Notes: generated by a model not told the origin, from the letters alone. A stretch of 62,675 nt of DNA from Acidobacteriota bacterium (GCA_036507075.1 DASXQR010000105.1:1-62675), one strand, 5' to 3'; shown: positions 1 to 62,675, counted from the first letter of the stretch. Numbers and translations: made by a program.

Positions 1-1
1 T

Positions 2-925
2 GGCGCGACGGAAAAGGACAACGTGTGTATTGCCGCGCAGGATATCGACGGCGACGGCAAAGTCGATTTCGCATTGGGAGCTGCCTGGAAGCCAACCAAC
101 ACGAGCGCAGGCGGCTCTCTGCAGTGGATCGGGCGAAATAATGCCGATCCGGAAGGCATGTGGAAGCTTACACAGATCACATCCGAGCCCACGCTTCACA
201 GAATTCGGTGGGGAGATATTGACGGTGATGGGAAGCCGGAGCTGATTGTGGTTCCTTTACATGGACGAGGGACCAAAGGACCCGAGTGGGAGGGACAGGG
301 AGCGAGGATCCTGGTTTTCCATGTGCCTGCCAGGCCGGCGCTGGAGACGTGGCCGGCCGAGGTTGCGGACGATTCACTTCATATCGTCCACAATTTCCTT
401 GTGACGAATTTTGATCGCGCCAAGGACCACGAAATTCTGACGGCGAGCCGCGAAGGAATCCATGTATTGAAGAGGAAGCCGGACGGGAGCTGGTCAAAAA
501 CATTCGTCGCGCCGGGTGCGCCTGGCGAAATCAAACTGGGCAAGGCTCGCTCAGCGAGGGTGATTGCTACTGTAGAGCCCTGGCACGGGAATTCCGTGGT
601 TGTGTACCGGGAAGAGAACGGAACGTGGAACCGGCAGGTGATAGAAGATCAGCTCGCCGGCGGGCATGCTCTCGGCTGGGCTGATTTTGATGGGGACGGG
701 GATGATGAACTGGCTGTGGGCTGGCGCGAGAAGAACTTCGGGCTTGCCGTTTACAAGATCGATCCTGCAGGTCGATGGAACCGAGCCGCGATGGTCGACG
801 GCGGCGGTATGGCCACGGAAGATCTGGTGATCGCAGACTTGAACGGAGACAAACGTCCTGACATCATCGCCGCTGGTCGCGCAACCAGGAATGTCAAGAT
901 TTACTGGAACGAGACCAGGCAGTGA
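2..925 (+). CDS. FG-GAP/VCBS repeat beta-propeller protein, 5'-truncated by window edge
   Basis: Repeated DxDGDGxxD motifs (DIDGDGKVD, DIDGDGKPE, DFDGDGDDE, DLNGDKRPD); frame open back to position 2. Confidence 0.85.
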   Translation, partial: GATEKDNVCIAAQDIDGDGKVDFALGAAWKPTNTSAGGSLQWIGRNNADPEGMWKLTQITSEPTLHRIRWGDIDGDGKPELIVVPLHGRGTKGPEWEGQGARILVFHVPARPALETWPAEVADDSLHIVHNFLVTNFDRAKDHEILTASREGIHVLKRKPDGSWSKTFVAPGAPGEIKLGKARSARVIATVEPWHGNSVVVYREENGTWNRQVIEDQLAGGHALGWADFDGDGDDELAVGWREKNFGLAVYKIDPAGRWNRAAMVDGGGMATEDLVIADLNGDKRPDIIAAGRATRNVKIYWNETRQ

Positions 926-928
926 CAG

Positions 929-974
929 GAGGGATCGAGGGACGGAGGGACTGAGGGACTGAGGGATGGAGGAT
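929..974 (+). repeat. Solo arm of octamer family (GAGGGANN)x5.7
   Basis: gagggatc gagggacg gagggact gagggact gagggatg gaggat; the junction of the last units gives GGAGG just before ATG 979. Confidence 0.9.
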
Positions 975-978
975 TCAA

Positions 979-2238
979 ATGAGAATCTGGCGACGCATCA
1001 GTCATTTCCTGGTGTTATGGCTATGCCTGTCCTGCCTTTTGGCGGCTCAGGGCAACTTCTACCTGAAGAACGGGGACCGTGTCGTCTTCTACGGCGACAG
1101 CATTACCGACCAACGGCTCTATACAACGTTTGTTGAAAGCTACGTAGTGACCCGGTTTCCCGGAATGAATGTGAGCTTTGTTCACTCCGGCTGGGGTGGA
1201 GATCGCGTCACCGGTGGCGGCGGAGGACCCGTCGACCAGCGGCTTCAGCGGGATGTGATTGCCTACAAGCCAACCGTAGTGACTGTGATGTTGGGAATGA
1301 ACGATGGTAGTTACAGGGCTTTTGACTCGGCAATTTTCGACACTTACAAAAAGGGCTACCAGCATATTGTGGAAGTGCTCAAGGACGCGCTGCCGGGAGT
1401 GCGACTGACATTGATTTTGCCGTCTCCCTTTGATGATGTAACCCGGGCTCCTAACTTTGAAGGAGGGTACAACAAGGTACTGGTGCGCTATGGGGAATTC
1501 GTTCAGGAGCTTGCGCGCAGCCACAACGTTGATACGGCCGACCTGAATACTTCAGTCGTCGAGTCGCTAAAGAAAGCGCAGAGCATCGATCCGGCGGCCG
1601 CCCAGAAACTGATCCCCGACCGTGTTCACCCCGGAGCGGCGGGCCACTTGCTGATGGCCGCAGCCTTGCTTAAAGCCTGGAATGCCCCGGCAGTCGTCTC
1701 GAACGTGGAGATTGATGCGAAAGGTCGCCGCGCGGTCAAGGCTGAAAATGCGCGTATCGAACAAATCACAGCGGATTCCGGCCTTTCGTGGAACCAACTG
1801 GACATGGCGCTGCCGCTTCCCGTCGACCTTAACGAACCCACGGTGGCTCTGGGTGTCAAGGCGTCGGATGTGATCGATAGTTTGAACCGTCAAATGCTGC
1901 GAGTTGTGGGGCTGCCGGGCCCGCGCTACACACTCAAGATCGAAGGCAGGGAAGCGGGCAATTTTTCGCGGGAGCAGTTGGAAGACGGAATCAATCTCGC
2001 TTTGTTGCCGACTCCCATGCTGCAGCAGTCGCTTTCAGTGCACGCTCTGACACTCAAGCACAATACCATCCACTTTGCCCGATGGCGTCAGGTTCAGGTG
2101 CCCTTGCAGAAAGACACTTCCGGCGCGATTGGCAGGGCTCTCGCCGCCCTGGATGACCTGGATGCCGACCTGGTACGCCAGCAGCGGGCGGAGGCACAGC
2201 CGAAGATTAGAAAGTTTGAACTTGTTCCGGCTAATTGA
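979..2238 (+). CDS. Secreted SGNH/GDSL hydrolase family protein
   Basis: Signal peptide; blocks GDSIT, G-GGD, LGMND, DRVHP. Confidence 0.9.
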   Translation: MRIWRRISHFLVLWLCLSCLLAAQGNFYLKNGDRVVFYGDSITDQRLYTTFVESYVVTRFPGMNVSFVHSGWGGDRVTGGGGGPVDQRLQRDVIAYKPTVVTVMLGMNDGSYRAFDSAIFDTYKKGYQHIVEVLKDALPGVRLTLILPSPFDDVTRAPNFEGGYNKVLVRYGEFVQELARSHNVDTADLNTSVVESLKKAQSIDPAAAQKLIPDRVHPGAAGHLLMAAALLKAWNAPAVVSNVEIDAKGRRAVKAENARIEQITADSGLSWNQLDMALPLPVDLNEPTVALGVKASDVIDSLNRQMLRVVGLPGPRYTLKIEGREAGNFSREQLEDGINLALLPTPMLQQSLSVHALTLKHNTIHFARWRQVQVPLQKDTSGAIGRALAALDDLDADLVRQQRAEAQPKIRKFELVPAN

Positions 2239-2249
2239 AGGCCTTCGGA

Positions 2250-3095
2250 ATGGACCTTGAGCATCGTATTCAGGAACTGGAAGAAAATAAGGGTCGCAAT
2301 CCTCGAACGGCAATTCAGCGTGTGTGCGCGGCCATTGAAGTTTTTCTCCGCGAAGCACTGGACCTGGAGCACGGCGCCTCGCTGGCGGTTCTGCAGGAAG
2401 AATTCCGCAAATGTTATCCCGACGAAAAGCAGCTCTATTACAAGATTGTGACGCTGCGCGAATTGAGAAACGTCATAACGTTCACATCGCGCCAGCCTTG
2501 GCCCGGGGACGAGGAGATCGCAATCGGGATTTTGAAGAACTTTGCCCATCTGGATTCGTCTGGAACGGCTTCCGGAATACCTGCGACGGAGGGCGTGATT
2601 TCAGCTGCCGATGAGGACGCAAGGCAAGCCGGTGGGGGAACCGAAAAGCCAAAGCTCAGGCTTGTTTCAGCCAATCGCCAGGCAGTGCCGGAACCTGATA
2701 GCAGGCGATTTGAGGCCGCCGACTTTGAGAGGCTGGTCGAATATCACTTCGGGGATTTGTTCGCCAAAACCTTTTCGCGCCAGGTGCCCTATCTCTCCGA
2801 TGGGAGCAGCTATCAGTTTGACCTTATTTCGACCGATCGCGAAGTGGTTATAGATTGTTTGAGCCCGGCCTGGAATCAGTCGGGAGAGTTTCCCCTCTCA
2901 CTGGACTCGGCCGCTCTTTGGGCGACCGACTGGCTGAAGAGATGCACGGCGGACCGTCGTTTGCTGGTACTGCAAGACGACGTTTTGCGGCGGGCAAGTC
3001 TGGCGGCCGTTTTTGTTCACCGCAACCACAAAGACCTGGAAGGAATCCAAGTCTGGGTCTACGCCAAGGGGCTTTTCTGGAAACTAAGCCCGTGA
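2250..3095 (+). CDS. Hypothetical two-domain protein: degenerate HEPN-like N-terminus plus PD-(D/E)xK-like C-terminus
   Basis: 281-aa ORF; LRELRNVITF, linker, then FE...FDLIS.D...IDCLS..W..SG..P; domain assignment by eye only. Confidence 0.65.
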   Translation: MDLEHRIQELEENKGRNPRTAIQRVCAAIEVFLREALDLEHGASLAVLQEEFRKCYPDEKQLYYKIVTLRELRNVITFTSRQPWPGDEEIAIGILKNFAHLDSSGTASGIPATEGVISAADEDARQAGGGTEKPKLRLVSANRQAVPEPDSRRFEAADFERLVEYHFGDLFAKTFSRQVPYLSDGSSYQFDLISTDREVVIDCLSPAWNQSGEFPLSLDSAALWATDWLKRCTADRRLLVLQDDVLRRASLAAVFVHRNHKDLEGIQVWVYAKGLFWKLSP

Positions 3096-3107
3096 TCAAG
3101 GCTAAAG

Positions 3108-3187
3108 GTCTGAAAGTCGAATGTCGAAAGTCAAAAGCCGGACGCGGGTGCTTTTGACTTTCGACCTTCGACCTTCGACTTTCAGAC
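3108..3187. repeat. Palindrome with heptamer (GTCGAAA/GTCGAAG) tandem arms
   Basis: Left gtctgaaagtcgaatgtcgaaagtcaaaagc (3108-3138); right gcttttgactttcgaccttcgaccttcgactttcagac (3150-3187); between convergent genes. Confidence 0.9.
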
Positions 3188-3193
3188 TCTATT

Positions 3194-4540
3194 TTAGAGT
3201 GAAAGTTTCCACGGCGCGCGGTAGGGTCGCGAGATGTACAGGTTGGCTTCCGCGTCGCCGACCACTCGTTCGTTCTCCACGTCCCACTGGATCCGTCTTC
3301 CCATTCGAAATGCAATGTTGCCCAGATGGCAGGCGATCATGGAGTTATGTCCGATCTCAACATCGGAACTGGGGCGTTTGCGCGAATGCATGCAGTCGAT
3401 GAAGTTCTTCACGTGCGCCAGATGATAGTCCTCGCCTCCGGCGCCCTGGCGCGGAACTCCCGCAGCCCGGTATTCGCGCCGGCGTCCCGTGCGCTCAGAT
3501 TCCGGATAAACCTCCCAGCCGCCTCGGTCCACTACCAGAACACCGTTGTTCCCGTGGAAAGCAACGCCATGATCGCGCGCTTCCGGACCGCGCCCAATCG
3601 CGGTGGCGTGCTCCCAGACCATGCTGAAATCCGGAAATCCCCACAGCACCTGCTGTGTATCGGGCGTTTCTTCGGCGTCATCGGGAAACCCATACTTGCC
3701 GCCTACCGACATCGCGGAGTTGGGCGCTTTGATCCCCATTCCCCAGTTTGCGATGTCGATCATGTGCGCGCCCCAGTCCGTCATCAGACCGCCGGCGTAA
3801 TCCCAGTACCATCGAAAATTGAAGTGGAAGCGATTCTTGTTGAAAGGCCGTTTGGGGGCCGGCCCCAGCCAAAGGTCGTAATCGACTGTTGAGGGCGGTT
3901 CGGTGTCGGGTACCCTGGGGATATTTCCCATCCAATCCTGATATGCCCACGTTCGCACCAGGCGGATTTTTCCCAGTTTGCCGCTTTGCACGTAATTGAT
4001 CGCCTCGGCGTAGTGCGTTGCGCTTCGCTGCTGTGTCCCCATCTGGACGACGCGATTGTGCCGGCGTGCTGCTTCCACCATGATGCGGCCTTCCGCAATT
4101 GTCAGTGAGAGGGGCTTCTCCACGTACACATCTTTGCCCGCCTGGCAGGCCATTACCGCAGGCAGAGCGTGCCAATGATCCGGTGTTGCCACGATCACGG
4201 CGTCGATTCCCTTGTCATCCAGGACTTTTCTGAAATCGCGCGCCATCAGCGAAGGTTTCTGTGAAAACTGTTCCTCTGCGAATCTGGCGGTCCGTGCGCT
4301 TTGCTCGTCATCGACGTCGCACAGCGCCGCGCATTCGGTATTCTTGTTCCTGAGAAAATCTCTGAGGTCACTCCTGCCCATGCCGCCGCACCCGATCAGG
4401 CCTGCACGAATTCGATCGTTGGCCCCTAGAATGCGATGGTTTGCGTCCTGGACGGCGGGGGCCGCCGCCAGAGCGGTCATCCCGGCGGCGCCCAGATAGA
4501 GAGAGTCTGTGAAAAACTTGCGACGGCTGCGCATCTTCAT
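3194..4540 (-). CDS. Gfo/Idh/MocA family oxidoreductase with Tat signal
   Basis: SRRKF twin-Arg; GLIGCGGMG; ATPDHWH; YVEKP; GTQQRS. Confidence 0.92.
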   Translation of the reverse strand: MKMRSRRKFFTDSLYLGAAGMTALAAAPAVQDANHRILGANDRIRAGLIGCGGMGRSDLRDFLRNKNTECAALCDVDDEQSARTARFAEEQFSQKPSLMARDFRKVLDDKGIDAVIVATPDHWHALPAVMACQAGKDVYVEKPLSLTIAEGRIMVEAARRHNRVVQMGTQQRSATHYAEAINYVQSGKLGKIRLVRTWAYQDWMGNIPRVPDTEPPSTVDYDLWLGPAPKRPFNKNRFHFNFRWYWDYAGGLMTDWGAHMIDIANWGMGIKAPNSAMSVGGKYGFPDDAEETPDTQQVLWGFPDFSMVWEHATAIGRGPEARDHGVAFHGNNGVLVVDRGGWEVYPESERTGRRREYRAAGVPRQGAGGEDYHLAHVKNFIDCMHSRKRPSSDVEIGHNSMIACHLGNIAFRMGRRIQWDVENERVVGDAEANLYISRPYRAPWKLSL

Positions 4541-4562
4541 GGTTCCTCCCTGAGAATTCGCT

Positions 4563-5351
4563 TTACCTCTTTGACATTTCTATCGTTCTCATCCAAAACG
4601 GGCGGGCCTGAAATTCGATGGCGACCCCGTAGATGGGTGTGGCAATGGTTGAAAGCGTCAAAACGCCGGTCTTAGAACTTCGAATCTGGGGCAAAAGATC
4701 CTCGATCAGAAAGGATTTATAGCCGTTGGCCGGAATTCGGATTGTCTTGTCTCCCAGCACTTTCCCTTCGGAATCCCGCAGCGTGAGCGCCACGACTGCT
4801 TCCGCTCCGCCGGAGGAGGGAAATGCCAGGGCGATTCCTGTGCTTCCGGCTTCGTAGAGTGCTACAGGGACGACAGCGCTTATGAAGTTCTCGCCGGGAT
4901 TGGAATCCGTGTTAGCGTACGCCATTGCCGGAAAGGCGGAGAGCGGTTGGATGTCCAGAGTGTCGATCTGCAGAAAAATGATAGAGCCTCTCACGGCGGC
5001 GGGCTGTGAGGTGGTGATGCGCAGCCAGCCGGTCACCAGCAGTTCCGGGCTGTCGAGAAAATACTGGCCCATGCCCTGTGGAGTGACTTTGGTCGGTCCG
5101 AAGGTGACAATAGTCAACCTGGTCCCGGTACTGTCGAAAGCGTCAATCGTCACACTGGTATCTGAGCTTCCCAGATTCACGACACTGAATCGAGAAGCGT
5201 ACCGGCTGTCAACCGTTCCGGACTCCAGAATGCGGCCGGCGGCGAAGTGCGGAATGATGTACGTTTCCGCCCGAAGATAGGAAGAACTGCCTGTGAGTGC
5301 TATGCCTGCGATGAAGAGTGTCGCCAGGCGCTTTGTGAAAAATCCGCTCAT
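4563..5351 (-). CDS. Hypothetical secreted beta-rich protein
   Basis: 262-aa ORF with signal peptide and two similar halves (VTIDAFDSTG / VALTLRDSEG); GGAGG RBS. Confidence 0.7.
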   Translation of the reverse strand: MSGFFTKRLATLFIAGIALTGSSSYLRAETYIIPHFAAGRILESGTVDSRYASRFSVVNLGSSDTSVTIDAFDSTGTRLTIVTFGPTKVTPQGMGQYFLDSPELLVTGWLRITTSQPAAVRGSIIFLQIDTLDIQPLSAFPAMAYANTDSNPGENFISAVVPVALYEAGSTGIALAFPSSGGAEAVVALTLRDSEGKVLGDKTIRIPANGYKSFLIEDLLPQIRSSKTGVLTLSTIATPIYGVAIEFQARPFWMRTIEMSKR

Positions 5352-5442
5352 GATCTGCCCTCCGGGAAGGGTTAACTGCTTAAGCCGACAAATTATATCC
5401 GAAATGGGCGCAGTCGAAGCGCGCCCCGGGTGCTAAGAACTG

Positions 5443-5593
5443 AACCGCCAAGAACGCCAAGAGCGCCAAGGTTTAAAATGGATCTAAACCATTTACGTCC
5501 GGCAAACAGCTCGAAATATCAGACCAATACAACGTCCTCGGGGGTGACACCGAAGTGATTATACTCTTGGCGTTCTTGGCGTTCTTGGCGGTT
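5443..5593. repeat. Palindrome with nonamer (AACCGCCAAG-AACGCCAAG) arms
   Basis: aaccgccaagaacgccaagagcgccaag (5443-5470) ... cttggcgttcttggcgttcttggcggtt (5566-5593), ~95-nt spacer. Confidence 0.9.
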
Positions 5594-5645
5594 TCCGTTT
5601 TTTGAACTTGAAGCCGTCAATCATCAGGCTTAAGCTCGATTTCCA

Positions 5646-7094
5646 ATGAAGATCAAATTTTTCATCCTTGCCACTTTCTTTAGTGTTTTGCTCTTCGCGC
5701 AATCTGCTCCATCCGCTCAAGCCTCAACACGACCCAACATTCTTTTCGCAATAGCCGATGACATGTCCTGGCCGCACACGGGAGCGTACGGGGACAGGGT
5801 TGTGAAGACGCCAACATTTGATCGGGTCGCCTCCGAGGGAGTTCTCTTCACAAACGCGTTCTGCGCTTCGCCATCATGCACTCCATCTCGGGGCGCCATC
5901 CTGACCGGGCAGGCGATCCACCGCCTGGAGGAGGGTGGAAACCTCTGGAGCATCCTGCCTTCAAAGTTCAAAGTTTATCCAGACCTGCTCGAAGAGGCCG
6001 GATACTCAGTCGGTTTCACCCGAAAAGGATGGGGCCCTGGCAGCCTGCAGGGAAGTGGTCGCACGCGAAATCCTGCAGGGCCGGAGTTTGCAACCTTTGC
6101 CGCATTTCTGGCGAGCGTACCCGCGGGCAAACCGTTCTGTTTCTGGTTTGGAAGTCACGACCCGCATCGTGCTTATGAGAAGGGAGCAGGGCTTAAATCC
6201 GGAATGAAGCTGGAGAATGTGATCGTGCCGGCATTCCTGCCGGATACTCCCGAAGTGCGCAGTGACATTCTGGATTATTACTATGAAGTAGAGCGATTTG
6301 ATCGGGAAGTGGGCGGGCTTTTGAAGCTGCTCGAAGCTGCCGGTCAACTGGAAAACACTCTGGTGGTAATGACCAGTGACAACGGCATGCCGTTTCCGCG
6401 CGCGAAAACGAACCTGCACGACTCGGGGACTCACATGCCGCTGGCAATTCGATGGGGAACCGCTCTCAAGGGCAGAACAGTCGATGATTTCATCAGCTTT
6501 GCAGACTATGCCCCGACCTTCCTGGAGGCGGCCGGTTTGAAACCACTTCCCGAGATGACCGGTCGGAGCTTTCTTGGTCTATTGACAGGAAAAGAGAAAG
6601 CTCGAGATCGGAATACTGTTTTTCTGGAGCGGGAGAGACACGCCAACGTCAGGAAGGGAGATCTCGGTTATCCGGCGCGCGCCATCCGCACGCGGGAATT
6701 CCTGTATATCCGCAATTTTCGGCCGGATCGCTGGCCGGGGGGTGATCCCGAGAAACACAGATCGGTTGGCGCCTACGGCGACTGTGATAATTCTCCGACA
6801 AAGGATCTGATACTGCGCCGGCGCGAAGATCCCGCTATCTTGAAATTCTTCAAGCTCGCCTTCGAAAAGCGCCCCGCCGAAGAGCTGTACGATCTGAAGC
6901 TCGACCCGGGGCAGGTACGCAACGTCGCCGGTCTTCCGGCTTACCGCTCGTCACAGCGGAAGCTTTGGGCGCGTCTTCAGCAATGGATGGTCAGGACCGG
7001 CGATCCGCGCGCCACCATCGACGATGATCGATGGGACCATTATCCCTACTTCGGTCCTGACACTGACATGCCTGTCTCTCTGCCGCAGCGGTAA
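5646..7094 (+). CDS. Sulfatase (N-sulfoglucosamine sulfohydrolase-like)
   Basis: PNILFAIADD; formylglycine motif CTPSRGAILTG; TSDNG; signal peptide. Confidence 0.93.
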   Translation: MKIKFFILATFFSVLLFAQSAPSAQASTRPNILFAIADDMSWPHTGAYGDRVVKTPTFDRVASEGVLFTNAFCASPSCTPSRGAILTGQAIHRLEEGGNLWSILPSKFKVYPDLLEEAGYSVGFTRKGWGPGSLQGSGRTRNPAGPEFATFAAFLASVPAGKPFCFWFGSHDPHRAYEKGAGLKSGMKLENVIVPAFLPDTPEVRSDILDYYYEVERFDREVGGLLKLLEAAGQLENTLVVMTSDNGMPFPRAKTNLHDSGTHMPLAIRWGTALKGRTVDDFISFADYAPTFLEAAGLKPLPEMTGRSFLGLLTGKEKARDRNTVFLERERHANVRKGDLGYPARAIRTREFLYIRNFRPDRWPGGDPEKHRSVGAYGDCDNSPTKDLILRRREDPAILKFFKLAFEKRPAEELYDLKLDPGQVRNVAGLPAYRSSQRKLWARLQQWMVRTGDPRATIDDDRWDHYPYFGPDTDMPVSLPQR

Positions 7095-7414
7095 GAAGTC
7101 GAAAGCCGAACCGCGCGCGTAAGCAAGCGGACCCTTCCGTCATTTGTCATTGGTCACCGGTCATTGGTCACCGGTCATTGGTCATAGTTCGTCCAATCAT
7201 CGTTGATTCTGTCATCATTCATTCCGTCATCGTTCAAAAGACAGAGGTTATAGTTCAAAAGTGGTACGCCAGAAATCATCGGTTAGTTTGTGACCGGTGC
7301 CGATAGTGGTGACCAATGACTGCTGACTACTGCTGACCAATGACCAATGACCAATGACGGGAGGGTCCGCTTGCTCACGCGCGCGGTTCGGCTTCCGGTC
7401 TTCGACTTTCGACC
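7095..7414. repeat. Three-layer nested palindrome: GTCGAAA remnants / REP-like arm / GTCATTG heptamer arms
   Basis: aagccgaaccgcgcgcgtaagcaagcggacc-ttccgtcatt ... aatgacggagggtccgcttgctcacgcgcgcggttcggctt, enclosing (gtcattg)n ... (caatgac)n. Confidence 0.9.
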
Positions 7415-7415
7415 T

Positions 7416-8189
7416 TTATTTGAGAAACCCGCTGCGCGGGATCTCCCTCGAACTCAGCTCGTCGTTCAGCGCATCGTCCAGGGCAAGAAGCTCCCTTAAC
7501 ACAGGACTCAAATTCTGCTGGACCTTTGGGGAAAGAAGCCGCTTTTGATACTGCTGCTGCGGCTTATCGCCTCGGGTATAGAAGGCGTGCATCGCACGGC
7601 GCTGCAAACTGGTTCGGTTGGCCGTTGCGCCGTGCCACAAATGCGCGTTCATGATCACCACAGATCCGGCTGTTCCCGTCAACAGCAATTCATCGGGGTG
7701 AGGAGCGGACGGATCTTCGAGCACTTCCTGCGGCAGTTGCCGCCGCCAATGAGAGCCGGGCACCAGCCGAATGGCGCCGTTCAGGCGTGTAAAGTCGTCC
7801 AGCATCCAGACCGAATTGCAGACCCAGAATCCTTTTTCATCCGGGACTGCGCCCATATCAGCATGCAGAGGTTGCGCGCAGTCAGAATGGGGATTGGCCG
7901 ACCGGACATTCAGGCTGCTCAGCTTTATCCGCTCTCCCAGGACATGTCGCATACACTGGAGAATCCTGGGAAACGCAATCACTCGCTGGAAAACCTCTCC
8001 CTTGTTGACAAGGTTGGCCAGTCGCCTGGCGGAAGGCTCCTGTTTGAATTCAGAGCCGGCTGCGTCTCCTTCCAGCTCGAACAGCTCCTCGACGCGCGTC
8101 CGCAGTTCGTGCAGCAGATCGCGTTCCATAAAGTCCGCCAGAACGAGGTATCCCATCTCGTCCAACTGCTGTTTCTCGCCTTCGGTCAT
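7416..8189 (-). CDS. Phytanoyl-CoA dioxygenase (PhyH) family Fe(II)/2OG dioxygenase
   Basis: [31 protein letters not shown]. Confidence 0.9.
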
Positions 8190-8203
8190 GGCCGGTATTT
8201 TAC

Positions 8204-8390
8204 AAGAAAGTCGAAAGTCAGCACCGCATAACAGTACCGCGATCCGTTAGGTCGCGGCGTGCCAGACACAGTTCCCTGCGATAAGCGACAACAGTCAGGG
8301 CGAGGCGCTTTTTAGCAAACCGCTGCCGACTTTATCTGGTGCGCCGCGACGTAACGGATCGCGGTACTGTTGGTGACCTTGGACTTTCAG
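8204..8390. repeat. REP-like inverted pair inside GTCGAAA remnants
   Basis: aacagtaccgcgatccgttaggtcgcggcg (from 8230) ... cgccgcgacgtaacggatcgcggtactgtt (to 8371), flanked by aaagtcgaaagtca / tgaccttggactttcag. Confidence 0.85.
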
Positions 8391-8788
8391 GGCTTAGACT
8401 TGGACGCCGCCTCCTTTTCAACCTGCTCGAGGAGTTTCTGCGTAAAGCGAGCCATTGCTTTTGTTCGGCGGATCAAATTCGCTTTGTCTGGATCCATGGC
8501 GGCCAGCTCCGCCAAGGCTTGCAGACGCATCTGCAGTTCATCGGAAAAGCGGCGGCTTTCCGTTGCGATTGCGCTCCACGCATCCGCCGTTTCCCTCAGT
8601 TGGGAGTTAATCATTTCCGCCAGGCCCTTTCGTTCGTTCTCAGGCAACTGACGCGCCTTCTCCTGAAGTTCCCAGCACGTGACGACTGCGCCGTGAAAAC
8701 GGTTGATGTCCTGCCGCAGCCGGTTAGCCTGATCCTGGTTGTTACTGCCCGCTTTGTTGCGCCGTCCTTTGAACCACGTTGCACCCAT
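8387..8788 (-). CDS. Hypothetical helical/coiled-coil protein
   Basis: Longest minus-strand ORF in the gap, charged helical composition; start uncertain (only 32 bp to the divergent gene). Confidence 0.45.
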   Translation of the reverse strand: MGATWFKGRRNKAGSNNQDQANRLRQDINRFHGAVVTCWELQEKARQLPENERKGLAEMINSQLRETADAWSAIATESRRFSDELQMRLQALAELAAMDPDKANLIRRTKAMARFTQKLLEQVEKEAASKSKP

Positions 8789-8820
8789 GCTTAAATTCAA
8801 GTGTAAAGCTTAGGAGGCAT

Positions 8821-9303
8821 ATGAAGACCAGGTTTATTTTGATCATCGTATTTGCGGCGGCTTTTACTCTCCTTGGAGCCGACAACGTAGTCAAAAAGGC
8901 GGGAAAGGGAATTAAGAAGGGCGCCGTCGAGGTTGCCGACAAGGCCGAAGATGCAAAAGACAAGACGGTAAGCGGCAGCAAGAAAGTGGGCAAGGCGACA
9001 AAAAAAGGCGCCGTCGAAGTGGCCGACAAAGCTGAAGACGCCAAAGATAAAACTGTAAGCGTAAGCAAGAAAGTTGGCAAAGCGACAAAAAAGGGAGCGG
9101 TCGAAGTGGCCGACAAGGCTGAAGACGCCAAAGACAAAACGGTAAGCATAAGCAAGAAAATCGGCAAAGGGACAAAAAAGGGAGCCGTCGAAGTCGCTGA
9201 CAAAACCGAAGACGCCAAAGACAAAACTGTCAGCGGGACCAAGAAGGCCGGCAAAGCCACCAAAAAGGGAGCGACGAAAGTTAAGCACGCAGTCACTCCC
9301 TGA
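8821..9303 (+). CDS. Secreted Lys/Ala-rich tandem-repeat (LEA-like) protein
   Basis: AGGAGG RBS; signal peptide; four 29-aa (87-bp) repeats KKGAVEVADKAEDAKDKTVSxSKKxGKAT at 8914, 9001, 9088, 9175. Confidence 0.85.
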   Translation: MKTRFILIIVFAAAFTLLGADNVVKKAGKGIKKGAVEVADKAEDAKDKTVSGSKKVGKATKKGAVEVADKAEDAKDKTVSVSKKVGKATKKGAVEVADKAEDAKDKTVSISKKIGKGTKKGAVEVADKTEDAKDKTVSGTKKAGKATKKGATKVKHAVTP

Positions 9304-9508
9304 CCGCCCAAGATTTTTTGAGAGTGGAGAGACGGCCCGAGGGCCGTCTCAGGCGGAGTCGACGGCAGGGTTAATCCAGGCAACATTCCTAGACGGCCCT
9401 TAAGCCGTCTCTCCACTCATCTGGAGGTCTGGTAACTCCCTGTCCGCCCAAGATTTTTGAGAGGAGAGACGGCCCTCAGGCCGTCTTTCCACTCATCTGG
9501 AGGTCTGG
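9295..9508. repeat. REP doublet plus tandemly duplicated collapsed copy
   Basis: Copy 1 (9295-9432) has gtggagagacggcccgagggccgtctc ... agacggcccttaagccgtctctccac; copy 2 (9435-9508) has the same flanks with a single hairpin. Confidence 0.85.
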
Positions 9509-9644
9509 CGAAGAGCTATCGCCCTGACGCCTGACCTCAACTCGACGTTTTCCGCTCCAGGCCTGACGCAAAAAGATTTCATCCATTAGCCTTTTCGTAT
9601 TTTTCGACACATTCACTTATATTCTGGCAAACTATCCTCTAACA

Positions 9645-11285
9645 ATGGCATCGGATGCGCGCCTGACCGTGGAATTGCTGATGAAGGCTCTTCGGGGACT
9701 GGTTCTCGAAGGGGTCGACGTGGGTGCCGATCGGGAACAGGTTATCGAAGACCTGGCCCATCGAGCGCTCAGCGGCCTCGGACTGTCGATCAAGTATCTC
9801 CTGGCAAAGAATGCAGAAGCAGTCGTAAGCGGCCTGGGAACCTTCTCGCTGCGGAACGGCCAGATTCTCTACCAACCGGATGATGATCTGTTGGAATACG
9901 TGCTCTTGTCCGAGCCGAATTCAGAACGCCGCTCGGTGCTGACCGCGATGGAGCTGATCCGAAACCTGGAAACGGCCGCTTCGCTGATCGGATTGGTGCG
10001 AGAGCATTTGGAGACGCTTCAGATCCCGGCGCAGCCCCGCACCACTGATGAAGAGATGATGCTGACCGCCTTTGGTGAGGTGCCTGCGAAAAGACTGAAA
10101 AGTTCAGTAGAACGCCTCCTGGCCGACATTATGGTGCAGTTCAAAGCCGCCGGGGCTCCACTGAGTCTTGGCACCCGGCAGCCGTCGGCCGGATCGGGGG
10201 AGACGATCCCCTCCGGCGCCGAAGTTTCGATTCAACAGGATTTTGCCGGCAGCAAAGCTATTCCACCCGCCGACGCTGCGGCCCCTGCGTCATTGCCACG
10301 GTTTGAACGAGATAATCCTGCCGCCGGGTCCGTTTTGAGTGATGCGAATACCGGAGCCGGCTTAAAAGGCTCTGCGAATCCACCGCCTTCGGTGGCACAT
10401 CTGTCTCCCGAAACCGCCACCCCCACTATGGCAAATGCCCCGTCTCGGGAAGCGGCACAAAACGAGTCGATGGGGCAGTTTTCTTCCACTCCGCCGGAAT
10501 ACCGTGCCGGTCATCCCATTGACGTAAAGAATATGGACGCAGCCGAGATATTGCGAATATTGCGTGAGGACCCAGTTGAGGTCTCGATGCCGGCGGTCAA
10601 ACAGAGCTCGGAGTCCGTCGTGTCCAAGCCCCCTGTTAACCCCCTCGAGCAACAGGCAGCCCGTCCCTCTGGCGAATCGGTGGGGATCAGCGCATCGCAG
10701 CCGGAACGGGCCGCACCGCCGCCGGCGGAGTTCACCGGTATCACCGAGTTTCCGGATTTCGCCGTCGGCCATGATGCCGCCTCCGGCTACTTTGCACCGA
10801 TAAGCCAGCCGGCGGCCGAAACTCGAAACGTTCAGGAAGCTCGAAATCTTCCGGTGGAATCTCCTGCTTCATCCAGGAATGTGGTGGCTTTCCCGGACAA
10901 AGAAACTGCGCGCCATGTGTCAGAGCGCGAAGAGCAGCCGGCTGTCCAGCAGGCTCAATCCGGGCATCGCGCCGATCCGCGGGTACCATCTAAGGGTACC
11001 GTTATGACCGTCAAGGACCTGGACAGCCTGTTCGAACAGTCGCTCAACGTTCTTAATCCCGTACACTCGGGCGAACCTGCTAAAGACCCTGCTCCCCCCG
11101 AACCACCGGCTGGAGATCTGCCCCTGTCCCTGCGTGCACACGAGGCTTTGAGAAGAACCGGGATCGCTACTCTGCCGGCGATTCTGCGCTTGAGTCAGGC
11201 AGAGCTGGTCGCCGCAGTCGGTATGGAAACAGCCGAAGAAATCAAAAACATGCTTCAGATTCGGGGTCTGGCCCTGCGAAGCTGA
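9645..11285 (+). CDS. Hypothetical protein: HU-like N-terminal motif, long Pro/Ala/Glu/Ser linker, C-terminal RNAP alpha-CTD-like domain
   Basis: VVSGLGTFSLR near the N-terminus; C-terminus DLPLSLRAHEALRRTGIATLPAILRLSQAEL...GMETAEEIKNML...GL. Confidence 0.75.
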   Translation: MASDARLTVELLMKALRGLVLEGVDVGADREQVIEDLAHRALSGLGLSIKYLLAKNAEAVVSGLGTFSLRNGQILYQPDDDLLEYVLLSEPNSERRSVLTAMELIRNLETAASLIGLVREHLETLQIPAQPRTTDEEMMLTAFGEVPAKRLKSSVERLLADIMVQFKAAGAPLSLGTRQPSAGSGETIPSGAEVSIQQDFAGSKAIPPADAAAPASLPRFERDNPAAGSVLSDANTGAGLKGSANPPPSVAHLSPETATPTMANAPSREAAQNESMGQFSSTPPEYRAGHPIDVKNMDAAEILRILREDPVEVSMPAVKQSSESVVSKPPVNPLEQQAARPSGESVGISASQPERAAPPPAEFTGITEFPDFAVGHDAASGYFAPISQPAAETRNVQEARNLPVESPASSRNVVAFPDKETARHVSEREEQPAVQQAQSGHRADPRVPSKGTVMTVKDLDSLFEQSLNVLNPVHSGEPAKDPAPPEPPAGDLPLSLRAHEALRRTGIATLPAILRLSQAELVAAVGMETAEEIKNMLQIRGLALRS

Positions 11286-11462
11286 ACCGCCAAGAACGTG
11301 AACCGCCAAGAGGCCAAGAACGCAAAGGACCGGATTTCAGATTACGGAATGAGATTTGAAGTAATCGCACGTGTGTGGCGAGAGACCGTCGCTGAGAAAA
11401 TCTGATCCTTGGCGTTCTTAGCGTTCTTGGCGGTTCAGTTCTTGGCGCTCTTGGCGGTTCAG
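11282..11462. repeat. Self-nested nonamer (AACCGCCAAG) palindrome
   Basis: Two left termini (11282, 11299) and two right termini (11437, 11462); the terminal TGA is the stop of both flanking genes. Confidence 0.9.
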
Positions 11463-12643
11463 ATGCCGCCGCCATCGATGAATCCAATATCCATTTCCAC
11501 GTCCAGGCGCTTGAGGCTTAACTCCTGGGCCTGCGAGGTGAGGTCCTGCAGGCGTGTAGCCGCATCGCCGGGCGCATCTTCAGCCCGGCCTTTTGCCGTC
11601 ACCCGCACCATGTGGGGCCGGGAGAAGTTGATCATGTACCCACCGCGCAGCTTGTCGTGCCATGCTGGCTGCGTTTCCCCCGACGCTGAGGTGGCACGGG
11701 TAAGCAGAACATGCTCGCCTGCTTTTTCCACATGCCACAGATATTCCCAGAGCGTCCACGAGTAAGGAGCCTGCGGGCCGACGAGTGCGGCGCGGTCCCA
11801 CTTCCTTCCGCCGTCCGCGCTGACTTCCACCATCCTGACCGGATCCTCGCCGGCCCATGCAATGCCTGAAATTCGATTCACACCGGGCTGCAACTCGGCT
11901 CCTTCCCGCGGGCGGATAATCTCGGATTTGACCGCAATGCGGGTAATCCTTGAGGTCCGCACCGCGGCGCCTGAATCCTGTTTCCGGATGGTATATTTTC
12001 TTGCTTGGAAGTAACCCTCATAGGGGTAATCCAGCACCTCGAGACGGCAGATCCACTTGACCGAGCAGACGCCGTACCAGCCTGGGACCACCAGTCGCAC
12101 TGGAGCGCCGTGACTGGGCGAGAGCGGCTCGCCATTCATCCGGAATGCAAGCAGCGTGTCCGGGTGCAGGGCCTTCTGAATCGGCAGCCCGCGTGCAAAG
12201 CGCATTACCTCGGGGTGATCCGGTTCTGTGCCGCTGTCGGCTCCCTCGCAGAGCACCTCGAGCGCGTCCGTCAAAGTCGAAGACTGCTCCAGCACGGCCG
12301 ACAACGGCACGCCGCTCCACTCGGCATGGCCGATGGCGCCCGCCCCCCACTGCACTCCCTCTTCGGAACGGAGAAAGGATCGCCCGTTACCGGCGCACTC
12401 CATGGTGGCAAAGACGGTGTGCTCGGGCAATTCCATCAGCTCTGGCAGCGTCCAGGTTCGCGCTCTGCGCAGGTGACCGTGCACCTGCAGCCTCCACTCA
12501 TCGGGATCTACAACGGGCTCTTCAAAGTGATTCCTTACAAAAAACAGGCTGTTCGGTGTCACCCAGGAGCGTATTTCGGGCAGCGGAGTTTCGCTGTTTT
12601 CCGGATTCTGTGTAACGATGGGCCTTTTAATGGGAGTTTTCAT
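11459..12643 (-). CDS. Sulfite oxidase family molybdopterin oxidoreductase
   Basis: FFVRNH, MECAGNGR, HGAPVRLVVPGWYG, SVKW; C-terminal dimerisation domain (GIAWAG, VEVSADGG..W). Confidence 0.92.
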   Translation of the reverse strand: MKTPIKRPIVTQNPENSETPLPEIRSWVTPNSLFFVRNHFEEPVVDPDEWRLQVHGHLRRARTWTLPELMELPEHTVFATMECAGNGRSFLRSEEGVQWGAGAIGHAEWSGVPLSAVLEQSSTLTDALEVLCEGADSGTEPDHPEVMRFARGLPIQKALHPDTLLAFRMNGEPLSPSHGAPVRLVVPGWYGVCSVKWICRLEVLDYPYEGYFQARKYTIRKQDSGAAVRTSRITRIAVKSEIIRPREGAELQPGVNRISGIAWAGEDPVRMVEVSADGGRKWDRAALVGPQAPYSWTLWEYLWHVEKAGEHVLLTRATSASGETQPAWHDKLRGGYMINFSRPHMVRVTAKGRAEDAPGDAATRLQDLTSQAQELSLKRLDVEMDIGFIDGGGI

Positions 12644-12931
12644 GCCAGTATACGAGCACCGGCATCGGCGGGCTCTCCGCGCCATAAATCCGGTGAGGAT
12701 CCAATTTATCCAAAGACCTTCAGTCTTGTCGATGTCTAGTTCATCTTTTATTGTCACACCTCTAGCTACCGTAGATCCGGCGCTTTAGCGGGCTATTGCG
12801 CGGGCGGCTCTCCAAACAGGTCAGAGCCCGAGCGCAGCGAGGCGAAGAGGGGCGTCCCGATCACAATTCTGATCACGCTACGAGTTATACTGGCGTGGGC
12901 AAAAACGGAGTGAGGCTTGCCTGGAGGAGCG

Positions 12932-13771
12932 ATGCGGCACACCGTACTGGTCGTGGATGACGACAAAAGCCTTCAGGTTCACCTGCGTTCCGTGCTGGAG
13001 AAAAAAGGCTTCCGTGTGTTATCGGCGCTGGATGCGGAAGAAGGACTAAAAGTCCTTTCCGCAGAGAATGTTGATGTTGCGCTGCTGGATATCTGGATGC
13101 CGGGCATGAACGGCCTGGAAATGCTCGAACGTCTGCGGCAGCGCAACCTTGCCGTGCAGGTGATTGTGATGTCGGGCGCCGGCACCCAGGAAACAGCTCT
13201 GAGCGCGTTGCGCGCCCGTGCGTTCGATTTTCTGGTCAAGCCATTCTCCCCGCAAGATCTGCTTTCCGCAGTGCAAGCCGCGCTGGATTTTCATAAGAAA
13301 GGCGGAATCGAAGTGTTGTCAGCGCGGCCCGAATGGATTGAGCTGCGAATCGCGTGTCACCTCTCGGCCGTCGAGCCGCTGGAGAGGATAATGGTGCAGC
13401 TTACAGCCGCGCTTCCCGCCGATGCGCGCGAAAATATGGCGTTCGCGTTTCGTGAGATGTTGCGCAACGCGATCGAACACGGCGGGAAGAATGACCCGGA
13501 GCGGTATGTTCAAGTGGCCTGTCTGAGAACACCCCGCCTGATCCTGTATCGGATAAAGGATCCGGGCGAAGGCTTCAGCCCGGAGCTGCTGCCGCATGCG
13601 GCACTGGCTGAAAACGTGGATCCGATCCAGCACCAGCGCGTGCGTGAGAATTTAGGCCTGCGTCCGGGAGGCCTGGGAATTCTGCTGACGCGGATGATGG
13701 TCGATGAGATGATCTACAACCAGTGTCATAACGAGGTCGTGCTCATCAGATATCTTGACTCAAAGCATTAA
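12932..13771 (+). CDS. Response regulator receiver fused to RsbW-like HATPase (anti-sigma kinase) domain
   Basis: VLVVDDD, LLDIWMPGMNG, FLVKPF; EMLRNAIEHG, IKDPGEGF, GGLGI; GGAGGA RBS. Confidence 0.88.
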   Translation: MRHTVLVVDDDKSLQVHLRSVLEKKGFRVLSALDAEEGLKVLSAENVDVALLDIWMPGMNGLEMLERLRQRNLAVQVIVMSGAGTQETALSALRARAFDFLVKPFSPQDLLSAVQAALDFHKKGGIEVLSARPEWIELRIACHLSAVEPLERIMVQLTAALPADARENMAFAFREMLRNAIEHGGKNDPERYVQVACLRTPRLILYRIKDPGEGFSPELLPHAALAENVDPIQHQRVRENLGLRPGGLGILLTRMMVDEMIYNQCHNEVVLIRYLDSKH

Positions 13772-13797
13772 GATTTTCTAATTTTCAAATCTTTGCG

Positions 13798-14442
13798 ATG
13801 AGAGCCTTGCTTTTAGTAGACATTCAAAATGATTTCATTCCCGGTGGCGCCCTGCCTGTTCCAAGAGGGGAAGAAGTCGTGCCTGTAACAAATCGACTGC
13901 AGCCGTTCATGGACCTGGTGATCGCGACTCAGGACTGGCATCCGCCGTCGCACGGCAGCTTTGCCGTCAATCATCCCGGGAAAAAAGCAGGGGATGTGAT
14001 CGATCTGAACGGCATTTCGCAGATCTTATGGCCGCCCCATTGCGTTCAAAATACGCATGGCGCTGAATTCCATCCATCACTCTCGCTGGAGCGTATCGTC
14101 CGGGTATTTCGTAAAGGGACAGACCCGGGAATCGACAGCTACAGCGGGTTCTTCGACAATGGTCATCGAAAGTCGACCGGTCTTGAGAATTACCTCAGGG
14201 AGAAAGCGGTCAGCGAAGTCTATCTCGCCGGTCTGACGACAGAATACTGCGTCAAGTACACCGCGCTGGATGCCCGCAAGCTCGGCTTCTCAATCTGGAT
14301 TGTTCTGGATGGTTGCCAGGGGCTGGAGGCGCGGCCGGGGGATCAGGCGAACGCTCTCGAGGAGATGAGAAATGCCGGCGCGCGCATCGTTCAAAGCGAG
14401 CAGGTGATCCGCCGAGATCGGTCTCGCAGCACCCTGGTGTGA
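13798..14442 (+). CDS. pncA: Nicotinamidase/pyrazinamidase
   Basis: [37 protein letters not shown]. Confidence 0.95.
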
Positions 14443-15950
14443 GCGTGGAATCGTTTCGGCGCAATATTTATCAAACGTCGCTTGCTCTACTTACCGATCT
14501 TTACCAGCTCACCATGGCGTACGGTTACTGGAAGGCCGGAATGGCGGAGCACCAGGCTGTCTTCAATTTGTACTTTCGCAAGCACCCCTTTCAAGGAGGT
14601 TTCTCGATTGCGTGCGGATTGGAGCAGGCGATCGAGTACATTCAAAAATTCAAGTTTGACGAGAGCGATCTGTCTTTCCTCGCGAGGCTCTGCCCTGCCG
14701 ATTCAAAGCCGCTTTTCGAACCGGCGTTCGCAGCGTTTCTGAGAGAGCTGAAACCAAGGTGCGACGTGGATGCCATGCCGGAAGGCACGGCTGTTTTTCC
14801 TCACGAACCGCTGTTGCGTGTCACTGGGCCACTGGCTTTTTGTCAAATCCTGGAAACGCCATTGCTCAACATAATCAACTTCCAGACGTTGATCGCGACC
14901 AAAGCGGCACGAATCTGCCTGGCAGCGGATGGAGATCCGGTTCTGGAGTTCGGACTTCGTCGCGCCCAGGGACCCGACGGCGGAATCAGCGCCAGCCGCG
15001 CAGCGTTCGCCGGCGGCTGTGCCGGCACTTCAAACCTGCTCGCGGGCAAACTCTTTGGCTTGCCGGTCAGGGGAACCCATGCTCACAGTTGGGTAATGGC
15101 ATTCGATACGGAGGAAGAGGCATTCCAGAAATACGCCGAAGCGATGCCGGACAACTCGATTTTTCTGGTGGACACGTACAAGACCATCGAGGGTGTGCGC
15201 AATGCCATCAGAGCGGGCGCGTGGCTGCGAAGCAAAGGGCATCGGTTGGCAGGCATTCGTCTGGACTCGGGAGATCTGGGCGCTTTGAGCATCCAGACGC
15301 GCCGCATGCTGGACGATGCGGGCTTCCCTGAGGCTTTGATTGTGGCCAGCGGCGATTTGGATGAATACGGCATCCGCAAGCTGAAACTGGAGGGAGCAAA
15401 AATCGACGCCTGGGGAGTCGGCACGCGACTGGTAACGGCTTTCGATGAGCCGAGCATGGGCTGCGTTTACAAACTGGCTGCGCTGCGTAAGCCGGGTGCG
15501 CCTTGGAAACCGAAGTTGAAGATTTCTGACGGATCTGAAAAGAGTTCAATACCCGGCATCCTGCAGGTGCGGCGTTATCGAACCGGCGGCCAATACTGCG
15601 GTGATGTGATCTTCAATGAAATGGATCCCCCGGGCCGGAAGATCGACGCAGTCGGATTGAAAAAGCCGGAAGCGCGTGTCTCGTTCGACGAGCGGGACGT
15701 TTTTGAAAACCTTCTGAGCCCCGTAATGCGGGACGGGTCCATCATTGCTGAGCTTCCGGAACTGGTGCAAATCAAGGACAGGACGCAGCGGCAGTTGGAA
15801 TGTTTAAAGCCGGAAGTCAAACAGTTCACAGGAGCCGAAGTTTATCCGGTTGGTTTGGAACAGCGGTTACACGAACTGAGAGCCCTTCTTATGGAAGTCG
15901 GAAAGTCGAAGGTCGAAAGTCGAAGTCAAAGGTCGATAGTTGAAAGTTGA
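14439..15950 (+). CDS. pncB: Nicotinate phosphoribosyltransferase
   Basis: [47 protein letters not shown] overlap with the pncA stop; last ~15 aa are encoded by the repeat array. Confidence 0.95.
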
Positions 15951-16240
15951 AAGTTGAAGTCAAAGGTCGAAGGTCGAAACTCGAAAGTCTGAAGGTCAAA
16001 AGCCAGAAGCCGAGCCAGCCGTAGACGGACACATTGCATTCACCGCAGAGCCGCAAAGAACGCCGAGTTTACGCAGAGTTTCATCACACCCTCAGCGAAA
16101 CTTGGCGTTCTCGGCGGCTCTGCGGTGAACATAGTGTATTCTGTTCCGATTTGGGCAACACGCCCTTACGCGCGCGGCGCGGCTTCGGATCCAGAATTCA
16201 GCCTTTCGACTTTCGACCTTCAGACTTTCGACTTTTAGAC
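15895..16240. repeat. Three-layer nested palindrome: GTCGAAA arrays / degenerate REP / CACCGCAGAG nonamer arms
   Basis: Outer 15895-16003 / 16203-16240; middle gaagccgagcc / ggcgcggcttc; inner 16039-16078 / 16091-16129. Confidence 0.9.
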
Positions 16241-16992
16241 TAAGATTTGGGTTTGTCGGCGGGGGACGCCGTGGGTTGCAACTCTTTTAATCCGGCCTTG
16301 GCACCGTCGCGCGCCCGCTCCAGATTTTCCTCTGCTCGCCGCACTGCCTTGTACAGGTCTATGTCCTTGTCTTTCTGGGCATTTTCCTTCAGGTCATGCA
16401 ACACGCCGAAATCCTGGGCGGTGTAAGTTTCCAGTACCTGAAGGGACTTCAGAATTTCCTTCGGGTCGCTGCGCTTGTACTGAACCCGCTCGTCGATGTT
16501 TGTCATGATGGCGCCCAGCGACTGCGAAATGCCGTTTACCAGATTTGGCAGCGTGTGAAACTCGAGCGGGTTCTCCGGTTCCTTGGGTTCCGCCTTGGTC
16601 TTTGGCTCCTTGGAGATCCTCTTTTCCAGCCAGCGCGGCATACCGCGCTTCTTTTCTTTGTCCTCCGGGACCTTGATGTCGTATTCTTTGCCTGACCGCC
16701 GGCCGATTTCGCGAATTCGATCTGTGGCGATGCGCAGATATTCCCGTGTTCTTGGCAACAGTTCCTGAGCCTCACGGATTCGGTCCGCCTCGCCCTCGGT
16801 CAGATAATCGCCGCGCTGGGCGTGCGAGGGGGATGCCAGAGCGCCGAACGCTACCCACAGGCCGAGCAAGCGAAGCGCGAGAAAAGATGCGGCCTGGCGT
16901 CGCATCCTCAAGGCGCGCGGGCGCGGCGACGGGCGGGCGAAAGTCCGCTCCGCCAGCGATACCGTTTTCTCCTGGTTGTCCTCGCTGCTCAT
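16240..16992 (-). CDS. Hypothetical exported helical protein
   Basis: Hydrophobic segment then QRGDYLTEGEADRIREAQE; downstream of argS; start uncertain. Confidence 0.7.
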   Translation of the reverse strand: MSSEDNQEKTVSLAERTFARPSPRPRALRMRRQAASFLALRLLGLWVAFGALASPSHAQRGDYLTEGEADRIREAQELLPRTREYLRIATDRIREIGRRSGKEYDIKVPEDKEKKRGMPRWLEKRISKEPKTKAEPKEPENPLEFHTLPNLVNGISQSLGAIMTNIDERVQYKRSDPKEILKSLQVLETYTAQDFGVLHDLKENAQKDKDIDLYKAVRRAEENLERARDGAKAGLKELQPTASPADKPKS

Positions 16993-17023
16993 GGCTTTTC
17001 CTTTGGGCAACTGCGACGGTGTC

Positions 17024-17482
17024 CTATTTCGATTTCAAGAAATCTTTGCCAAAAACCAACTGGAGAATGAAGACGCGAACCGAATCTGTGTGCGCGATCG
17101 ACTTCTCGAAAGCCTCCAGTTGGTCTGCCGTGGCGTTCACCTTGAAATTCTCAAGATCCTCTTTGGCATTGCGCATTTGAATTTCCAGCTTTCTCAGGCC
17201 TTTGGACTTGCTCTTATTGCCGGAAGCTTTGTCGATATCGTCGTGGACCATCTTCAGAAACTCGTCGTAATCGCTCAGGATTTTGACGAATTGATTGATG
17301 TTGCCGGCCTTGTTCGCGTGCTCAAAGTCCTTCCGATACCGCTTAACAACTTCGTCAAAGAAACTCATCCTGTCGCCAAAGTCGCTCTTTTGAGCGTACT
17401 GGGAGCGTTCCTTGTCAGTCAGGGGCGTGACAGGGGCTGCAACGGCCTGCAGCGCGAAAAGGACAAAAGACAGAAAGATCAT
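17024..17482 (-). CDS. Hypothetical secreted helical protein
   Basis: Signal peptide, 152 aa, starts 2 bp after the argS stop. Confidence 0.75.
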   Translation of the reverse strand: MIFLSFVLFALQAVAAPVTPLTDKERSQYAQKSDFGDRMSFFDEVVKRYRKDFEHANKAGNINQFVKILSDYDEFLKMVHDDIDKASGNKSKSKGLRKLEIQMRNAKEDLENFKVNATADQLEAFEKSIAHTDSVRVFILQLVFGKDFLKSK

Positions 17483-17484
17483 AG

Positions 17485-19437
17485 TTACATTTTCGCCGGA
17501 ACTTCAATTCCAAGCAAATCCAATAACCGGGTAAGTGAATCCCGGGTCATCGCCGCCACTGCGAGGAGCAATTGCTGGGCCTTTTCATCCGGTTCAGAAA
17601 GAATATGATGCTTGTGATAAAAGAGATTGAATTTCTGCGCCAGATTAAAAGCATGTTTCGCGATCGCCGCTATTTCCAGACTATCGACGGCCTGGCGCAC
17701 GGTCTGATCCACCCGGCCGTTGAGAAGCAGCAGCTCCCAGACCGCTTCGCTCTGCAACAGTAACCGTGCTGCTTCACTAAGCACGCCCGAATCCGAACGG
17801 CAGAAGTCGTCGACCGCCTCCTTCCAACCAGGTTTTTCAGCTTCAAGTTTTCTGAAGATATTGTTCGAGCGGACCGCGGCATATTGCACGTAGGGTCCCG
17901 TCTCGCCCTCAAAACTGAGTGCCTCCTGAAAATCGAAAGCGATTACGGAATTGCGCGCAAACTTTGCCAGGAAATATCTCAACGCGGCGACGGCAATCTG
18001 ACTTGCATTTGTTTCCGCCTCTGCCGGGTCTTCGAAATTCTTACGGCGATCCACTTCTTCGCGCGACTTTAACAACAGACGGTCCAGAAGATCGTCGACC
18101 TTTACGCCCAATCCCTTCCTGCCTGAGACCTCGACATAGGGACGCGAGGCATCTTCCGGCGACAGTTGGATTCCCATCTCGGCGCAGCATCGAGGCGAGA
18201 GAGCCACTACTTGGTAGGAGAAATGAATTGAATTGTCCGCCTCACGGTTGAAATTCAGCGCGCGTAATCCTTCGATTACCACTTTTTGCAGATACGATTG
18301 TCGTGAGTCGATGACGTTATACACCCGGCTTGCCTTTCCGAAGTCCGGGGCTCCGTTTCGGGATTGCAGCGTGGTTATCCATGCCTGATGGCCGTCGGGA
18401 TAAGAATAAAAGGGCACATAGTGGAAGTCTTTTCCGAGAAGGCCGAATTTCCACATTTGATAGGCGATATCCTTGCCGACGTAGGTGACCGTTCCATTGG
18501 ACCGGACGATGATCTTGGCGTCGGGGAGGGAAGCATCCGATTCGGGCCCGAATTTCATAATCCAGCAACCCTTCTGCGGTCCATCCGAGGCATACTCAAT
18601 CGCGCCACGCTGTTTCAGCAACTGAAACGCCTTGTCCCAGAACCTGAGATGCAGGATTTCGCTTTCGCGCGGCAGCAGATCATAACGCGCGTTGATGCGC
18701 TGCATGGTGCGCAGGTGCGCTTTGACGATTTCCGTGGAAACGTAATCGGCAATAGAAGCCGTTGGCGCCACTCCGTGTTCAATTTCGTGAAGCGTGTGCT
18801 GTCGAAGCGCCAATCGCTCCGCCTCACCCTGATACCATTGGGAAACTTCCGCATAAAGATCCCAGCAGTAATAGTCGAACTTGTTTTTGATGCGTTGGAT
18901 CTGATCCAGCGTCATGCGGCGCAAGTGCATGAAGCCGACCACCACATCGGCGACCTGTACTCCGGTGTTGTCAATGTAATTCTGGGTTTCCACGTTGTGG
19001 CCCAGAAATCGGAGCATGCGAACGAAGCTGTCTCCGATGACAGCATTTCGCAGATGCCCGATATGGGCCGCCTTGTTGGGATTGATGTTTGTGTGCTCTA
19101 CAATCACTTTCCCGCCGTCTGGAGCTGCCTGCGACCGGGGTTGTGTCTGGCCCTGCAGGAACGCCCAACGATCAAGGAAGACATTGATGTATCCCGCCCC
19201 GGCAGGTTCCAGTCTTGCCACGCCGCGAGGCGTTTTCATCTCGGCAACGATCTCCTGGGCGATCTGGCGCGGGGCTTTTCTCAGTTTTTTGGCCAGCTCG
19301 AATGCAAACGGGAACGCCAGCTCCCCGAACTCCAGGTGCGGCGGATTCTCGGCGATGAGATTGTCGATCTCCAGTTGGTAACGGTTCCGCACATGTGCCC
19401 GGAACGCGTTTTGCAGCTCTTCAATCACTTTCAGCAT
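17485..19437 (-). CDS. argS: Arginine--tRNA ligase
   Basis: EHTNINPNKAAHIGHLRN (HIGH), GETGPYVQYA, GIEVPAKM. Confidence 0.96.
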   Translation of the reverse strand: MLKVIEELQNAFRAHVRNRYQLEIDNLIAENPPHLEFGELAFPFAFELAKKLRKAPRQIAQEIVAEMKTPRGVARLEPAGAGYINVFLDRWAFLQGQTQPRSQAAPDGGKVIVEHTNINPNKAAHIGHLRNAVIGDSFVRMLRFLGHNVETQNYIDNTGVQVADVVVGFMHLRRMTLDQIQRIKNKFDYYCWDLYAEVSQWYQGEAERLALRQHTLHEIEHGVAPTASIADYVSTEIVKAHLRTMQRINARYDLLPRESEILHLRFWDKAFQLLKQRGAIEYASDGPQKGCWIMKFGPESDASLPDAKIIVRSNGTVTYVGKDIAYQMWKFGLLGKDFHYVPFYSYPDGHQAWITTLQSRNGAPDFGKASRVYNVIDSRQSYLQKVVIEGLRALNFNREADNSIHFSYQVVALSPRCCAEMGIQLSPEDASRPYVEVSGRKGLGVKVDDLLDRLLLKSREEVDRRKNFEDPAEAETNASQIAVAALRYFLAKFARNSVIAFDFQEALSFEGETGPYVQYAAVRSNNIFRKLEAEKPGWKEAVDDFCRSDSGVLSEAARLLLQSEAVWELLLLNGRVDQTVRQAVDSLEIAAIAKHAFNLAQKFNLFYHKHHILSEPDEKAQQLLLAVAAMTRDSLTRLLDLLGIEVPAKM

Positions 19438-19460
19438 AGAAGAGTCTATTTATACCACGT

Positions 19461-19663
19461 GGATTGAGGGATTGAGGGACTGAGGGATGGAGGGACTGAG
19501 GGATGGAGGGACTGAGGGATGGAGGGATTGAGGGATTGTCGCTCGTTCCCCTGCTTCTTCATTCCCCCACTTTCCACTCTCACTTACGCTCTACATCCCT
19601 CCATCCCTCCATCCCTCTATCCCTCAATCCCTCGATCCCTCCATCCCTCAATCCTCAGTCCCT
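19461..19663. repeat. Octamer (GAGGGAYK) palindrome
   Basis: About 9 units at 19461-19538 and about 8 complementary units at 19594-19663. Confidence 0.93.
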
Positions 19664-19722
19664 ATGGCGCGCTTTATGGTAAGAATAGTGCCATCTGAAA
19701 TTACCCGGAACCGACAATTGGC

Positions 19723-22326
19723 ATGAAACGCATCCATATCCTCTACGCCTGTCTGGCTGCGGTATTTGTCGTGGCCGCCTTATACCAGACCCGCCTCACA
19801 ATTGACGTGGCCCGGCACTTACTGGACCCTTCGGCCTTTCCACGCATGCCGTTCGCATTGGAGCCGATGGGCGGCACGGTAGCCCGGATTACACCGGAAG
19901 GGAAAGCGGGCGGTCTGCAGAAGAATGATGTGATTGTGACCATCAATGGCAGAAACTTGACCGGTTACAGCGCGCTTGCCGACGCTCTCACGCCGGCGCG
20001 TCCGGGAGAAAGACTTCAGCTTGAAGTGCGCCGCCGGGCACCCGACGGCCAGTGGATTCAAAAGTCCGTCGCGTTTTCACTCGTCCCCCCGGACCGCGCG
20101 CCGCGCAGTTGGACGGCAAACGCGGTGACGGTGGTTTTGGCAATCGTCATGCCATGGTTCTGTCTGGCGCTGGGTTTCTGGGTGGTGCTGGTGCGCCCGC
20201 GAGATCCTCTTGCCTGGATCGTGCTGGGATTGATGATCAGCTTCGGCCAGATCGGCACCGAAATGCTGAATCCGCGGGTCACCGGGATCACGCGCGAGCT
20301 GGCCCTTGCTTATCACAAGGTATTTGGCTCCGCGTGGCCGCTCTGGATGTTGCTGTTCGGCTTGTATTTTCCGGAAAGACTCATTTTCGACCGCCGCTGG
20401 CCGTGGGTGAAATGGATTTTGATTGCTCCTCTGATTTTCTTCATCATCGCGGACGTGGTGATTACGATTGTGAGTACCGAAAGTTTCTCGGCGGCAGCAC
20501 CCATCAGTCGCGTCATTGACCCATACAGCAGGCTTGGATTCATTATCGGATTGGTTTCCGTGGGCTGTTTCTTTGCAAGCCTGCACACCAAAGTCGGCAT
20601 GGCATCCACCCCCGATGGATGCCGTCGCCTGAAGGTCTTGCTCATGGGCACGCATTTCAGCCTGGCTCCAATGTTCGTGCTGGTGATGTGGGGTCTGTTT
20701 CGAAACGCTGGTCCCGGAGAAGGCGTGCCGCCCTGGATTTTTATTTTCGCGCTGCTGTTTTTCTCGATTTTCCCCCTGACTCTGGCATACGTGATTGTGG
20801 TGCAGCGGGCGCTGGACGTGCGGATGGTGTTGCGCCAGGGCGTTCGCTACGCGATCGCGAAGGGAGGGGTGAGATTACTGCGGATTGGCGCCAGCGTGGC
20901 CGTGGCGGCCGCAATCATTTCCCTTGTCCAATCCAACGCGAACTGGGCCGCGAAAATCGCTGTCATTGGAGCCGGCTGGGGATTGATTACAGTCACACGA
21001 GAGGGGGCCGAGCGCCTGGCAATCTGGACGGACAGGCGATTTTTTCGCGAGGCCTATAACGCCGAGCAGATTCTCTCAGACTTGGGCGAGAAGGTACGGA
21101 CCATCGTTGAAACCGGCCCCCTGCTGGAGACGGTCGCAGCGCGGATTTCCGAGTCGCTGCATGTGCCTCAGATCGCCATGATATTGCGGCAGGGCGATGA
21201 GTACCGGCCGGCTCATGCGCTTGGATACTCGGGCGGTTTTGACATCAACGAAGCCAGGTTTGCCGAGCAGGGCGGCACGGTTCGCTTCCTTCGGGAAACG
21301 CGCCAGCCGGCGCGCGTTTATTTTGATGACCCGGCTTCCTGGGTATTCAAACAGCCCGGCATGGACGGGGAACGCGCCAAGCTTCAGGCGCTGGGATGCC
21401 AATTACTTCTTCCTCTTTCAGTGAAGGAGGAGCTGCTCGGTTTTGTCAGCCTCGGTGCCAAACAGTCCGAAGAACCCTATTCCAGCAGTGACGCGCGGTT
21501 GCTTCGCTCGGTTGCAACCCAGACCGGCCTGGCGCTGGAAAACAGCCGGCTCACCGAGGCTATTGCGGCCGAGGTGGCGCAGCGTGAAAGGATCAATCGC
21601 GAGCTGGAAATCGCGCGTGAAGTGCAGGAGCGGCTGTTTCCCCAGGAGCTGGAGGCTTTCCCCGGGCTGGACTATTACGGGGCGTGCCGCCCGGTATTCG
21701 GTGTGGGTGGAGACTATTATGACTTTCTAGGCCTGGCGGATGGGAATGTGGGAATCGCCATCGGGGATGTTTCCGGCAAGGGTATTTCGGCCGCCTTGCT
21801 GATGGCCAGTCTTCAGGCGTCGCTTCGAGGACAAACCATGGCAGGGGTCAGTGATCTGGCGAAATTAATGGCAAACGTGAATCGACTTGTGTACAACACT
21901 TCCGCGTCGAACCGTTACGCAACCTTCTTTTACGCCCAATATCAGCCCTCCACGGGCACCCTGGCTTATGTGAACGCCGGCCACAACTCGCCGATCCTTC
22001 TGCGTCCCTTTGGAAAGGGCTGGGAGGTAATCCGGCTGGAAGTGGGAGGGCCGGTCGTCGGTCTTCTCCCCAACGCGCCGTATCAGCAGGGCGTGGAAGT
22101 CTTGCGCCAACGGGACACCCTGCTGGCATTCACCGACGGCATCAGCGAGGCGATGAACGTCGCGGGCGAGGAATGGGGGGAAGAACGGATGATTTCTGCC
22201 GCCCAGGGATGTGCCGACCTCAGCGCGAAACAGATCGTTCGGCGCCTGATGGTGGCGGCCGACCAATTTGCCGGCGCTGCCACCCAGCACGATGACATGA
22301 CTGCAGTAGTATTGCGGATTTTGTAA
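19723..22326 (+). CDS. Membrane PDZ-TM-GAF-PP2C (SpoIIE/RsbU-like) phosphatase
   Basis: GLQKNDVIVTING (PDZ), multiple TMs, GAF-like region, VGGDYYDF, IGDVSGKG, NAGH, FTDG, HDDMT. Confidence 0.92.
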   Translation: MKRIHILYACLAAVFVVAALYQTRLTIDVARHLLDPSAFPRMPFALEPMGGTVARITPEGKAGGLQKNDVIVTINGRNLTGYSALADALTPARPGERLQLEVRRRAPDGQWIQKSVAFSLVPPDRAPRSWTANAVTVVLAIVMPWFCLALGFWVVLVRPRDPLAWIVLGLMISFGQIGTEMLNPRVTGITRELALAYHKVFGSAWPLWMLLFGLYFPERLIFDRRWPWVKWILIAPLIFFIIADVVITIVSTESFSAAAPISRVIDPYSRLGFIIGLVSVGCFFASLHTKVGMASTPDGCRRLKVLLMGTHFSLAPMFVLVMWGLFRNAGPGEGVPPWIFIFALLFFSIFPLTLAYVIVVQRALDVRMVLRQGVRYAIAKGGVRLLRIGASVAVAAAIISLVQSNANWAAKIAVIGAGWGLITVTREGAERLAIWTDRRFFREAYNAEQILSDLGEKVRTIVETGPLLETVAARISESLHVPQIAMILRQGDEYRPAHALGYSGGFDINEARFAEQGGTVRFLRETRQPARVYFDDPASWVFKQPGMDGERAKLQALGCQLLLPLSVKEELLGFVSLGAKQSEEPYSSSDARLLRSVATQTGLALENSRLTEAIAAEVAQRERINRELEIAREVQERLFPQELEAFPGLDYYGACRPVFGVGGDYYDFLGLADGNVGIAIGDVSGKGISAALLMASLQASLRGQTMAGVSDLAKLMANVNRLVYNTSASNRYATFFYAQYQPSTGTLAYVNAGHNSPILLRPFGKGWEVIRLEVGGPVVGLLPNAPYQQGVEVLRQRDTLLAFTDGISEAMNVAGEEWGEERMISAAQGCADLSAKQIVRRLMVAADQFAGAATQHDDMTAVVLRIL

Positions 22327-22344
22327 AATTTCCGAAGGCCGCCC

Positions 22345-22537
22345 GAATGCGGAATGCGGAATGCGGAATGTGGAATGCGGAATGTGGAATGTGGAATGCG
22401 GAATGTGGAATGCGGAATGTGGAATGCGGAATATGGAATGTGGAATGTGGAATGTGGAATATATTTATGTCAAGTCTGCGACGCCGAGACTTAATTATTC
22501 TTTATTCCGCATTCCGCATTCCACATTTTCCACATTC
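22345..22537. repeat. Heptamer (GGAATGY) asymmetric palindrome
   Basis: About 16 units at 22345-22460 versus about 4.5 complementary units at 22504-22537; small inner hairpin aagtct...agactt. Confidence 0.93.
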
Positions 22538-22577
22538 AGGAGGAGACGTTCGACGTGCAGAAAGGGGGTGCGGTGAT

Positions 22578-23294
22578 ATGCTGGAACAGGCAGGTGCCCT
22601 GCGGGAGCGCCTGCAGGAGTCGCGCTGTACGGTCATTTTCACAGGCGCCGGGGTTTCCGCGGAAAGCGGGGTGCCGACTTTTCGCGGCCAGGACGGCTAC
22701 TGGAAGAATTTCAGAGTTGAAGATCTTGCAACCAGGGAAGCATTCTCGAAAGATCCGAAATTTGTGTGGCAGTGGTACGATGCCCGCAGATCAGCCCTCC
22801 TGACCAAACAACCGAACTCCGCGCACAGAAAAATCGCGCACTGGGAGCAACAATTCCAAAACGTCCACGTCGTGACCCAAAACGTGGACGGCTTGCATCA
22901 GCGGGCCGGAACCAGGAACGTCTATTGCCTTCACGGAGACATATGGGACGTTCAGTGTATTCGTTGCGGGGTGTTGGTTCGAAATGATGAGGCCCCGCTC
23001 AGGCAGGTGCCTCCTACGTGCGCCTGCGGGGGCATCCAGCGACCCGGCGTAGTCTGGTTTGGGGAAATGCTGCCGGCCGATACCTGGGCGGCGGCCGAGC
23101 GACTCTGCGGTTGCGCCGATCTGATGTTTGTAGTCGGCACGTCAGCCGTTGTTTATCCGGCGGCCGGACTTCCGCTGCTGGCGGGATCGCGGGGAGCTTA
23201 TGTTGTGGAGGTAAATATCCAGCCGACCGACCTCACCCCGCATACCGATCTTTTCCTGCAGGGGAAGGCCGGCGAAGTTCTTTCACAGTTGTGA
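22578..23294 (+). CDS. cobB: NAD-dependent protein deacylase (sirtuin)
   Basis: TGAGVSAESGVPTFRG, TQNVDGLH, LHG, CxxC...CxC, RPGVVWFGE, GTSAVVYPAA. Confidence 0.93.
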   Translation: MLEQAGALRERLQESRCTVIFTGAGVSAESGVPTFRGQDGYWKNFRVEDLATREAFSKDPKFVWQWYDARRSALLTKQPNSAHRKIAHWEQQFQNVHVVTQNVDGLHQRAGTRNVYCLHGDIWDVQCIRCGVLVRNDEAPLRQVPPTCACGGIQRPGVVWFGEMLPADTWAAAERLCGCADLMFVVGTSAVVYPAAGLPLLAGSRGAYVVEVNIQPTDLTPHTDLFLQGKAGEVLSQL

Positions 23295-23321
23295 CGGATT
23301 CGGCAGAATGAGAGTTAAAGA

Positions 23322-23370
23322 GCTTGGTGTCTTGGTGGTCAAAAAAGATTGAACCACCAAGGCACCAAGC
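23322..23370. repeat. Outward-facing nonamer (ACCACCAAG) palindrome
   Basis: gcttggtgtcttggtggt ... accaccaaggcaccaagc. Confidence 0.8.
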
Positions 23371-23397
23371 CTGGCGTGTACAGCGGCAAACACAATC

Positions 23398-24588
23398 ATG
23401 ATTCTCATTTTCGATCCCTTTAACGGTATAAGCGGCGACATGACCGTCGGCGCTCTGCTGGATGCAGGATTGCCTTTCGAGCATCTGCAACAGAGCTATG
23501 CCGCTTTGAACGTTGAAGGCCTGGAGGTTGCGTTCGAATCTGTGTCGCGGGCGGGCGTGCGCGCGTCAAAATTTCGCGTTTCCTGCCGGGAACAAAAAAA
23601 ACACCGGCATTTGTCCCACATTGAAAAGATGCTGCAAGCCAGTTCCCTCCGCGCGCCGGTCGTTGAAACGGCGCTCAGAATTTTCAGGAAACTGGCCGAG
23701 GCGGAAGCTGCTGTGCATGGCACAACGATCGAGAAGGTGCATTTTCATGAAGTGGGAGCGCTTGACTCGATCGCCGACATTGTCGGGGCCGCCGTCGGAT
23801 TTGATTATTTCAAAGTGGAACGCTTTTTTACGCACCCGGTGAGCGTCGGTTTTGGCATGGTGAAGTGCGAGCACGGCCTGCTGCCGGTACCGCCTCCGGC
23901 AACGGCGCTGCTGCTGAGGAAAATCCCTACATACGCCGGAACGGTTGAGAGCGAAATGACTACTCCCACCGGAGCAGCGATACTGGCGGCTCTGGCTGAG
24001 CCGATGCCGGCCGGGGTCGCCGTGCGAAAGGAAAAGATCGGCTACGGGGCGGGGGACAGAGATTTTCCAGGCACACCGAACGTGCTGCGGATCTTTCTTT
24101 CGCAGTGCCAGCAGTTGCCGGCGGCGCATGAGATTGTTGAGCTGCACACTAATATTGACGACATGAATCCCGAGCTTTATGGTCCGCTTCTGAATCGGCT
24201 GCTCGGGGCCGGGGCGCTAGATGTGTTTTACCAGCCGGCGATGATGAAGAACGGTCGCCCCGGAACCCTGGTGACCGTTCTTTGCGAGGCTGCACGGCGA
24301 GAAGAGTTGGTCGGAATTCTGTTTCGTGAAACGACTACTCTTGGTATCCGCTATCACGTGCGGCAGCGCGAAGTGCTTAACCGCCGCCTGGTGCCGGTAA
24401 ATACAGCTTACGGAACGGTGCGTGTCAAGGTGGCCGACTTTGGCAATGAGATCTTCAAATTTGCCCCGGAATTCGAGGACTGCCGAAAAATCGCCGAAGC
24501 GACCGGTGTCCCCGTCAGACAGGTCTATGATGCAGCAATGGCGGCGTATTGGGACCAGGCTGGATTGCAGGCAGGGACGAAATCGTGA
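23398..24588 (+). CDS. larC: Nickel pincer nucleotide cofactor Ni-insertion protein
   Basis: GISGDM, AEAAVHG...VHFHEVGALDSIADIVG, PVPPPAT, EMTTPTGAA, NIDD, ETTTLGIR, PEFEDC. Confidence 0.93.
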   Translation: MILIFDPFNGISGDMTVGALLDAGLPFEHLQQSYAALNVEGLEVAFESVSRAGVRASKFRVSCREQKKHRHLSHIEKMLQASSLRAPVVETALRIFRKLAEAEAAVHGTTIEKVHFHEVGALDSIADIVGAAVGFDYFKVERFFTHPVSVGFGMVKCEHGLLPVPPPATALLLRKIPTYAGTVESEMTTPTGAAILAALAEPMPAGVAVRKEKIGYGAGDRDFPGTPNVLRIFLSQCQQLPAAHEIVELHTNIDDMNPELYGPLLNRLLGAGALDVFYQPAMMKNGRPGTLVTVLCEAARREELVGILFRETTTLGIRYHVRQREVLNRRLVPVNTAYGTVRVKVADFGNEIFKFAPEFEDCRKIAEATGVPVRQVYDAAMAAYWDQAGLQAGTKS

Positions 24589-24605
24589 AGAGAAACTGAA
24601 ACAAA

Positions 24606-26504
24606 ATGTCTAAGCCGTACTACATCACCACTCCAATTTATTACGTCAATGACAAGCCCCACCTGGGCCACACCTATACGACCGTTCTGGCCGACTCGCT
24701 GGCGCGCTATCGGCGCTATCACGGAGATGATGTGTGTTTGCTGACCGGAACGGACGAACATGGGCTCAAGATGCAGCGCACCGCTCAGGAGCAGGGCCTG
24801 AGCGTGCAGGAGTTGGTTGACAGGAACTCGGTGGAGTGGAAAAAGACCTGGAAGACGCTTGGCATCCGATTCGACGAATTCATCCGCACCACAGAATCCA
24901 GACACCAAAAAGCGCTGGATGAGATTTCACGCCGCGTGCGGGAAAATGGATACTTCTACAAAGGATCGTACAGCGGCTGGTACTGCGTTAAGTGCGAGGC
25001 ATATGCCGGTGAGGGGGAAGGACCGCTGAACTGTCCAATATGCGGCCGCCCCACCGAGCATGTTACCGAAGAGAGCTACTTTTTCAAGCTTTCGGCCTTT
25101 CAGGAAAAACTGCTGCGCCTGTACCGCGAACGGCCTGACTTTGTCGTGCCTCAGTCGCGGCTGAACGAAATTGTAAGCTTTGTAAGCGGCGGTTTGAAGG
25201 ATGTCAGTTTTACGCGCACATCGTTCAAATGGGGCTTTCCAGCCGAATTTGATCCCAGCCACGTCGTTTATGTCTGGTTTGACGCTCTCACTTCGTATAT
25301 TTCGGGCATTGGATTTGGAAGCGATCCGAATCGCTTCGGGAAATACTGGCCGGCGCGCCTGCATGTTATCGGCAAGGACATCGTGAGGTTCCATGCGGTT
25401 TATTGGCCGGCATTTCTGATGGCGGCCGGCCTGGAGATCCCGCGCCAGATTCTTTCGCATGGATGGCTGCTGTCACAGGACGAGAAGATGTCCAAGTCGC
25501 GGGGCAATTTTGTCGATCCGCTTCTCTTCCAGAAGTCTTTCGCGGTGGACTCGCTCAAATACTTCCTGCTGCGCGAGGTTCCAGTGGGAGCGGATATGAA
25601 CTTTACGTTTGACGGTCTGCTGCAAAGGATCAACAGTGACCTAGCAAACGATCTGGGCAATCTTGTCAGTCGCAGCCTGAAAATGGTGGAGAGCTACTGC
25701 GGCGGCAAGGTTCCATCCGGCGGCGGGGTGGAACCCGAACTGGAATCACAGTTCAACAGGACTGTTGAGAATTTCCATCGCCAATTTGAGAGCTATAACC
25801 TGAATCGAGCGCTGGAAGGGGTGTGGGAATTCATTTCCGCGGCCAACCGCTACATTGTGGCAAACGAGCCTTGGAAGCTCGCCAAAGATCCGGCGCGCAG
25901 GGCGGAGCTTGAAAAAGTAATGGTGAACTCGGTGGAAGTGTTGCGCCTGTTGGCGCTGCTGCTGCGCCCCATGCTGCCCGAGACGGCGGGGGAGATCTGG
26001 AAATCGCTGGGAATTTCCTCTTCTTTGGATTCCATAACCTGGGATCGCGTGCGCTGGGGTGAATTTCCCGGCGGCGCCTCCATCGGCCCCGTCAAGCAGA
26101 TCTTTCCCAGAATAGACAAGGATGTGTTCATGGAGAAAACTCTTCCGCCACAGCCCACCGAGCGGCAACTCACGGGGGACAACAAGATCACGCTCGATGA
26201 TTTCGCCCGGGTGGATTTGCGCGTAGGCCGAATCCTGCAGGCCGAAAGAGTTCCTAAATCGGAAAAGCTCCTGAAACTGGAGGTCGATATCGGGTCTGAA
26301 AGGCGGCAGGTGGTTGCCGGCATCGGCAAAAAGTATGCGCCCGAGGACCTGCTCGGCAAAAGGATCATTCTGGTCGCAAATCTCAAGCCTGCAACGCTGA
26401 TGGGGATCGAGTCGAATGGTATGGTGCTGGCTGCCACCGAGCAGGAAACTCCGATCCTGGCGACATTTATGGAAGAAGTTTCCCCCGGCTCCAAATTGAA
26501 ATAG
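24606..26504 (+). CDS. metG: Methionine--tRNA ligase with C-terminal tRNA-binding domain
   Basis: ITTPIYYVN..PHLGH, GTDEHG, KMSKS, C-terminal OB-fold (DLRVGRI...NLKP...ESNGM). Confidence 0.97.
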   Translation: MSKPYYITTPIYYVNDKPHLGHTYTTVLADSLARYRRYHGDDVCLLTGTDEHGLKMQRTAQEQGLSVQELVDRNSVEWKKTWKTLGIRFDEFIRTTESRHQKALDEISRRVRENGYFYKGSYSGWYCVKCEAYAGEGEGPLNCPICGRPTEHVTEESYFFKLSAFQEKLLRLYRERPDFVVPQSRLNEIVSFVSGGLKDVSFTRTSFKWGFPAEFDPSHVVYVWFDALTSYISGIGFGSDPNRFGKYWPARLHVIGKDIVRFHAVYWPAFLMAAGLEIPRQILSHGWLLSQDEKMSKSRGNFVDPLLFQKSFAVDSLKYFLLREVPVGADMNFTFDGLLQRINSDLANDLGNLVSRSLKMVESYCGGKVPSGGGVEPELESQFNRTVENFHRQFESYNLNRALEGVWEFISAANRYIVANEPWKLAKDPARRAELEKVMVNSVEVLRLLALLLRPMLPETAGEIWKSLGISSSLDSITWDRVRWGEFPGGASIGPVKQIFPRIDKDVFMEKTLPPQPTERQLTGDNKITLDDFARVDLRVGRILQAERVPKSEKLLKLEVDIGSERRQVVAGIGKKYAPEDLLGKRIILVANLKPATLMGIESNGMVLAATEQETPILATFMEEVSPGSKLK

Positions 26505-26509
26505 CCGCG

Positions 26510-27322
26510 ATGCTGATCGATTCCCATTGCCATATCGAGACTGAAGATTTCGACGCGGACCGGGATGATGTGATTCACAGGGCGCAGGCCGAGGGTGTTG
26601 ACAGAATCCTCTGCATTGGCACGGGGGACTGGAACCGGCGCTCAGTGTCCCGCGCCGTGCAGTTGGCCGAGAATTTCGATTGTGTGGACACAACCACCGG
26701 GATTCATCCCCACGACGCGGAGTTTTACGATGAGCATGTGGAGAAATTCGTGCTGCAATTCGCCAGCCATCACAAGGTGATCGGGTGGGGAGAGATCGGT
26801 TTGGACTACACCTATATGCATGCTGCCGCCGAAAAGCAGCGCCTGGTGTTTAGGCGGCAAATGGAGCTGGCCCGGGATGCCGGCCTTCCGGTGATCATTC
26901 ATTCGCGCGAAGCGGGGCGCGACACCGTATCCGTACTGGAGCAGTCTCCTCGTCTTGATCCGGCGGGAGTGATGCATTGTTTCGGCGGCGATTGGGAGAT
27001 GGCTGGCCGCTGCATGGATCTGGGATTTCTGATCTCATTTGCCGGCAACGTGACCTTCAAAAATGCCCGGGATCTGCAGGAAGTAGCGCGCAAGGTGCCC
27101 CTGGATCGGTTGTTGGTAGAGACCGATTCTCCGTTTCTGGCCCCGGTTCCGGTCCGCGGCAGGCGCAACGAGCCTGCGCATGTGAAACACGTGGCGCGGT
27201 TTTTGGCTGATTTGAGAGACGAGCCGCTGGAGAGAATCGAGAATCAGACGACGAAGAATTTTTACCGTCTGTTCAAAGCGGCCGTCTCAAATGCGGATTT
27301 CGGAATGCGGAATGCGGAATAG
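26510..27322 (+). CDS. tatD: TatD family deoxyribonuclease
   Basis: IDSHCH, GIHPH, GEIGLDY, IIHSRE, HCF, ETDSPFLAP, RNEP; C-terminal NADFGMRNAE is repeat-encoded. Confidence 0.93.
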   Translation: MLIDSHCHIETEDFDADRDDVIHRAQAEGVDRILCIGTGDWNRRSVSRAVQLAENFDCVDTTTGIHPHDAEFYDEHVEKFVLQFASHHKVIGWGEIGLDYTYMHAAAEKQRLVFRRQMELARDAGLPVIIHSREAGRDTVSVLEQSPRLDPAGVMHCFGGDWEMAGRCMDLGFLISFAGNVTFKNARDLQEVARKVPLDRLLVETDSPFLAPVPVRGRRNEPAHVKHVARFLADLRDEPLERIENQTTKNFYRLFKAAVSNADFGMRNAE

Positions 27323-27354
27323 GAGATTGCCGAATCCGCATTCCGCATTCCGAA
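27290..27354. repeat. Heptamer (GGAATGC) palindrome overlapping the tatD 3' end
   Basis: aatgcggatttcggaatgcggaatgcggaat ... aatccgcattccgcattccgaa. Confidence 0.88.
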
Positions 27355-27364
27355 GGGGTAAATT

Positions 27365-27862
27365 ATGAGTGGCAAGAACTCATTCGATATTGTCTGCAAG
27401 ATTGATCATCAGGAAGTGTTAAATGCGGTGCAGCAGGCGATGAAGGAAATCAAGACCCGGTTTGATTTCAAAGGGTCTGCCAGCGACATTCAATTGCAGG
27501 GAGAAGAGTTGCTGCTTGTGTCCGATGATGAATACAAAATGAAAAGTGTGGTCGACATCCTGCAGCAGAAACTGGTGAAGCGTCACGTGCCGCTGAACGG
27601 ACTGACCTACGGGAAAGCGGAGGACGCCGCGGGGGGAACAATACGGCAGAAAATCACGCTGCAGCAGGGAATTCCCACCGAAAAAGCCAAGGCCATCGTA
27701 AAGGAAATCAAGGATTCCAAGCTCAAAGTGCAGGCGGCGATCATGGGAGATTATGTCCGCGTTTCGGGCCAGTCGCGTGACATGCTTCAGGACGTGATCG
27801 GGATGCTGAAGTCCAAAGATTTTGGAATCCATATGGAGTTCACGAATTACCGAACACAGTAA
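27365..27862 (+). CDS. yajQ: YajQ family nucleotide/c-di-GMP-binding protein
   Basis: SFDIV, RFDFKG, LQQGI, KLKVQAAI.GD.VRV.G..RD.LQ, F.NYR. Confidence 0.95.
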   Translation: MSGKNSFDIVCKIDHQEVLNAVQQAMKEIKTRFDFKGSASDIQLQGEELLLVSDDEYKMKSVVDILQQKLVKRHVPLNGLTYGKAEDAAGGTIRQKITLQQGIPTEKAKAIVKEIKDSKLKVQAAIMGDYVRVSGQSRDMLQDVIGMLKSKDFGIHMEFTNYRTQ

Positions 27863-27868
27863 AAATAG

Positions 27869-28220
27869 GGTCGAAAGTCTGAAAGTCGAAAGTCGAAAGT
27901 CGAAAGTCGAAGGTCGGATCACCGCTGCCATCAGTACCGCAACCGCAAGCCTGGATCAGTCACAAATCTTCACCGCAAAGAACGCAAAGAGCGCCAAGCT
28001 AGCGCGGGGTGACAGCCTGGAGCTCAAAGCATGAAGACCAACGCAAAAAAACGACACGCAATCTTTATTGGACTTCATGCTTTGAGCTCCAGGCTGTCAC
28101 CCCGCGCTGGCCTTAGCGTTCTTGGCGCTCTTCGCGGTTAATGTTTTTGAATAATCCGGGCTTGCGGTTGCGGTACTGATGGCAGCGGTGATCCGACCTT
28201 CGACTTTGGATTTTCAGACC
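27869..28220. repeat. Four-layer nested palindrome (~350 bp)
   Basis: GTCGAAA arrays; perfect 49-bp IR 27903-27951 / 28159-28207; nonamer arms 27971-27998 / 28112-28139; perfect 36-bp IR 28001-28036 / 28073-28108. Confidence 0.95.
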
Positions 28221-28241
28221 CTCAGCTTGTATGATATCGAC

Positions 28242-29255
28242 GTGAAAGATCACACCGCCCGATCTTTGGAAGCTCCGTTTTCCAGTCCCCAGGAAATTTA
28301 CCGGCTGATCACTCCGGAAATGGAGCAGGTCGAGATCGAGCTTTTGCGTCTCTCGGCTTCCAGCGTTTCTCTGGTAGATCACATCAACCGGTACCTGCAC
28401 AATAGCGGCGGAAAGCGCATCCGGCCGGCCGTGCTGCTCCTGTGCGCGAAAATGTGCGGCTGTTCCGGGTCGGAAGCGGTGCGCCTGGGAAGCGTGGTGG
28501 AATTGATTCATACCGCGACTCTGGTGCACGACGACATCATCGACGATTCCAAGGTTCGCCGGGGCCGGTCGTCCGTGAATGCAAAGTGGGGCAACAACGT
28601 CACCGTTTTAATGGGTGATTGGCTCTATATGACGGCGTTTTACATTGCCCTGGAAGAACGAAGTTTCCGCGTCCTGGATCTGCTTATTGACATAACCCGC
28701 AAGATGGTGGAAGGCGAGTTGGTTCAACTGGAAAGGAACGGACGAATTGATATCACAGAACAGGAACACCTCGATGTGGTAAGTAAAAAGACGGCCTACC
28801 TTTTCTCGGGCTGCGCGCGTCTGGGGGGAATGGCGGCGGGTGTTCAGCCCACTGAAGAAGAGGCGTTGGCCGAATACGGGTTCAATCTGGGCATGTCGTT
28901 CCAGTTGATTGACGACATGCTGGACTTTACCTCCAGCCAGGCTGTGCTGGGCAAGCCGGTAGTTAACGATTTAAAGGAGGGCAAGCTGACGCTTCCCTTG
29001 ATTTATCTTATGAAAGATGCGGATCCAAAATATGCCGCCAAAGTAAAGTCGCTGCTGGGATCTTTGACAATGGACCCGGGAGACGTTGAAACTCTGCTGC
29101 AGTGGGTCCATGAAGGCGGCACCCTGGAGCGTTCTTTCAGAAAAGCCGCGGATTATGCCGAGAATGCCAGGCGCTGCCTGGAATGCTTCGCCGAATCGTC
29201 TTACCGCCAGGCATTGCTTCAAGTACCGGAATTCATTGTTTCGCGGGAGAAGTAA
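28242..29255 (+). CDS. Polyprenyl diphosphate synthase (IspB-like)
   Basis: GGKRIRP, ELIHTATLVHDDIIDD, RRG, KTA, FQLIDDMLD, GKP..NDLKEGKLTLP; GTG start inferred. Confidence 0.93.
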   Translation: MKDHTARSLEAPFSSPQEIYRLITPEMEQVEIELLRLSASSVSLVDHINRYLHNSGGKRIRPAVLLLCAKMCGCSGSEAVRLGSVVELIHTATLVHDDIIDDSKVRRGRSSVNAKWGNNVTVLMGDWLYMTAFYIALEERSFRVLDLLIDITRKMVEGELVQLERNGRIDITEQEHLDVVSKKTAYLFSGCARLGGMAAGVQPTEEEALAEYGFNLGMSFQLIDDMLDFTSSQAVLGKPVVNDLKEGKLTLPLIYLMKDADPKYAAKVKSLLGSLTMDPGDVETLLQWVHEGGTLERSFRKAADYAENARRCLECFAESSYRQALLQVPEFIVSREK

Positions 29256-29303
29256 GATCATCACCGGTGGCGTCGCTTCTGAACCCGACGAGATATTCGA
29301 TAT

Positions 29304-29777
29304 TTGAAGATTGGAATTCTTTCCGACACTCACGGAATCTGGCGCCCGCAGATTGAGCCATGCTTCCAGGGCGTAGAGCGCATTTTCCATGCCGGTGATG
29401 TCGGCAGACTGGAAATCCTCGAAAATCTTTCAGCAATTGCCCCCGTTCTGGCGGTGCGTGGAAACGTGGACGAATATGCCGAGGCGGGCCATCTTCCGGC
29501 GGAAATCGAAGCCGAAGTTGAAGATGTTCGATTCCTTGTTCGGCATGTGGGTTGCAATGTCGAAGCGACGCCTTCCGACCTGAAGAGATTGCTGCAATCG
29601 AGAGAGATCGGGGTTTTTCTCTTCGGTCACTCGCACAAAATGTATAGTGAATATCTCGGTCCCACGCTGTTTTTCAATCCGGGCGCGGCCGGGCCCCGGC
29701 GCTTTTCACTTCCACTGTCGGTTGCCACCATGGAGATAAGACGTGGGGAGCTCAGTTGGCGATTCTGGGAACTGTAG
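29304..29777 (+). CDS. Metallophosphoesterase (YfcE/MJ0936 family)
   Basis: SDTH, HAGD, VRGNVD, FGHSH, NPG. Confidence 0.9.
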   Translation: MKIGILSDTHGIWRPQIEPCFQGVERIFHAGDVGRLEILENLSAIAPVLAVRGNVDEYAEAGHLPAEIEAEVEDVRFLVRHVGCNVEATPSDLKRLLQSREIGVFLFGHSHKMYSEYLGPTLFFNPGAAGPRRFSLPLSVATMEIRRGELSWRFWEL

Positions 29778-29780
29778 TGT

Positions 29781-30034
29781 TGAGGGACTGAGGGATGGAG
29801 GGACTGAGGGATGGAGGGATGGAGGGACTGAGGGATGGAGAGATTGAGGGATTGAGGGATGGAGAGATTGAGAGATTGAGAGGTTAAGAGGCTAAGAGAT
29901 TGAGAGGTTAAGAGATTGAGGGAGAGACGTTCTCAATCTCAATCCGTCCACCCTTCAATCCCTCCATCCCTTCAATCCCTCCATCCCTCTATCCCTCCAT
30001 CCCTCCATCCCTCAGTCCCTCCATCCCTCAATCC
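29781..30034. repeat. Large octamer (GAGGGAYK/GAGAGATT) palindrome
   Basis: Left array 29781-29926, right array 29932-30034; contains the PBP1A stop. Confidence 0.93.
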
Positions 30035-32412
30035 CCCTGCGGGGGCGGAGGCACGGGCGAGGGTGCGGGGGCCGGCAGGGCGGTCGGCGGCTGAGTGCTC
30101 GCTGGGGTGGCAGGTACGGTCGTCTGAGGTTTCTGCAGAGCCGGAGCCTCACCCGCCTTTGACTCATTGCTTGTCAGCAATTGCTTCTTTGCATCTTTGG
30201 CGGTCTCGCATTCGGCGAATTTTTCGGGCGGTTTGTCTTTGAGCGCCTTTTGCATGAAGTCAATCCAGATGGGAAGCGCCAGCGCCGCTCCGGTCACCTT
30301 GGGACCCAGAGATTTCTTCGTGTCGTAACCTGTCCAAACGCCTGCCGTCATGGAAGGAGTAAAGCCGATGAACCAGGAGTCGGTGCAGTCGTTGGTGGTG
30401 CCCGTCTTGCCGCCCAGGGGACGACCCAGCACCTTCGCCTTGGTCGAAGTTCCGAACTGAATCACACCCTGCAGCAGCGAAACCATGTCGCAAGCAACAT
30501 CGGCCGAGATTACTTCGCTGATTCTGGCCTTGTGCGATTCCTGCATGATCCCATCGTAATCTTCCACGCGCCGTATAAAGTAGGGCTTCACCTGGATTCC
30601 GTTGTTTGGGAAGGTTGAAAACGCCGAAGTCATCTCCAGCAGCGTAACTTCATTTGCTCCCAGCGCAATCGGAAGGTAAGGCTGGAACTGGCTGGTAATT
30701 CCGAATCGGTGCGCCATGGCGATGATGTTTTTTACTCCAATTTTGGAAGCCACGCGCACTGCGGGCATATTTCGGGACTCTGCCAGAGCCTTGCGAATGG
30801 TAATCGGCCCTTTGTATTCGTGATCGTAGTTTTGAGGAGACCACGTGCCAAAGCTGACGGGGGCGTCCAGAACGATATCGTCCGGCTTGAATCCCTCTTC
30901 CAGAGCGGCAGTGTAAACGATCGGCTTGAAAATGGAGCCTGTCTGCCGAAAGGCTTGAGTGGCACGATTGAATTTGCTCTGGTTGAAGTCATATCCGCCC
31001 ACCATCGCTTTGATTTCACCCGTGGAGTTTTCGATGACTACAAAAGCTCCCTGCGCTTCCGGTATCTGATCCAGCGTTACTTTGATCTCAGGATTGGATG
31101 GTTCAACTTTCTGAATTTCGAATGCGCACACGTCTCCGGCGCGCAGGATTTTGGCTGGGGACTTCTTCTTGGTCCACGCAATTTCCTTGGACCCGATGCG
31201 GGCGTGATATTCGCCGATTTTTACTTCGGCAAAATCGGAATCCACGCTCGTGATTAATCCGTGCACTACCATGCCAGGCCGCAGGATCAGAGACCAATCC
31301 GGGTGCACATAGCTGTCCAGCTTGTTGCCTGAGCTCAAAATATTCATCTCGGGCTTGCGCCAGCCTTTCTGCTTGTCGAAGGCACGCAAGCCGTTCCGAA
31401 GAGCCTCCGTGGCCGCCACCTGCATGTCGAGGTTGATCGTGGAATAGATCTGCATTCCTTTGCGCCAGATCTCATCTGTTTTGAAACGCTCTTCAAGGTT
31501 CTGGCGGACCTGCTCGACGAGATACGGAGCCATCGAGTTGTTGCTGTCCCGAATGTTCAGGACAATCGGCTCCTTCATAGTTTTCTCCGCCAGGGCGTGA
31601 TCGATATACTTCTCGCTCTCCATGCGACGCAGCACCAGATTGCGGCGAGTCAAGGCCCGGTCGGGATTGTTGATCGGCGAATACCAGATTGCCGAGCGGG
31701 CCATGCCGGCCAGCAGGGCGCACTCGGCCAGCGTCAACTGGCTGGGCGTTTTGCTGAAATAGAAGTCTGCCGCCGAGGTGACGCCGTAGTTGCCGTGGCC
31801 CAGGTAAATCTGGTTACAGTAAAAAGTCAGGATCTGCTCCTTCGAGTAGTGCTTTTCAATCTGCAGGGCAAACAACGCGTCCTTGATTTTGCGCTCGAAA
31901 CTCTTTTTGGGGCTGGTGAGGCGAAGTTTACTGAGCTGCTGGGTCAGCGTGCTGGCCCCCTGGGCTTTTTTCCAGGTGACCAGATCTTCCAGGGCGGCCC
32001 GTCCCAGCCGGTAAAAATCGATGCCGGAGTGCTTGAAAAAGTTCTGATCTTCTGTGGCGATGATCGCTTCTTTGAAGCGCTTTGGAATCTGATTGTAGCC
32101 AATGATTACGCGGCGCTCGATGGCGAACTGACCGATTGGCCTGCCGTCGTCAGAATACACATACGAGATTACATCAGGCCGGGTGTCTTCCAACGCCTGG
32201 ACTGCGGACAGATCCACCGCGTAGCCGAAAATCAGGCCCAGGATCGCTCCGCTCATGGCCGCCACAAGAAGAGCGATGCCAAAGGAAGACCAGCCAATCC
32301 AGCGGAGAACGCGACGGAGCCGGACTGACGAGCGGCCCAGGGTAGAAAACTTAGAGGGCGCCTTCCAGGATAGCCTTGCACCCCGCAAAGTAGAGTCTGA
32401 ATTTCTGTTCAA
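30028..32412 (-). CDS. Class A penicillin-binding protein (PBP1A family)
   Basis: TM anchor; EDQNFFKH, GASTLTQQL, RKIKD; OB-like insert; GSIFKP (SxxK), SRN (SxN), KTGT. Confidence 0.93.
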   Translation of the reverse strand: MNRNSDSTLRGARLSWKAPSKFSTLGRSSVRLRRVLRWIGWSSFGIALLVAAMSGAILGLIFGYAVDLSAVQALEDTRPDVISYVYSDDGRPIGQFAIERRVIIGYNQIPKRFKEAIIATEDQNFFKHSGIDFYRLGRAALEDLVTWKKAQGASTLTQQLSKLRLTSPKKSFERKIKDALFALQIEKHYSKEQILTFYCNQIYLGHGNYGVTSAADFYFSKTPSQLTLAECALLAGMARSAIWYSPINNPDRALTRRNLVLRRMESEKYIDHALAEKTMKEPIVLNIRDSNNSMAPYLVEQVRQNLEERFKTDEIWRKGMQIYSTINLDMQVAATEALRNGLRAFDKQKGWRKPEMNILSSGNKLDSYVHPDWSLILRPGMVVHGLITSVDSDFAEVKIGEYHARIGSKEIAWTKKKSPAKILRAGDVCAFEIQKVEPSNPEIKVTLDQIPEAQGAFVVIENSTGEIKAMVGGYDFNQSKFNRATQAFRQTGSIFKPIVYTAALEEGFKPDDIVLDAPVSFGTWSPQNYDHEYKGPITIRKALAESRNMPAVRVASKIGVKNIIAMAHRFGITSQFQPYLPIALGANEVTLLEMTSAFSTFPNNGIQVKPYFIRRVEDYDGIMQESHKARISEVISADVACDMVSLLQGVIQFGTSTKAKVLGRPLGGKTGTTNDCTDSWFIGFTPSMTAGVWTGYDTKKSLGPKVTGAALALPIWIDFMQKALKDKPPEKFAECETAKDAKKQLLTSNESKAGEAPALQKPQTTVPATPASTQPPTALPAPAPSPVPPPPQGD

Positions 32413-32518
32413 TCACTGCACCTGTCCCCACCGATTATAGCATTGGAGATGGCTTCGCAGGCATCAAGGTTGCGCCCGGGGGCTTGGCCGGTATCCGAGC
32501 TGCGCGCGTAAGCCCGGA

Positions 32519-32651
32519 TGAGGGATGGAGGGATTGAGGGATTGAGAGGTTAAGAGATTGAGGGAGAGACGTTCTCAATCTCCATCCCTCCATCCCTCCA
32601 TCCCTCCATCCCTCCATCCCTCCATCCCTCCATCCCTCCTCCACTCCCTCA
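32519..32651. repeat. Octamer palindrome sharing a 43-bp core with the 29781-30034 element
   Basis: gattgagaggttaagagattgagggagagacgttctcaatctc identical at 29898-29940 and 32540-32582. Confidence 0.92.
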
Positions 32652-32698
32652 TAACCTAAAGAGCTGGTATCGTTTAACCCTGATATCACCGCCGCAAA

Positions 32699-32727
32699 TT
32701 GACAACAACACACTCACATCCTATATT
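32699..32727 (+). promoter_or_regulatory. Sigma70-type promoter of the dnaK operon, overlapped by a degenerate HAIR-like site
   Basis: TTGACA-N17-TATATT; ATTGACA-N7-ACTCACA at 32698-32718 matches 9/14 of CTTGAGT-N7-ACTCAAG. Confidence 0.65.
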
Positions 32728-32803
32728 GCCCTTATGCCATGCAAGACAAGATGAAGCTCTGCAATAACATAGATATTACTGTCGAAGTGAAGGGAGGCTC
32801 GTG

Positions 32804-34729
32804 ATGAGCAAGATCATTGGAATTGACCTCGGAACAACCAACTCCGTCGTGGCGGTCATGGAAGGCGGGGAGCCCGTTGTGATTACTAATCCGGAGGGAA
32901 GCCGCACCACGCCGTCGGTTGTGGCTTTTACCAAGAGCGGGGAGCGACTGGTCGGCCAAGTGGCGAAACGCCAGGCTGTCACCAATTCCGAAAACACCGT
33001 CTTTTCCATCAAACGCTTCATGGGACGCAAGTACGACGAAGTTACAGAAGAAATGAAAATGGTCCCCTACAAGGTGACCCGCGCCCCCAATGGCGACGCG
33101 GTCGTGCAGATCGGCGACAAGACATACACACCGCCCGAGATTTCAGCCATGATCCTTCAGAAAATGAAGGCGGCCGCAGAGGAGCATCTGGGACAGAAGG
33201 TAACGCAGGCGGTCATCACCGTGCCGGCCTATTTCAATGACAGCCAGCGCCAGGCAACCAAGGATGCCGGCCGCATTGCGGGGCTGGAAGTTTTGCGGCT
33301 GGTAAACGAGCCTACTGCCGCCGCGCTGGCTTATGGTCTGGATAAGAAGAAGAACGAAACTATTGCCGTCTACGATTTTGGCGGCGGCACTTTTGACATC
33401 TCAATACTGGAAGTGGGGGAAGGCGTCGTTGAAGTGAAATCCACCAACGGTGACACCCATCTGGGCGGCGACAATATCGATCAGAGAATCATCGACTGGA
33501 TCATTGACGAATTCAGAAAGGATCAGGGAGTCGATCTGTCCAAAGACCGGATGGCGCTGCAGCGGCTGAAGGAAGCCGCCGAAAAGGCGAAGATGGAGCT
33601 CTCCACTACCATGGAAACGGAAATCAACCTTCCGTTCATCACCGCCGACGCGAGCGGGCCAAAGCACATGACGATGAAGCTGACCCGCGCCAAATTCGAG
33701 CAACTGGTTGAAGACATCCTGCAGCGGAGCGTCGCTCCCTGCAAGCAGGCGCTGGCCGACGCCGGCGTGAAGGCCGAAGATATTCAGGAAGTCGTGCTTG
33801 TCGGAGGATCCACGCGCATTCCGCGGGTGCAGCAGATTGTGCGCGAGCTGTTCAAAAAGGAGCCTCACAAAGGCGTGAATCCCGATGAAGTGGTGGCTGT
33901 GGGCGCTGCCGTTCAGGCGGGCGTCCTTGGCGGAGACGTCAAAGACCTGCTGCTGCTGGACGTAACGCCGCTTTCACTCGGCATCGAGACGCTGGGGGGT
34001 GTGTTCACCAAGCTGATCGATCGGAACACCACGATCCCCACGCGCAAAAGCGAGATTTTTTCGACCGCCGCCGATAATCAGACGTCGGTTGAGGTGCATG
34101 TGCTTCAGGGAGAACGCCCCATGGCGCGCGACAACCGAACGCTGGGTAAGTTCCACCTGGTCGGAATTCCCGCAGCTCAGCGTGGAGTGCCTCAGATCGA
34201 GGTCACGTTTGACATTGATGCGAATGGCATCGTTAACGTCTCAGCGAAGGATCTGGGCACGGGCAAAGAGCAGAAAATCACCATCACCGCCACTTCCGGC
34301 CTGAGCAAGGAAGAGATTGACCGCTTGATGAAGGAAGCGGAATCGCATGCGGACGAAGATCGCCGCAAGCGCGATGAGATTGAAGCCCGTAACCGTGCTG
34401 ACAATCTTGTCTACAATACCGAAAAAATCCTGCGTGAAAACCGGGACAAGATTCCTGATGCCGACGCCAAGAACATCGAGGCTGCCATCGAGGAAACCAA
34501 AAAGTCCATGGAGTCCAATGACGCGCAGCAGATTAACGCCGCTGTGGATAAGCTGACGCAGGCGTCGCACAAGCTGGCCGAGGTGATGTACCAGTCGGCC
34601 CAGAGCGCTCAAGGCGCCGCGCAGGGAGCCGGTCCGTCGGCTTCATCGGAGCCTTCTGCGGGCGAGCAGAAAAAAAAGGATGAAGAAGTGATTGACGCCG
34701 AGTTTGTCGACGTCGACGAAAACAAGTAA
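32804..34729 (+). CDS. dnaK: Chaperone DnaK
   Basis: [42 protein letters not shown]. Confidence 0.98.
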
Positions 34730-34735
34730 GCGCGA

Positions 34736-35155
34736 ATGTCAGCAAGAAAGCACGACCCGTTTCAAGGCTTGATTGCGATCCAGGACCGGCTGACGCGAAT
34801 GTTCTGCGACGAGCTGCAGGGACAGGAAGCTCCGTCGGTGTGGGTTCCGCCGGTTGATATCTATGAGACCGAGGAGCGCTACGTTCTGCAGGCCGAAGTG
34901 CCGGGAATGAAGACGGAACAGATCAAGATCCAGATCCACGACAATCAACTTCAAATTGAGGGAAGAAGGGAGCTGCTTCTTGGCGACAGCGAGAAACAAC
35001 ACATACTGGAAAGCCCTCACGGCGAATTCAGGAGAACCTTCCAATTCTCGGTTCCGCTGCAAGCGGACCAGGTGCACGCGGAGCTGTCCGACGGTATTCT
35101 GAAGATTGATCTTCCCAAGAAAGAAAAGGACAAGAGGAGGATTGAAATCACCTGA
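34736..35155 (+). CDS. Hsp20/alpha-crystallin small heat-shock protein
   Basis: WVPPVDIYET, AEVPGM, GEFRRTF, A.L.DGIL.I.LPK. Confidence 0.92.
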   Translation: MSARKHDPFQGLIAIQDRLTRMFCDELQGQEAPSVWVPPVDIYETEERYVLQAEVPGMKTEQIKIQIHDNQLQIEGRRELLLGDSEKQHILESPHGEFRRTFQFSVPLQADQVHAELSDGILKIDLPKKEKDKRRIEIT

Positions 35156-35158
35156 AGC

Positions 35159-36304
35159 ATGGCCGCCACAGCAAATCAGGATTACTACGCGATTTTGGGA
35201 GTTCCACGCGGCGCCGGTGAGAACGAGATAAAGAAGGCCTATCGCAAGATGGCCCGCAAGTACCATCCTGACGTAAACCCCGGAGACAAAGGAGCAGAAG
35301 AAAAGTTTAAGACAGTTCAGGAAGCCTACACCGTCCTGAGCGATTCCGAAAAGCGCAAGATTTACGACCAGTATGGTTTCTACAGGGAAGGCTTCCAGGC
35401 CCAGCCGCCTCCGGGTTATGGCGGCGCCGGCGGTGGTCGCGGATTCGAAGGTTTTGATTTCTCCGGCTTCGGCGCCGGCGGCGGAGGTTCGGATTTTTCG
35501 GAAATCTTCTCCGAATTTTTTGGCGGTGCCGGTCGCGCGCGCCAACCGGCCGGGCCGATGCCCGGCGAAGACCTCGAGTATTATCTGAATATCGGATTCA
35601 TGGATGCAATTCGCGGCTTGAATACGCGAATCAGCATCAGCCGCAAAGCAACCTGCGACGTTTGCCACGGGACCGGGTCCACGTCAGGAAAGGCCGAGAC
35701 GGTCTGTCCGGTGTGCCAGGGAAAGGGCCGCATCGAGCAGTCTCGAGGCCCGCTCAAGTTTGCCTCTGTCTGTACCAACTGCGGCGGCACGGGTCGGATT
35801 TCACGGGGCGACTGCAGGCAGTGCGGGGGAACAGGGAGAATCGATAAGGTCGAAACTATCAACGTGCGCATTCCCCCGGGCGTGGCAACCGGTTCCCGTG
35901 TAAGAGTGCCCAAAAAGGGGAATGACGGAAAGGGCGGCGGGACTCCTGGCGACTTGTATCTTGTCATCGAAGTGGCTCCGCACCCGTTCTTCTCGCGTCA
36001 GGGGAACGATCTGGTGTGCGAGGTTCCCTTGACACTGACGGAGGCGCTGCTGGGCACAAAAATCGAAGTTCCCACAGTGGATGGCAAGGCCCTTTTGAAG
36101 ATCCCTCCCGGCACGCAGAGCGGCCAGAAGTTTCGGCTGGCGGGAAAGGGAGTGCCATCGCGCCGCGGCGGCGATCGCGGCGATCAAATTGTGGAAGTGA
36201 AAGTGGTGCTTCCGAAAATTCAGGACGAGCGATCCAAAGAGATTTTGCGCGAGCTGGAGCAGCTCAATCCCTACAATCCTCGCAATGGAATGCGTTTTGA
36301 GTGA
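35159..36304 (+). CDS. dnaJ: Chaperone DnaJ
   Basis: J domain with HPD, G/F-rich region, four CxxCxGxG motifs. Confidence 0.96.
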
Positions 36305-36316
36305 GGCAGGTGTCGG

Positions 36317-36700
36317 ATGAAAAAAAAGATCGAGACTGGATACACCATCAGTACGGTAGCCACCAGATATCGGATTCATCCCCAGACCTTAAGACTTTAT
36401 GAACGCGAGGGGTTGTTGAAACCCTCACGCACGCGCGGCAACACGCGGCTTTATGTCGACCGCGATTTGCAGAAGCTGGAAGTCATTTTGAATCTCACCC
36501 GGGACATGGGAGTAAACCTGGCTGGCGTGGAAGTGATCTTGAGTATGCGGGAGCGAATGCAACTACTGCAGCGAGAGTTTGAGACGCTTTTTCAATACGT
36601 GCAGTCTCACATCGAAGCCGACGAGAGCACATTTCGGGAGAGGCTGCGCAACTCCCTGGTCCCCAAGCCTCCCACCAAAATCATCCGTATCCAACCTTGA
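36317..36700 (+). CDS. hspR: MerR-family heat-shock repressor HspR
   Basis: YTISTVA...IHPQTLRLYEREGLLKPSRT.GNTRLY, GVNLAGV; follows dnaJ. Confidence 0.88.
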   Translation: MKKKIETGYTISTVATRYRIHPQTLRLYEREGLLKPSRTRGNTRLYVDRDLQKLEVILNLTRDMGVNLAGVEVILSMRERMQLLQREFETLFQYVQSHIEADESTFRERLRNSLVPKPPTKIIRIQP

Positions 36701-36706
36701 GGCCCC

Positions 36707-36922
36707 GCCGCTGATTCACGCAAATTGCCACGGATAGAAACGGGCCGCTGATTTACACGGATTAACACGGAAGAATGTCCGCGTCGAGGGATCGGCGTCG
36801 AAGCCCAGCGCGCCTGACACACGGTAATAACTAAGCCCATCCCTCGGCCCGGATATCAATCAGCGTACTTCGCGCAAATCGGCGGCTAGTTCCATCTGTG
36901 TTAATCAGTGCAAATCGGCGGC
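36707..36922. repeat. Doubled decamer-family palindrome (CCGCTGATTTACACGGATTAACACGG)
   Basis: Left arms 36707-36735 and 36744-36771; right arms 36859-36886 and 36894-36922; between convergent genes. Confidence 0.85.
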
Positions 36923-36929
36923 TGGTTCT

Positions 36930-37169
36930 TCAAATTCGATCCAGGATTCTTGCCAACCGCTTTTCCGGAAAGCGATATTTGAAGATCTTCCTTCCATCCA
37001 CCAGCAGAACCGGGATCTGTTCGGAGTAAGCCTGGTATCCCGGAGTGTCGTCTATATCGATCAAATCAAACATCAATCCGCGCGCCTGGCACGCGCGCTG
37101 CAGAACGGCGAGCGCTTCCTCGCACAGATGGCAGCGTTTCCGCTTCAGGAACTGGATTCGGGCTGGCAT
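36930..37169 (-). CDS. Glutaredoxin-like protein (DUF836-type)
   Basis: CHLC, IDID, IPVLLVDG. Confidence 0.85.
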   Translation of the reverse strand: MPARIQFLKRKRCHLCEEALAVLQRACQARGLMFDLIDIDDTPGYQAYSEQIPVLLVDGRKIFKYRFPEKRLARILDRI

Positions 37170-37519
37170 TGCAGCAATTCACGGCGCGCCCGGCTGAAGC
37201 GCAGGCGGAGAGCCACACCTTCAGTGGAACGCTTCACAGTCTCGAAACTCTTTTCCAATCGATCAATCAGCCGGGCAGTACGAGTCGGATCGTAGGGGAT
37301 GAGGACCTGCTTCATTCCAAGCTCAGCGAAAATCTTGAGGTAGCGCGCCGTCACCAGGTCGGGGCAGGTCAATCTCTTTCGCCCCGCCTTCACCTCGTAA
37401 CCGAGGAACGTGTACATGATCTGGGCGCTGCATTTTCTTCCCGGCAGCCGAATCTTGCGCGTGCGGAAGGGGATCACCTGCTGGCAGTAAATCTCCACCA
37501 TGGTTTGGACTTCATTCAC
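37145..37519 (-). CDS. Hypothetical protein
   Basis: 124-aa ORF between co-oriented genes; CPDLVTARYLKIFAELG..PYDPT. Confidence 0.65.
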   Translation of the reverse strand: MNEVQTMVEIYCQQVIPFRTRKIRLPGRKCSAQIMYTFLGYEVKAGRKRLTCPDLVTARYLKIFAELGMKQVLIPYDPTRTARLIDRLEKSFETVKRSTEGVALRLRFSRARRELLQCQPESSS

Positions 37520-37580
37520 AGTTGTGATTCAACGACGGCAGAAGAAGCAAAGTCCAGACAATACTCAACTGCGTGAAAAT

Positions 37581-37680
37581 TTTTTACCCAGAGGCACAGC
37601 CCGGCAGTGTCGGTCGCAGCCAAAAAGCGGTCCACGACAACGTCAACGACCACGTCTGTGCTGTGCCTTTGTGGTGAAAA
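37581..37680. repeat. Composite element: ACCACAGAG arm + GGCCGCAACC-like linker + hexamer array
   Basis: acccagaggcacagcccggc..ggtcgcagccaaaaag..cacgacaacgtcaacgaccacgtc..ctgtgcctttgtggtgaaaa. Confidence 0.75.
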
Positions 37681-37712
37681 GGTTTTGCAGGTATTTGTGG
37701 GTGGGTCCGTGT

Positions 37713-38189
37713 CTACAGATTCTTGGTGCGCACCAGGCGCATGCACATGTTGCGCACGCCTTCCTGAACGCCGGTGTCTCTTGACAGCGCGCGCACGTCG
37801 CGAATCATCAGGCGCGGAACGGCCTGCAGCGCGTTGGTCAAAGGAGTTTTGGGGTTGCGGACAACGGCCACCAGGATGCAGTAGTGGCTCATCCATTCCT
37901 GGTTGAGGGAGATAATTCGCAGAACTTCTTCGTCCACGTTCCGCATTCCGGCGATTGCTTCCACTTCTTCAACGGAAAGCTTGCTCTGCAACACGGCCGT
38001 GGAAACGCGGCGGTTTCGATCCCGCACAAGAATGCGCCGCACCGAGGGAGACCCGGTGAAGGCAAGCCTCATCTTGGTACCCACGTCCATCAGTTCCAGT
38101 TTGTCCTGGATGGCTGTGAGCTCACTGTCTCTGAGGTAATCCTTGTACGAGGAGGGAGCTTTATTTGTGGAATGAGAGACGTCCGCCAT
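37713..38189 (-). CDS. Hypothetical alpha-helical repeat protein
   Basis: ILVRDRNRRVSTAVL, AVVRNPKTPL; 1-bp overlap with the rodZ stop. Confidence 0.75.
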   Translation of the reverse strand: MADVSHSTNKAPSSYKDYLRDSELTAIQDKLELMDVGTKMRLAFTGSPSVRRILVRDRNRRVSTAVLQSKLSVEEVEAIAGMRNVDEEVLRIISLNQEWMSHYCILVAVVRNPKTPLTNALQAVPRLMIRDVRALSRDTGVQEGVRNMCMRLVRTKNL

Positions 38190-38944
38190 TATGTCGTAAT
38201 GTGGACCCTGCCCTCATCTTTGTCAATTCTAATTCTTTTGACGCTATAGGACTTGCCGAGATTCTCCCAAACTTCGCCGTTGATGACGAACTTCAGGCCT
38301 GCGGCATTGCCGACCACTGCCTCGAAGTTCTTGTTGGCGCTGTAATTATAGGCTTCACCCTTCTTCAGCAGGCGCCGATCGATAACACTTCCGTCAGCAG
38401 AGAGAGACAGCCAGCACTCGTCCAAGACAACGATTTGCAGCATCAAATTGACGCTTTCCGACGGTTTATTGACGGTTTTTATCAACGGTACCGACTGTTT
38501 GGGCTCCGGCGCTGTGGACGGCATCGATCGAATGAGCGCTTTGGGCGACGCAGGAAGCTGGATGGCGGCCGCGTTATTCTGGCGTGACCGGTTTAGCCAG
38601 CCGGCGCGCAAATAAAGAAAGCCGGTGGCAGCGGCCGTGATAAGCAAGATCGCGGCTGCCCGAAACAGCCAGTTCCAGTTGCGAGGAGGCGGTTCGGGAG
38701 GGGGAGGCGGCGGAGGAAACTGACGCTCATAGATGTTAACGGCTTCTTCCGCGTTGGCGTGGAGCGCCCGTGCGTAAGATCTTACCATCGCGCGAGGAAA
38801 CATTCCTCCCGGCAGACGATCAAATCGATCCTCTTCAAGAGACCGCAGGAAGAGCAGATTGATCTTTGTGGCTTGAGATATCTGATCAAGAGACAGGTCA
38901 CGCTCTGCCCGGGCAGATCTAAGCCAGGAACCAACGGTTTGCAT
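38189..38944 (-). CDS. rodZ: RodZ-like HTH / TM / DUF4115 protein
   Basis: G..LR.AR...LSL.QI...TKI....L..LE.D.F..LPG; single TM; CWLSLSADG, GNAAG. Confidence 0.88.
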   Translation of the reverse strand: MQTVGSWLRSARAERDLSLDQISQATKINLLFLRSLEEDRFDRLPGGMFPRAMVRSYARALHANAEEAVNIYERQFPPPPPPPEPPPRNWNWLFRAAAILLITAAATGFLYLRAGWLNRSRQNNAAAIQLPASPKALIRSMPSTAPEPKQSVPLIKTVNKPSESVNLMLQIVVLDECWLSLSADGSVIDRRLLKKGEAYNYSANKNFEAVVGNAAGLKFVINGEVWENLGKSYSVKRIRIDKDEGRVHITT

Positions 38945-38973
38945 CTTTTTGCGACAGCGTAAAATGTGACGTC

Positions 38974-39002
38974 ATCATAAAACTATGTACCCGCTATGTC
39001 AA
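38974..39002 (-). promoter_or_regulatory. Sigma70-type promoter for the rodZ operon
   Basis: Minus strand TTGACA-N17-TATGAT, about 30 bp upstream of the ATG. Confidence 0.7.
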
Positions 39003-39113
39003 ACAAATTAAAGGCCTAAGTGGCGTTCGGGCCATTTTCTTGACCGGTCCTCTTCTGTGTGTTACGGTGATCACGTTTTTGCAAATTTTTTTTCCAAGGG
39101 GAGAGGAGTTTAA

Positions 39114-39416
39114 ATGCCACAGGAAGCCCTGGGTCTGATTGAAACGAAAGGTTTCGTAGGTTCCGTTGAAGCTGCTGATGCAATGGTAAAGGCGGCCAAC
39201 GTTACCTTGATCGGCAAAGAGTACATCGGTGCGGGTTACGTTACCGTGATGGTCCGCGGCGATGTAGGCGCCGTCAAGGCCGCTACCGACGCGGGCGCCG
39301 CCGCCGCGCGGCGCGTGGGCGAACTGGTGAGCGTTCATGTCATTCCTCGGCCCCATGCCGAAGTTGAAAAAATTCTCCCCAGTGGAAATCAACCCGGTCA
39401 GGGTTTGAAAAGATAG
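39114..39416 (+). CDS. Bacterial microcompartment hexamer shell protein (BMC-H, EutM/PduA-like)
   Basis: [38 protein letters not shown]. Confidence 0.95.
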
Positions 39417-39440
39417 CAACACACGTCAAGCCGAACCCTC

Positions 39441-41159
39441 GTGATCGTCGACAAAGACCTTCGGTCGATACAGGAAGCGCGCGCCCTCGTTACCCAGGCT
39501 TACGAGGCTCAGAAGCTGCTGTCAGAATTTACCCAGGAGCAGGTGGATGCCATCATCGACAAAATGGCGGCAGCGGTTCAGTCTCACTGCGAAAGACTGG
39601 GAGCTCTGGCCGTGGAAGAGACCGGTTACGGAATTCCCGCCGACAAGACCATCAAGAATCGTTTTTCTGCTGAGAACGTTTATGCCTACATTCGCCCACT
39701 CAAAACAGTCGGCATATTGAAAGAAGACCGCCCCAATGGAGTGGTTGAAATTGCGGCTCCGGCCGGTGTTGTGTGCGCCATAATTCCGTCCACCAATCCC
39801 ACCTCGACGGCGATCTACAAGATCCTGATTTGCATTAAGGCCCGCAACTGCATCGTGCTGAGCCCTCACCCGGCCGCGGTGCGATGCATCAATGAAACTG
39901 CCCGCGTCATGAAGGAGGCCGCGCGCGAAGCGGGATTGCCCGACGGAGCGGTTGCCTGCATGCAGCACCCGACTATTGAAGGCACCACCGAATTGATGAA
40001 GCACAAGCTCACTTCGCTGATTCTGGCAACAGGCGGCACGGGCCTGGTTAAAGCTGCCTACAGTTCGGGAAAACCAGCCTTCGGGGTGGGGCCCGGCAAC
40101 GTGCCCGCGTACGTGGATCGTTCCGCCGATGTCGCAAAAGCCGTAAAGGACATTTTGACGGGCAAGTGTTTTGACAATGGGACGCTCTGTTCTTCAGAAC
40201 AATCGATCGTGGCGGATCGGCCGGTAGCACAAAACGTGCTCGAAGAACTGAAAAGGAACGGCGCGTACATTCTAAATTCCGAAGAGCTGCAAAAACTAAA
40301 TCGGGTCGTGATGGCGCCCAACCGGTCGTTGAATACGGCTATCGTGGGGAAAGCTGCGCGGCGGATTGCGGAAATGGCCGCGATTTCAGTGCCCGATGGA
40401 ACGCGGGCGCTAGTGGGCAAGATCGACGGAGTGGGCAAGGATTACCCGCTCAGCATGGAAAAGCTTTCCCCGATTCTCGGCTTGTTTGTTGTCGACGGAT
40501 GGGAGCAAGGATGCGAGCGTTGCAACGAGATATTGAGATTCGGCGGAACCGGCCACACGCTGGCCATCCATGCCAACGATCCGAAAGTGATCCAGGAGTT
40601 CGGTCTGCACAAACTTGCCTTTCGGATCTGCGTCAATACGCCGGCCACACACGGTTCAATCGGACTGACTACCAATCTGGTTCCTTCGATGACGCTGGGA
40701 TGCGGCACCTGGGGAGGGAACATCACCACGGACAACATCTCGCCCTTGAACCTGATCAACATCAAGCGACTCGCTTATGAGACGCGGCCGGTCAACGTGG
40801 GTAATGCGGTTTCCGCGGCGGCTGCGACTGAAGTCGGCGGGCGGTCGCCGCATGTAGCCTCTTCTGTGAGTGGTAATCCCAGCCGTGAGTTGATTCGTGA
40901 AGTAGTGGAAGAATTTCTAAAAAAAAAGAATTTAACTAAGGTTCCTGCCGCCGCTCCCGCTCCTGTTTCGCGGACAACAGAGTCCCCGGGTTCTTCTCCT
41001 CCAGCCGTGCCGAAGGCAAAACCGCTCGACTTTGTATGCGAAGAAGATGTGCGCCGGGCCGTGGATCGCCGGGAAAAATTGCCGGTCAATGCCAGAACGA
41101 TCATCACGCCGGCTGCAAGGGACCTGGGGGAAGAGAAGCAGGTTTTCAACTGGATTTGA
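39441..41159 (+). CDS. Acylating aldehyde dehydrogenase (BMC-type) with C-terminal encapsulation peptide and extra domain
   Basis: [58 protein letters not shown]. Confidence 0.92.
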
Positions 41160-41231
41160 GATACGACCCCATCGGCTGGATAGCGATCTGGTTTGGCTGC
41201 CATCGGGAAAAAGATTTCAGAAGACAAAACC

Positions 41232-41522
41232 GACCACGTCAACGTCGACGTTTATCGTCTACGGCCACGTGCACGTCAATGTCCACGGAACAGGTCCAAG
41301 CTGCTTGAGAGATTTAGAGCTTAATCATTTTGGTCAACATCGACAGGATGCGTTCGAGGAGTTGCCTCGCATGCCTAACCGTGCTGCAGGCAAACTTGCG
41401 AGTTTTTCTTCGTTAGCGTGAAGGTGGTCGTTGACGTCTGTCGTTGACGTGCACGTGCACGTGACCGTCCTCGGCTTTTTCTTTGGTTGCGGCCTACGGC
41501 CGGGCTGTGCCTCTGTGGTGAA
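41232..41522. repeat. Hexamer (CACGTC/GACGTG) palindrome with composite terminus
   Basis: Arrays 41232-41287 and 41417-41468; minus-strand caccacagaggcacagcccggccgtaggccgcaaccaaa at 41482-41520. Confidence 0.85.
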
Positions 41523-41642
41523 GTCCTTCCTCGACGGGCAGCACAAACCAGACCCAAAACCGCCCCGCGCCCCGCCTTTTCATCCTAAAATGGTAATATT
41601 AAAGTTTTTTGGCTTGATCGTTGCATCTGGGAGTTTGTAACT

Positions 41643-42263
41643 ATGGGTTTGCTGAGAGGAATCGCCCTGAAGGCCTATGCGTTTGCCTCTGGTCTGGGTG
41701 GACCGGGCGTCTTTCTGATTGCGGTCGCGGATTCCTCCTTTCTCTCTGTGCCGGAAGGCAATGACCTGCTGATTGTGATCCTATCCATCGGTCAAAGCTG
41801 GAGCCGTATGTGTTACCTGGTGCTGATGACTACTGCCGGCTCGGCGCTGGGATGCACGCTCCTTTACACGGTGGGAAGGAAGGGCGGGGCCTATATTCAC
41901 CGGATTTCCAGAAACAAATTGCGAAGCTCTCAGGCGCTTTATCAGAAATACGGGCTCTGGACGATCGTCGTTTCCTGCATGCTGCCGCCACCCATGCCCT
42001 TCAAGGTCTTCGTCCTTTCGGCCGGGCTGTTCCAGGTTTCCTTTCGTCACTTTCTGATCGCCGTGCTGGTGGGTCGCAGCGCCCGCTATTTCACCTGGGG
42101 CATTCTGGCAGTTCTCTTTGGCAAGCAGGTGAAGACCTATATCCAGGACAACCTTCCTGCCGTCGGCACCGCCCTGTTCGTTGCCGTGCTGCTCATCCTG
42201 GCCCTGCTGTTTCTCAGCCGGCGGTTGGGCTGGATTGGCGTAAAGGGAGAACAGGATGCATAG
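41643..42263 (+). CDS. DedA/VTT (YqaA-like) membrane protein
   Basis: DSSFLSVPEG.DLL, GS.LG..L.Y..GR.GG, LPPPMPFKVFVL.AG, GR..RY. Confidence 0.88.
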   Translation: MGLLRGIALKAYAFASGLGGPGVFLIAVADSSFLSVPEGNDLLIVILSIGQSWSRMCYLVLMTTAGSALGCTLLYTVGRKGGAYIHRISRNKLRSSQALYQKYGLWTIVVSCMLPPPMPFKVFVLSAGLFQVSFRHFLIAVLVGRSARYFTWGILAVLFGKQVKTYIQDNLPAVGTALFVAVLLILALLFLSRRLGWIGVKGEQDA

Positions 42264-43128
42264 AAGGCTCCTGCTATGGCTGTCACTGGTCCTCGCTTTG
42301 ACGGGCGCCTGCCTCAAGAAAACCGAGAAAGTCTCCATCGCGCCTGCAAAGAAGAACGCTCAGGTTGCCAGCCGCGACCAGTTGCGGCAATTGATAAACG
42401 ACAGATATGCCGCCGTGCAGACGATCACGTACAGCCGCCTGCGCGTGCAGGTGGAAGGTTACTACGTTAAGAAGGAAAAAAAGGAAAGTTATCCGCGGGG
42501 TTCCGGTTACATGGTTGTCAAAAGACCGTATTGGATACGGATGAACATTAACAACCCTTTGACAAGTTCCACTGTTGCCGCAATGGCCGCCAATGGAAGC
42601 AGGTTTCAGGTCTGGGTCCCGAGCGAAAACAAATATCTCACCGGAGCGGTCCAGGTCAAAATTGAAGGAGACAATCCCTTTTACAACATTCGCCCGCAAC
42701 ATGTGGTGGAGGCTGTCTTTGTTCAGCCCGTGCTGAGCGTGGCCAACCGCTCGTTTCTGGTGTACGAGGAATCGGACCCCCGCTTTTCTTATTATGTCAT
42801 CGATGACTTTGAAAACGGAGCAGGTAGTCCGCGACTGCTGCGCAGGATCTGGATTGAGCGTTCGCAACTTCGCATCACTCGGCAGCAATGGTATGGCGCA
42901 GACGGCCAGCTTGTCAGCGATGCCCTCTACGGCTCTCAGGCGCAGGTGAATGGCCTGCCGGTTTTCCTGGATTTGAATCTCAACCGGGCGGGAGACAGTT
43001 ATCGTTTGACCTTTAATTTTGATCGGGAAGCGATCAAAGTGAATGAACCGGTTGAGGAAGCTTCCTTCGAGGTTCCGGTGCCGCCGGGAGCGCAGGTGGT
43101 GGAGGTAAAAGGGAAGACCGAGGACTAG
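42256..43128 (+). CDS. Lipoprotein, probable LolA/LolB-like fold
   Basis: Lipobox LTGAC; beta-rich; G.M.V.RP..IRM, RRIWI.R..L. Confidence 0.7.
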   Translation: MHRRLLLWLSLVLALTGACLKKTEKVSIAPAKKNAQVASRDQLRQLINDRYAAVQTITYSRLRVQVEGYYVKKEKKESYPRGSGYMVVKRPYWIRMNINNPLTSSTVAAMAANGSRFQVWVPSENKYLTGAVQVKIEGDNPFYNIRPQHVVEAVFVQPVLSVANRSFLVYEESDPRFSYYVIDDFENGAGSPRLLRRIWIERSQLRITRQQWYGADGQLVSDALYGSQAQVNGLPVFLDLNLNRAGDSYRLTFNFDREAIKVNEPVEEASFEVPVPPGAQVVEVKGKTED

Positions 43129-43140
43129 TACTGATGGGCT

Positions 43141-43344
43141 TTTCACCACAGAGATACAGCGTGGCTGTAGGCCGCAACCAAAAAGCCGTCGACGTTCACG
43201 AGCACGTGCACGTCTACGACCACGTCTTGGGTCTACGAACACGACCAGGCACAACAGCCCCGCAGTTCTGTACAGTCTGTGACGAATCGAGCGAAGTCGT
43301 AATCGTGGACGTTGACATGCACGTGCTCGTGAACGTCGACGGCT
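43141..43344. repeat. Composite terminus plus hexamer palindrome
   Basis: caccacagagatacagcgtggctgtaggccgcaaccaaa, then perfect 27-bp IR 43184-43210 / 43318-43344. Confidence 0.88.
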
Positions 43345-43384
43345 CTGAAAAACTTTGCCAAAAAACAAGAAGTGGTCAACACGC

Positions 43385-44476
43385 ATGCTGAAAATGATGT
43401 ACTCAAACCTGCTGCAGCGGCCCACGCGGACCATGGTAAGTGTTCTGGCCGTGGCGCTCGGTATAGTTCTGATTCTGGTTTCCGTCGGCCTCTCCTACGG
43501 CCAGCTCAGTGAAACGGCCACCCGCACGCGCCGGGTGAGTGGAGACTTTCTCTTCCAGCCTTCGGACGCATCGCTCTTTTTTGCGGTCAACAGCGGCACC
43601 TTGCCGGAAAGGCTGCGAGGGATAATTGAAAAGGTTGAAGGCGTGGAGCGCGCCGCGCCCGTTCTAGTCAAGTTCATTACTCCCGGATTCAATCTGGTAT
43701 ATGGCGTTGATCCGGACAGCTACAACAGTGTCAGTGGGGGTTTGAAATTCGATGAGGGGACACTGCCGAGAGTCGGTTTGCAGGCGGCAATTGACAGTCT
43801 CTACTCCGGCAGCCACAAGCTGAAATTGGGTGACAAGCTGCATCTGCTGGATCATGACTTCAAAGTGGTGGGGGTTTTTGAGAGCGGCGTAGGCGCGCGC
43901 GTGATCATACCGCTGAAAACCTTGCAGGAGCTCAACGGCACACCGGACAAGGTTTCGCTGTTTTTCATCCGCCGTAATCCGCGCTGGCGGGAAGAAGCGG
44001 TGCTGCGGAATTTGACATCTGCCGCGCCCGGTTACAAGATAACGCCCGCCTCGCAGTTGCCCAACCTGATGACCAGCGGGCTGCCCGTTTTCCGGAACTT
44101 CATTTACGCGGTTGTTTCCCTGGCGACTATTATCAGCTTCCTGATCATTCTTCTTGCCATGTACACCACGATCACCGAGCGCACACGCGAGATAGGCATT
44201 CTGAAGTCCCTGGGCGCCTCGAAAGCTTACATTGTGGGCATCATACTTAAGGAGTCGTTGTTGATCTGCCTGACAGGCGTGGCGGCAGGCTTTTTGATCA
44301 CGCTGATCGTGAATAGATTCATTCGAATGTCCTTTCCCCTGCTGCCGATTGAGATCACACTGGGCTGGCGTGTTTTGGCCGCTTTTCTGGGCATCGCCGG
44401 CGGACTGATAGGTGCGCTCTATCCGGCGTTCAAGGCGGCCAACCAGGATCCGGTTCAGGCGCTCAGCTATGAGTAA
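43385..44476 (+). CDS. ABC transporter permease (MacB/FtsX/LolC-E type)
   Basis: N-terminal TM, periplasmic domain, [27 protein letters not shown]. Confidence 0.92.
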
Positions 44477-44510
44477 TGTGACCCCTCATCTTCTGCGCCA
44501 GGTGCGCAGC

Positions 44511-45224
44511 ATGAAAAGCATCCTGGAGGTGCGCGAGCTGCGCATGACCTTCAGGGCTGCCAAGATAGAGGTGCATGCTCTCAACGGCGTTAATCTTGTG
44601 GTCAAGGCGGGCGAATTTGTCGCAATTATGGGCCCTTCCGGATGTGGCAAATCCACGCTGCTGCATATTCTGGGAGGTTTACTGCAGCCCACGGCCGGCG
44701 AGGTCTACATTGACGGAACGGAAATTGGCGCGGTCAACGACGCCCAAAGAACGGAAATCCGGCGCAAGAAAATCGGTTTCGTATTCCAGAGATTTAACCT
44801 TCTTTCGACGCTCACGGCTGTCGATAACATCCGGGTAGCGAAGGAAATTCGGCGCGACACGAATGCTCATTTTCAGGTTGATGAGGTGCTTGGAATGGTG
44901 GGGCTGGGAAACAAGCTTCATCATAAGCCCTTTGAGATGTCCGGCGGCGAGCAGCAGCGCGTCGCGGTTGCGCGAGCGATCGTCAACCGTCCGGCCATCC
45001 TGCTGGCCGACGAGCCAACCGGGAACCTGGATTCGAGCAACAGCGAGCGCGTGCTGGCGCTTCTCAAGAGCCTGAACGAACAGTATCAGCAGACCGTTAT
45101 CATGATCACGCACGATCCGGACGCCGCTTCTTACGCCAGCCGGATTGTGGAGATGAAGGACGGGAGAATACTCAACCGCGTGCAGCATGTAGTGTATGCT
45201 GTTGAGAATGGGGGACTGTTTTAG
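44511..45224 (+). CDS. ABC transporter ATP-binding protein (LolD/MacB type)
   Basis: [30 protein letters not shown]; alternative start 44469. Confidence 0.93.
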
Positions 45225-45269
45225 ACTTGCAACCATTGGGCGGTCCCGCCGTCTTAGCAAGAGGAGTAA

Positions 45270-45512
45270 ATGAAAAAGATTTGGGCAGCCGTGGTGAGCA
45301 TCGTGCTCTGGAACCATGAGCGTGGGAGCTGGCAGTACGATGTGATGTGCGCGCTGATTGTCGCGTTCATCGTGTTTACGCCGCGCAGTTTTTTTCGCGG
45401 AGAGTTTCGATCGCACGACGGGCGTGGTGACCGGCAGGAGCAAGTTTTGAAGCTGACCGACCGCTCCCCGGCGGCGAAGGCTGGCCCGGCTCAAGGTGTC
45501 AAGAAGCAATGA
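45270..45512 (+). CDS. Small membrane protein
   Basis: GAGGAG RBS; W.HERGSWQYDVMC.LI.AFI..TP; ATGA overlap with the next gene. Confidence 0.7.
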   Translation: MKKIWAAVVSIVLWNHERGSWQYDVMCALIVAFIVFTPRSFFRGEFRSHDGRGDRQEQVLKLTDRSPAAKAGPAQGVKKQ

Positions 45513-46177
45513 AGAAAGCAATTCTCTTACTGTTCCTGCTGCTGGCGGGCGCGGTCACCGCGCTGGCGTTGACCAAAGATGAAGTTCTCTCCAAAATGGA
45601 GGCTGCAAACCGCAACGTGACGAATTTTTCTGCCGGGATCACGCAGCAGAAGTGGACCGCTATACTGAAGGAGTTCGACCGCCCTGAATCGGGAAAGCTC
45701 TGGTATCGACGCGACAAAGACGGTCAGGCGTATCTCCGAAAGGAGATCAGCAAACCGGAGACGAATGTTCTGGTTATCAATAAGGGCGATGTGATTTTCT
45801 ACGAACCGCGCATCAAGCAGGCCCGCAAATACCAGTTGGGAAAGAACAAGGACAAGGCGGAATTCCTGGTCCTAGGCTTCGGATCGACCAGCCGCTCGCT
45901 CAATGAAACTTACAATATCAAGCTGCTGGGTGAGGAAAAGATAGACGCCAAAAAAACGCACATGCTAGAATTGCGGCCGAAATCGGAGAAGGCGGCTGCC
46001 TATTTCCCGCAAATTGTGCTGTGGGTGGCCGAGGAGTCATGGGTTCCCATCCAGCAGAAACTGGTTGAGCCGAATGGGGATTATTTGTTGATCAAGTTTA
46101 CCGACCTCAAGCTCAATCCCGGGGTCGACAAAGACAAATTCAAGCTGAAGCTTCCAAAAGATGTGCAGGTAGGCTGA
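45509..46177 (+). CDS. lolA: Outer-membrane lipoprotein carrier LolA family protein
   Basis: Signal peptide; FSA...Q...ESG, YEP..KQ, LEL.PK, I.LWV....P, F.D...N. Confidence 0.75.
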   Translation: MKKAILLLFLLLAGAVTALALTKDEVLSKMEAANRNVTNFSAGITQQKWTAILKEFDRPESGKLWYRRDKDGQAYLRKEISKPETNVLVINKGDVIFYEPRIKQARKYQLGKNKDKAEFLVLGFGSTSRSLNETYNIKLLGEEKIDAKKTHMLELRPKSEKAAAYFPQIVLWVAEESWVPIQQKLVEPNGDYLLIKFTDLKLNPGVDKDKFKLKLPKDVQVG

Positions 46178-46258
46178 GGCTTTTCTGAGCTGCAAATGCG
46201 AAGGTCGCAGGTTGTTGCCCCTGTGGCCTTGGCGCTTGCAGTGGAACACATCTCGCGA

Positions 46259-47311
46259 ATGAGGCTCTTCAGGAAGTTCTATCGCAAGCTCCGTCAATTT
46301 CGTCTTATCACCTACGGAATTCTCTTCCGGCATCGACCGCTGCTGGCGCATGTCATTCCCATGCGCCGGTGCAACATCGCCTGCGCCTACTGCAATGAGT
46401 TCGATGATTATTCTGATCCCGTCTCGCTGGAGGCGATGACCCGGCGCATTGACCGCCTGGCCGAACTGGGCATCATGATTGTTACCATCAGCGGCGGCGA
46501 ACCGCTGATGAACCCGCATCTGGACAAGATCATCACCCGTATTCGCAAGCGTGGAATGATTGCCGGACTGATCACCAATGGTTATCTGCTTACTGTGGAA
46601 CGAATACAGGAGCTGAACCGCGCCGGTCTTGAGTACCTGCAGATCAGCATCGACAATGTTCATCCGGATGAGGTCTCTAAAAAGAGTCTCAAGGTTCTGG
46701 ACAAAAAATTGCAATTGTTGACCGAGTACGCGCAGTTTGAAGTGAACGTCAATTCCGTTCTGGGCGGAGGGATTAAGAATCCGCAGGACGCGCTCACCAT
46801 CGCGAGGCGGGCGGTGGAGCTTGGATTCACCACTACGGTGGGAATCATTCATGACGGCAGCGGGCACTTAAAACCATTGAGCGAAGAAGAGCGTTGCATC
46901 TTTGAGACCGTGCGGGGCATGGGAAAGAGACACTACGCGCGGGTCAATTATTTCCAGAACAGCCTGGTGCATGGAAAGCCGAACAACTGGAGGTGCCGCG
47001 CGGGCGCTCGTTACCTGTATATCTGCGAGAACGGCCTGGTTCATTATTGTTCCCAGCAGCGGGGCTATCCGGCCGTTCCGCTGGAAACGTACGGCACCGA
47101 GGACATCGTTCGCGAGTACTACACCAAAAAGTCGTGCGCGCCGTTTTGCACGGTGGCCTGTGTACACCAGGTTTCAACGTTCGATTTCTGGCGGGCGCCG
47201 CAGCGCGGACCCGCCCAGCCTCTGGCCAGTCTTCGCGCCAGAAAGAAATCCTCCCCCGCACACGCCTCCGCCAGCCCCGCCCTGAAGATCCTGAACCAGC
47301 CCTCGGATTGA
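46259..47311 (+). CDS. Radical SAM protein with twitch/SPASM-like C-terminus
   Basis: CNIACAYC, SGGEPL, ITNG, QISID; CRAG...I..NG.V..C...C..C...C; start uncertain. Confidence 0.9.
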   Translation: MRLFRKFYRKLRQFRLITYGILFRHRPLLAHVIPMRRCNIACAYCNEFDDYSDPVSLEAMTRRIDRLAELGIMIVTISGGEPLMNPHLDKIITRIRKRGMIAGLITNGYLLTVERIQELNRAGLEYLQISIDNVHPDEVSKKSLKVLDKKLQLLTEYAQFEVNVNSVLGGGIKNPQDALTIARRAVELGFTTTVGIIHDGSGHLKPLSEEERCIFETVRGMGKRHYARVNYFQNSLVHGKPNNWRCRAGARYLYICENGLVHYCSQQRGYPAVPLETYGTEDIVREYYTKKSCAPFCTVACVHQVSTFDFWRAPQRGPAQPLASLRARKKSSPAHASASPALKILNQPSD

Positions 47312-47333
47312 GAAGGCTTCAGCAGAAACAACT

Positions 47334-47472
47334 TGAACCGCCAAGAACGCGAAGAACGCTAAGTTATACGAGCGCACTCCGGGCTACCGAATCGGGCGCG
47401 TGGCGGCAATAGCAAGGTCATGGGGGGCAAATTAATCTTAATGCTTGGCGCTCTTCGCGTTCTTTGCGGTTC
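47334..47472. repeat. Nonamer (AACCGCCAAG) palindrome
   Basis: tgaaccgccaagaacgcgaagaacgctaag ... cttggcgctcttcgcgttctttgcggttc. Confidence 0.88.
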
Positions 47473-47493
47473 CAGTTCTTCGCGCGGTGAAGC

Positions 47494-48678
47494 TCACAGC
47501 ACGTCGAATTCTCTTACCACCATTTTCCGGTCCGGCCGAAACGGGTTCTCTTCCGCCTTCAACTTACCGACCATCTGATCGATCACCAGGCGGCTGCCCG
47601 CAGGGCTTCCCATGATTCCATGCCCGCTGTAACCGCAGTTCAACCAGAGGTTGGAAATGGACGATGCACCAAGCAAAGGGCGATGGTCGGGCGTGTAGAC
47701 GTACTGGCCGGCCATCAAGTACCAGGATCTCAGTTGTCCCTTCCAGACGTTTCTCCACAAGGGAGAAATACGCGCCACGGAATTGCGGCTTCCAGGATCC
47801 ATCACATCAAACAGGAATGACACCGAAGTCGGTACGTCTTCAAGTGGGGGCGTCGGCGGCGTGTCCGGCTGCGTACGCAGAACGAACGCCCCGCTTGAGG
47901 CGGGCCTCCAGTGGGCGCCGGTATCTTCGTCAATGGTCATGGGCACCTGCTGCGGAATCTCAGGGACTTCGGGCAAAACCAGCTTCTGGCGCACCCTGAG
48001 AATCAGCGGCAGATCAATGCCGGCTGTGCGTGCTACCTGCCCGGAAAACGGCCCGGCCGCAATCAGGGCTGCCTGGCATGTCACAGCGCCTCGACTGGTT
48101 TGAACGGCTGCAATACGGCCGCCTTTTCTTTCGAATCCCGTGACCGCCGTGTCGACACAGAAAACAGCTCCCGAAGAACGCGCCATTTCCAATGTCAGCT
48201 TGCGCGGATCGAGCCATCCATCCCGGGCGCGGTATCGGGCGGAAATGACATCCGGGCTCAGGTGTGGAAACCGCCTGCGAGCCTCGCCTCCTGCCAGCAA
48301 TTCCACATCGCGCAATCCCCAGGCATGCTGTTGCGCCACCAGCTCCTTTTGCTTCTCGGCTTTCTCCGGGTCTGTTGTCACCCAGAGATATCCCTGCTGC
48401 CGGACTCCAACATCGCAATTGGAAATTCCTGCGATCTCACCGAAGTGAGTGAAGAACTCGATCGATTCCAGGACCAGGTTAATCTCTTCCGGGTTGTCGA
48501 ACTGCGCCCGGAAGGCGCCGGTAGAAGCGGGTGTGGTGAGGGTGCAAAGCAGAGGCCTTTTTTCCAGAACCACGCAGCGCAGGCCGGCCCGTTGCGCGAA
48601 GAACGCCGAGGCGACTCCGACAATGCCTCCCCCGATAATCACAAGGTCGGCTGTCTTGGGAAGTTCGCTTGGCTCCAT
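47494..48678 (-). CDS. FAD-dependent oxidoreductase (DAO / sarcosine oxidase beta-like)
   Basis: IIGGGIVG, DGWLDP, AAG, TPDHRPLLG, GYSGHG. Confidence 0.9.
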   Translation of the reverse strand: MEPSELPKTADLVIIGGGIVGVASAFFAQRAGLRCVVLEKRPLLCTLTTPASTGAFRAQFDNPEEINLVLESIEFFTHFGEIAGISNCDVGVRQQGYLWVTTDPEKAEKQKELVAQQHAWGLRDVELLAGGEARRRFPHLSPDVISARYRARDGWLDPRKLTLEMARSSGAVFCVDTAVTGFERKGGRIAAVQTSRGAVTCQAALIAAGPFSGQVARTAGIDLPLILRVRQKLVLPEVPEIPQQVPMTIDEDTGAHWRPASSGAFVLRTQPDTPPTPPLEDVPTSVSFLFDVMDPGSRNSVARISPLWRNVWKGQLRSWYLMAGQYVYTPDHRPLLGASSISNLWLNCGYSGHGIMGSPAGSRLVIDQMVGKLKAEENPFRPDRKMVVREFDVL

Positions 48679-48696
48679 TGTCTTTACTTAAATCTT

Positions 48697-48727
48697 TTCT
48701 TCGCGTTTTCGCGCCTTCGCGGTTCAA
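48697..48727 (-). repeat. Solo nonamer arm
   Basis: Minus strand ttgaaccgcgaaggcgcgaaaacgcgaagaa; no partner arm seen. Confidence 0.7.
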
Positions 48728-48749
48728 CGCCGCTGACATTCTCCTGAAT

Positions 48750-49256
48750 TCACCATGGCCAGAACAACCACCAAAAGAGAGCGCCGTCAGCCTGCGCTTC
48801 CTTCTTTCCGGTGATGCCGATGTAAAGAGTTGTCACGGCCAAATAAGTTGAAGGAAGGACCCACAAGGCAGCGAACAGGCCAAAGTCTGGCGCCTTCCAC
48901 ATCACCCATCCTCCCGCCACCGCGACGGCAGCAAAAAGAATTCCGGCCAGAGCGAATAACAACCGGGCAACGGGACCATAAAGGCGACGCGAAGCCTCGG
49001 CATCGCGTTGCATTTTTTCACGGAAGCGATCCAGCAGGTCGGGACGCCGGCGCCACAGGATCAGGAACGCAACATTGACTATCAGTACGATTCCAAACAG
49101 GCCTGCAAGAAAGATGAAGAAACGCTCCTGAAGAACGGCTCTCAGGAATCTGAAAATCACCCAGCCGCCGATCACGATGGTTATCCAACTGGCCGCTACG
49201 GTAACCACCGCGCTGCGGCTGCGTTCATTCTGAGGCTTTCTTATCATTGAGTCCAA
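48750..49256 (-). CDS. Hypothetical 4-TM membrane protein
   Basis: Four hydrophobic segments; co-oriented with neighbours. Confidence 0.65.
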   Translation of the reverse strand: MDSMIRKPQNERSRSAVVTVAASWITIVIGGWVIFRFLRAVLQERFFIFLAGLFGIVLIVNVAFLILWRRRPDLLDRFREKMQRDAEASRRLYGPVARLLFALAGILFAAVAVAGGWVMWKAPDFGLFAALWVLPSTYLAVTTLYIGITGKKEAQADGALFWWLFWPW

Positions 49257-49286
49257 TGACCTCAGAACAGCCTACATAGATGGGAA

Positions 49287-50579
49287 TCATCTTTTAGACA
49301 CGCGCAGGTGCTTGTCGGCGAAGGTCAGGTACTGGTCCCAGTCGTAGGCGGTCAGCGCGTGCTTTCCCGTGCGGATGTGATAGCCGATTGCATTCATGAT
49401 CGGCTGATTTACCGGCGGCATCCGATCGCTGTCGAGTTCCTGCCTGCCCAAAAGGCGGTAGACCGGTCCGGCTGCGACCGCCGACAGGAATTCTCCCTTT
49501 GGATCGGCCCACTGGTCTTCTTCGGCCGAGGCCACGTAAAGAGGGCGGGGCGCGATCAGCGCCAGAAGCATGTGCTGATCGACGGGAAGCTGATCGACGG
49601 CGTCGTTGTATTTCCTGTAATTCGCGCAAAACCAGTGGGGGAAGCTGGTATTGAGGTGCTTGATCGTTTCGCCGAAGTTGCGGCGGCTCAGGGCCGCGCC
49701 GCCTTCGCCCGAATCGTTTGAGATGACAACGGCAAAGCGCGAGTCCTGGGCGCCCGCCCACAACGCGGTCTTGCCAAGACGCGAATGACCCATGACGATC
49801 ACCCGGTGGGCGTCGACATCTTTGTCCGTCATGAGGTAATCCATCGCCCGGCTCAGGCCCCAGGCCCAGGCCCCGATGGCGCCCCATTCATCCGGCGCGG
49901 GCGCCGTCTGTCCAGGCTTGAAAAACAGCGGCCGCACACCATATTCCATCCCGCCCGGGAAGTCCGGCTCGATGTCGCCGTAATAGATCGCGGCCAGTCC
50001 ATACCCACGCTCAAGTACCTTTTCCACTTGCCAGGAAGTGGAAGTACCGCGCCGGCTCTCATCGGCCGTCACCTTTTTCTTATCGCGCGACCACTCGTCC
50101 TTTAGCTTGATGGCCGGATCGGTGTGAATGGTGTGGTTGCCGGTAAAACCCAGGGCGAGAAACAAGGGAACCGGTTTGCGGGCCGCAGCCGGAAGGTAAA
50201 TCAGCAGGTCCATGCCGGGACCTTTTTCTTTTTGCCCGTTAAAAGTAATAAGCACCTGCTTGCGGATTGCCGTGGCGTTCAGGGCGCTTTTGTCCAGATC
50301 GAAGACTTGGAACTCTGTTTTGGCGGGTGGTGCAGGGCTGCGGCCGTAAACATGCGCTCGAAAAAGCTCCAGAATCTCGGGCCTGCGCCGGTTATGCCAG
50401 GCGGCCGCATCCTGCACCCGCTCGCCGCTCTGCAGCAACAGCGGATCCGGCAGCGTGTAGCTGCCGACCTTCGCGTCGTCGTAATTGACGTCGGGTCGCT
50501 GTGGATTTCCCGCCATTTCAATTAGAAACGCCGCAAGCAGCAATGAGCTGATCAGATAAGTGCGTCTAGATGTAGTCAT
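49287..50579 (-). CDS. Glucuronoyl esterase-like (CE15) alpha/beta hydrolase
   Basis: LPDPL, AWAWG.SR..DYL, GHSRLGK, SGEGG, LP.DQH.L.ALIAPRP, WADP.GE. Confidence 0.9.
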   Translation of the reverse strand: MTTSRRTYLISSLLLAAFLIEMAGNPQRPDVNYDDAKVGSYTLPDPLLLQSGERVQDAAAWHNRRRPEILELFRAHVYGRSPAPPAKTEFQVFDLDKSALNATAIRKQVLITFNGQKEKGPGMDLLIYLPAAARKPVPLFLALGFTGNHTIHTDPAIKLKDEWSRDKKKVTADESRRGTSTSWQVEKVLERGYGLAAIYYGDIEPDFPGGMEYGVRPLFFKPGQTAPAPDEWGAIGAWAWGLSRAMDYLMTDKDVDAHRVIVMGHSRLGKTALWAGAQDSRFAVVISNDSGEGGAALSRRNFGETIKHLNTSFPHWFCANYRKYNDAVDQLPVDQHMLLALIAPRPLYVASAEEDQWADPKGEFLSAVAAGPVYRLLGRQELDSDRMPPVNQPIMNAIGYHIRTGKHALTAYDWDQYLTFADKHLRVSKR

Positions 50580-50610
50580 GACGGTTCGGTCCTTGATTTC
50601 GTGCATCAGA

Positions 50611-50770
50611 GTTTAACCACAAAGACACGAAGGACACAAATGGAAGGCGCGGGGCAGGCAGAGGCCGGTCAACTTTTCCAAAAGTGAAAGCGGCCAAGGA
50701 TTTTCTGGCTGACCAGCCTCTGCCTGCCCCACGTCTTCCTTTTGTGCCCTTTGTGCCTTTGTGGTTAAAC
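50611..50770. repeat. Nonamer (ACCACAAAG) palindrome with inner REP-like pair
   Basis: gtttaaccacaaagacacgaaggacacaaa ... tttgtgccctttgtgcctttgtggttaaac; inner ggggcaggcagaggccggtca / tgaccagcctctgcctgcccc. Confidence 0.9.
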
Positions 50771-51949
50771 TGGGCTCTCGAGGAATGCCGTGGAAGCAAA
50801 TTTGACAAAGCGGCGCAACAATGAAGGGTGACACCCCGCCCACCGCGCTCCCCTTAGCAGAAGTGACGCGGGCAGCAGCCAGTTAGGCAGACCCAGGATC
50901 AGGTCTGCCCGTCTTGTGAACAGCAGGGAGCGCTCGTTGGCCGGACGCCGCCGCCGCTCGTAAGCGGCGAGCGGATCTTCCGAGCCCTGCAGAAAAATGT
51001 CGGCCAGAGCGCATGCGTCTGCCACCGACATATTAGCGCCTTGGCCGCCCGCAGGACTCACCGGATGGGCGGCATCCCCCATGATGAAGGCTCCCTGAGC
51101 GCCGTAGCGGCGAGCGTGGCCCCAGGGGCGGCGCACTCGAACCAGATCGGTCCGAAAATCCCTTCCGCACAGTACTTCGGTGATCTCAGGCTCGGATGAA
51201 CGAAAACGCTCCCAGCCTTCGGGGGCCGAAACTTTTCGCTTACCTTCGAAAACATCAGGTGAGGCGGCAACCAGCCCGGCGCCCTTATTCTGTGGTAGAG
51301 GCAGAGCCAGCATTGCGACGAATCCAGAGGCGCTGTCCGGATTCAGCCACACCCGGCCGACAGCGGCCGGAAGGCTGCCCGGCCATTGAAATTCAAAGCA
51401 GAGGAAATCCAGAGGAAATACTTTCGTATCTATCTCGATCCCGCAGGCGGCCCTGACAAGCGAGTGGACGCCGTCATCGCCGATGGTGAATTGAGCAGTC
51501 ACGTCGCGCACCGACCCGTCCCGTCCGTCGCGGGCCTTGACTCCGATGATCCTCTCGTTTTGTTTCAGCACCGCCACGACCTCCATACCCCGGCGCAATT
51601 CGAACAAACCACCGGCGAGAAGCTGTTCGCGCGTGCGATTGGGATTAGTTGTCCAGGGCTGCACCTGGATCTGATTCAATAGTTCCGAATCGATAGAGAT
51701 TACCGCTTGCCCGCGTCGAGTCGCCCGAACGCCTCGGAGCGGAAGCATCGCGTCGCGTTCCAGGTTTTCCCGCGGAAGCAGCGAAAACAGAACCTGCGCC
51801 GTAGCCGGCCACAGAACCTCGGGCCGCACCCAGTTGGGAGGCGCCGTGCTCTTTTCCAGGACAATGACTTTCTTTCCGCCGCTGGCCAAAAGCCCGCCTA
51901 CGACAGCTCCCCCGATCCCGCCTCCCACGATTATGAAATCCGTGTCCAT
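50765..51949 (-). CDS. FAD-dependent monooxygenase (UbiH/PheA-like)
   Basis: VGGGIGG, GDDG.HS.VR, GDAAHPVSPAGGQGANM...DA. Confidence 0.9.
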   Translation of the reverse strand: MDTDFIIVGGGIGGAVVGGLLASGGKKVIVLEKSTAPPNWVRPEVLWPATAQVLFSLLPRENLERDAMLPLRGVRATRRGQAVISIDSELLNQIQVQPWTTNPNRTREQLLAGGLFELRRGMEVVAVLKQNERIIGVKARDGRDGSVRDVTAQFTIGDDGVHSLVRAACGIEIDTKVFPLDFLCFEFQWPGSLPAAVGRVWLNPDSASGFVAMLALPLPQNKGAGLVAASPDVFEGKRKVSAPEGWERFRSSEPEITEVLCGRDFRTDLVRVRRPWGHARRYGAQGAFIMGDAAHPVSPAGGQGANMSVADACALADIFLQGSEDPLAAYERRRRPANERSLLFTRRADLILGLPNWLLPASLLLRGARWAGCHPSLLRRFVKFASTAFLESPV

Positions 51950-52086
51950 GCTTTTGAACTTTTAAGGAGCCATTTACGGCAGGGCCATTTTCTTGTCGCC
52001 TGGGTGTCTTCGAGAATATGGCTATTCTATCGCCATTTAGATTTAGATTTGAGGATTGGGGGGATCGTGACTGTGCCGGTCGCGGG

Positions 52087-52195
52087 CACGGATTTCAACG
52101 AATTTCCGCGAATTTCACGAAGTTGTCCGAAAAATTGGCGTAATCAGTGTAATTCGTGTAATTAGTGTAATTCGTGTAAATTTGCGCGAATTCGT
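52087..52195. repeat. Nonamer (CACGAATTW) palindrome
   Basis: cacggatttcaacgaatttccgcgaatttcacgaa ... (taatcagtg/taattcgtg/taattagtg)n. Confidence 0.8.
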
Positions 52196-52197
52196 AC

Positions 52198-52722
52198 TCA
52201 ATACTTTTTCCCGTGCTTCTCGATGTACTTACGCGCAAACTCACTCACCGGTGAACCCTCGCGCATGCCGACTTTCTTGGCTTCTTCATTGGCGGCTTCC
52301 ACAGTCCAATGGTCTCGGATCACCCGCCGGATCATCCAGAACCCTCCCACGCGGCCGGCTGACGCGCAATGGATGAACGCAGGGCGATTCTGCGGGTCAT
52401 CGGTGATCTTCAGGAACTCGGTGACCTGCTCTTCCTTCGGATCGGAAGGAACGACGGCTATGTTGAAGTAGCGAAGTCCTAATTGTTTGGCTTTTGTCTC
52501 CTCGTCAGTTGCGCGGTGCTCGCCCGGCTGGCGCAGGTTGATGATCGCCTTGACGCCTTCGGCCTTCAATTGCGCCAGTTGCTCAAGTTCGGGTTGGCCC
52601 CCGGTGCAGAATTGATCATTGACCCGCAGAAAATTGCGGATGGACGACAGGTCCTGCCCGGCCAGAACGGATATGGCGGCAAAGAGTAGGATCAAAGGAA
52701 GACAGATTTGTTTTTTCATCAT
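52198..52722 (-). CDS. Secreted DUF442/BLH-type phosphatase-sulfurtransferase-like protein
   Basis: GGQP, IINLR, HCASAGR; signal peptide. Confidence 0.85.
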   Translation of the reverse strand: MMKKQICLPLILLFAAISVLAGQDLSSIRNFLRVNDQFCTGGQPELEQLAQLKAEGVKAIINLRQPGEHRATDEETKAKQLGLRYFNIAVVPSDPKEEQVTEFLKITDDPQNRPAFIHCASAGRVGGFWMIRRVIRDHWTVEAANEEAKKVGMREGSPVSEFARKYIEKHGKKY

Positions 52723-52763
52723 TATTTATTCTCCGGCGTTTAGGGTGATTATAGTCGGAATGG

Positions 52764-53360
52764 CTAAAGCCGGCCGGGAGAGTTTTCTTTCAGGTATCGG
52801 CGGGTGTACAGGATGCGGTGAATCACGGTCCAGTTGGAAAATACGGCAATTACCCAGACGGCGGCATCCATGCCTTGGAATAGGGCGCCCAGTATCAGGA
52901 TCACCACGCGCTCCGGCCGCTCCAGAAATCCGACCTTGCATGACGCGATCAGAGATTCCGCGCGCGCCCGCACATAGCTGGTCAATACCGATCCCATCAA
53001 AGCGATTCCCGAGAGCACGACGTACACCAGGCGATCATGCCGGCCGTAATAAATAATCAGGCCGAGCATTACGATGAAATCCGAGTAACGGTCGACGACG
53101 GAATCAAGGAACGCGCCGTAGGTTGTTTCGGATTTGGAGATGCGGGCTACTGCGCCGTCGAGCATGTCAAACAGCCCGGCAATGATGAGCAGCGCGCTGG
53201 CGTAACCAAACCGTCCCATTGCCAGGGCCGCCGCGGTGAAGATACTCATCACTACGCCGAAAACGGTGAGCACGTTGGGGCTGATTTTAAGCAGGGAAAG
53301 GAACCAGACTATCTGGTCGATGATGAGTTTGCAGCCCTGCCCGATCTTAGCGGTAATCAT
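52764..53360 (-). CDS. CDP-alcohol phosphatidyltransferase
   Basis: PNVLT, DMLDGAVAR...T.YGAFLDSVVDRYSD, SYVRARAE, G..ERPER. Confidence 0.93.
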   Translation of the reverse strand: MITAKIGQGCKLIIDQIVWFLSLLKISPNVLTVFGVVMSIFTAAALAMGRFGYASALLIIAGLFDMLDGAVARISKSETTYGAFLDSVVDRYSDFIVMLGLIIYYGRHDRLVYVVLSGIALMGSVLTSYVRARAESLIASCKVGFLERPERVVILILGALFQGMDAAVWVIAVFSNWTVIHRILYTRRYLKENSPGRL

Positions 53361-53363
53361 GTA

Positions 53364-54698
53364 TTAGAAAATCTCAAACTTGACGGTCAAATACTTCTTG
53401 GGATCCTTCCGAAAATCGTAAATCAGTTTCACGACCTCAGACGAGGCCTGATTGATGTTGTTGTACACCTCCTGGTCTTTGGCCAGCTTCCCCAAAGTCC
53501 CTTTGCCGCTGTTGATGTCGTCCATCAGGGCGTTCAACTTTTGCACTGAAGCACGAACATCGTCGTAGAGTTTCTCATCCTTTGAAAGCTTGCCCAGGTT
53601 GCCTTCGCCGCGGTTGATGCGCTCCGTGATGGCGTCTACATTGCCGACCAGACGATCCGCTTTGTCGTAGAGAGCGGGATCGTTGATGAACTTGCCCGCG
53701 GTGCCTTCGGTGGTGCCCAGCCGGTCGGCGATCAACTGAAACTTGTCGGCAGTGGCTGCCAGCGAGTCGTACACTTTGGAATCGTTGATCAGCCTTCCGA
53801 CGGTCCCCTTCCCATTCTGGATATTCTCAATGAACCCGTTGGCCGAAAGAGTTACCCGGTTCAGGTTGTCGTAGAAGGCCGGATCATTGATGAACTTTCC
53901 AATCGTGCCCTGCCCTTCGTCGAATTTTGCCATGATGTTTTCCATGCGATCGGAAAGAATTCCAAAATTCGCGATCACGTCGTCCACACCGGTGATGATC
54001 TGGCGAAAGTCGGTGGTCTTGCTTCCGGCGATGATAATCACGCCTTCCTTATCGCGATCGGGAGGAAGGGGGGTTCGACCCAGGGAGATTTCGACGTACT
54101 TGTCACCGAGCAGTCCTACACTGCCAAGACTGACGCTCGAGTCCTTCTTGATCCATTCTTCGTATTTTTTCTCCAGGATCATCGTCACTTCGATGTTCTG
54201 GAGGCTTGCCTTTGCGTTCTCGGCTGCTGAACGGGCGTTTTCAAACTCCTTGGATTCGTTTTCGATGATGGATTGATCGCGCTGGAGTTGTTTTCCCAGA
54301 ATGGCAGCCTTGCTGGGATTTGTGGAAAGGAGCCTCTTGTATTCCTCGCTGTCCGCCTGAAACCTGGCCCGGCGCAGCTCGATGCGCGATTTCAGCATCT
54401 CCATTTTCCTGAGATTCTGTGTAATCGTGTCGGAAGCCTGCTGGTTGGCGATAGTTTTGGGTAGATACTTGGTGATCTGCACGGATTTCACATTGCCGAC
54501 TTCGACGCCCTGCAAAAGCACCAGGTCTCCGTCCTTTAAACCCGAGACGCCCGACAAGAAGGTTTTAGCCTTGGTTTTAGGGGCAAAAATACTTACATTG
54601 CCGATCGACAGGATCCCCACGGCGGCAACGATCAGGGCTGCAACCACAAAAAGGCCCACCTTTAACTGGGCCCATGCCAACCTTCCTTTGCGTTCCAT
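53364..54698 (-). CDS. mlaD: MCE/MlaD family protein with long helical C-terminus
   Basis: KVGLFV TM; GLK.G..V...GVEVG.V; GLLGDKYVEI; repeated G.GT.GK.I.D..Y; D....PKKYL. Confidence 0.88.
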   Translation of the reverse strand: MERKGRLAWAQLKVGLFVVAALIVAAVGILSIGNVSIFAPKTKAKTFLSGVSGLKDGDLVLLQGVEVGNVKSVQITKYLPKTIANQQASDTITQNLRKMEMLKSRIELRRARFQADSEEYKRLLSTNPSKAAILGKQLQRDQSIIENESKEFENARSAAENAKASLQNIEVTMILEKKYEEWIKKDSSVSLGSVGLLGDKYVEISLGRTPLPPDRDKEGVIIIAGSKTTDFRQIITGVDDVIANFGILSDRMENIMAKFDEGQGTIGKFINDPAFYDNLNRVTLSANGFIENIQNGKGTVGRLINDSKVYDSLAATADKFQLIADRLGTTEGTAGKFINDPALYDKADRLVGNVDAITERINRGEGNLGKLSKDEKLYDDVRASVQKLNALMDDINSGKGTLGKLAKDQEVYNNINQASSEVVKLIYDFRKDPKKYLTVKFEIF

Positions 54699-54711
54699 AG
54701 ATCAACACTCC

Positions 54712-55566
54712 TCAAGCGAGAAACTCTTTGACGTATTCATCATCCAGGCTGCGAAGGTTCTCGTCTGTTCCTTCAAACAGGATTTTACCATCTCGGACCA
54801 TGACGAACCGTGTATTAATGAGACAGAAGTTGCCGTTCTCGCCCAGAAAACGCACCCGTCCGCCCGGCTCCACCACCGCCAGCTCACTGGCCAGCGTAAA
54901 TGCCGTCTTCAGGTCATGTGTGACGAATACCGAGCTAACCCCTTCCAGATCACGCAGTTTGATGACCAGCTCGCAGATGGTTCGAGACGTGATCGGGTCC
55001 AGTCCCGCTGTGGGCTCGTCGTAGAGCATGATTTTCGGATTGCCGACCAGAGCGCGCGCGATGGCGACGCGCCTTCGCATGCCGCCGGAAAGCTCTGCAG
55101 GCATTTTGTAAATGGAGTCTTCAAGATCGACGAATCCGAGCATGCGGCGCACCACCGCTTCGACTTCCTCTTCCTTGAAGAGATTTTCCTCGCGCATTTT
55201 GTATGCCACGTTTTCACCCACGGTGAGAGAATCGAAAAGCGCGCCTTCCTGGAACACCATGCCGATCTTTTTCCTCACTCGCATCATCTCTTCTTCGCTC
55301 AACGGAGTAATGTCCTCGCCGTCAATGAAGATCTGTCCCGAGTCGGGTTTTTCCAGGCCAAGAATCAGCTTTACGATGGTTGACTTTCCGGATCCGCTGC
55401 CTCCCAGGACAATTTTGGTTTCCGCTTTGCCGACTTCCATGTCGATGCCTTTGAGCACCTGCTGATCCCAGTAGGATTTGGTGACGTCCACCATGCGAAT
55501 GATCTTGGTGTCGGCCGCCGGTTGCGCCGATTGCGATGATTCAGGAGTCCTGGCTAATAGATGCAT
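54712..55566 (-). CDS. mlaF: MlaF-type ABC ATPase
   Basis: [48 protein letters not shown]. Confidence 0.9.
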
Positions 55567-55576
55567 CGGAGGAATT

Positions 55577-55673
55577 GAACCGCAAAGAACGCCAAGAACG
55601 CTGAGTGAACCCTTTCAGTTCGGCGCCGCACATCAATTCAAGTGTTAGCGTTCTTTGCGTCCTTCGCGGTTCA
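55577..55673. repeat. Nonamer (AACCGCAAAG) palindrome inside the mla operon
   Basis: tgaaccgcaaagaacgccaagaacgctgag ... ttagcgttctttgcgtccttcgcggttca. Confidence 0.88.
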
Positions 55674-55683
55674 GCTTTTGTTT

Positions 55684-56442
55684 TTAATATCTTAGATCCA
55701 AGATGATCTTACTCACGAAGAAGTCGGAGGCAATCACCAGGATGGAAGAGATAACGACCGCCTGCGTGGTTGACTTTCCCACCCCCTGCGTGCCACCGGT
55801 TGTGCGCAAGCCGCAGTAACTGCCGACCATGGCAATGATAAAGCCAAAGATGAAAGGCTTGCTTGCGCCTTCCACAAAATTGTTGTAATCAAGCGCCTTC
55901 ATCGCCGCCGACCAGTAGAGCGATGTGCTCAGTCGCAGTTTGTAGAAAGAGACCAGCCAGCCGCCCAGCAGGCCCGTAAGGTCTGCCATGACGGTCAACA
56001 GAGGCACCATAAGGGTTCCGGCAAGCATGCGCGGCGTCACCAGCTTGCGCGTCGGATCGGTCCCCAGCGCCCGCATGGCGCTGATCTGTTCGGTCACAAC
56101 CATCGACCCCAACTCAGACGCAATACCGGAACCATTTCTGCCTGCCACCATCAGTGCGGTGAGAACGGGTCCCAGTTCCTTGATCAGTGAAAGCGCCACC
56201 AGTTGGCCGGTCAAACCGACGGCGCCGAATGATTTCAGAGATTTGGCGGACTGCAGCGCCAATACTGCTCCGGTAAAAAACCCGGTGAGCGCTACGATCA
56301 TCAGCGAGCCGACGCCGATGATTTCCATCTGAATCAGCGTGTCGGCGTAATAGCGGGGTCGACGGAAGATGTTGGTGACAGCTCGGACAGAAAGCAGGAA
56401 GAACTCCTGAACCTCGTATACGCCTCTGGCGATGAAATTCAT
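55684..56442 (-). CDS. mlaE: MlaE-type ABC permease
   Basis: ELGPVLTALMVAGR.GS.IASELG.M.VTEQI.AM, GG..GVG.STT. Confidence 0.93.
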   Translation of the reverse strand: MNFIARGVYEVQEFFLLSVRAVTNIFRRPRYYADTLIQMEIIGVGSLMIVALTGFFTGAVLALQSAKSLKSFGAVGLTGQLVALSLIKELGPVLTALMVAGRNGSGIASELGSMVVTEQISAMRALGTDPTRKLVTPRMLAGTLMVPLLTVMADLTGLLGGWLVSFYKLRLSTSLYWSAAMKALDYNNFVEGASKPFIFGFIIAMVGSYCGLRTTGGTQGVGKSTTQAVVISSILVIASDFFVSKIILDLRY

Positions 56443-56543
56443 TGTCTAGAGACTCGGCCCTGGCTCACCGTATTGTTGTAAAACGAAGGTTCAGAAGAAC
56501 TTCGATGTTATCCCGATCGAAAATCAGAATCAAGACAATGTTC

Positions 56544-56572
56544 TTGACAGCATGTCACCGCGGCCCTATTTT
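56544..56572 (+). promoter_or_regulatory. Possible sigma70 promoter for aroC
   Basis: TTGACA-N17-TATTTT, about 30 bp upstream of the ATG. Confidence 0.5.
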
Positions 56573-56602
56573 AACTTTTTTGATTTCAGAGGTTTCCAAC
56601 CA

Positions 56603-57778
56603 ATGATGTTACGTTTTCTCACCGCAGGCGAATCGCACGGCAAGGGTCTGGCGGTAATACTGGAAGGCATGCCGGCTGACGTGCCCTTTGATGTTGAAAC
56701 GATTCATTATGACTTGAAGCGCAGGCAGGGAGGTTACGGCCGCGGCGGGCGGATGAAAATCGAGAGCGACCAGATCGATCTCATTTCGGGCGTGCGCTTT
56801 GGGAAAACCCTGGGAAGCCCGATCTCCTTTCTGATCTGGAACAAAGACTGGCAGAACTGGCAGGAACCGATGTCGGCTGTGGCCGATGTTCCCGCAGATA
56901 AGAAGCGATCGGTCACCCGGCCGCGTCCCGGGCATGCCGATTTGACAGGGGCGCTCAAGTACAACTTCAGCGACATTCGAAATGTTCTGGAGCGCAGCAG
57001 CGCGCGTGAAACGTCGGCGCGCGTTGCGGTAGGTGCGATCTGCAAGCTCCTGCTGCGCGAAGTGGGAATCCGCTTCTTCAGCCATACAGCGTCTATTCAG
57101 AAGGTAGAAGTGAATGCCGACAGAATTCCGGCTTTCGACGAAAGCGCCCGCGAGCGAATCGAAAATTCTCCGGTCCGCTGTTTGGATCCCGAGGCCGAAC
57201 CGCAGATGATTGCCCTGATTGACCAGGCGATAAAAGAGGGGGATTCCGTCGGCGGATCATTTGAAGTGAGAGTGCTGGGCGTGCCTCCCGGACTGGGATC
57301 CTACGTGCACTGGGACAGAAAGCTGGATGGGCGTCTGGCGCAGGCAATGCTCTCCATTAATGCCGTCAAGGGCGTCGAAATCGGGTCGGTCCCCGACCGT
57401 GCCGAGCGAACCGGGACAGCGTTTCACGATGAGATCTTCTACCACTCCGAAACCATGCGCTTCCACCGGGGTTCAAACCGGGCGGGAGGAGTGGAAGGTG
57501 GAATGAGCACAGGTGAGGATATCGTGATGCGCGTCCACATCAAGCCTATTCCCACGCTGAGGCGGCCTCTGCGCTCGGTTGACATCCATAGCAAGGAGCC
57601 TTTTGACGCCGTGTACGAACGCTCCGATACGTGTGTGGTGCCTGCGGCCGGAGTGATCGGTGAAGCGATGGCGGCGGTGATCATCGCAAGCGCGTTTCTG
57701 GAAAAGTTTGGAGGTGACTCGCTCGGCGAGACGGTTCGAAACTATAAGGGATACTGCGACCAGTTGAAAAATTTTTGA
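56603..57778 (+). CDS. aroC: Chorismate synthase
   Basis: TAGESHG, RRQGGYGRGGRM, RPRPGHAD, ERSSARET, GG.EGGM, ERSD. Confidence 0.97.
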   Translation: MMLRFLTAGESHGKGLAVILEGMPADVPFDVETIHYDLKRRQGGYGRGGRMKIESDQIDLISGVRFGKTLGSPISFLIWNKDWQNWQEPMSAVADVPADKKRSVTRPRPGHADLTGALKYNFSDIRNVLERSSARETSARVAVGAICKLLLREVGIRFFSHTASIQKVEVNADRIPAFDESARERIENSPVRCLDPEAEPQMIALIDQAIKEGDSVGGSFEVRVLGVPPGLGSYVHWDRKLDGRLAQAMLSINAVKGVEIGSVPDRAERTGTAFHDEIFYHSETMRFHRGSNRAGGVEGGMSTGEDIVMRVHIKPIPTLRRPLRSVDIHSKEPFDAVYERSDTCVVPAAGVIGEAMAAVIIASAFLEKFGGDSLGETVRNYKGYCDQLKNF

Positions 57779-57805
57779 AGCCAACATCACTACCACGGGC
57801 GTCGG

Positions 57806-57975
57806 AACCTGTGAAAAAATTCACCACAAAGGCACAAAGAACACAGAGGGCTCCGGCTTTCAGTGGTCCGCTCAGATGGAAATGATAGATTGAAAGGCAT
57901 TTAAGCCAGAGCGGACCATTGAAAGCCGAAAGCTTCTTTGTGTTCTTTGTGCCTTTGTGGTGAATTTCACAGGTT
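57806..57975. repeat. Nonamer (ACCACAAAG) palindrome with inner IR
   Basis: aacctgtgaaa..aattcaccacaaaggcacaaagaacacag ... tttgtgttctttgtgcctttgtggtgaatttcacaggtt; inner ggctttcagtggtccgctc / gagcggaccattgaaagcc. Confidence 0.9.
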
Positions 57976-57978
57976 CCT

Positions 57979-58926
57979 ATGCGTATTGTATTCATGGGCA
58001 CTCCGGATTTTGCAGTGCCTGCATTAAAGGCGCTGGCACAATGGAAAGGCGAGGAAATTGCCGGTGTTATCTGCCAGCCCGACAAACCACAGGGGCGGGG
58101 CAAACGCATTGTTCCGACGCCAGTGAAAAAGGCGGCCGGCGACTTGGGCTTCCCGGTGTATCAGCCGCGACGAATTAGGAGCGGAGAAGGCGAGCAGCTT
58201 CTTTCGGTCCTTGCTCCTGATCTGATTTTCGTAGTGGCCTACGGGCAAATACTTCCCAAATGGTTTCTTGACTTCCCGCGGCACGGCGCCATCAACCTGC
58301 ATGCTTCACTGCTTCCCCGGTATCGCGGCGCGGCTCCACTACAGCGGGCGGTTTTGAATGGAGAAACAAAGACCGGCTTCACTCTGATGATGATGGACGA
58401 GGGAATGGATACCGGCCCCATTCTGGCGCAGACCGAATTTGAGATCTTCGAAAATGAAACCGCCGGGGAACTGGCTGCCCGGGCCGCGATAATAGGAGCG
58501 GAGTTTGCCGTGCGAGAGCTGCAGGCTTATTTGAAGCATGACCGCAAGCCTGTTCCGCAGGATTCATCGCTTGCCACATACGCGCCTCCGCTGCGTAAGG
58601 AGGAGGGCGCGCTGAAATTTCAGGAGCCCAGCCGGCGGTTGCACAATATGGTGCGTGCTCTCAATCCATGGCCCCTGGCATTCTGCATGTGCAAGCGGTC
58701 GATGCTCTTTGTGCACCGGACGCACCTGATCGAAGACTCCCGCGCTTCCCGCTCAGCGGGAGAACTTGTGGACATTGAAGAAGACTCACTGCTGATTCAG
58801 TGCGGAACCGGGTTGCTCGGTTTCGATCTGGTCCAGTCGCCAGGCAAAAGGATCATAAGCGGCAGGGACTTTGCCAACGGAATGCGTCTGAAGCCCGGTG
58901 TGAAGTTTGAAAACGGTAATTCTTAG
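57979..58926 (+). CDS. fmt: Methionyl-tRNA formyltransferase
   Basis: FMGTPDFA, QPDKP.GRG, VAYGQIL, NLHASLLPRYRGAAP, MD.GMDTG. Confidence 0.96.
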   Translation: MRIVFMGTPDFAVPALKALAQWKGEEIAGVICQPDKPQGRGKRIVPTPVKKAAGDLGFPVYQPRRIRSGEGEQLLSVLAPDLIFVVAYGQILPKWFLDFPRHGAINLHASLLPRYRGAAPLQRAVLNGETKTGFTLMMMDEGMDTGPILAQTEFEIFENETAGELAARAAIIGAEFAVRELQAYLKHDRKPVPQDSSLATYAPPLRKEEGALKFQEPSRRLHNMVRALNPWPLAFCMCKRSMLFVHRTHLIEDSRASRSAGELVDIEEDSLLIQCGTGLLGFDLVQSPGKRIISGRDFANGMRLKPGVKFENGNS

Positions 58927-59101
58927 CCACGAAGCCACGAAGACACGAAGTTTAACAGTTCAACCAGAAGTGATGCGCTGGTTAAAAGCCGAAGGTAGTG
59001 GGCTTTTAGTGTCATGACCCCACTGCAAAGCCGAAACGTTAATGAGAAGTGCTATTGAAAGCTACATAACGACCCCCTCTGTGCCTTTGTGGCTTTGTGG
59101 C
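58926..59101. repeat. Nonamer (GCCACGAAG) palindrome
   Basis: gccacgaagccacgaagacacgaag ... ctctgtgcctttgtggctttgtggc. Confidence 0.8.
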
Positions 59102-59111
59102 GATTTTTTCC

Positions 59112-60407
59112 GTGCCAAGACTTAGTCCCCGCGAAATTGCCGCCGATCTGATTCTCCGAATCGATGCCGGTCGACTGTCTACGCAAGACTTGTTTCACTC
59201 CCGGGACCTGGCGCAACTGCCGGACAACGACCGCGCGCTGGCCTATGAGCTGATTCTTGGCGTGGTGCGGTGGCGCTTGACCCTCGATTGGCTGATTGAA
59301 AAGAGCAGCGGGCGAAGGCTGCAAAACCTCAGCCCTGCTTTGATCGCCATCCTGCGCATTTCCATCTTCCAATTGCGTTTCCTGACTCGAGTTCCCGAAT
59401 ACGCCGCTGTCAACGAAGCGGTAGACCTGGCGCGCCACGCCGGCTCGAAAGCGGCCGGCTTTGTAAACGCCGTATTGCGCGGTTATCTGCGCACAAAACC
59501 GCAGCCTCCTTCGGGCGATGGAGCCGCCGAGCAGGCGATTCGGACCAGCCATCCCGTGTGGCTGCTGCGGCGTTGGAGGTCCAGATTTGGTGTAGAGAGG
59601 ACCGAAGAGATGGCGCTGAAAAACAACGAGCACTCGCAGCGGGCGGTTCGCTGGAATGTGCGCCGGAGCAGCATACCGAATTCCATTCGTGGAAAATCCA
59701 CATTTCGAGATTGCCGGACACTGCGAAACTGTTTTTATGCGGAATCGCTGTCCGACGAATTCAAAGAGGGCGAGGATTATTTTCGTCAAGACGAGGCCTC
59801 TCAGATGGCGGCCTTCATTCCTCCGGCCCATCCCGCTCCGGCAAGTGCTGTCGACGTCTGCGCCGCCCCGGGTGGCAAGGCGTTCATTACGGTGGAAAGA
59901 TTTCCGGATACTGTTACGATCCTGGCCGACTCGAGCGTCGCGCGCCTGGCCTCGACTCGGGAGCGGGCCGGCAGGCTTGGCCTCGAGACGCTCCGTTATG
60001 TGGCCTGCGACGCCGCCGTTCCGCAGCCGTTCCGGCGGCAATTTGACCTGGTGTTCGTCGATGCTCCCTGCAGCGGCCTGGGGACAATACGCAGAAACCC
60101 GGAGATCAAATGGCGGGTGAGCGAATCCTCGTTGAGGCGCCAGCAGCGCAGGCAAAAGGAAATTCTGGATCAGTCGGCGCGGCAGGTATCACCGGGAGGC
60201 CATCTGGTTTACACAACCTGTTCGACGGAACCGGAGGAGAACGAAGAGGTCGTCACGCCCTTTCTGGAAAGGAATCACTTGTTTCAGCTTCAGCCTATCC
60301 GCTCTCCGGAGTTGCAGCCCTTTGTCGATGACAGAATTTATTCCACGATGGATTGTTATCCGGACATCGACGGATTCTTCGGTTTTCTGATGCAGCGCCA
60401 AAGTTAG
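59112..60407 (+). CDS. rsmB: 16S rRNA m5C967 methyltransferase (RsmB/Sun)
   Basis: NusB-like N-terminus (GFVNAVLR), QDEASQ, DVCAAPGGK, DAPCSGLG, YTTCS..PEENE; follows fmt. Confidence 0.92.
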   Translation: MPRLSPREIAADLILRIDAGRLSTQDLFHSRDLAQLPDNDRALAYELILGVVRWRLTLDWLIEKSSGRRLQNLSPALIAILRISIFQLRFLTRVPEYAAVNEAVDLARHAGSKAAGFVNAVLRGYLRTKPQPPSGDGAAEQAIRTSHPVWLLRRWRSRFGVERTEEMALKNNEHSQRAVRWNVRRSSIPNSIRGKSTFRDCRTLRNCFYAESLSDEFKEGEDYFRQDEASQMAAFIPPAHPAPASAVDVCAAPGGKAFITVERFPDTVTILADSSVARLASTRERAGRLGLETLRYVACDAAVPQPFRRQFDLVFVDAPCSGLGTIRRNPEIKWRVSESSLRRQQRRQKEILDQSARQVSPGGHLVYTTCSTEPEENEEVVTPFLERNHLFQLQPIRSPELQPFVDDRIYSTMDCYPDIDGFFGFLMQRQS

Positions 60408-60437
60408 GTAGTGGGTCAGTTTAGCCATTCCTGGACT

Positions 60438-60530
60438 TCTCGGCGTAAACTTAGCGATCTCTGCGGCTCTGCGGTGAAAGGCGTCGGAATTCACCGCAGA
60501 GCCGCAGAGATCGCTGAGGTTACGCCGAGA
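60438..60530. repeat. Outward-facing CACCGCAGAG palindrome
   Basis: tctcggcgtaaacttagcgatctctgcggctctgcggtgaa ... ttcaccgcagagccgcagagatcgctgaggttacgccgaga. Confidence 0.9.
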
Positions 60531-60558
60531 CTTCACAATTCTGTGGTTGAACAACTTT

Positions 60559-61299
60559 TTACCGGAATACCTCATATGGATCGATGGCGGTTCCTTGCCA
60601 CCAGCGCTTCTCGGCATCCAGTTTGAAAATGGCAAAGTGAAGGTGGGGCGTGTTCGGAGGAGCGTTGCCCGAAGTGCCCACGTAGCCGATCACCTGTCCC
60701 TGTCTGACTGAATTACCCTCACGGAGGCCATCAGCGTACTTTTCCAGATGGGCGTAGTAATAGCAGTACTTTTCACCCTGATCGAACTGATAAATCGTAA
60801 TTCCACCGGCTTTGCTTGTGAACAGCTTGGCGATCTTGCCGTCTTCCACGGCGCGCACCGGTGTGTTTCTCGGCGCCAGGATGTCGGCCGCTTCGTGCAG
60901 CCGGGTACCGCGCAATTCGTGGAATGAACCCCGCAGCGTTTCCGGCTTAACTCCTTCGAGAGGCATCAGAAGCCGCCAGCCCCGCAGCTCTGTAACCGAT
61001 TCGTTTATCGTTTCGGGGAGTTCAACGGGCTCGTGTTCAACCGGCTTCTTATCCTCCAGCGGGAGTTGTGAAGCGCGCTGTCCCGGGGAGTCCGGACGCA
61101 GCTCCGCTCGGGAGGGTTGATTGGCCGCATTCTGAGTTGGGTTGGCCGGTCTTGCTTTGCTGCTCCAGACTTCGTGTCCGGGATTAGGGTTGATCAGCAA
61201 TGCCACTCGCGGGAAAACGTAGAGGGCACAAAACACGCCGGCAAAGAAACTCGCCGCGACAAGCAGCGCGGTCTTCCTTCCCCTGCGCTCCAGGATCAT
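60559..61299 (-). CDS. M23 family peptidase
   Basis: HEAAD (HxxxD), YYAHL, IGYVG.SGNA, PHLHF; ATGA overlap with the upstream gene. Confidence 0.92.
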
Positions 61300-62345
61300 T
61301 GAAAGATCACTGGAGTGCCCGGCTTCACATATGAGGCAACCTTCATGGCATCCCAGTTGGTGAGACGCACACAACCGTGTGATTCCGTGTGTCCAATTCT
61401 TCCCGGCTCGGGCGTCCCGTGGAGACCGTAATGAGGCCGGTCAATGTCGATCCAAACAACGCCCACCGGATTGTTCGGCCCCGGCGGAATCTTCGCCTTC
61501 GAGTGTTTCGGATTGGCATCCCAAAACAAGTCTGGATTGTAATTAAAAGTCGGATTTTTTTGAACACCGGTGACTTTCCAGTTACCGACCGGCAGGGGAT
61601 CATGCTCGCTGCCGGTGGTGACGGGAGCAAAGAATCGCACGCTTCCATCCTGTCCCTGAACGATCAGAGCGGAATGATTCCTGCTGACGACAATCGTAAC
61701 AGGACCGGCGGAAACCGCAGCCATCCCCTTGTTACCCTTGGAGCCTTCCGTCGCGGCAATATTGGGAACCTTGATCTGCTCACCCGCGGCGAATCGCGTG
61801 CCTGGGTTTAACTGCCGGAGCAGCGATGGTTTGACGTGGAACTTTTCTCCCAGCGCCTCTGCCGCTGAAGTGAAGTTGAGCGCCGCCAGCTTTGACTGTT
61901 GCACCAGGTCCCGGGGGATTTGGCGGGTGAAAGGTCCCGCCACATCCTGGGGTGTGATTGTGTAGCTGATGAGCGTGTCTGCTGCCTGGGCGATGCCGAG
62001 AGCCTGTCGTGTAGCTGCGTCGGCGGTACCAGTGGAGGGAATTCCACGAGCCTTCTGAAAGGCTGCCAGTGTGGTGCGCGTGTTGGCGCCTTCGCGCCCA
62101 TCGATTTCACCGGGTGAAAAACCGTTGCGGTCAAGAAGTATCTGAAGGTCCAAGGCTTTCAACTCCGCGCCTGAATTCCCCGGGATCACCGCTTTGGAAC
62201 CCGATATATCGGGGCGTTTATCGGGATTCCGCGTGGCCTTTGCGGTAGCTGGAGGAATGATTGCGTACGCCATTATCAGTAAGAACACAAGGAGAGCCGG
62301 TGTTGAAAAGACTCTCCTCATTCCCGAAATCGAATCCGCATCCAT
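61296..62345 (-). CDS. L,D-transpeptidase with peptidoglycan-binding domain
   Basis: LQ..L...[27 protein letters not shown]...SHGCVRL. Confidence 0.93.
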
Positions 62346-62477
62346 TCCGACTTCTCCTCCAGTCAGAATAGCACCGAATGCGAGAGTGGGAGATTCTCTG
62401 TGTCCTCTGTACTACTAATAATGCAAATTTTCGCGGCACGGGACAATTCTAGTCATAAAAGACCAACAAAAACCGTC

Positions 62478-62522
62478 CACGAGCACGAGCACGAGCACGC
62501 CAACGTCAACGTCAATGTCACT
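62478..62522 (+). repeat. Hexamer (CACGAG/AACGTC) array, partner arm degenerate
   Basis: cacgagcacgagcacgagcacgccaacgtcaacgtcaatgtc. Confidence 0.75.
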
Positions 62523-62675
62523 GCTGTCCAAATTAGCCGGCATTCTTGTACTCACGTTAATGTTTTCCTCGGTACTGGTTGGATTTTGTCCCCGTGCCGT
62601 GTCCAGGCCTATCCAAACATGGTACGGCCGACCTAAAGCCCGCCGCTTTTGGGCGGGCGTCAGCCTGTGGCCCAC

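Follow-up and report, generated by a model that had tools for sequence, protein, structure and literature searches.

MITEs such as Correia and ERIC elements are internal-deletion derivatives with inverted ends that are amplified in trans and often lie near stop codons. REPIN–RAYT systems, or REPtrons, comprise gene-less intergenic hairpins in hundreds of copies, several families per genome, each family with one low-copy cognate gene flanked by its own repeats (PMC5581495, PMC6006769, 10.1101/2021.07.10.451892); the RAYT gene yafM of E. coli is reported to be induced with competence (Sinha 2009, cited in PMC5581495). According to the relevant passages of PMC4990558, the S23p intervening sequence (IVS) of Coxiella 23S rRNA encodes a PF05635 protein, has terminal inverted repeats and decaying ORFs, and carries a variable number of tandem heptamers before the start codon. 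Paired sites of tandem 7/8-mers in Geobacter metallireducens are described as several hepta- and octanucleotide classes, paired on opposite strands at variable spacing (PMC2700814), and heptamer repeats of Beggiatoaceae, cyanobacteria, Bacteroidetes and Xanthomonas as intergenic, abundant near gene ends and lineage-specific (PMC4679880, PMC4692102). These traits recur, or are proposed to recur, in the elements of an Acidobacteriota genome described here.

Tandem-armed hairpins in the window

The window, the whole 62,675-nucleotide stretch analysed, holds 27 sites between 926 and 62525 (Table 1), close to the roughly 28 intergenic sites of an earlier note on this DNA. About 21 of the 27 are inverted pairs of tandem arms, as that note had described, and each of the periods it listed (6, 7, 8, 9 and 10) is present. 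Three sites are unpaired arms (926, 48690 and 62465), two are tail-to-tail pairs (23311 and 60436) and the remaining one, at 9300, is a REP-like palindrome that lacks tandem arms. REPINs with single-palindrome arms and GTAG/CGTC-type feet were rejected as a description, because the arms are tandem arrays and REP-like layers occur only at 7095, 8200 and 9300. The GAGACGGCC palindrome of the last site also flanks HUH-transposase remnants elsewhere (L049), and the CACCAAG unit at 23311..23372 also follows a GxxExxY gene (C37:29125-29538). Folded as a single strand, 27866-28225 forms one ssDNA hairpin (z -24); the overall fold of 41200-41530 is weak (z -2.2).

Contigs from read set X1 covered 47334-57963 and those from a second study (X2) spanned the elements at 50610 and 58922, in both cases with zero differences from the window; within the region compared (41000-60900), the elements are not assembly artefacts. 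No Rfam family matched the window, and a Pfam scan of 54 of its ORFs, with three further called ORFs (including 30028-32412) outside the scan, found no mobilising gene, in agreement with the earlier note. Its description of the spacers as unique applied to about half of the elements only: 8 of 17 window spacers tested recur, with 1–30 copies elsewhere, as do 417 of 619 genome-wide.

Table 1 Repeat-armed elements of the window and their occupancy in other genomes (G, genomes; C, contigs)
Position	Strand	Feature	Further detail
926..972	+	Unpaired 8-mer (GAGGGAYK) arm	Directly after stop codon
3096..3192	.	GTCGAAA arm pair	Between convergent genes; 9 whole-element copies
5432..5612	.	CGCCAAG arm pair	Spacer 92 nt
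7095..7412	.	Nested hairpin	GTCGAAA remnants outer, REP-like palindromic layer, GTCATTG arms inner
8200..8402	.	REP-like palindrome	Surrounded by GAAAGTC remnants
9300..9510	.	REP-like GAGACGGCC palindromes	No tandem arms
11283..11462	.	CGCCAAG arm pair	Unique spacer; outer ends hold TGA stops of both convergent genes
15893..16242	.	GTCGAAA pair around CGCCAAG/CGCAGAG element	Inner spacer 19 copies
19461..19665	.	GAGGGAYK arm pair
22345..22545	.	GGAATGY arm pair	Orthologous place in G001 and G003: related GGATTGC arms
23311..23372	.	Short tail-to-tail CACCAAG palindrome	138 copies
27288..27353	.	GGAATGY pair overlapping tatD 3' end	Site empty in G001, G004, G011
27866..28225	.	Three-layer 360-nt hairpin	GTCGAAA outer, CGCCAAG subfamily (23+ copies) inner; empty in G001, G004, G011
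29780..30035	.	GAGGGAYK arm pair	Between convergent genes
32516..32655	.	GAGGGAYK arm pair	Upstream of dnaK
36712..36932	.	10-mer CACGGAT/CGCCGAT arm pair	GxxExxY-type arms
41200..41530	.	CACGTC arm pair	Deletion derivative of four-helix-bundle cassette C37:4140-4481
41317..41379	-	Last 21 codons of four-helix-bundle gene	Inside spacer of 41200..41530; tblastn
43140..43355	.	CACGTC arm pair	31 whole-element copies
47320..47492	.	CGCCAAG arm pair	Unique spacer
48690..48730	-	Unpaired CGCGAAG-type arm
50608..50773	.	CACAAAG arm pair	56 whole-element copies; X1 and X2 contigs span it
52085..52200	.	CACGAAT arm pair	GxxExxY-type arms, cf. C140:9337-9759
55572..55680	.	CGCCAAG arm pair	Unique spacer
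57812..57972	.	CACAAAG arm pair	Spacer with inner palindrome
58922..59108	.	CACGAAG arm pair	Unique spacer; X1 and X2 contigs span it
60436..60532	.	Tail-to-tail CGCAGAG palindrome
62465..62525	+	Unpaired CACGAG/ACGTCA arm	Near contig end

Genome-wide distribution and turnover

A family-agnostic scan of the whole genome returned 2092 short arrays (956 of period 7, 569 of period 8 and 301 of period 9), against 4 in a 1.5-Mb fifth-order Markov control, none of them of period 6–10. The genome-wide search by arm family that the earlier note had proposed, run with patterns hand-written from the units seen, found 2919 arms, 749 left-right (polarised) pairs and 65 reversed pairs, and no pair in a 3-Mb Markov control. 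The layout is that of REPINs: inverted repeats with a spacer, in high copy and extragenic, with 3 of the 749 pairs wholly inside called genes. Arms also coincide with 101 of the 466 contig ends of the assembly, which is 95.7% complete. Inner elements were centred in outer hairpins in 3 of 16 cases (2.3 expected), no excess over chance. Flanks inspected by eye for target-site duplication showed a CTAG-like end in one subfamily, which is palindromic, so that duplication and inverted end look the same there.

Orthologous gaps in sister genera were empty or occupied by other families, different families filling the same gap in different genera, a pattern that would fit the mobility the earlier note had supposed. 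Upstream of dnaK, for example, G001 has GCAGGAG arms with a four-helix-bundle 3' remnant, G003 has other arms and G002 has none. Turnover can nevertheless be slow, since related arms are kept at one orthologous site (22345) across two genera; no empty site was found in X1–X4 contigs.

By our own crude gene calls, the median distance of elements is 28 nt from stop codons and 81 nt from starts, and the gaps most often occupied are convergent ones (169 of 674, compared with 388 of 2775 tandem gaps). This placement would suit a domesticated host system: the hairpins would work at the RNA level, in termination, RNase III processing or mRNA stability, or would label DNA as self, with the proteins serving as regulators that bind the arms and are turned on at competence. 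Published passages offer precedents: the Coxiella IVS, a cassette of like layout, is excised by RNase III (PMC4990558), and a network of repeat-binding proteins has been proposed for Beggiatoa heptamers (PMC4679880). However, site conservation does not extend from one genus to another and one family takes another's place, several of the cassettes are frameshifted or deleted (C73, C231, C152 and C82), and selection against harmful insertions would also give the stop-codon bias. We regard a domesticated system as quite unlikely.

Cassettes encode arm-matched proteins

Six arm families of this genome (CACGTC, GTCATTG, CGCCAAG, CACCAAG/CACAAAG, CACGAAT and CACGGAT) flank four-helix-bundle or GxxExxY genes, bearing out the earlier note's remark that similar arms flank such genes elsewhere. 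These cassettes consist of a left arm, a promoter-like motif, the gene and a right arm, and in C199, C88, C225 and C37 a PF05635 ORF lies between inverted ends with tandem heptamers. They sit between protein genes and not inside rRNA genes; with the window lacking Rfam matches, a 23S rRNA IVS location was rejected. Many distant cassettes seem to lie within host operons. Tandem arms flank PF05635 and PF13366 genes, and Y1 genes have different, REP-like flanks. Arms were present at 17 of 30 unselected four-helix-bundle loci of the phylum versus none of 30 dprA loci, and inspection by eye found both arms at 10 of 13 GxxExxY loci, including Bacteroidota, Ignavibacteriaceae, Chthoniobacterales and Pyrinomonadaceae. 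Of the window families, the three most frequent (GGAATGY, GTCGAAA and GAGGGAYK) lack an intact cognate gene in the 95.7%-complete assembly; cognates of the first two occur in sister genomes, whereas for GAGGGAYK no cognate was identified in any genome.

Protein clade predicts arm unit across related genomes. In trees, CACGTC proteins of three genomes (100/100), GTCGAAA/GTCCAAA/GTCGCAA proteins (100/100), GTCATYG proteins (98/91) and CACGGAT GxxExxY proteins (98/94) each form one clade, and same-clade cassettes adjoin different genes in different genomes. The earlier note's view of non-autonomous elements served in trans by family-specific, putative enzymes is supported, although REPIN–RAYT systems are closer relatives in kind than it had allowed.

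Several deletion derivatives were found. Of the C231 cassette, C82:21435 retains the arms, the motif and the two ends of the gene; C192:81788 retains arms and motif with no gene; and the 41200-41530 derivative exists in at least 11 copies with a shared spacer, whose segment 41317..41379 is 57% identical to L042 residues 93-113 (tblastn E 4e-4; too short for Pfam). All three point to a MITE-like origin, internal deletion of a gene-bearing parent followed by amplification. The earlier note's guess that the window elements could be empty cassettes is borne out by arms shared with cassettes and by derivatives that keep arms and gene ends, and the window hairpins are very probably gene-less descendants of one-gene cassettes. 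MITEs with a known-transposase parent were rejected, as parent cassettes encode TIGR02436 or TIGR04256 proteins, neither a known transposase.

The structure model of the GxxExxY protein (pLDDT 90) is nearest to Cas4/RecB-type nucleases, with 3IJM the best match (Z 8.2, rmsd 3.3 Å, 100 aligned) and Cas4 4IC1 at Z 7.7; a Foldseek search gave no match under E 0.001, so the protein is placed in no subfamily. Residues E27, D67, E77, K79, Q91 and Y95 are invariant in 58 sequences, and the model predicts a PD-(D/E)xK fold with an E...D...ExK catalytic set. For the four-helix bundle, matches were to the pentamer XCC0516 (2GSC) and to profiles of Avd (bAvd E 7e-12 and NF033474 E 1.5e-10, both below cut-off); it is not known to have catalytic activity or catalytic residues. 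No reverse transcriptase was seen in the cassettes and cassette flanks inspected or among the 52 motif-led ORFs.

A motif shared with DNA-uptake genes

A bipartite promoter-like motif is common to 11 of 11 tested cassette genes and 10 HUH transposase genes of this genome (G000), the cassette-gene scores being partly circular because the PWM was seeded on them. The same motif lies upstream of comEA, comEC, comF, comM, dprA, recA, ssb and pilins (minor-pilin operon). At a score of at least 27, the PWM had 58 sites in the genome and zero in the reversed genome. Among 52 motif-led ORFs were 13 competence/recombination, 10 HUH, 5 four-helix-bundle and 5 PDDEXK_3 genes, and 14 of the 52 start 5 nt after the motif's last T.

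The motif recurs in G001–G003, f13 and g26. It precedes 9 of 13 cassette genes in G001 and 12 of 14 in G003, and two of the cassette genes without it follow immediately after dprA. Family f13 has a variant of the motif, found ahead of dprA, of comEC and of a four-helix-bundle gene with a frameshift. In genus g26, from another family of the class, a looser motif with the same 17-nt spacer stands before comEA in 4 genomes and precedes 17 of 25 four-helix-bundle genes (other spacings 0–4, control windows 0–3), the pattern having been loosened after viewing those sequences. The three four-helix-bundle genes of G002/G004 lacked the motif, and outside the class it fell to background (1 of 30 four-helix-bundle and 1 of 15 GxxExxY loci).

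From the genes it precedes, the motif is probably the promoter of a competence regulon. A general DNA-damage (SOS-like) regulon, with elements moving on replication or repair ssDNA, would account for the motif at recA, ssb, recG, recQ, uvrD and an ERCC4 nuclease, and in G002 at radA and an integron integrase, but not for its presence at the uptake-specific comEA, comEC, comF, comM, dprA and minor-pilin operon; lexA is absent from the 59 best motif sites and uvrA/dinB-type genes from the 52 ORFs scanned, making such a regulon very improbable.

The 10 Y1_Tnp genes with the same motif raise another alternative, in which co-induced HUH (RAYT/IS200-like) enzymes move all families, and genes of the four-helix-bundle and GxxExxY types merely travel along or supply adaptors for specificity. 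RAYTs are enzymes that cut REP hairpins in single-stranded form, and two window sites (7095 and 8200) combine REP-like layers and tandem arms in one nested structure. Against this, the HUH genes have REP-like palindromes of their own on their flanks, in most cases with no tandem arms, the arm unit tracks the four-helix-bundle/GxxExxY clade, and the GxxExxY active site is invariant; we consider HUH-driven movement decidedly unlikely.

Proposed mechanism

Because cassette genes share the motif with DNA-uptake genes, the hairpins likely spread during DNA uptake. Our best reading is of REPIN-like, non-autonomous elements with arm-specific, competence-induced non-HUH proteins, their mobility and chemistry being what we infer. 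The competence promoter would probably be read by an alternative sigma factor (the genome has 34 sigma-70 r2 genes). The element would fold as a hairpin on ssDNA, which could be the transforming strand as it enters the cell or an intermediate of DprA/RecA/ComM, and the cognate protein would recognise the tandem arm unit; GxxExxY, with its intact PD-(D/E)xK site, may cut at the hairpin, and the Avd-like pentamer may bind the arms and act as adaptor for a nuclease that is either the host's or co-induced. Host recombination and repair would seal the piece in, only insertions just behind stop codons would survive, and slippage with arm-to-arm copying could vary unit number while keeping each hairpin symmetric. 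Copying of gene-less hairpins by the matching protein to new intergenic sites at competence has, in our judgement, an even chance of being correct, and we hold protein-driven spread on ssDNA during competence in roughly the same balance.

Several of the same observations would fit biased transformation instead of transposition: when a filled and an empty allele recombine, a competence-induced protein could skew the outcome by cutting the empty allele or shielding the one with the hairpin, with same-locus spread between cells, resistance to purging by incoming DNA and few new sites. The competence motif, a nuclease fold related to Cas4/RecB, the filling of one gap by different families in different genera and the related arms kept at 22345 agree with such a drive. 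Alone it leaves unexplained the subfamilies of 11–56 copies that share non-repeat spacers at unrelated loci of one genome, and the one-clade cassettes beside different genes in different genomes, and we think it unlikely.

A broader form of the transposition reading, advanced tentatively and at somewhat less than an even chance, is that two large orphan families, TIGR02436 (the Avd-like four-helix bundle) and TIGR04256 (the GxxExxY nuclease), neither a known transposase, are clade-specific tandem-unit machines of an unrecognised class of mobile elements, that both belong to the competence regulon together with RAYT/IS200-like HUH enzymes and integron integrases, and that the hairpins replicate on transforming ssDNA. 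If true, this would account for the 7-mer repeats known from cyanobacteria, Geobacter and Beggiatoa, show where ORF-bearing rRNA intervening sequences came from, and tell when REPINs move.

Comparison with known systems

Parts of this picture have been published, namely the paired sites of Geobacter, the heptamers of the Coxiella IVS and the Sxy-induced RAYT; the whole system was not found in the literature searched. The elements differ from MITEs in having no associated DDE transposase and in their tandem-array arms, which form long hairpins; no clear target duplication could be made out in the flanks inspected by eye. In the passages concerned, the Geobacter sites are interpreted as binding IHF/HU or a global regulator and are not linked to cassette genes or competence (PMC2700814), and the heptamers of Beggiatoaceae and others are discussed as direct repeats that act in translation or as G-quadruplexes, with no account of pairing or of cognate genes (PMC4679880, PMC4692102). 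The Coxiella IVS differs in that it is described only from rRNA helix 45, as RNase III-processed RNA, and those passages do not describe a genome-wide gene-less family, arm–clade coupling or a competence promoter (PMC4990558). The DGR accessory protein Avd is a homologous four-helix-bundle pentamer, and, unlike DGRs as outlined in PMC10053308, the cassettes inspected have no reverse transcriptase in or beside them. REPIN–RAYT systems differ, in their published passages, in having single 20–40-bp REP palindromes as arms where the elements here have tandem arrays of 6–10-nt units, and an HUH/Y1 cognate gene where these have a four-helix-bundle or GxxExxY gene; unlike REPINs, the empty elements here are internal-deletion products that can retain gene remnants.

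Tandem-armed elements occupy intergenic gaps throughout the genome

Reading the larger gaps of the window, which is the whole of contig C105, yielded 27 sites, close to the 28 or so intergenic tandem-armed palindromes described in the earlier note. About 21 are inverted tandem-arm pairs and 2 are pairs set tail to tail; at 3 sites an arm stands unpaired, and 1 site is a REP-like palindrome. The Acidobacteriota genome that contains the window (G000; 6.1 Mb, 56% GC, 95.7% complete), DNA of which was detected in soil metagenome runs, carries 2,092 short tandem arrays, among which periods 7, 8 and 9 prevail; no array of period 6–10 occurred in 1.5 Mb of Markov control sequence. With 13 family patterns that we wrote ourselves, 749 arm pairs were called in one polarity and 65 in the reverse, leaving 1,291 arms unpaired, and a 3-Mb control gave no pairs. 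By our crude gene calls, 3 of the 749 pairs lay wholly within genes, median distances were 28 nt to stop codons and 81 nt to starts, and elements occupied 25% of the gaps between convergent genes, 14% of those between tandem genes and 16% of those between divergent genes. This placement speaks for a less likely rival explanation, that the elements have a domesticated role at the RNA level. An Rfam search of the window returned no match.

Assembly artefact is ruled out for 41000–60900, where elements are reproduced letter for letter in contigs of two studies, one of which (X1) may be the source sample. The claim that the window holds no mobilising gene also stood among the 54 window ORFs scanned, none of which is a transposase, nuclease cassette or four-helix bundle. 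Other window features include two further REP-like palindromes and a secreted-looking, lysine-rich protein with no Pfam family (Table).

Spacers recur and define subfamilies

The earlier note described the spacers between arms as unique, which does not hold for all of them. Genome-wide, 417 of the 619 spacers of at least 30 nt recur (319 matching across at least 80% of their length), as do 8 of 17 tested in the window, and whole elements therefore fall into subfamilies, the largest with 56 copies, spread over unrelated loci. Many hairpins are nested. Complementarity extending beyond the arms (score at least 12) was found for 78 of 749 elements with their own flanks versus 22 of 749 with swapped flanks, and in the 56-copy family arms paired slightly better with their own partners (0.80) than with swapped ones (0.73), suggesting arm-to-arm copying. 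Insertion at hairpin apices was rejected: there was no enrichment, and inner elements were centred in 3 of 16 cases. We also rejected a CRISPR-like memory of captured host genes, as six-frame comparison of 455 spacers with our gene calls gave 40 matches, the 30 listed being repeats embedded in ORFs or cassette genes. A small, broken ORF can be read in one unique window spacer; part of it (58952–59014) is reminiscent of BrnA-type antitoxins, a resemblance for which a Pfam scan of the 21-residue piece gave no support.

Gene-less elements probably descend from single-gene cassettes

Profile searches of G000 returned 8 matches to TIGR02436 (four-helix bundle), 6 to TIGR04256 (GxxExxY) and 12 to Y1_Tnp, and genes of the first two families lie between arms as cassettes (Table), the GxxExxY arms being clear on one side only for some genes. 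At 84–87% identity, the window element at 41200–41530 matches the flanks of the four-helix-bundle cassette on C37, and it keeps the last 21 codons of that type of gene; its spacer recurs in 11 more copies, and a cassette that had undergone deletion was therefore amplified. With two other deletion forms and arms common to cassettes, these data make the descent of gene-less elements from cassettes very likely, bearing out an earlier guess that they were empty cassettes. The related genome G001 has a multi-copy element (about 12 matches with near-identical motif text, for example loci L137, L143 and L148) that combines the motif described below with REP-like arms and lacks an intact gene; together with a copy in G000, it is an amplified derivative that bears the putative promoter.

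Table. Locations of cassettes, gene-less elements and other features (contigs without a genome prefix belong to G000)
Feature	Location	Arms or content
Four-helix-bundle cassette	C199	inverted arms GCAGGAG
Four-helix-bundle cassette	C88	inverted arms GTCCGTT-type
Four-helix-bundle cassette	C225	inverted arms GTCATTG
Four-helix-bundle cassette	C37	inverted arms CACGTC
Four-helix-bundle cassette, gene frameshifted	C73	inverted arms CGGGTT
Four-helix-bundle cassette, gene frameshifted	C231	inverted arms GGAGHGG
GxxExxY cassette	C83	arms CGCCAAG; gene at 12873–13289
GxxExxY cassette	C37	arms CACCAAG; gene at 29125–29538
GxxExxY cassette	C140	arms CACGAAT; gene at 9337–9759
GxxExxY cassette	C145	arms CACGGAT; gene at 17637–18044
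Deletion form of cassette	C82:21435	
Deletion form of cassette	C192:81788	
Copy of the G001-type element	C13:40060	motif and REP-like arms, no intact gene
REP-like palindrome	window 12790–12860	no tandem arms
REP-like palindrome	window 62630–62675	no tandem arms; contig end
Lysine-rich protein gene	window 8821–9303	four 29-residue repeats (87-nt period)
Unique spacer	window 58952–59072	broken small ORF
PDZ-GAF-SpoIIE gene	window 19723–22326	between two elements
Anti-sigma-like gene L058	C17:70859–71573	zinc-finger/TPR
Sigma-70-family gene	C17:71854–72057	
Broken GxxExxY cassette	G001:C383:8799–8996	directly behind dprA, no motif of its own
Broken GxxExxY cassette	G003:C73:3250–3477	directly behind dprA, no motif of its own; before topA-like start

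Arm units track protein clades

Among four-helix-bundle loci of the phylum, taken without selection, 17 of 30 lay between inverted tandem arms, against none of 30 dprA loci. A strict detector found arms at 1 of 15 GxxExxY loci, missing most because they are degenerate, and the GxxExxY arm count therefore comes from inspection by eye. Trees were built from full-length rows only, covering 21 four-helix-bundle proteins and 10 GxxExxY proteins of five genomes; in them, proteins that share an arm unit (CACGTC, GTCGAAA-like, GTCATYG and CACGGAT) clustered with strong support. Cognate genes for the GTCGAAA and GGAATGY families of the window are present in the relatives G001/G003 and absent from the G000 assembly; for GAGGGAYK no cognate gene was identified.

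The GxxExxY protein is predicted to adopt a PD-(D/E)xK core (pLDDT 90) nearest to Cas4/RecB-type nucleases, with moderate structural matches (best Z 8.2); E27, D67, E77, K79 and a QxxxY motif are invariant in 58 sequences, and the family is widespread (7,998 matches among 7,999 candidates scored). A PDB sequence search with it returned only chance ankyrin-like matches. Avd binds nucleic acid and is not known to be catalytic. The four-helix bundle matched XCC0516 (2GSC), with an Avd match below the cut-off; PMC10053308 likewise states their homology.

Cassette and competence genes share a motif

Within the left arm, cassette genes bear a stretch rich in A and T, TTCGCAGATTT, roughly 10 unconstrained bases and CRGTTATGT. 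With 13 cassette and HUH genes as its seed, a matrix found 58 sites in G000 at a score of at least 27 and none in the reversed genome. Downstream of the best 59 sites lie 52 ORFs, which by Pfam/NCBIfam annotation include ComEA, ComEC, ComF, ComM, DprA, a minor pilin, RecA, SSB and RadC, as well as RecG, RecQ, UvrD and an ERCC4 nuclease; 10 are Y1, 5 PF05635 and 5 PF13366, and 19 are remnants, unknowns or unrelated. In 14 of the 52 the start codon falls 5 nt past the motif, the pattern expected of leaderless genes. The motif is thus common to cassette and competence genes, and it would act as their promoter. Three less likely rivals draw on this gene list: an SOS-like regulon, favoured by the recombination genes and disfavoured by lexA, which is present in G000 yet outside the best motif sites; mobilisation by the co-induced HUH enzymes, favoured by the Y1 genes that stand behind the motif alongside the cassette genes; and transformation drive, favoured by the competence genes themselves.

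Within family f1 the exact G000 pattern had 37, 54, 30, 8 and 1 matches (the last four in G001, G003, G002 and G004), and in these four relatives it precedes recA, dprA, comEA, uvrD, radA, an integron integrase, Y1 genes and four-helix bundles. The motif was present at 21 of 27 four-helix-bundle loci examined (34 matches, fragments and duplicates dropped) and at 12 of 15 GxxExxY loci (19 matches), two of the other three lying directly behind dprA. Genus g26, from another family, has a looser motif, at 17-nt spacing only, before comEA and 17 of 25 four-helix-bundle loci (46 matches, 30 fetched, 25 examined), and family f13 has an 18-nt variant before dprA, comEC and a frameshifted four-helix bundle. 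A universal motif was rejected, the exact pattern having at most 4 matches in each of 116 other genomes, like controls; since the motif is at background level outside the class, the competence link has been shown in this class only. In family f6, dprA (L096, L101, L109 and L119) has its own conserved upstream pattern of GAAATAA, GAAACA and GGATTATAT, whose four matches were all at dprA itself.

Several other loci are of note. A weaker copy of the motif (score 27) before L058 falls within a sigma-70-family gene, at its 3′ end, and is a candidate feedback loop of a putative competence sigma factor; G000 has 34 sigma factors. Integron integrase genes of G002 (L129, TIGR02249-like; L126; L123) carry a competence-type motif, which fits a regulon of enzymes acting on single-stranded hairpins. 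The two broken GxxExxY cassettes behind dprA look as if co-transcribed with it. Family-less ORFs behind strong copies (L003, L011, L018, L024, L027, L028 and L048), some with seemingly motif-led relatives in G001/G003 (L128 and L120 for L011 and L018/L027), are candidate competence genes or cassette cargo.

Orthologous gaps differ between genomes

Our comparison set included four genomes of G000's own family, all from other genera. Across the gap that contains 27866–28225, aligned gene ends are separated by 73 nt in G001, 68 nt in G004 and 8 nt in G011, and the tatD-end element is absent from all three. Before dnaK, G000 has GAGGGAYK arms, G001 has GCAGGAG arms with a four-helix-bundle remnant, G003 has other arms and G002 none; one gap empty in G000 bears arms in G001 and G005. 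Related arms at site 22345 also occur in G001 and G003, which counts against rapid turnover. The earlier note would have abandoned mobility had elements been fixed at orthologous positions; because these gaps are variously empty, arm-bearing or occupied by another family, fixation is not what the genomes display. Strain-level empty sites were sought and none found, candidate joints being short-sided and derived from paralogous copies. The window's PDZ-GAF-SpoIIE gene separates argS from a sirtuin gene; these two are adjacent in G001 and G003, and G001 has its PDZ-GAF-SpoIIE gene on another contig.

Comparison with known systems

Most likely these are non-autonomous elements of a REPIN-like kind. 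Non-HUH proteins specific to the arms would serve them: made during competence, these would act on single-stranded hairpins by binding or cutting, and may move the elements. Such a model addresses how REPIN-like repeats replicate and why their low-copy genes persist: the putative shared competence promoter names a condition in which to seek movement, the arm–clade coupling gives two widespread orphan families a defined, testable substrate, and separate publications on heptamer repeats and on intervening sequences of rRNA would come together in one model. Published work used for comparison covers REPIN–RAYT (PMC5581495, PMC6006769, 10.1101/2021.07.10.451892), rRNA intervening sequences (PMC4990558) and repeats of tandem heptamers (PMC2700814, PMC4679880, PMC4692102). 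Full-text searches, with subscription papers outside their reach, found no description of arm-flanked TIGR02436/GxxExxY cassettes, gene-less copies or a competence promoter, nor of the combined system; the supplementary tables of PMC2700814 may list neighbouring genes bearing on novelty. A REPIN review holds that no study ties REPIN function to RAYT beyond single-stranded DNA cleavage, and E. coli yafM is raised on competence induction, according to PMC5581495, which cites Sinha 2009. The system described here resembles REPIN–RAYT in its working and differs from it in both enzyme and arm structure, which place it outside that group.
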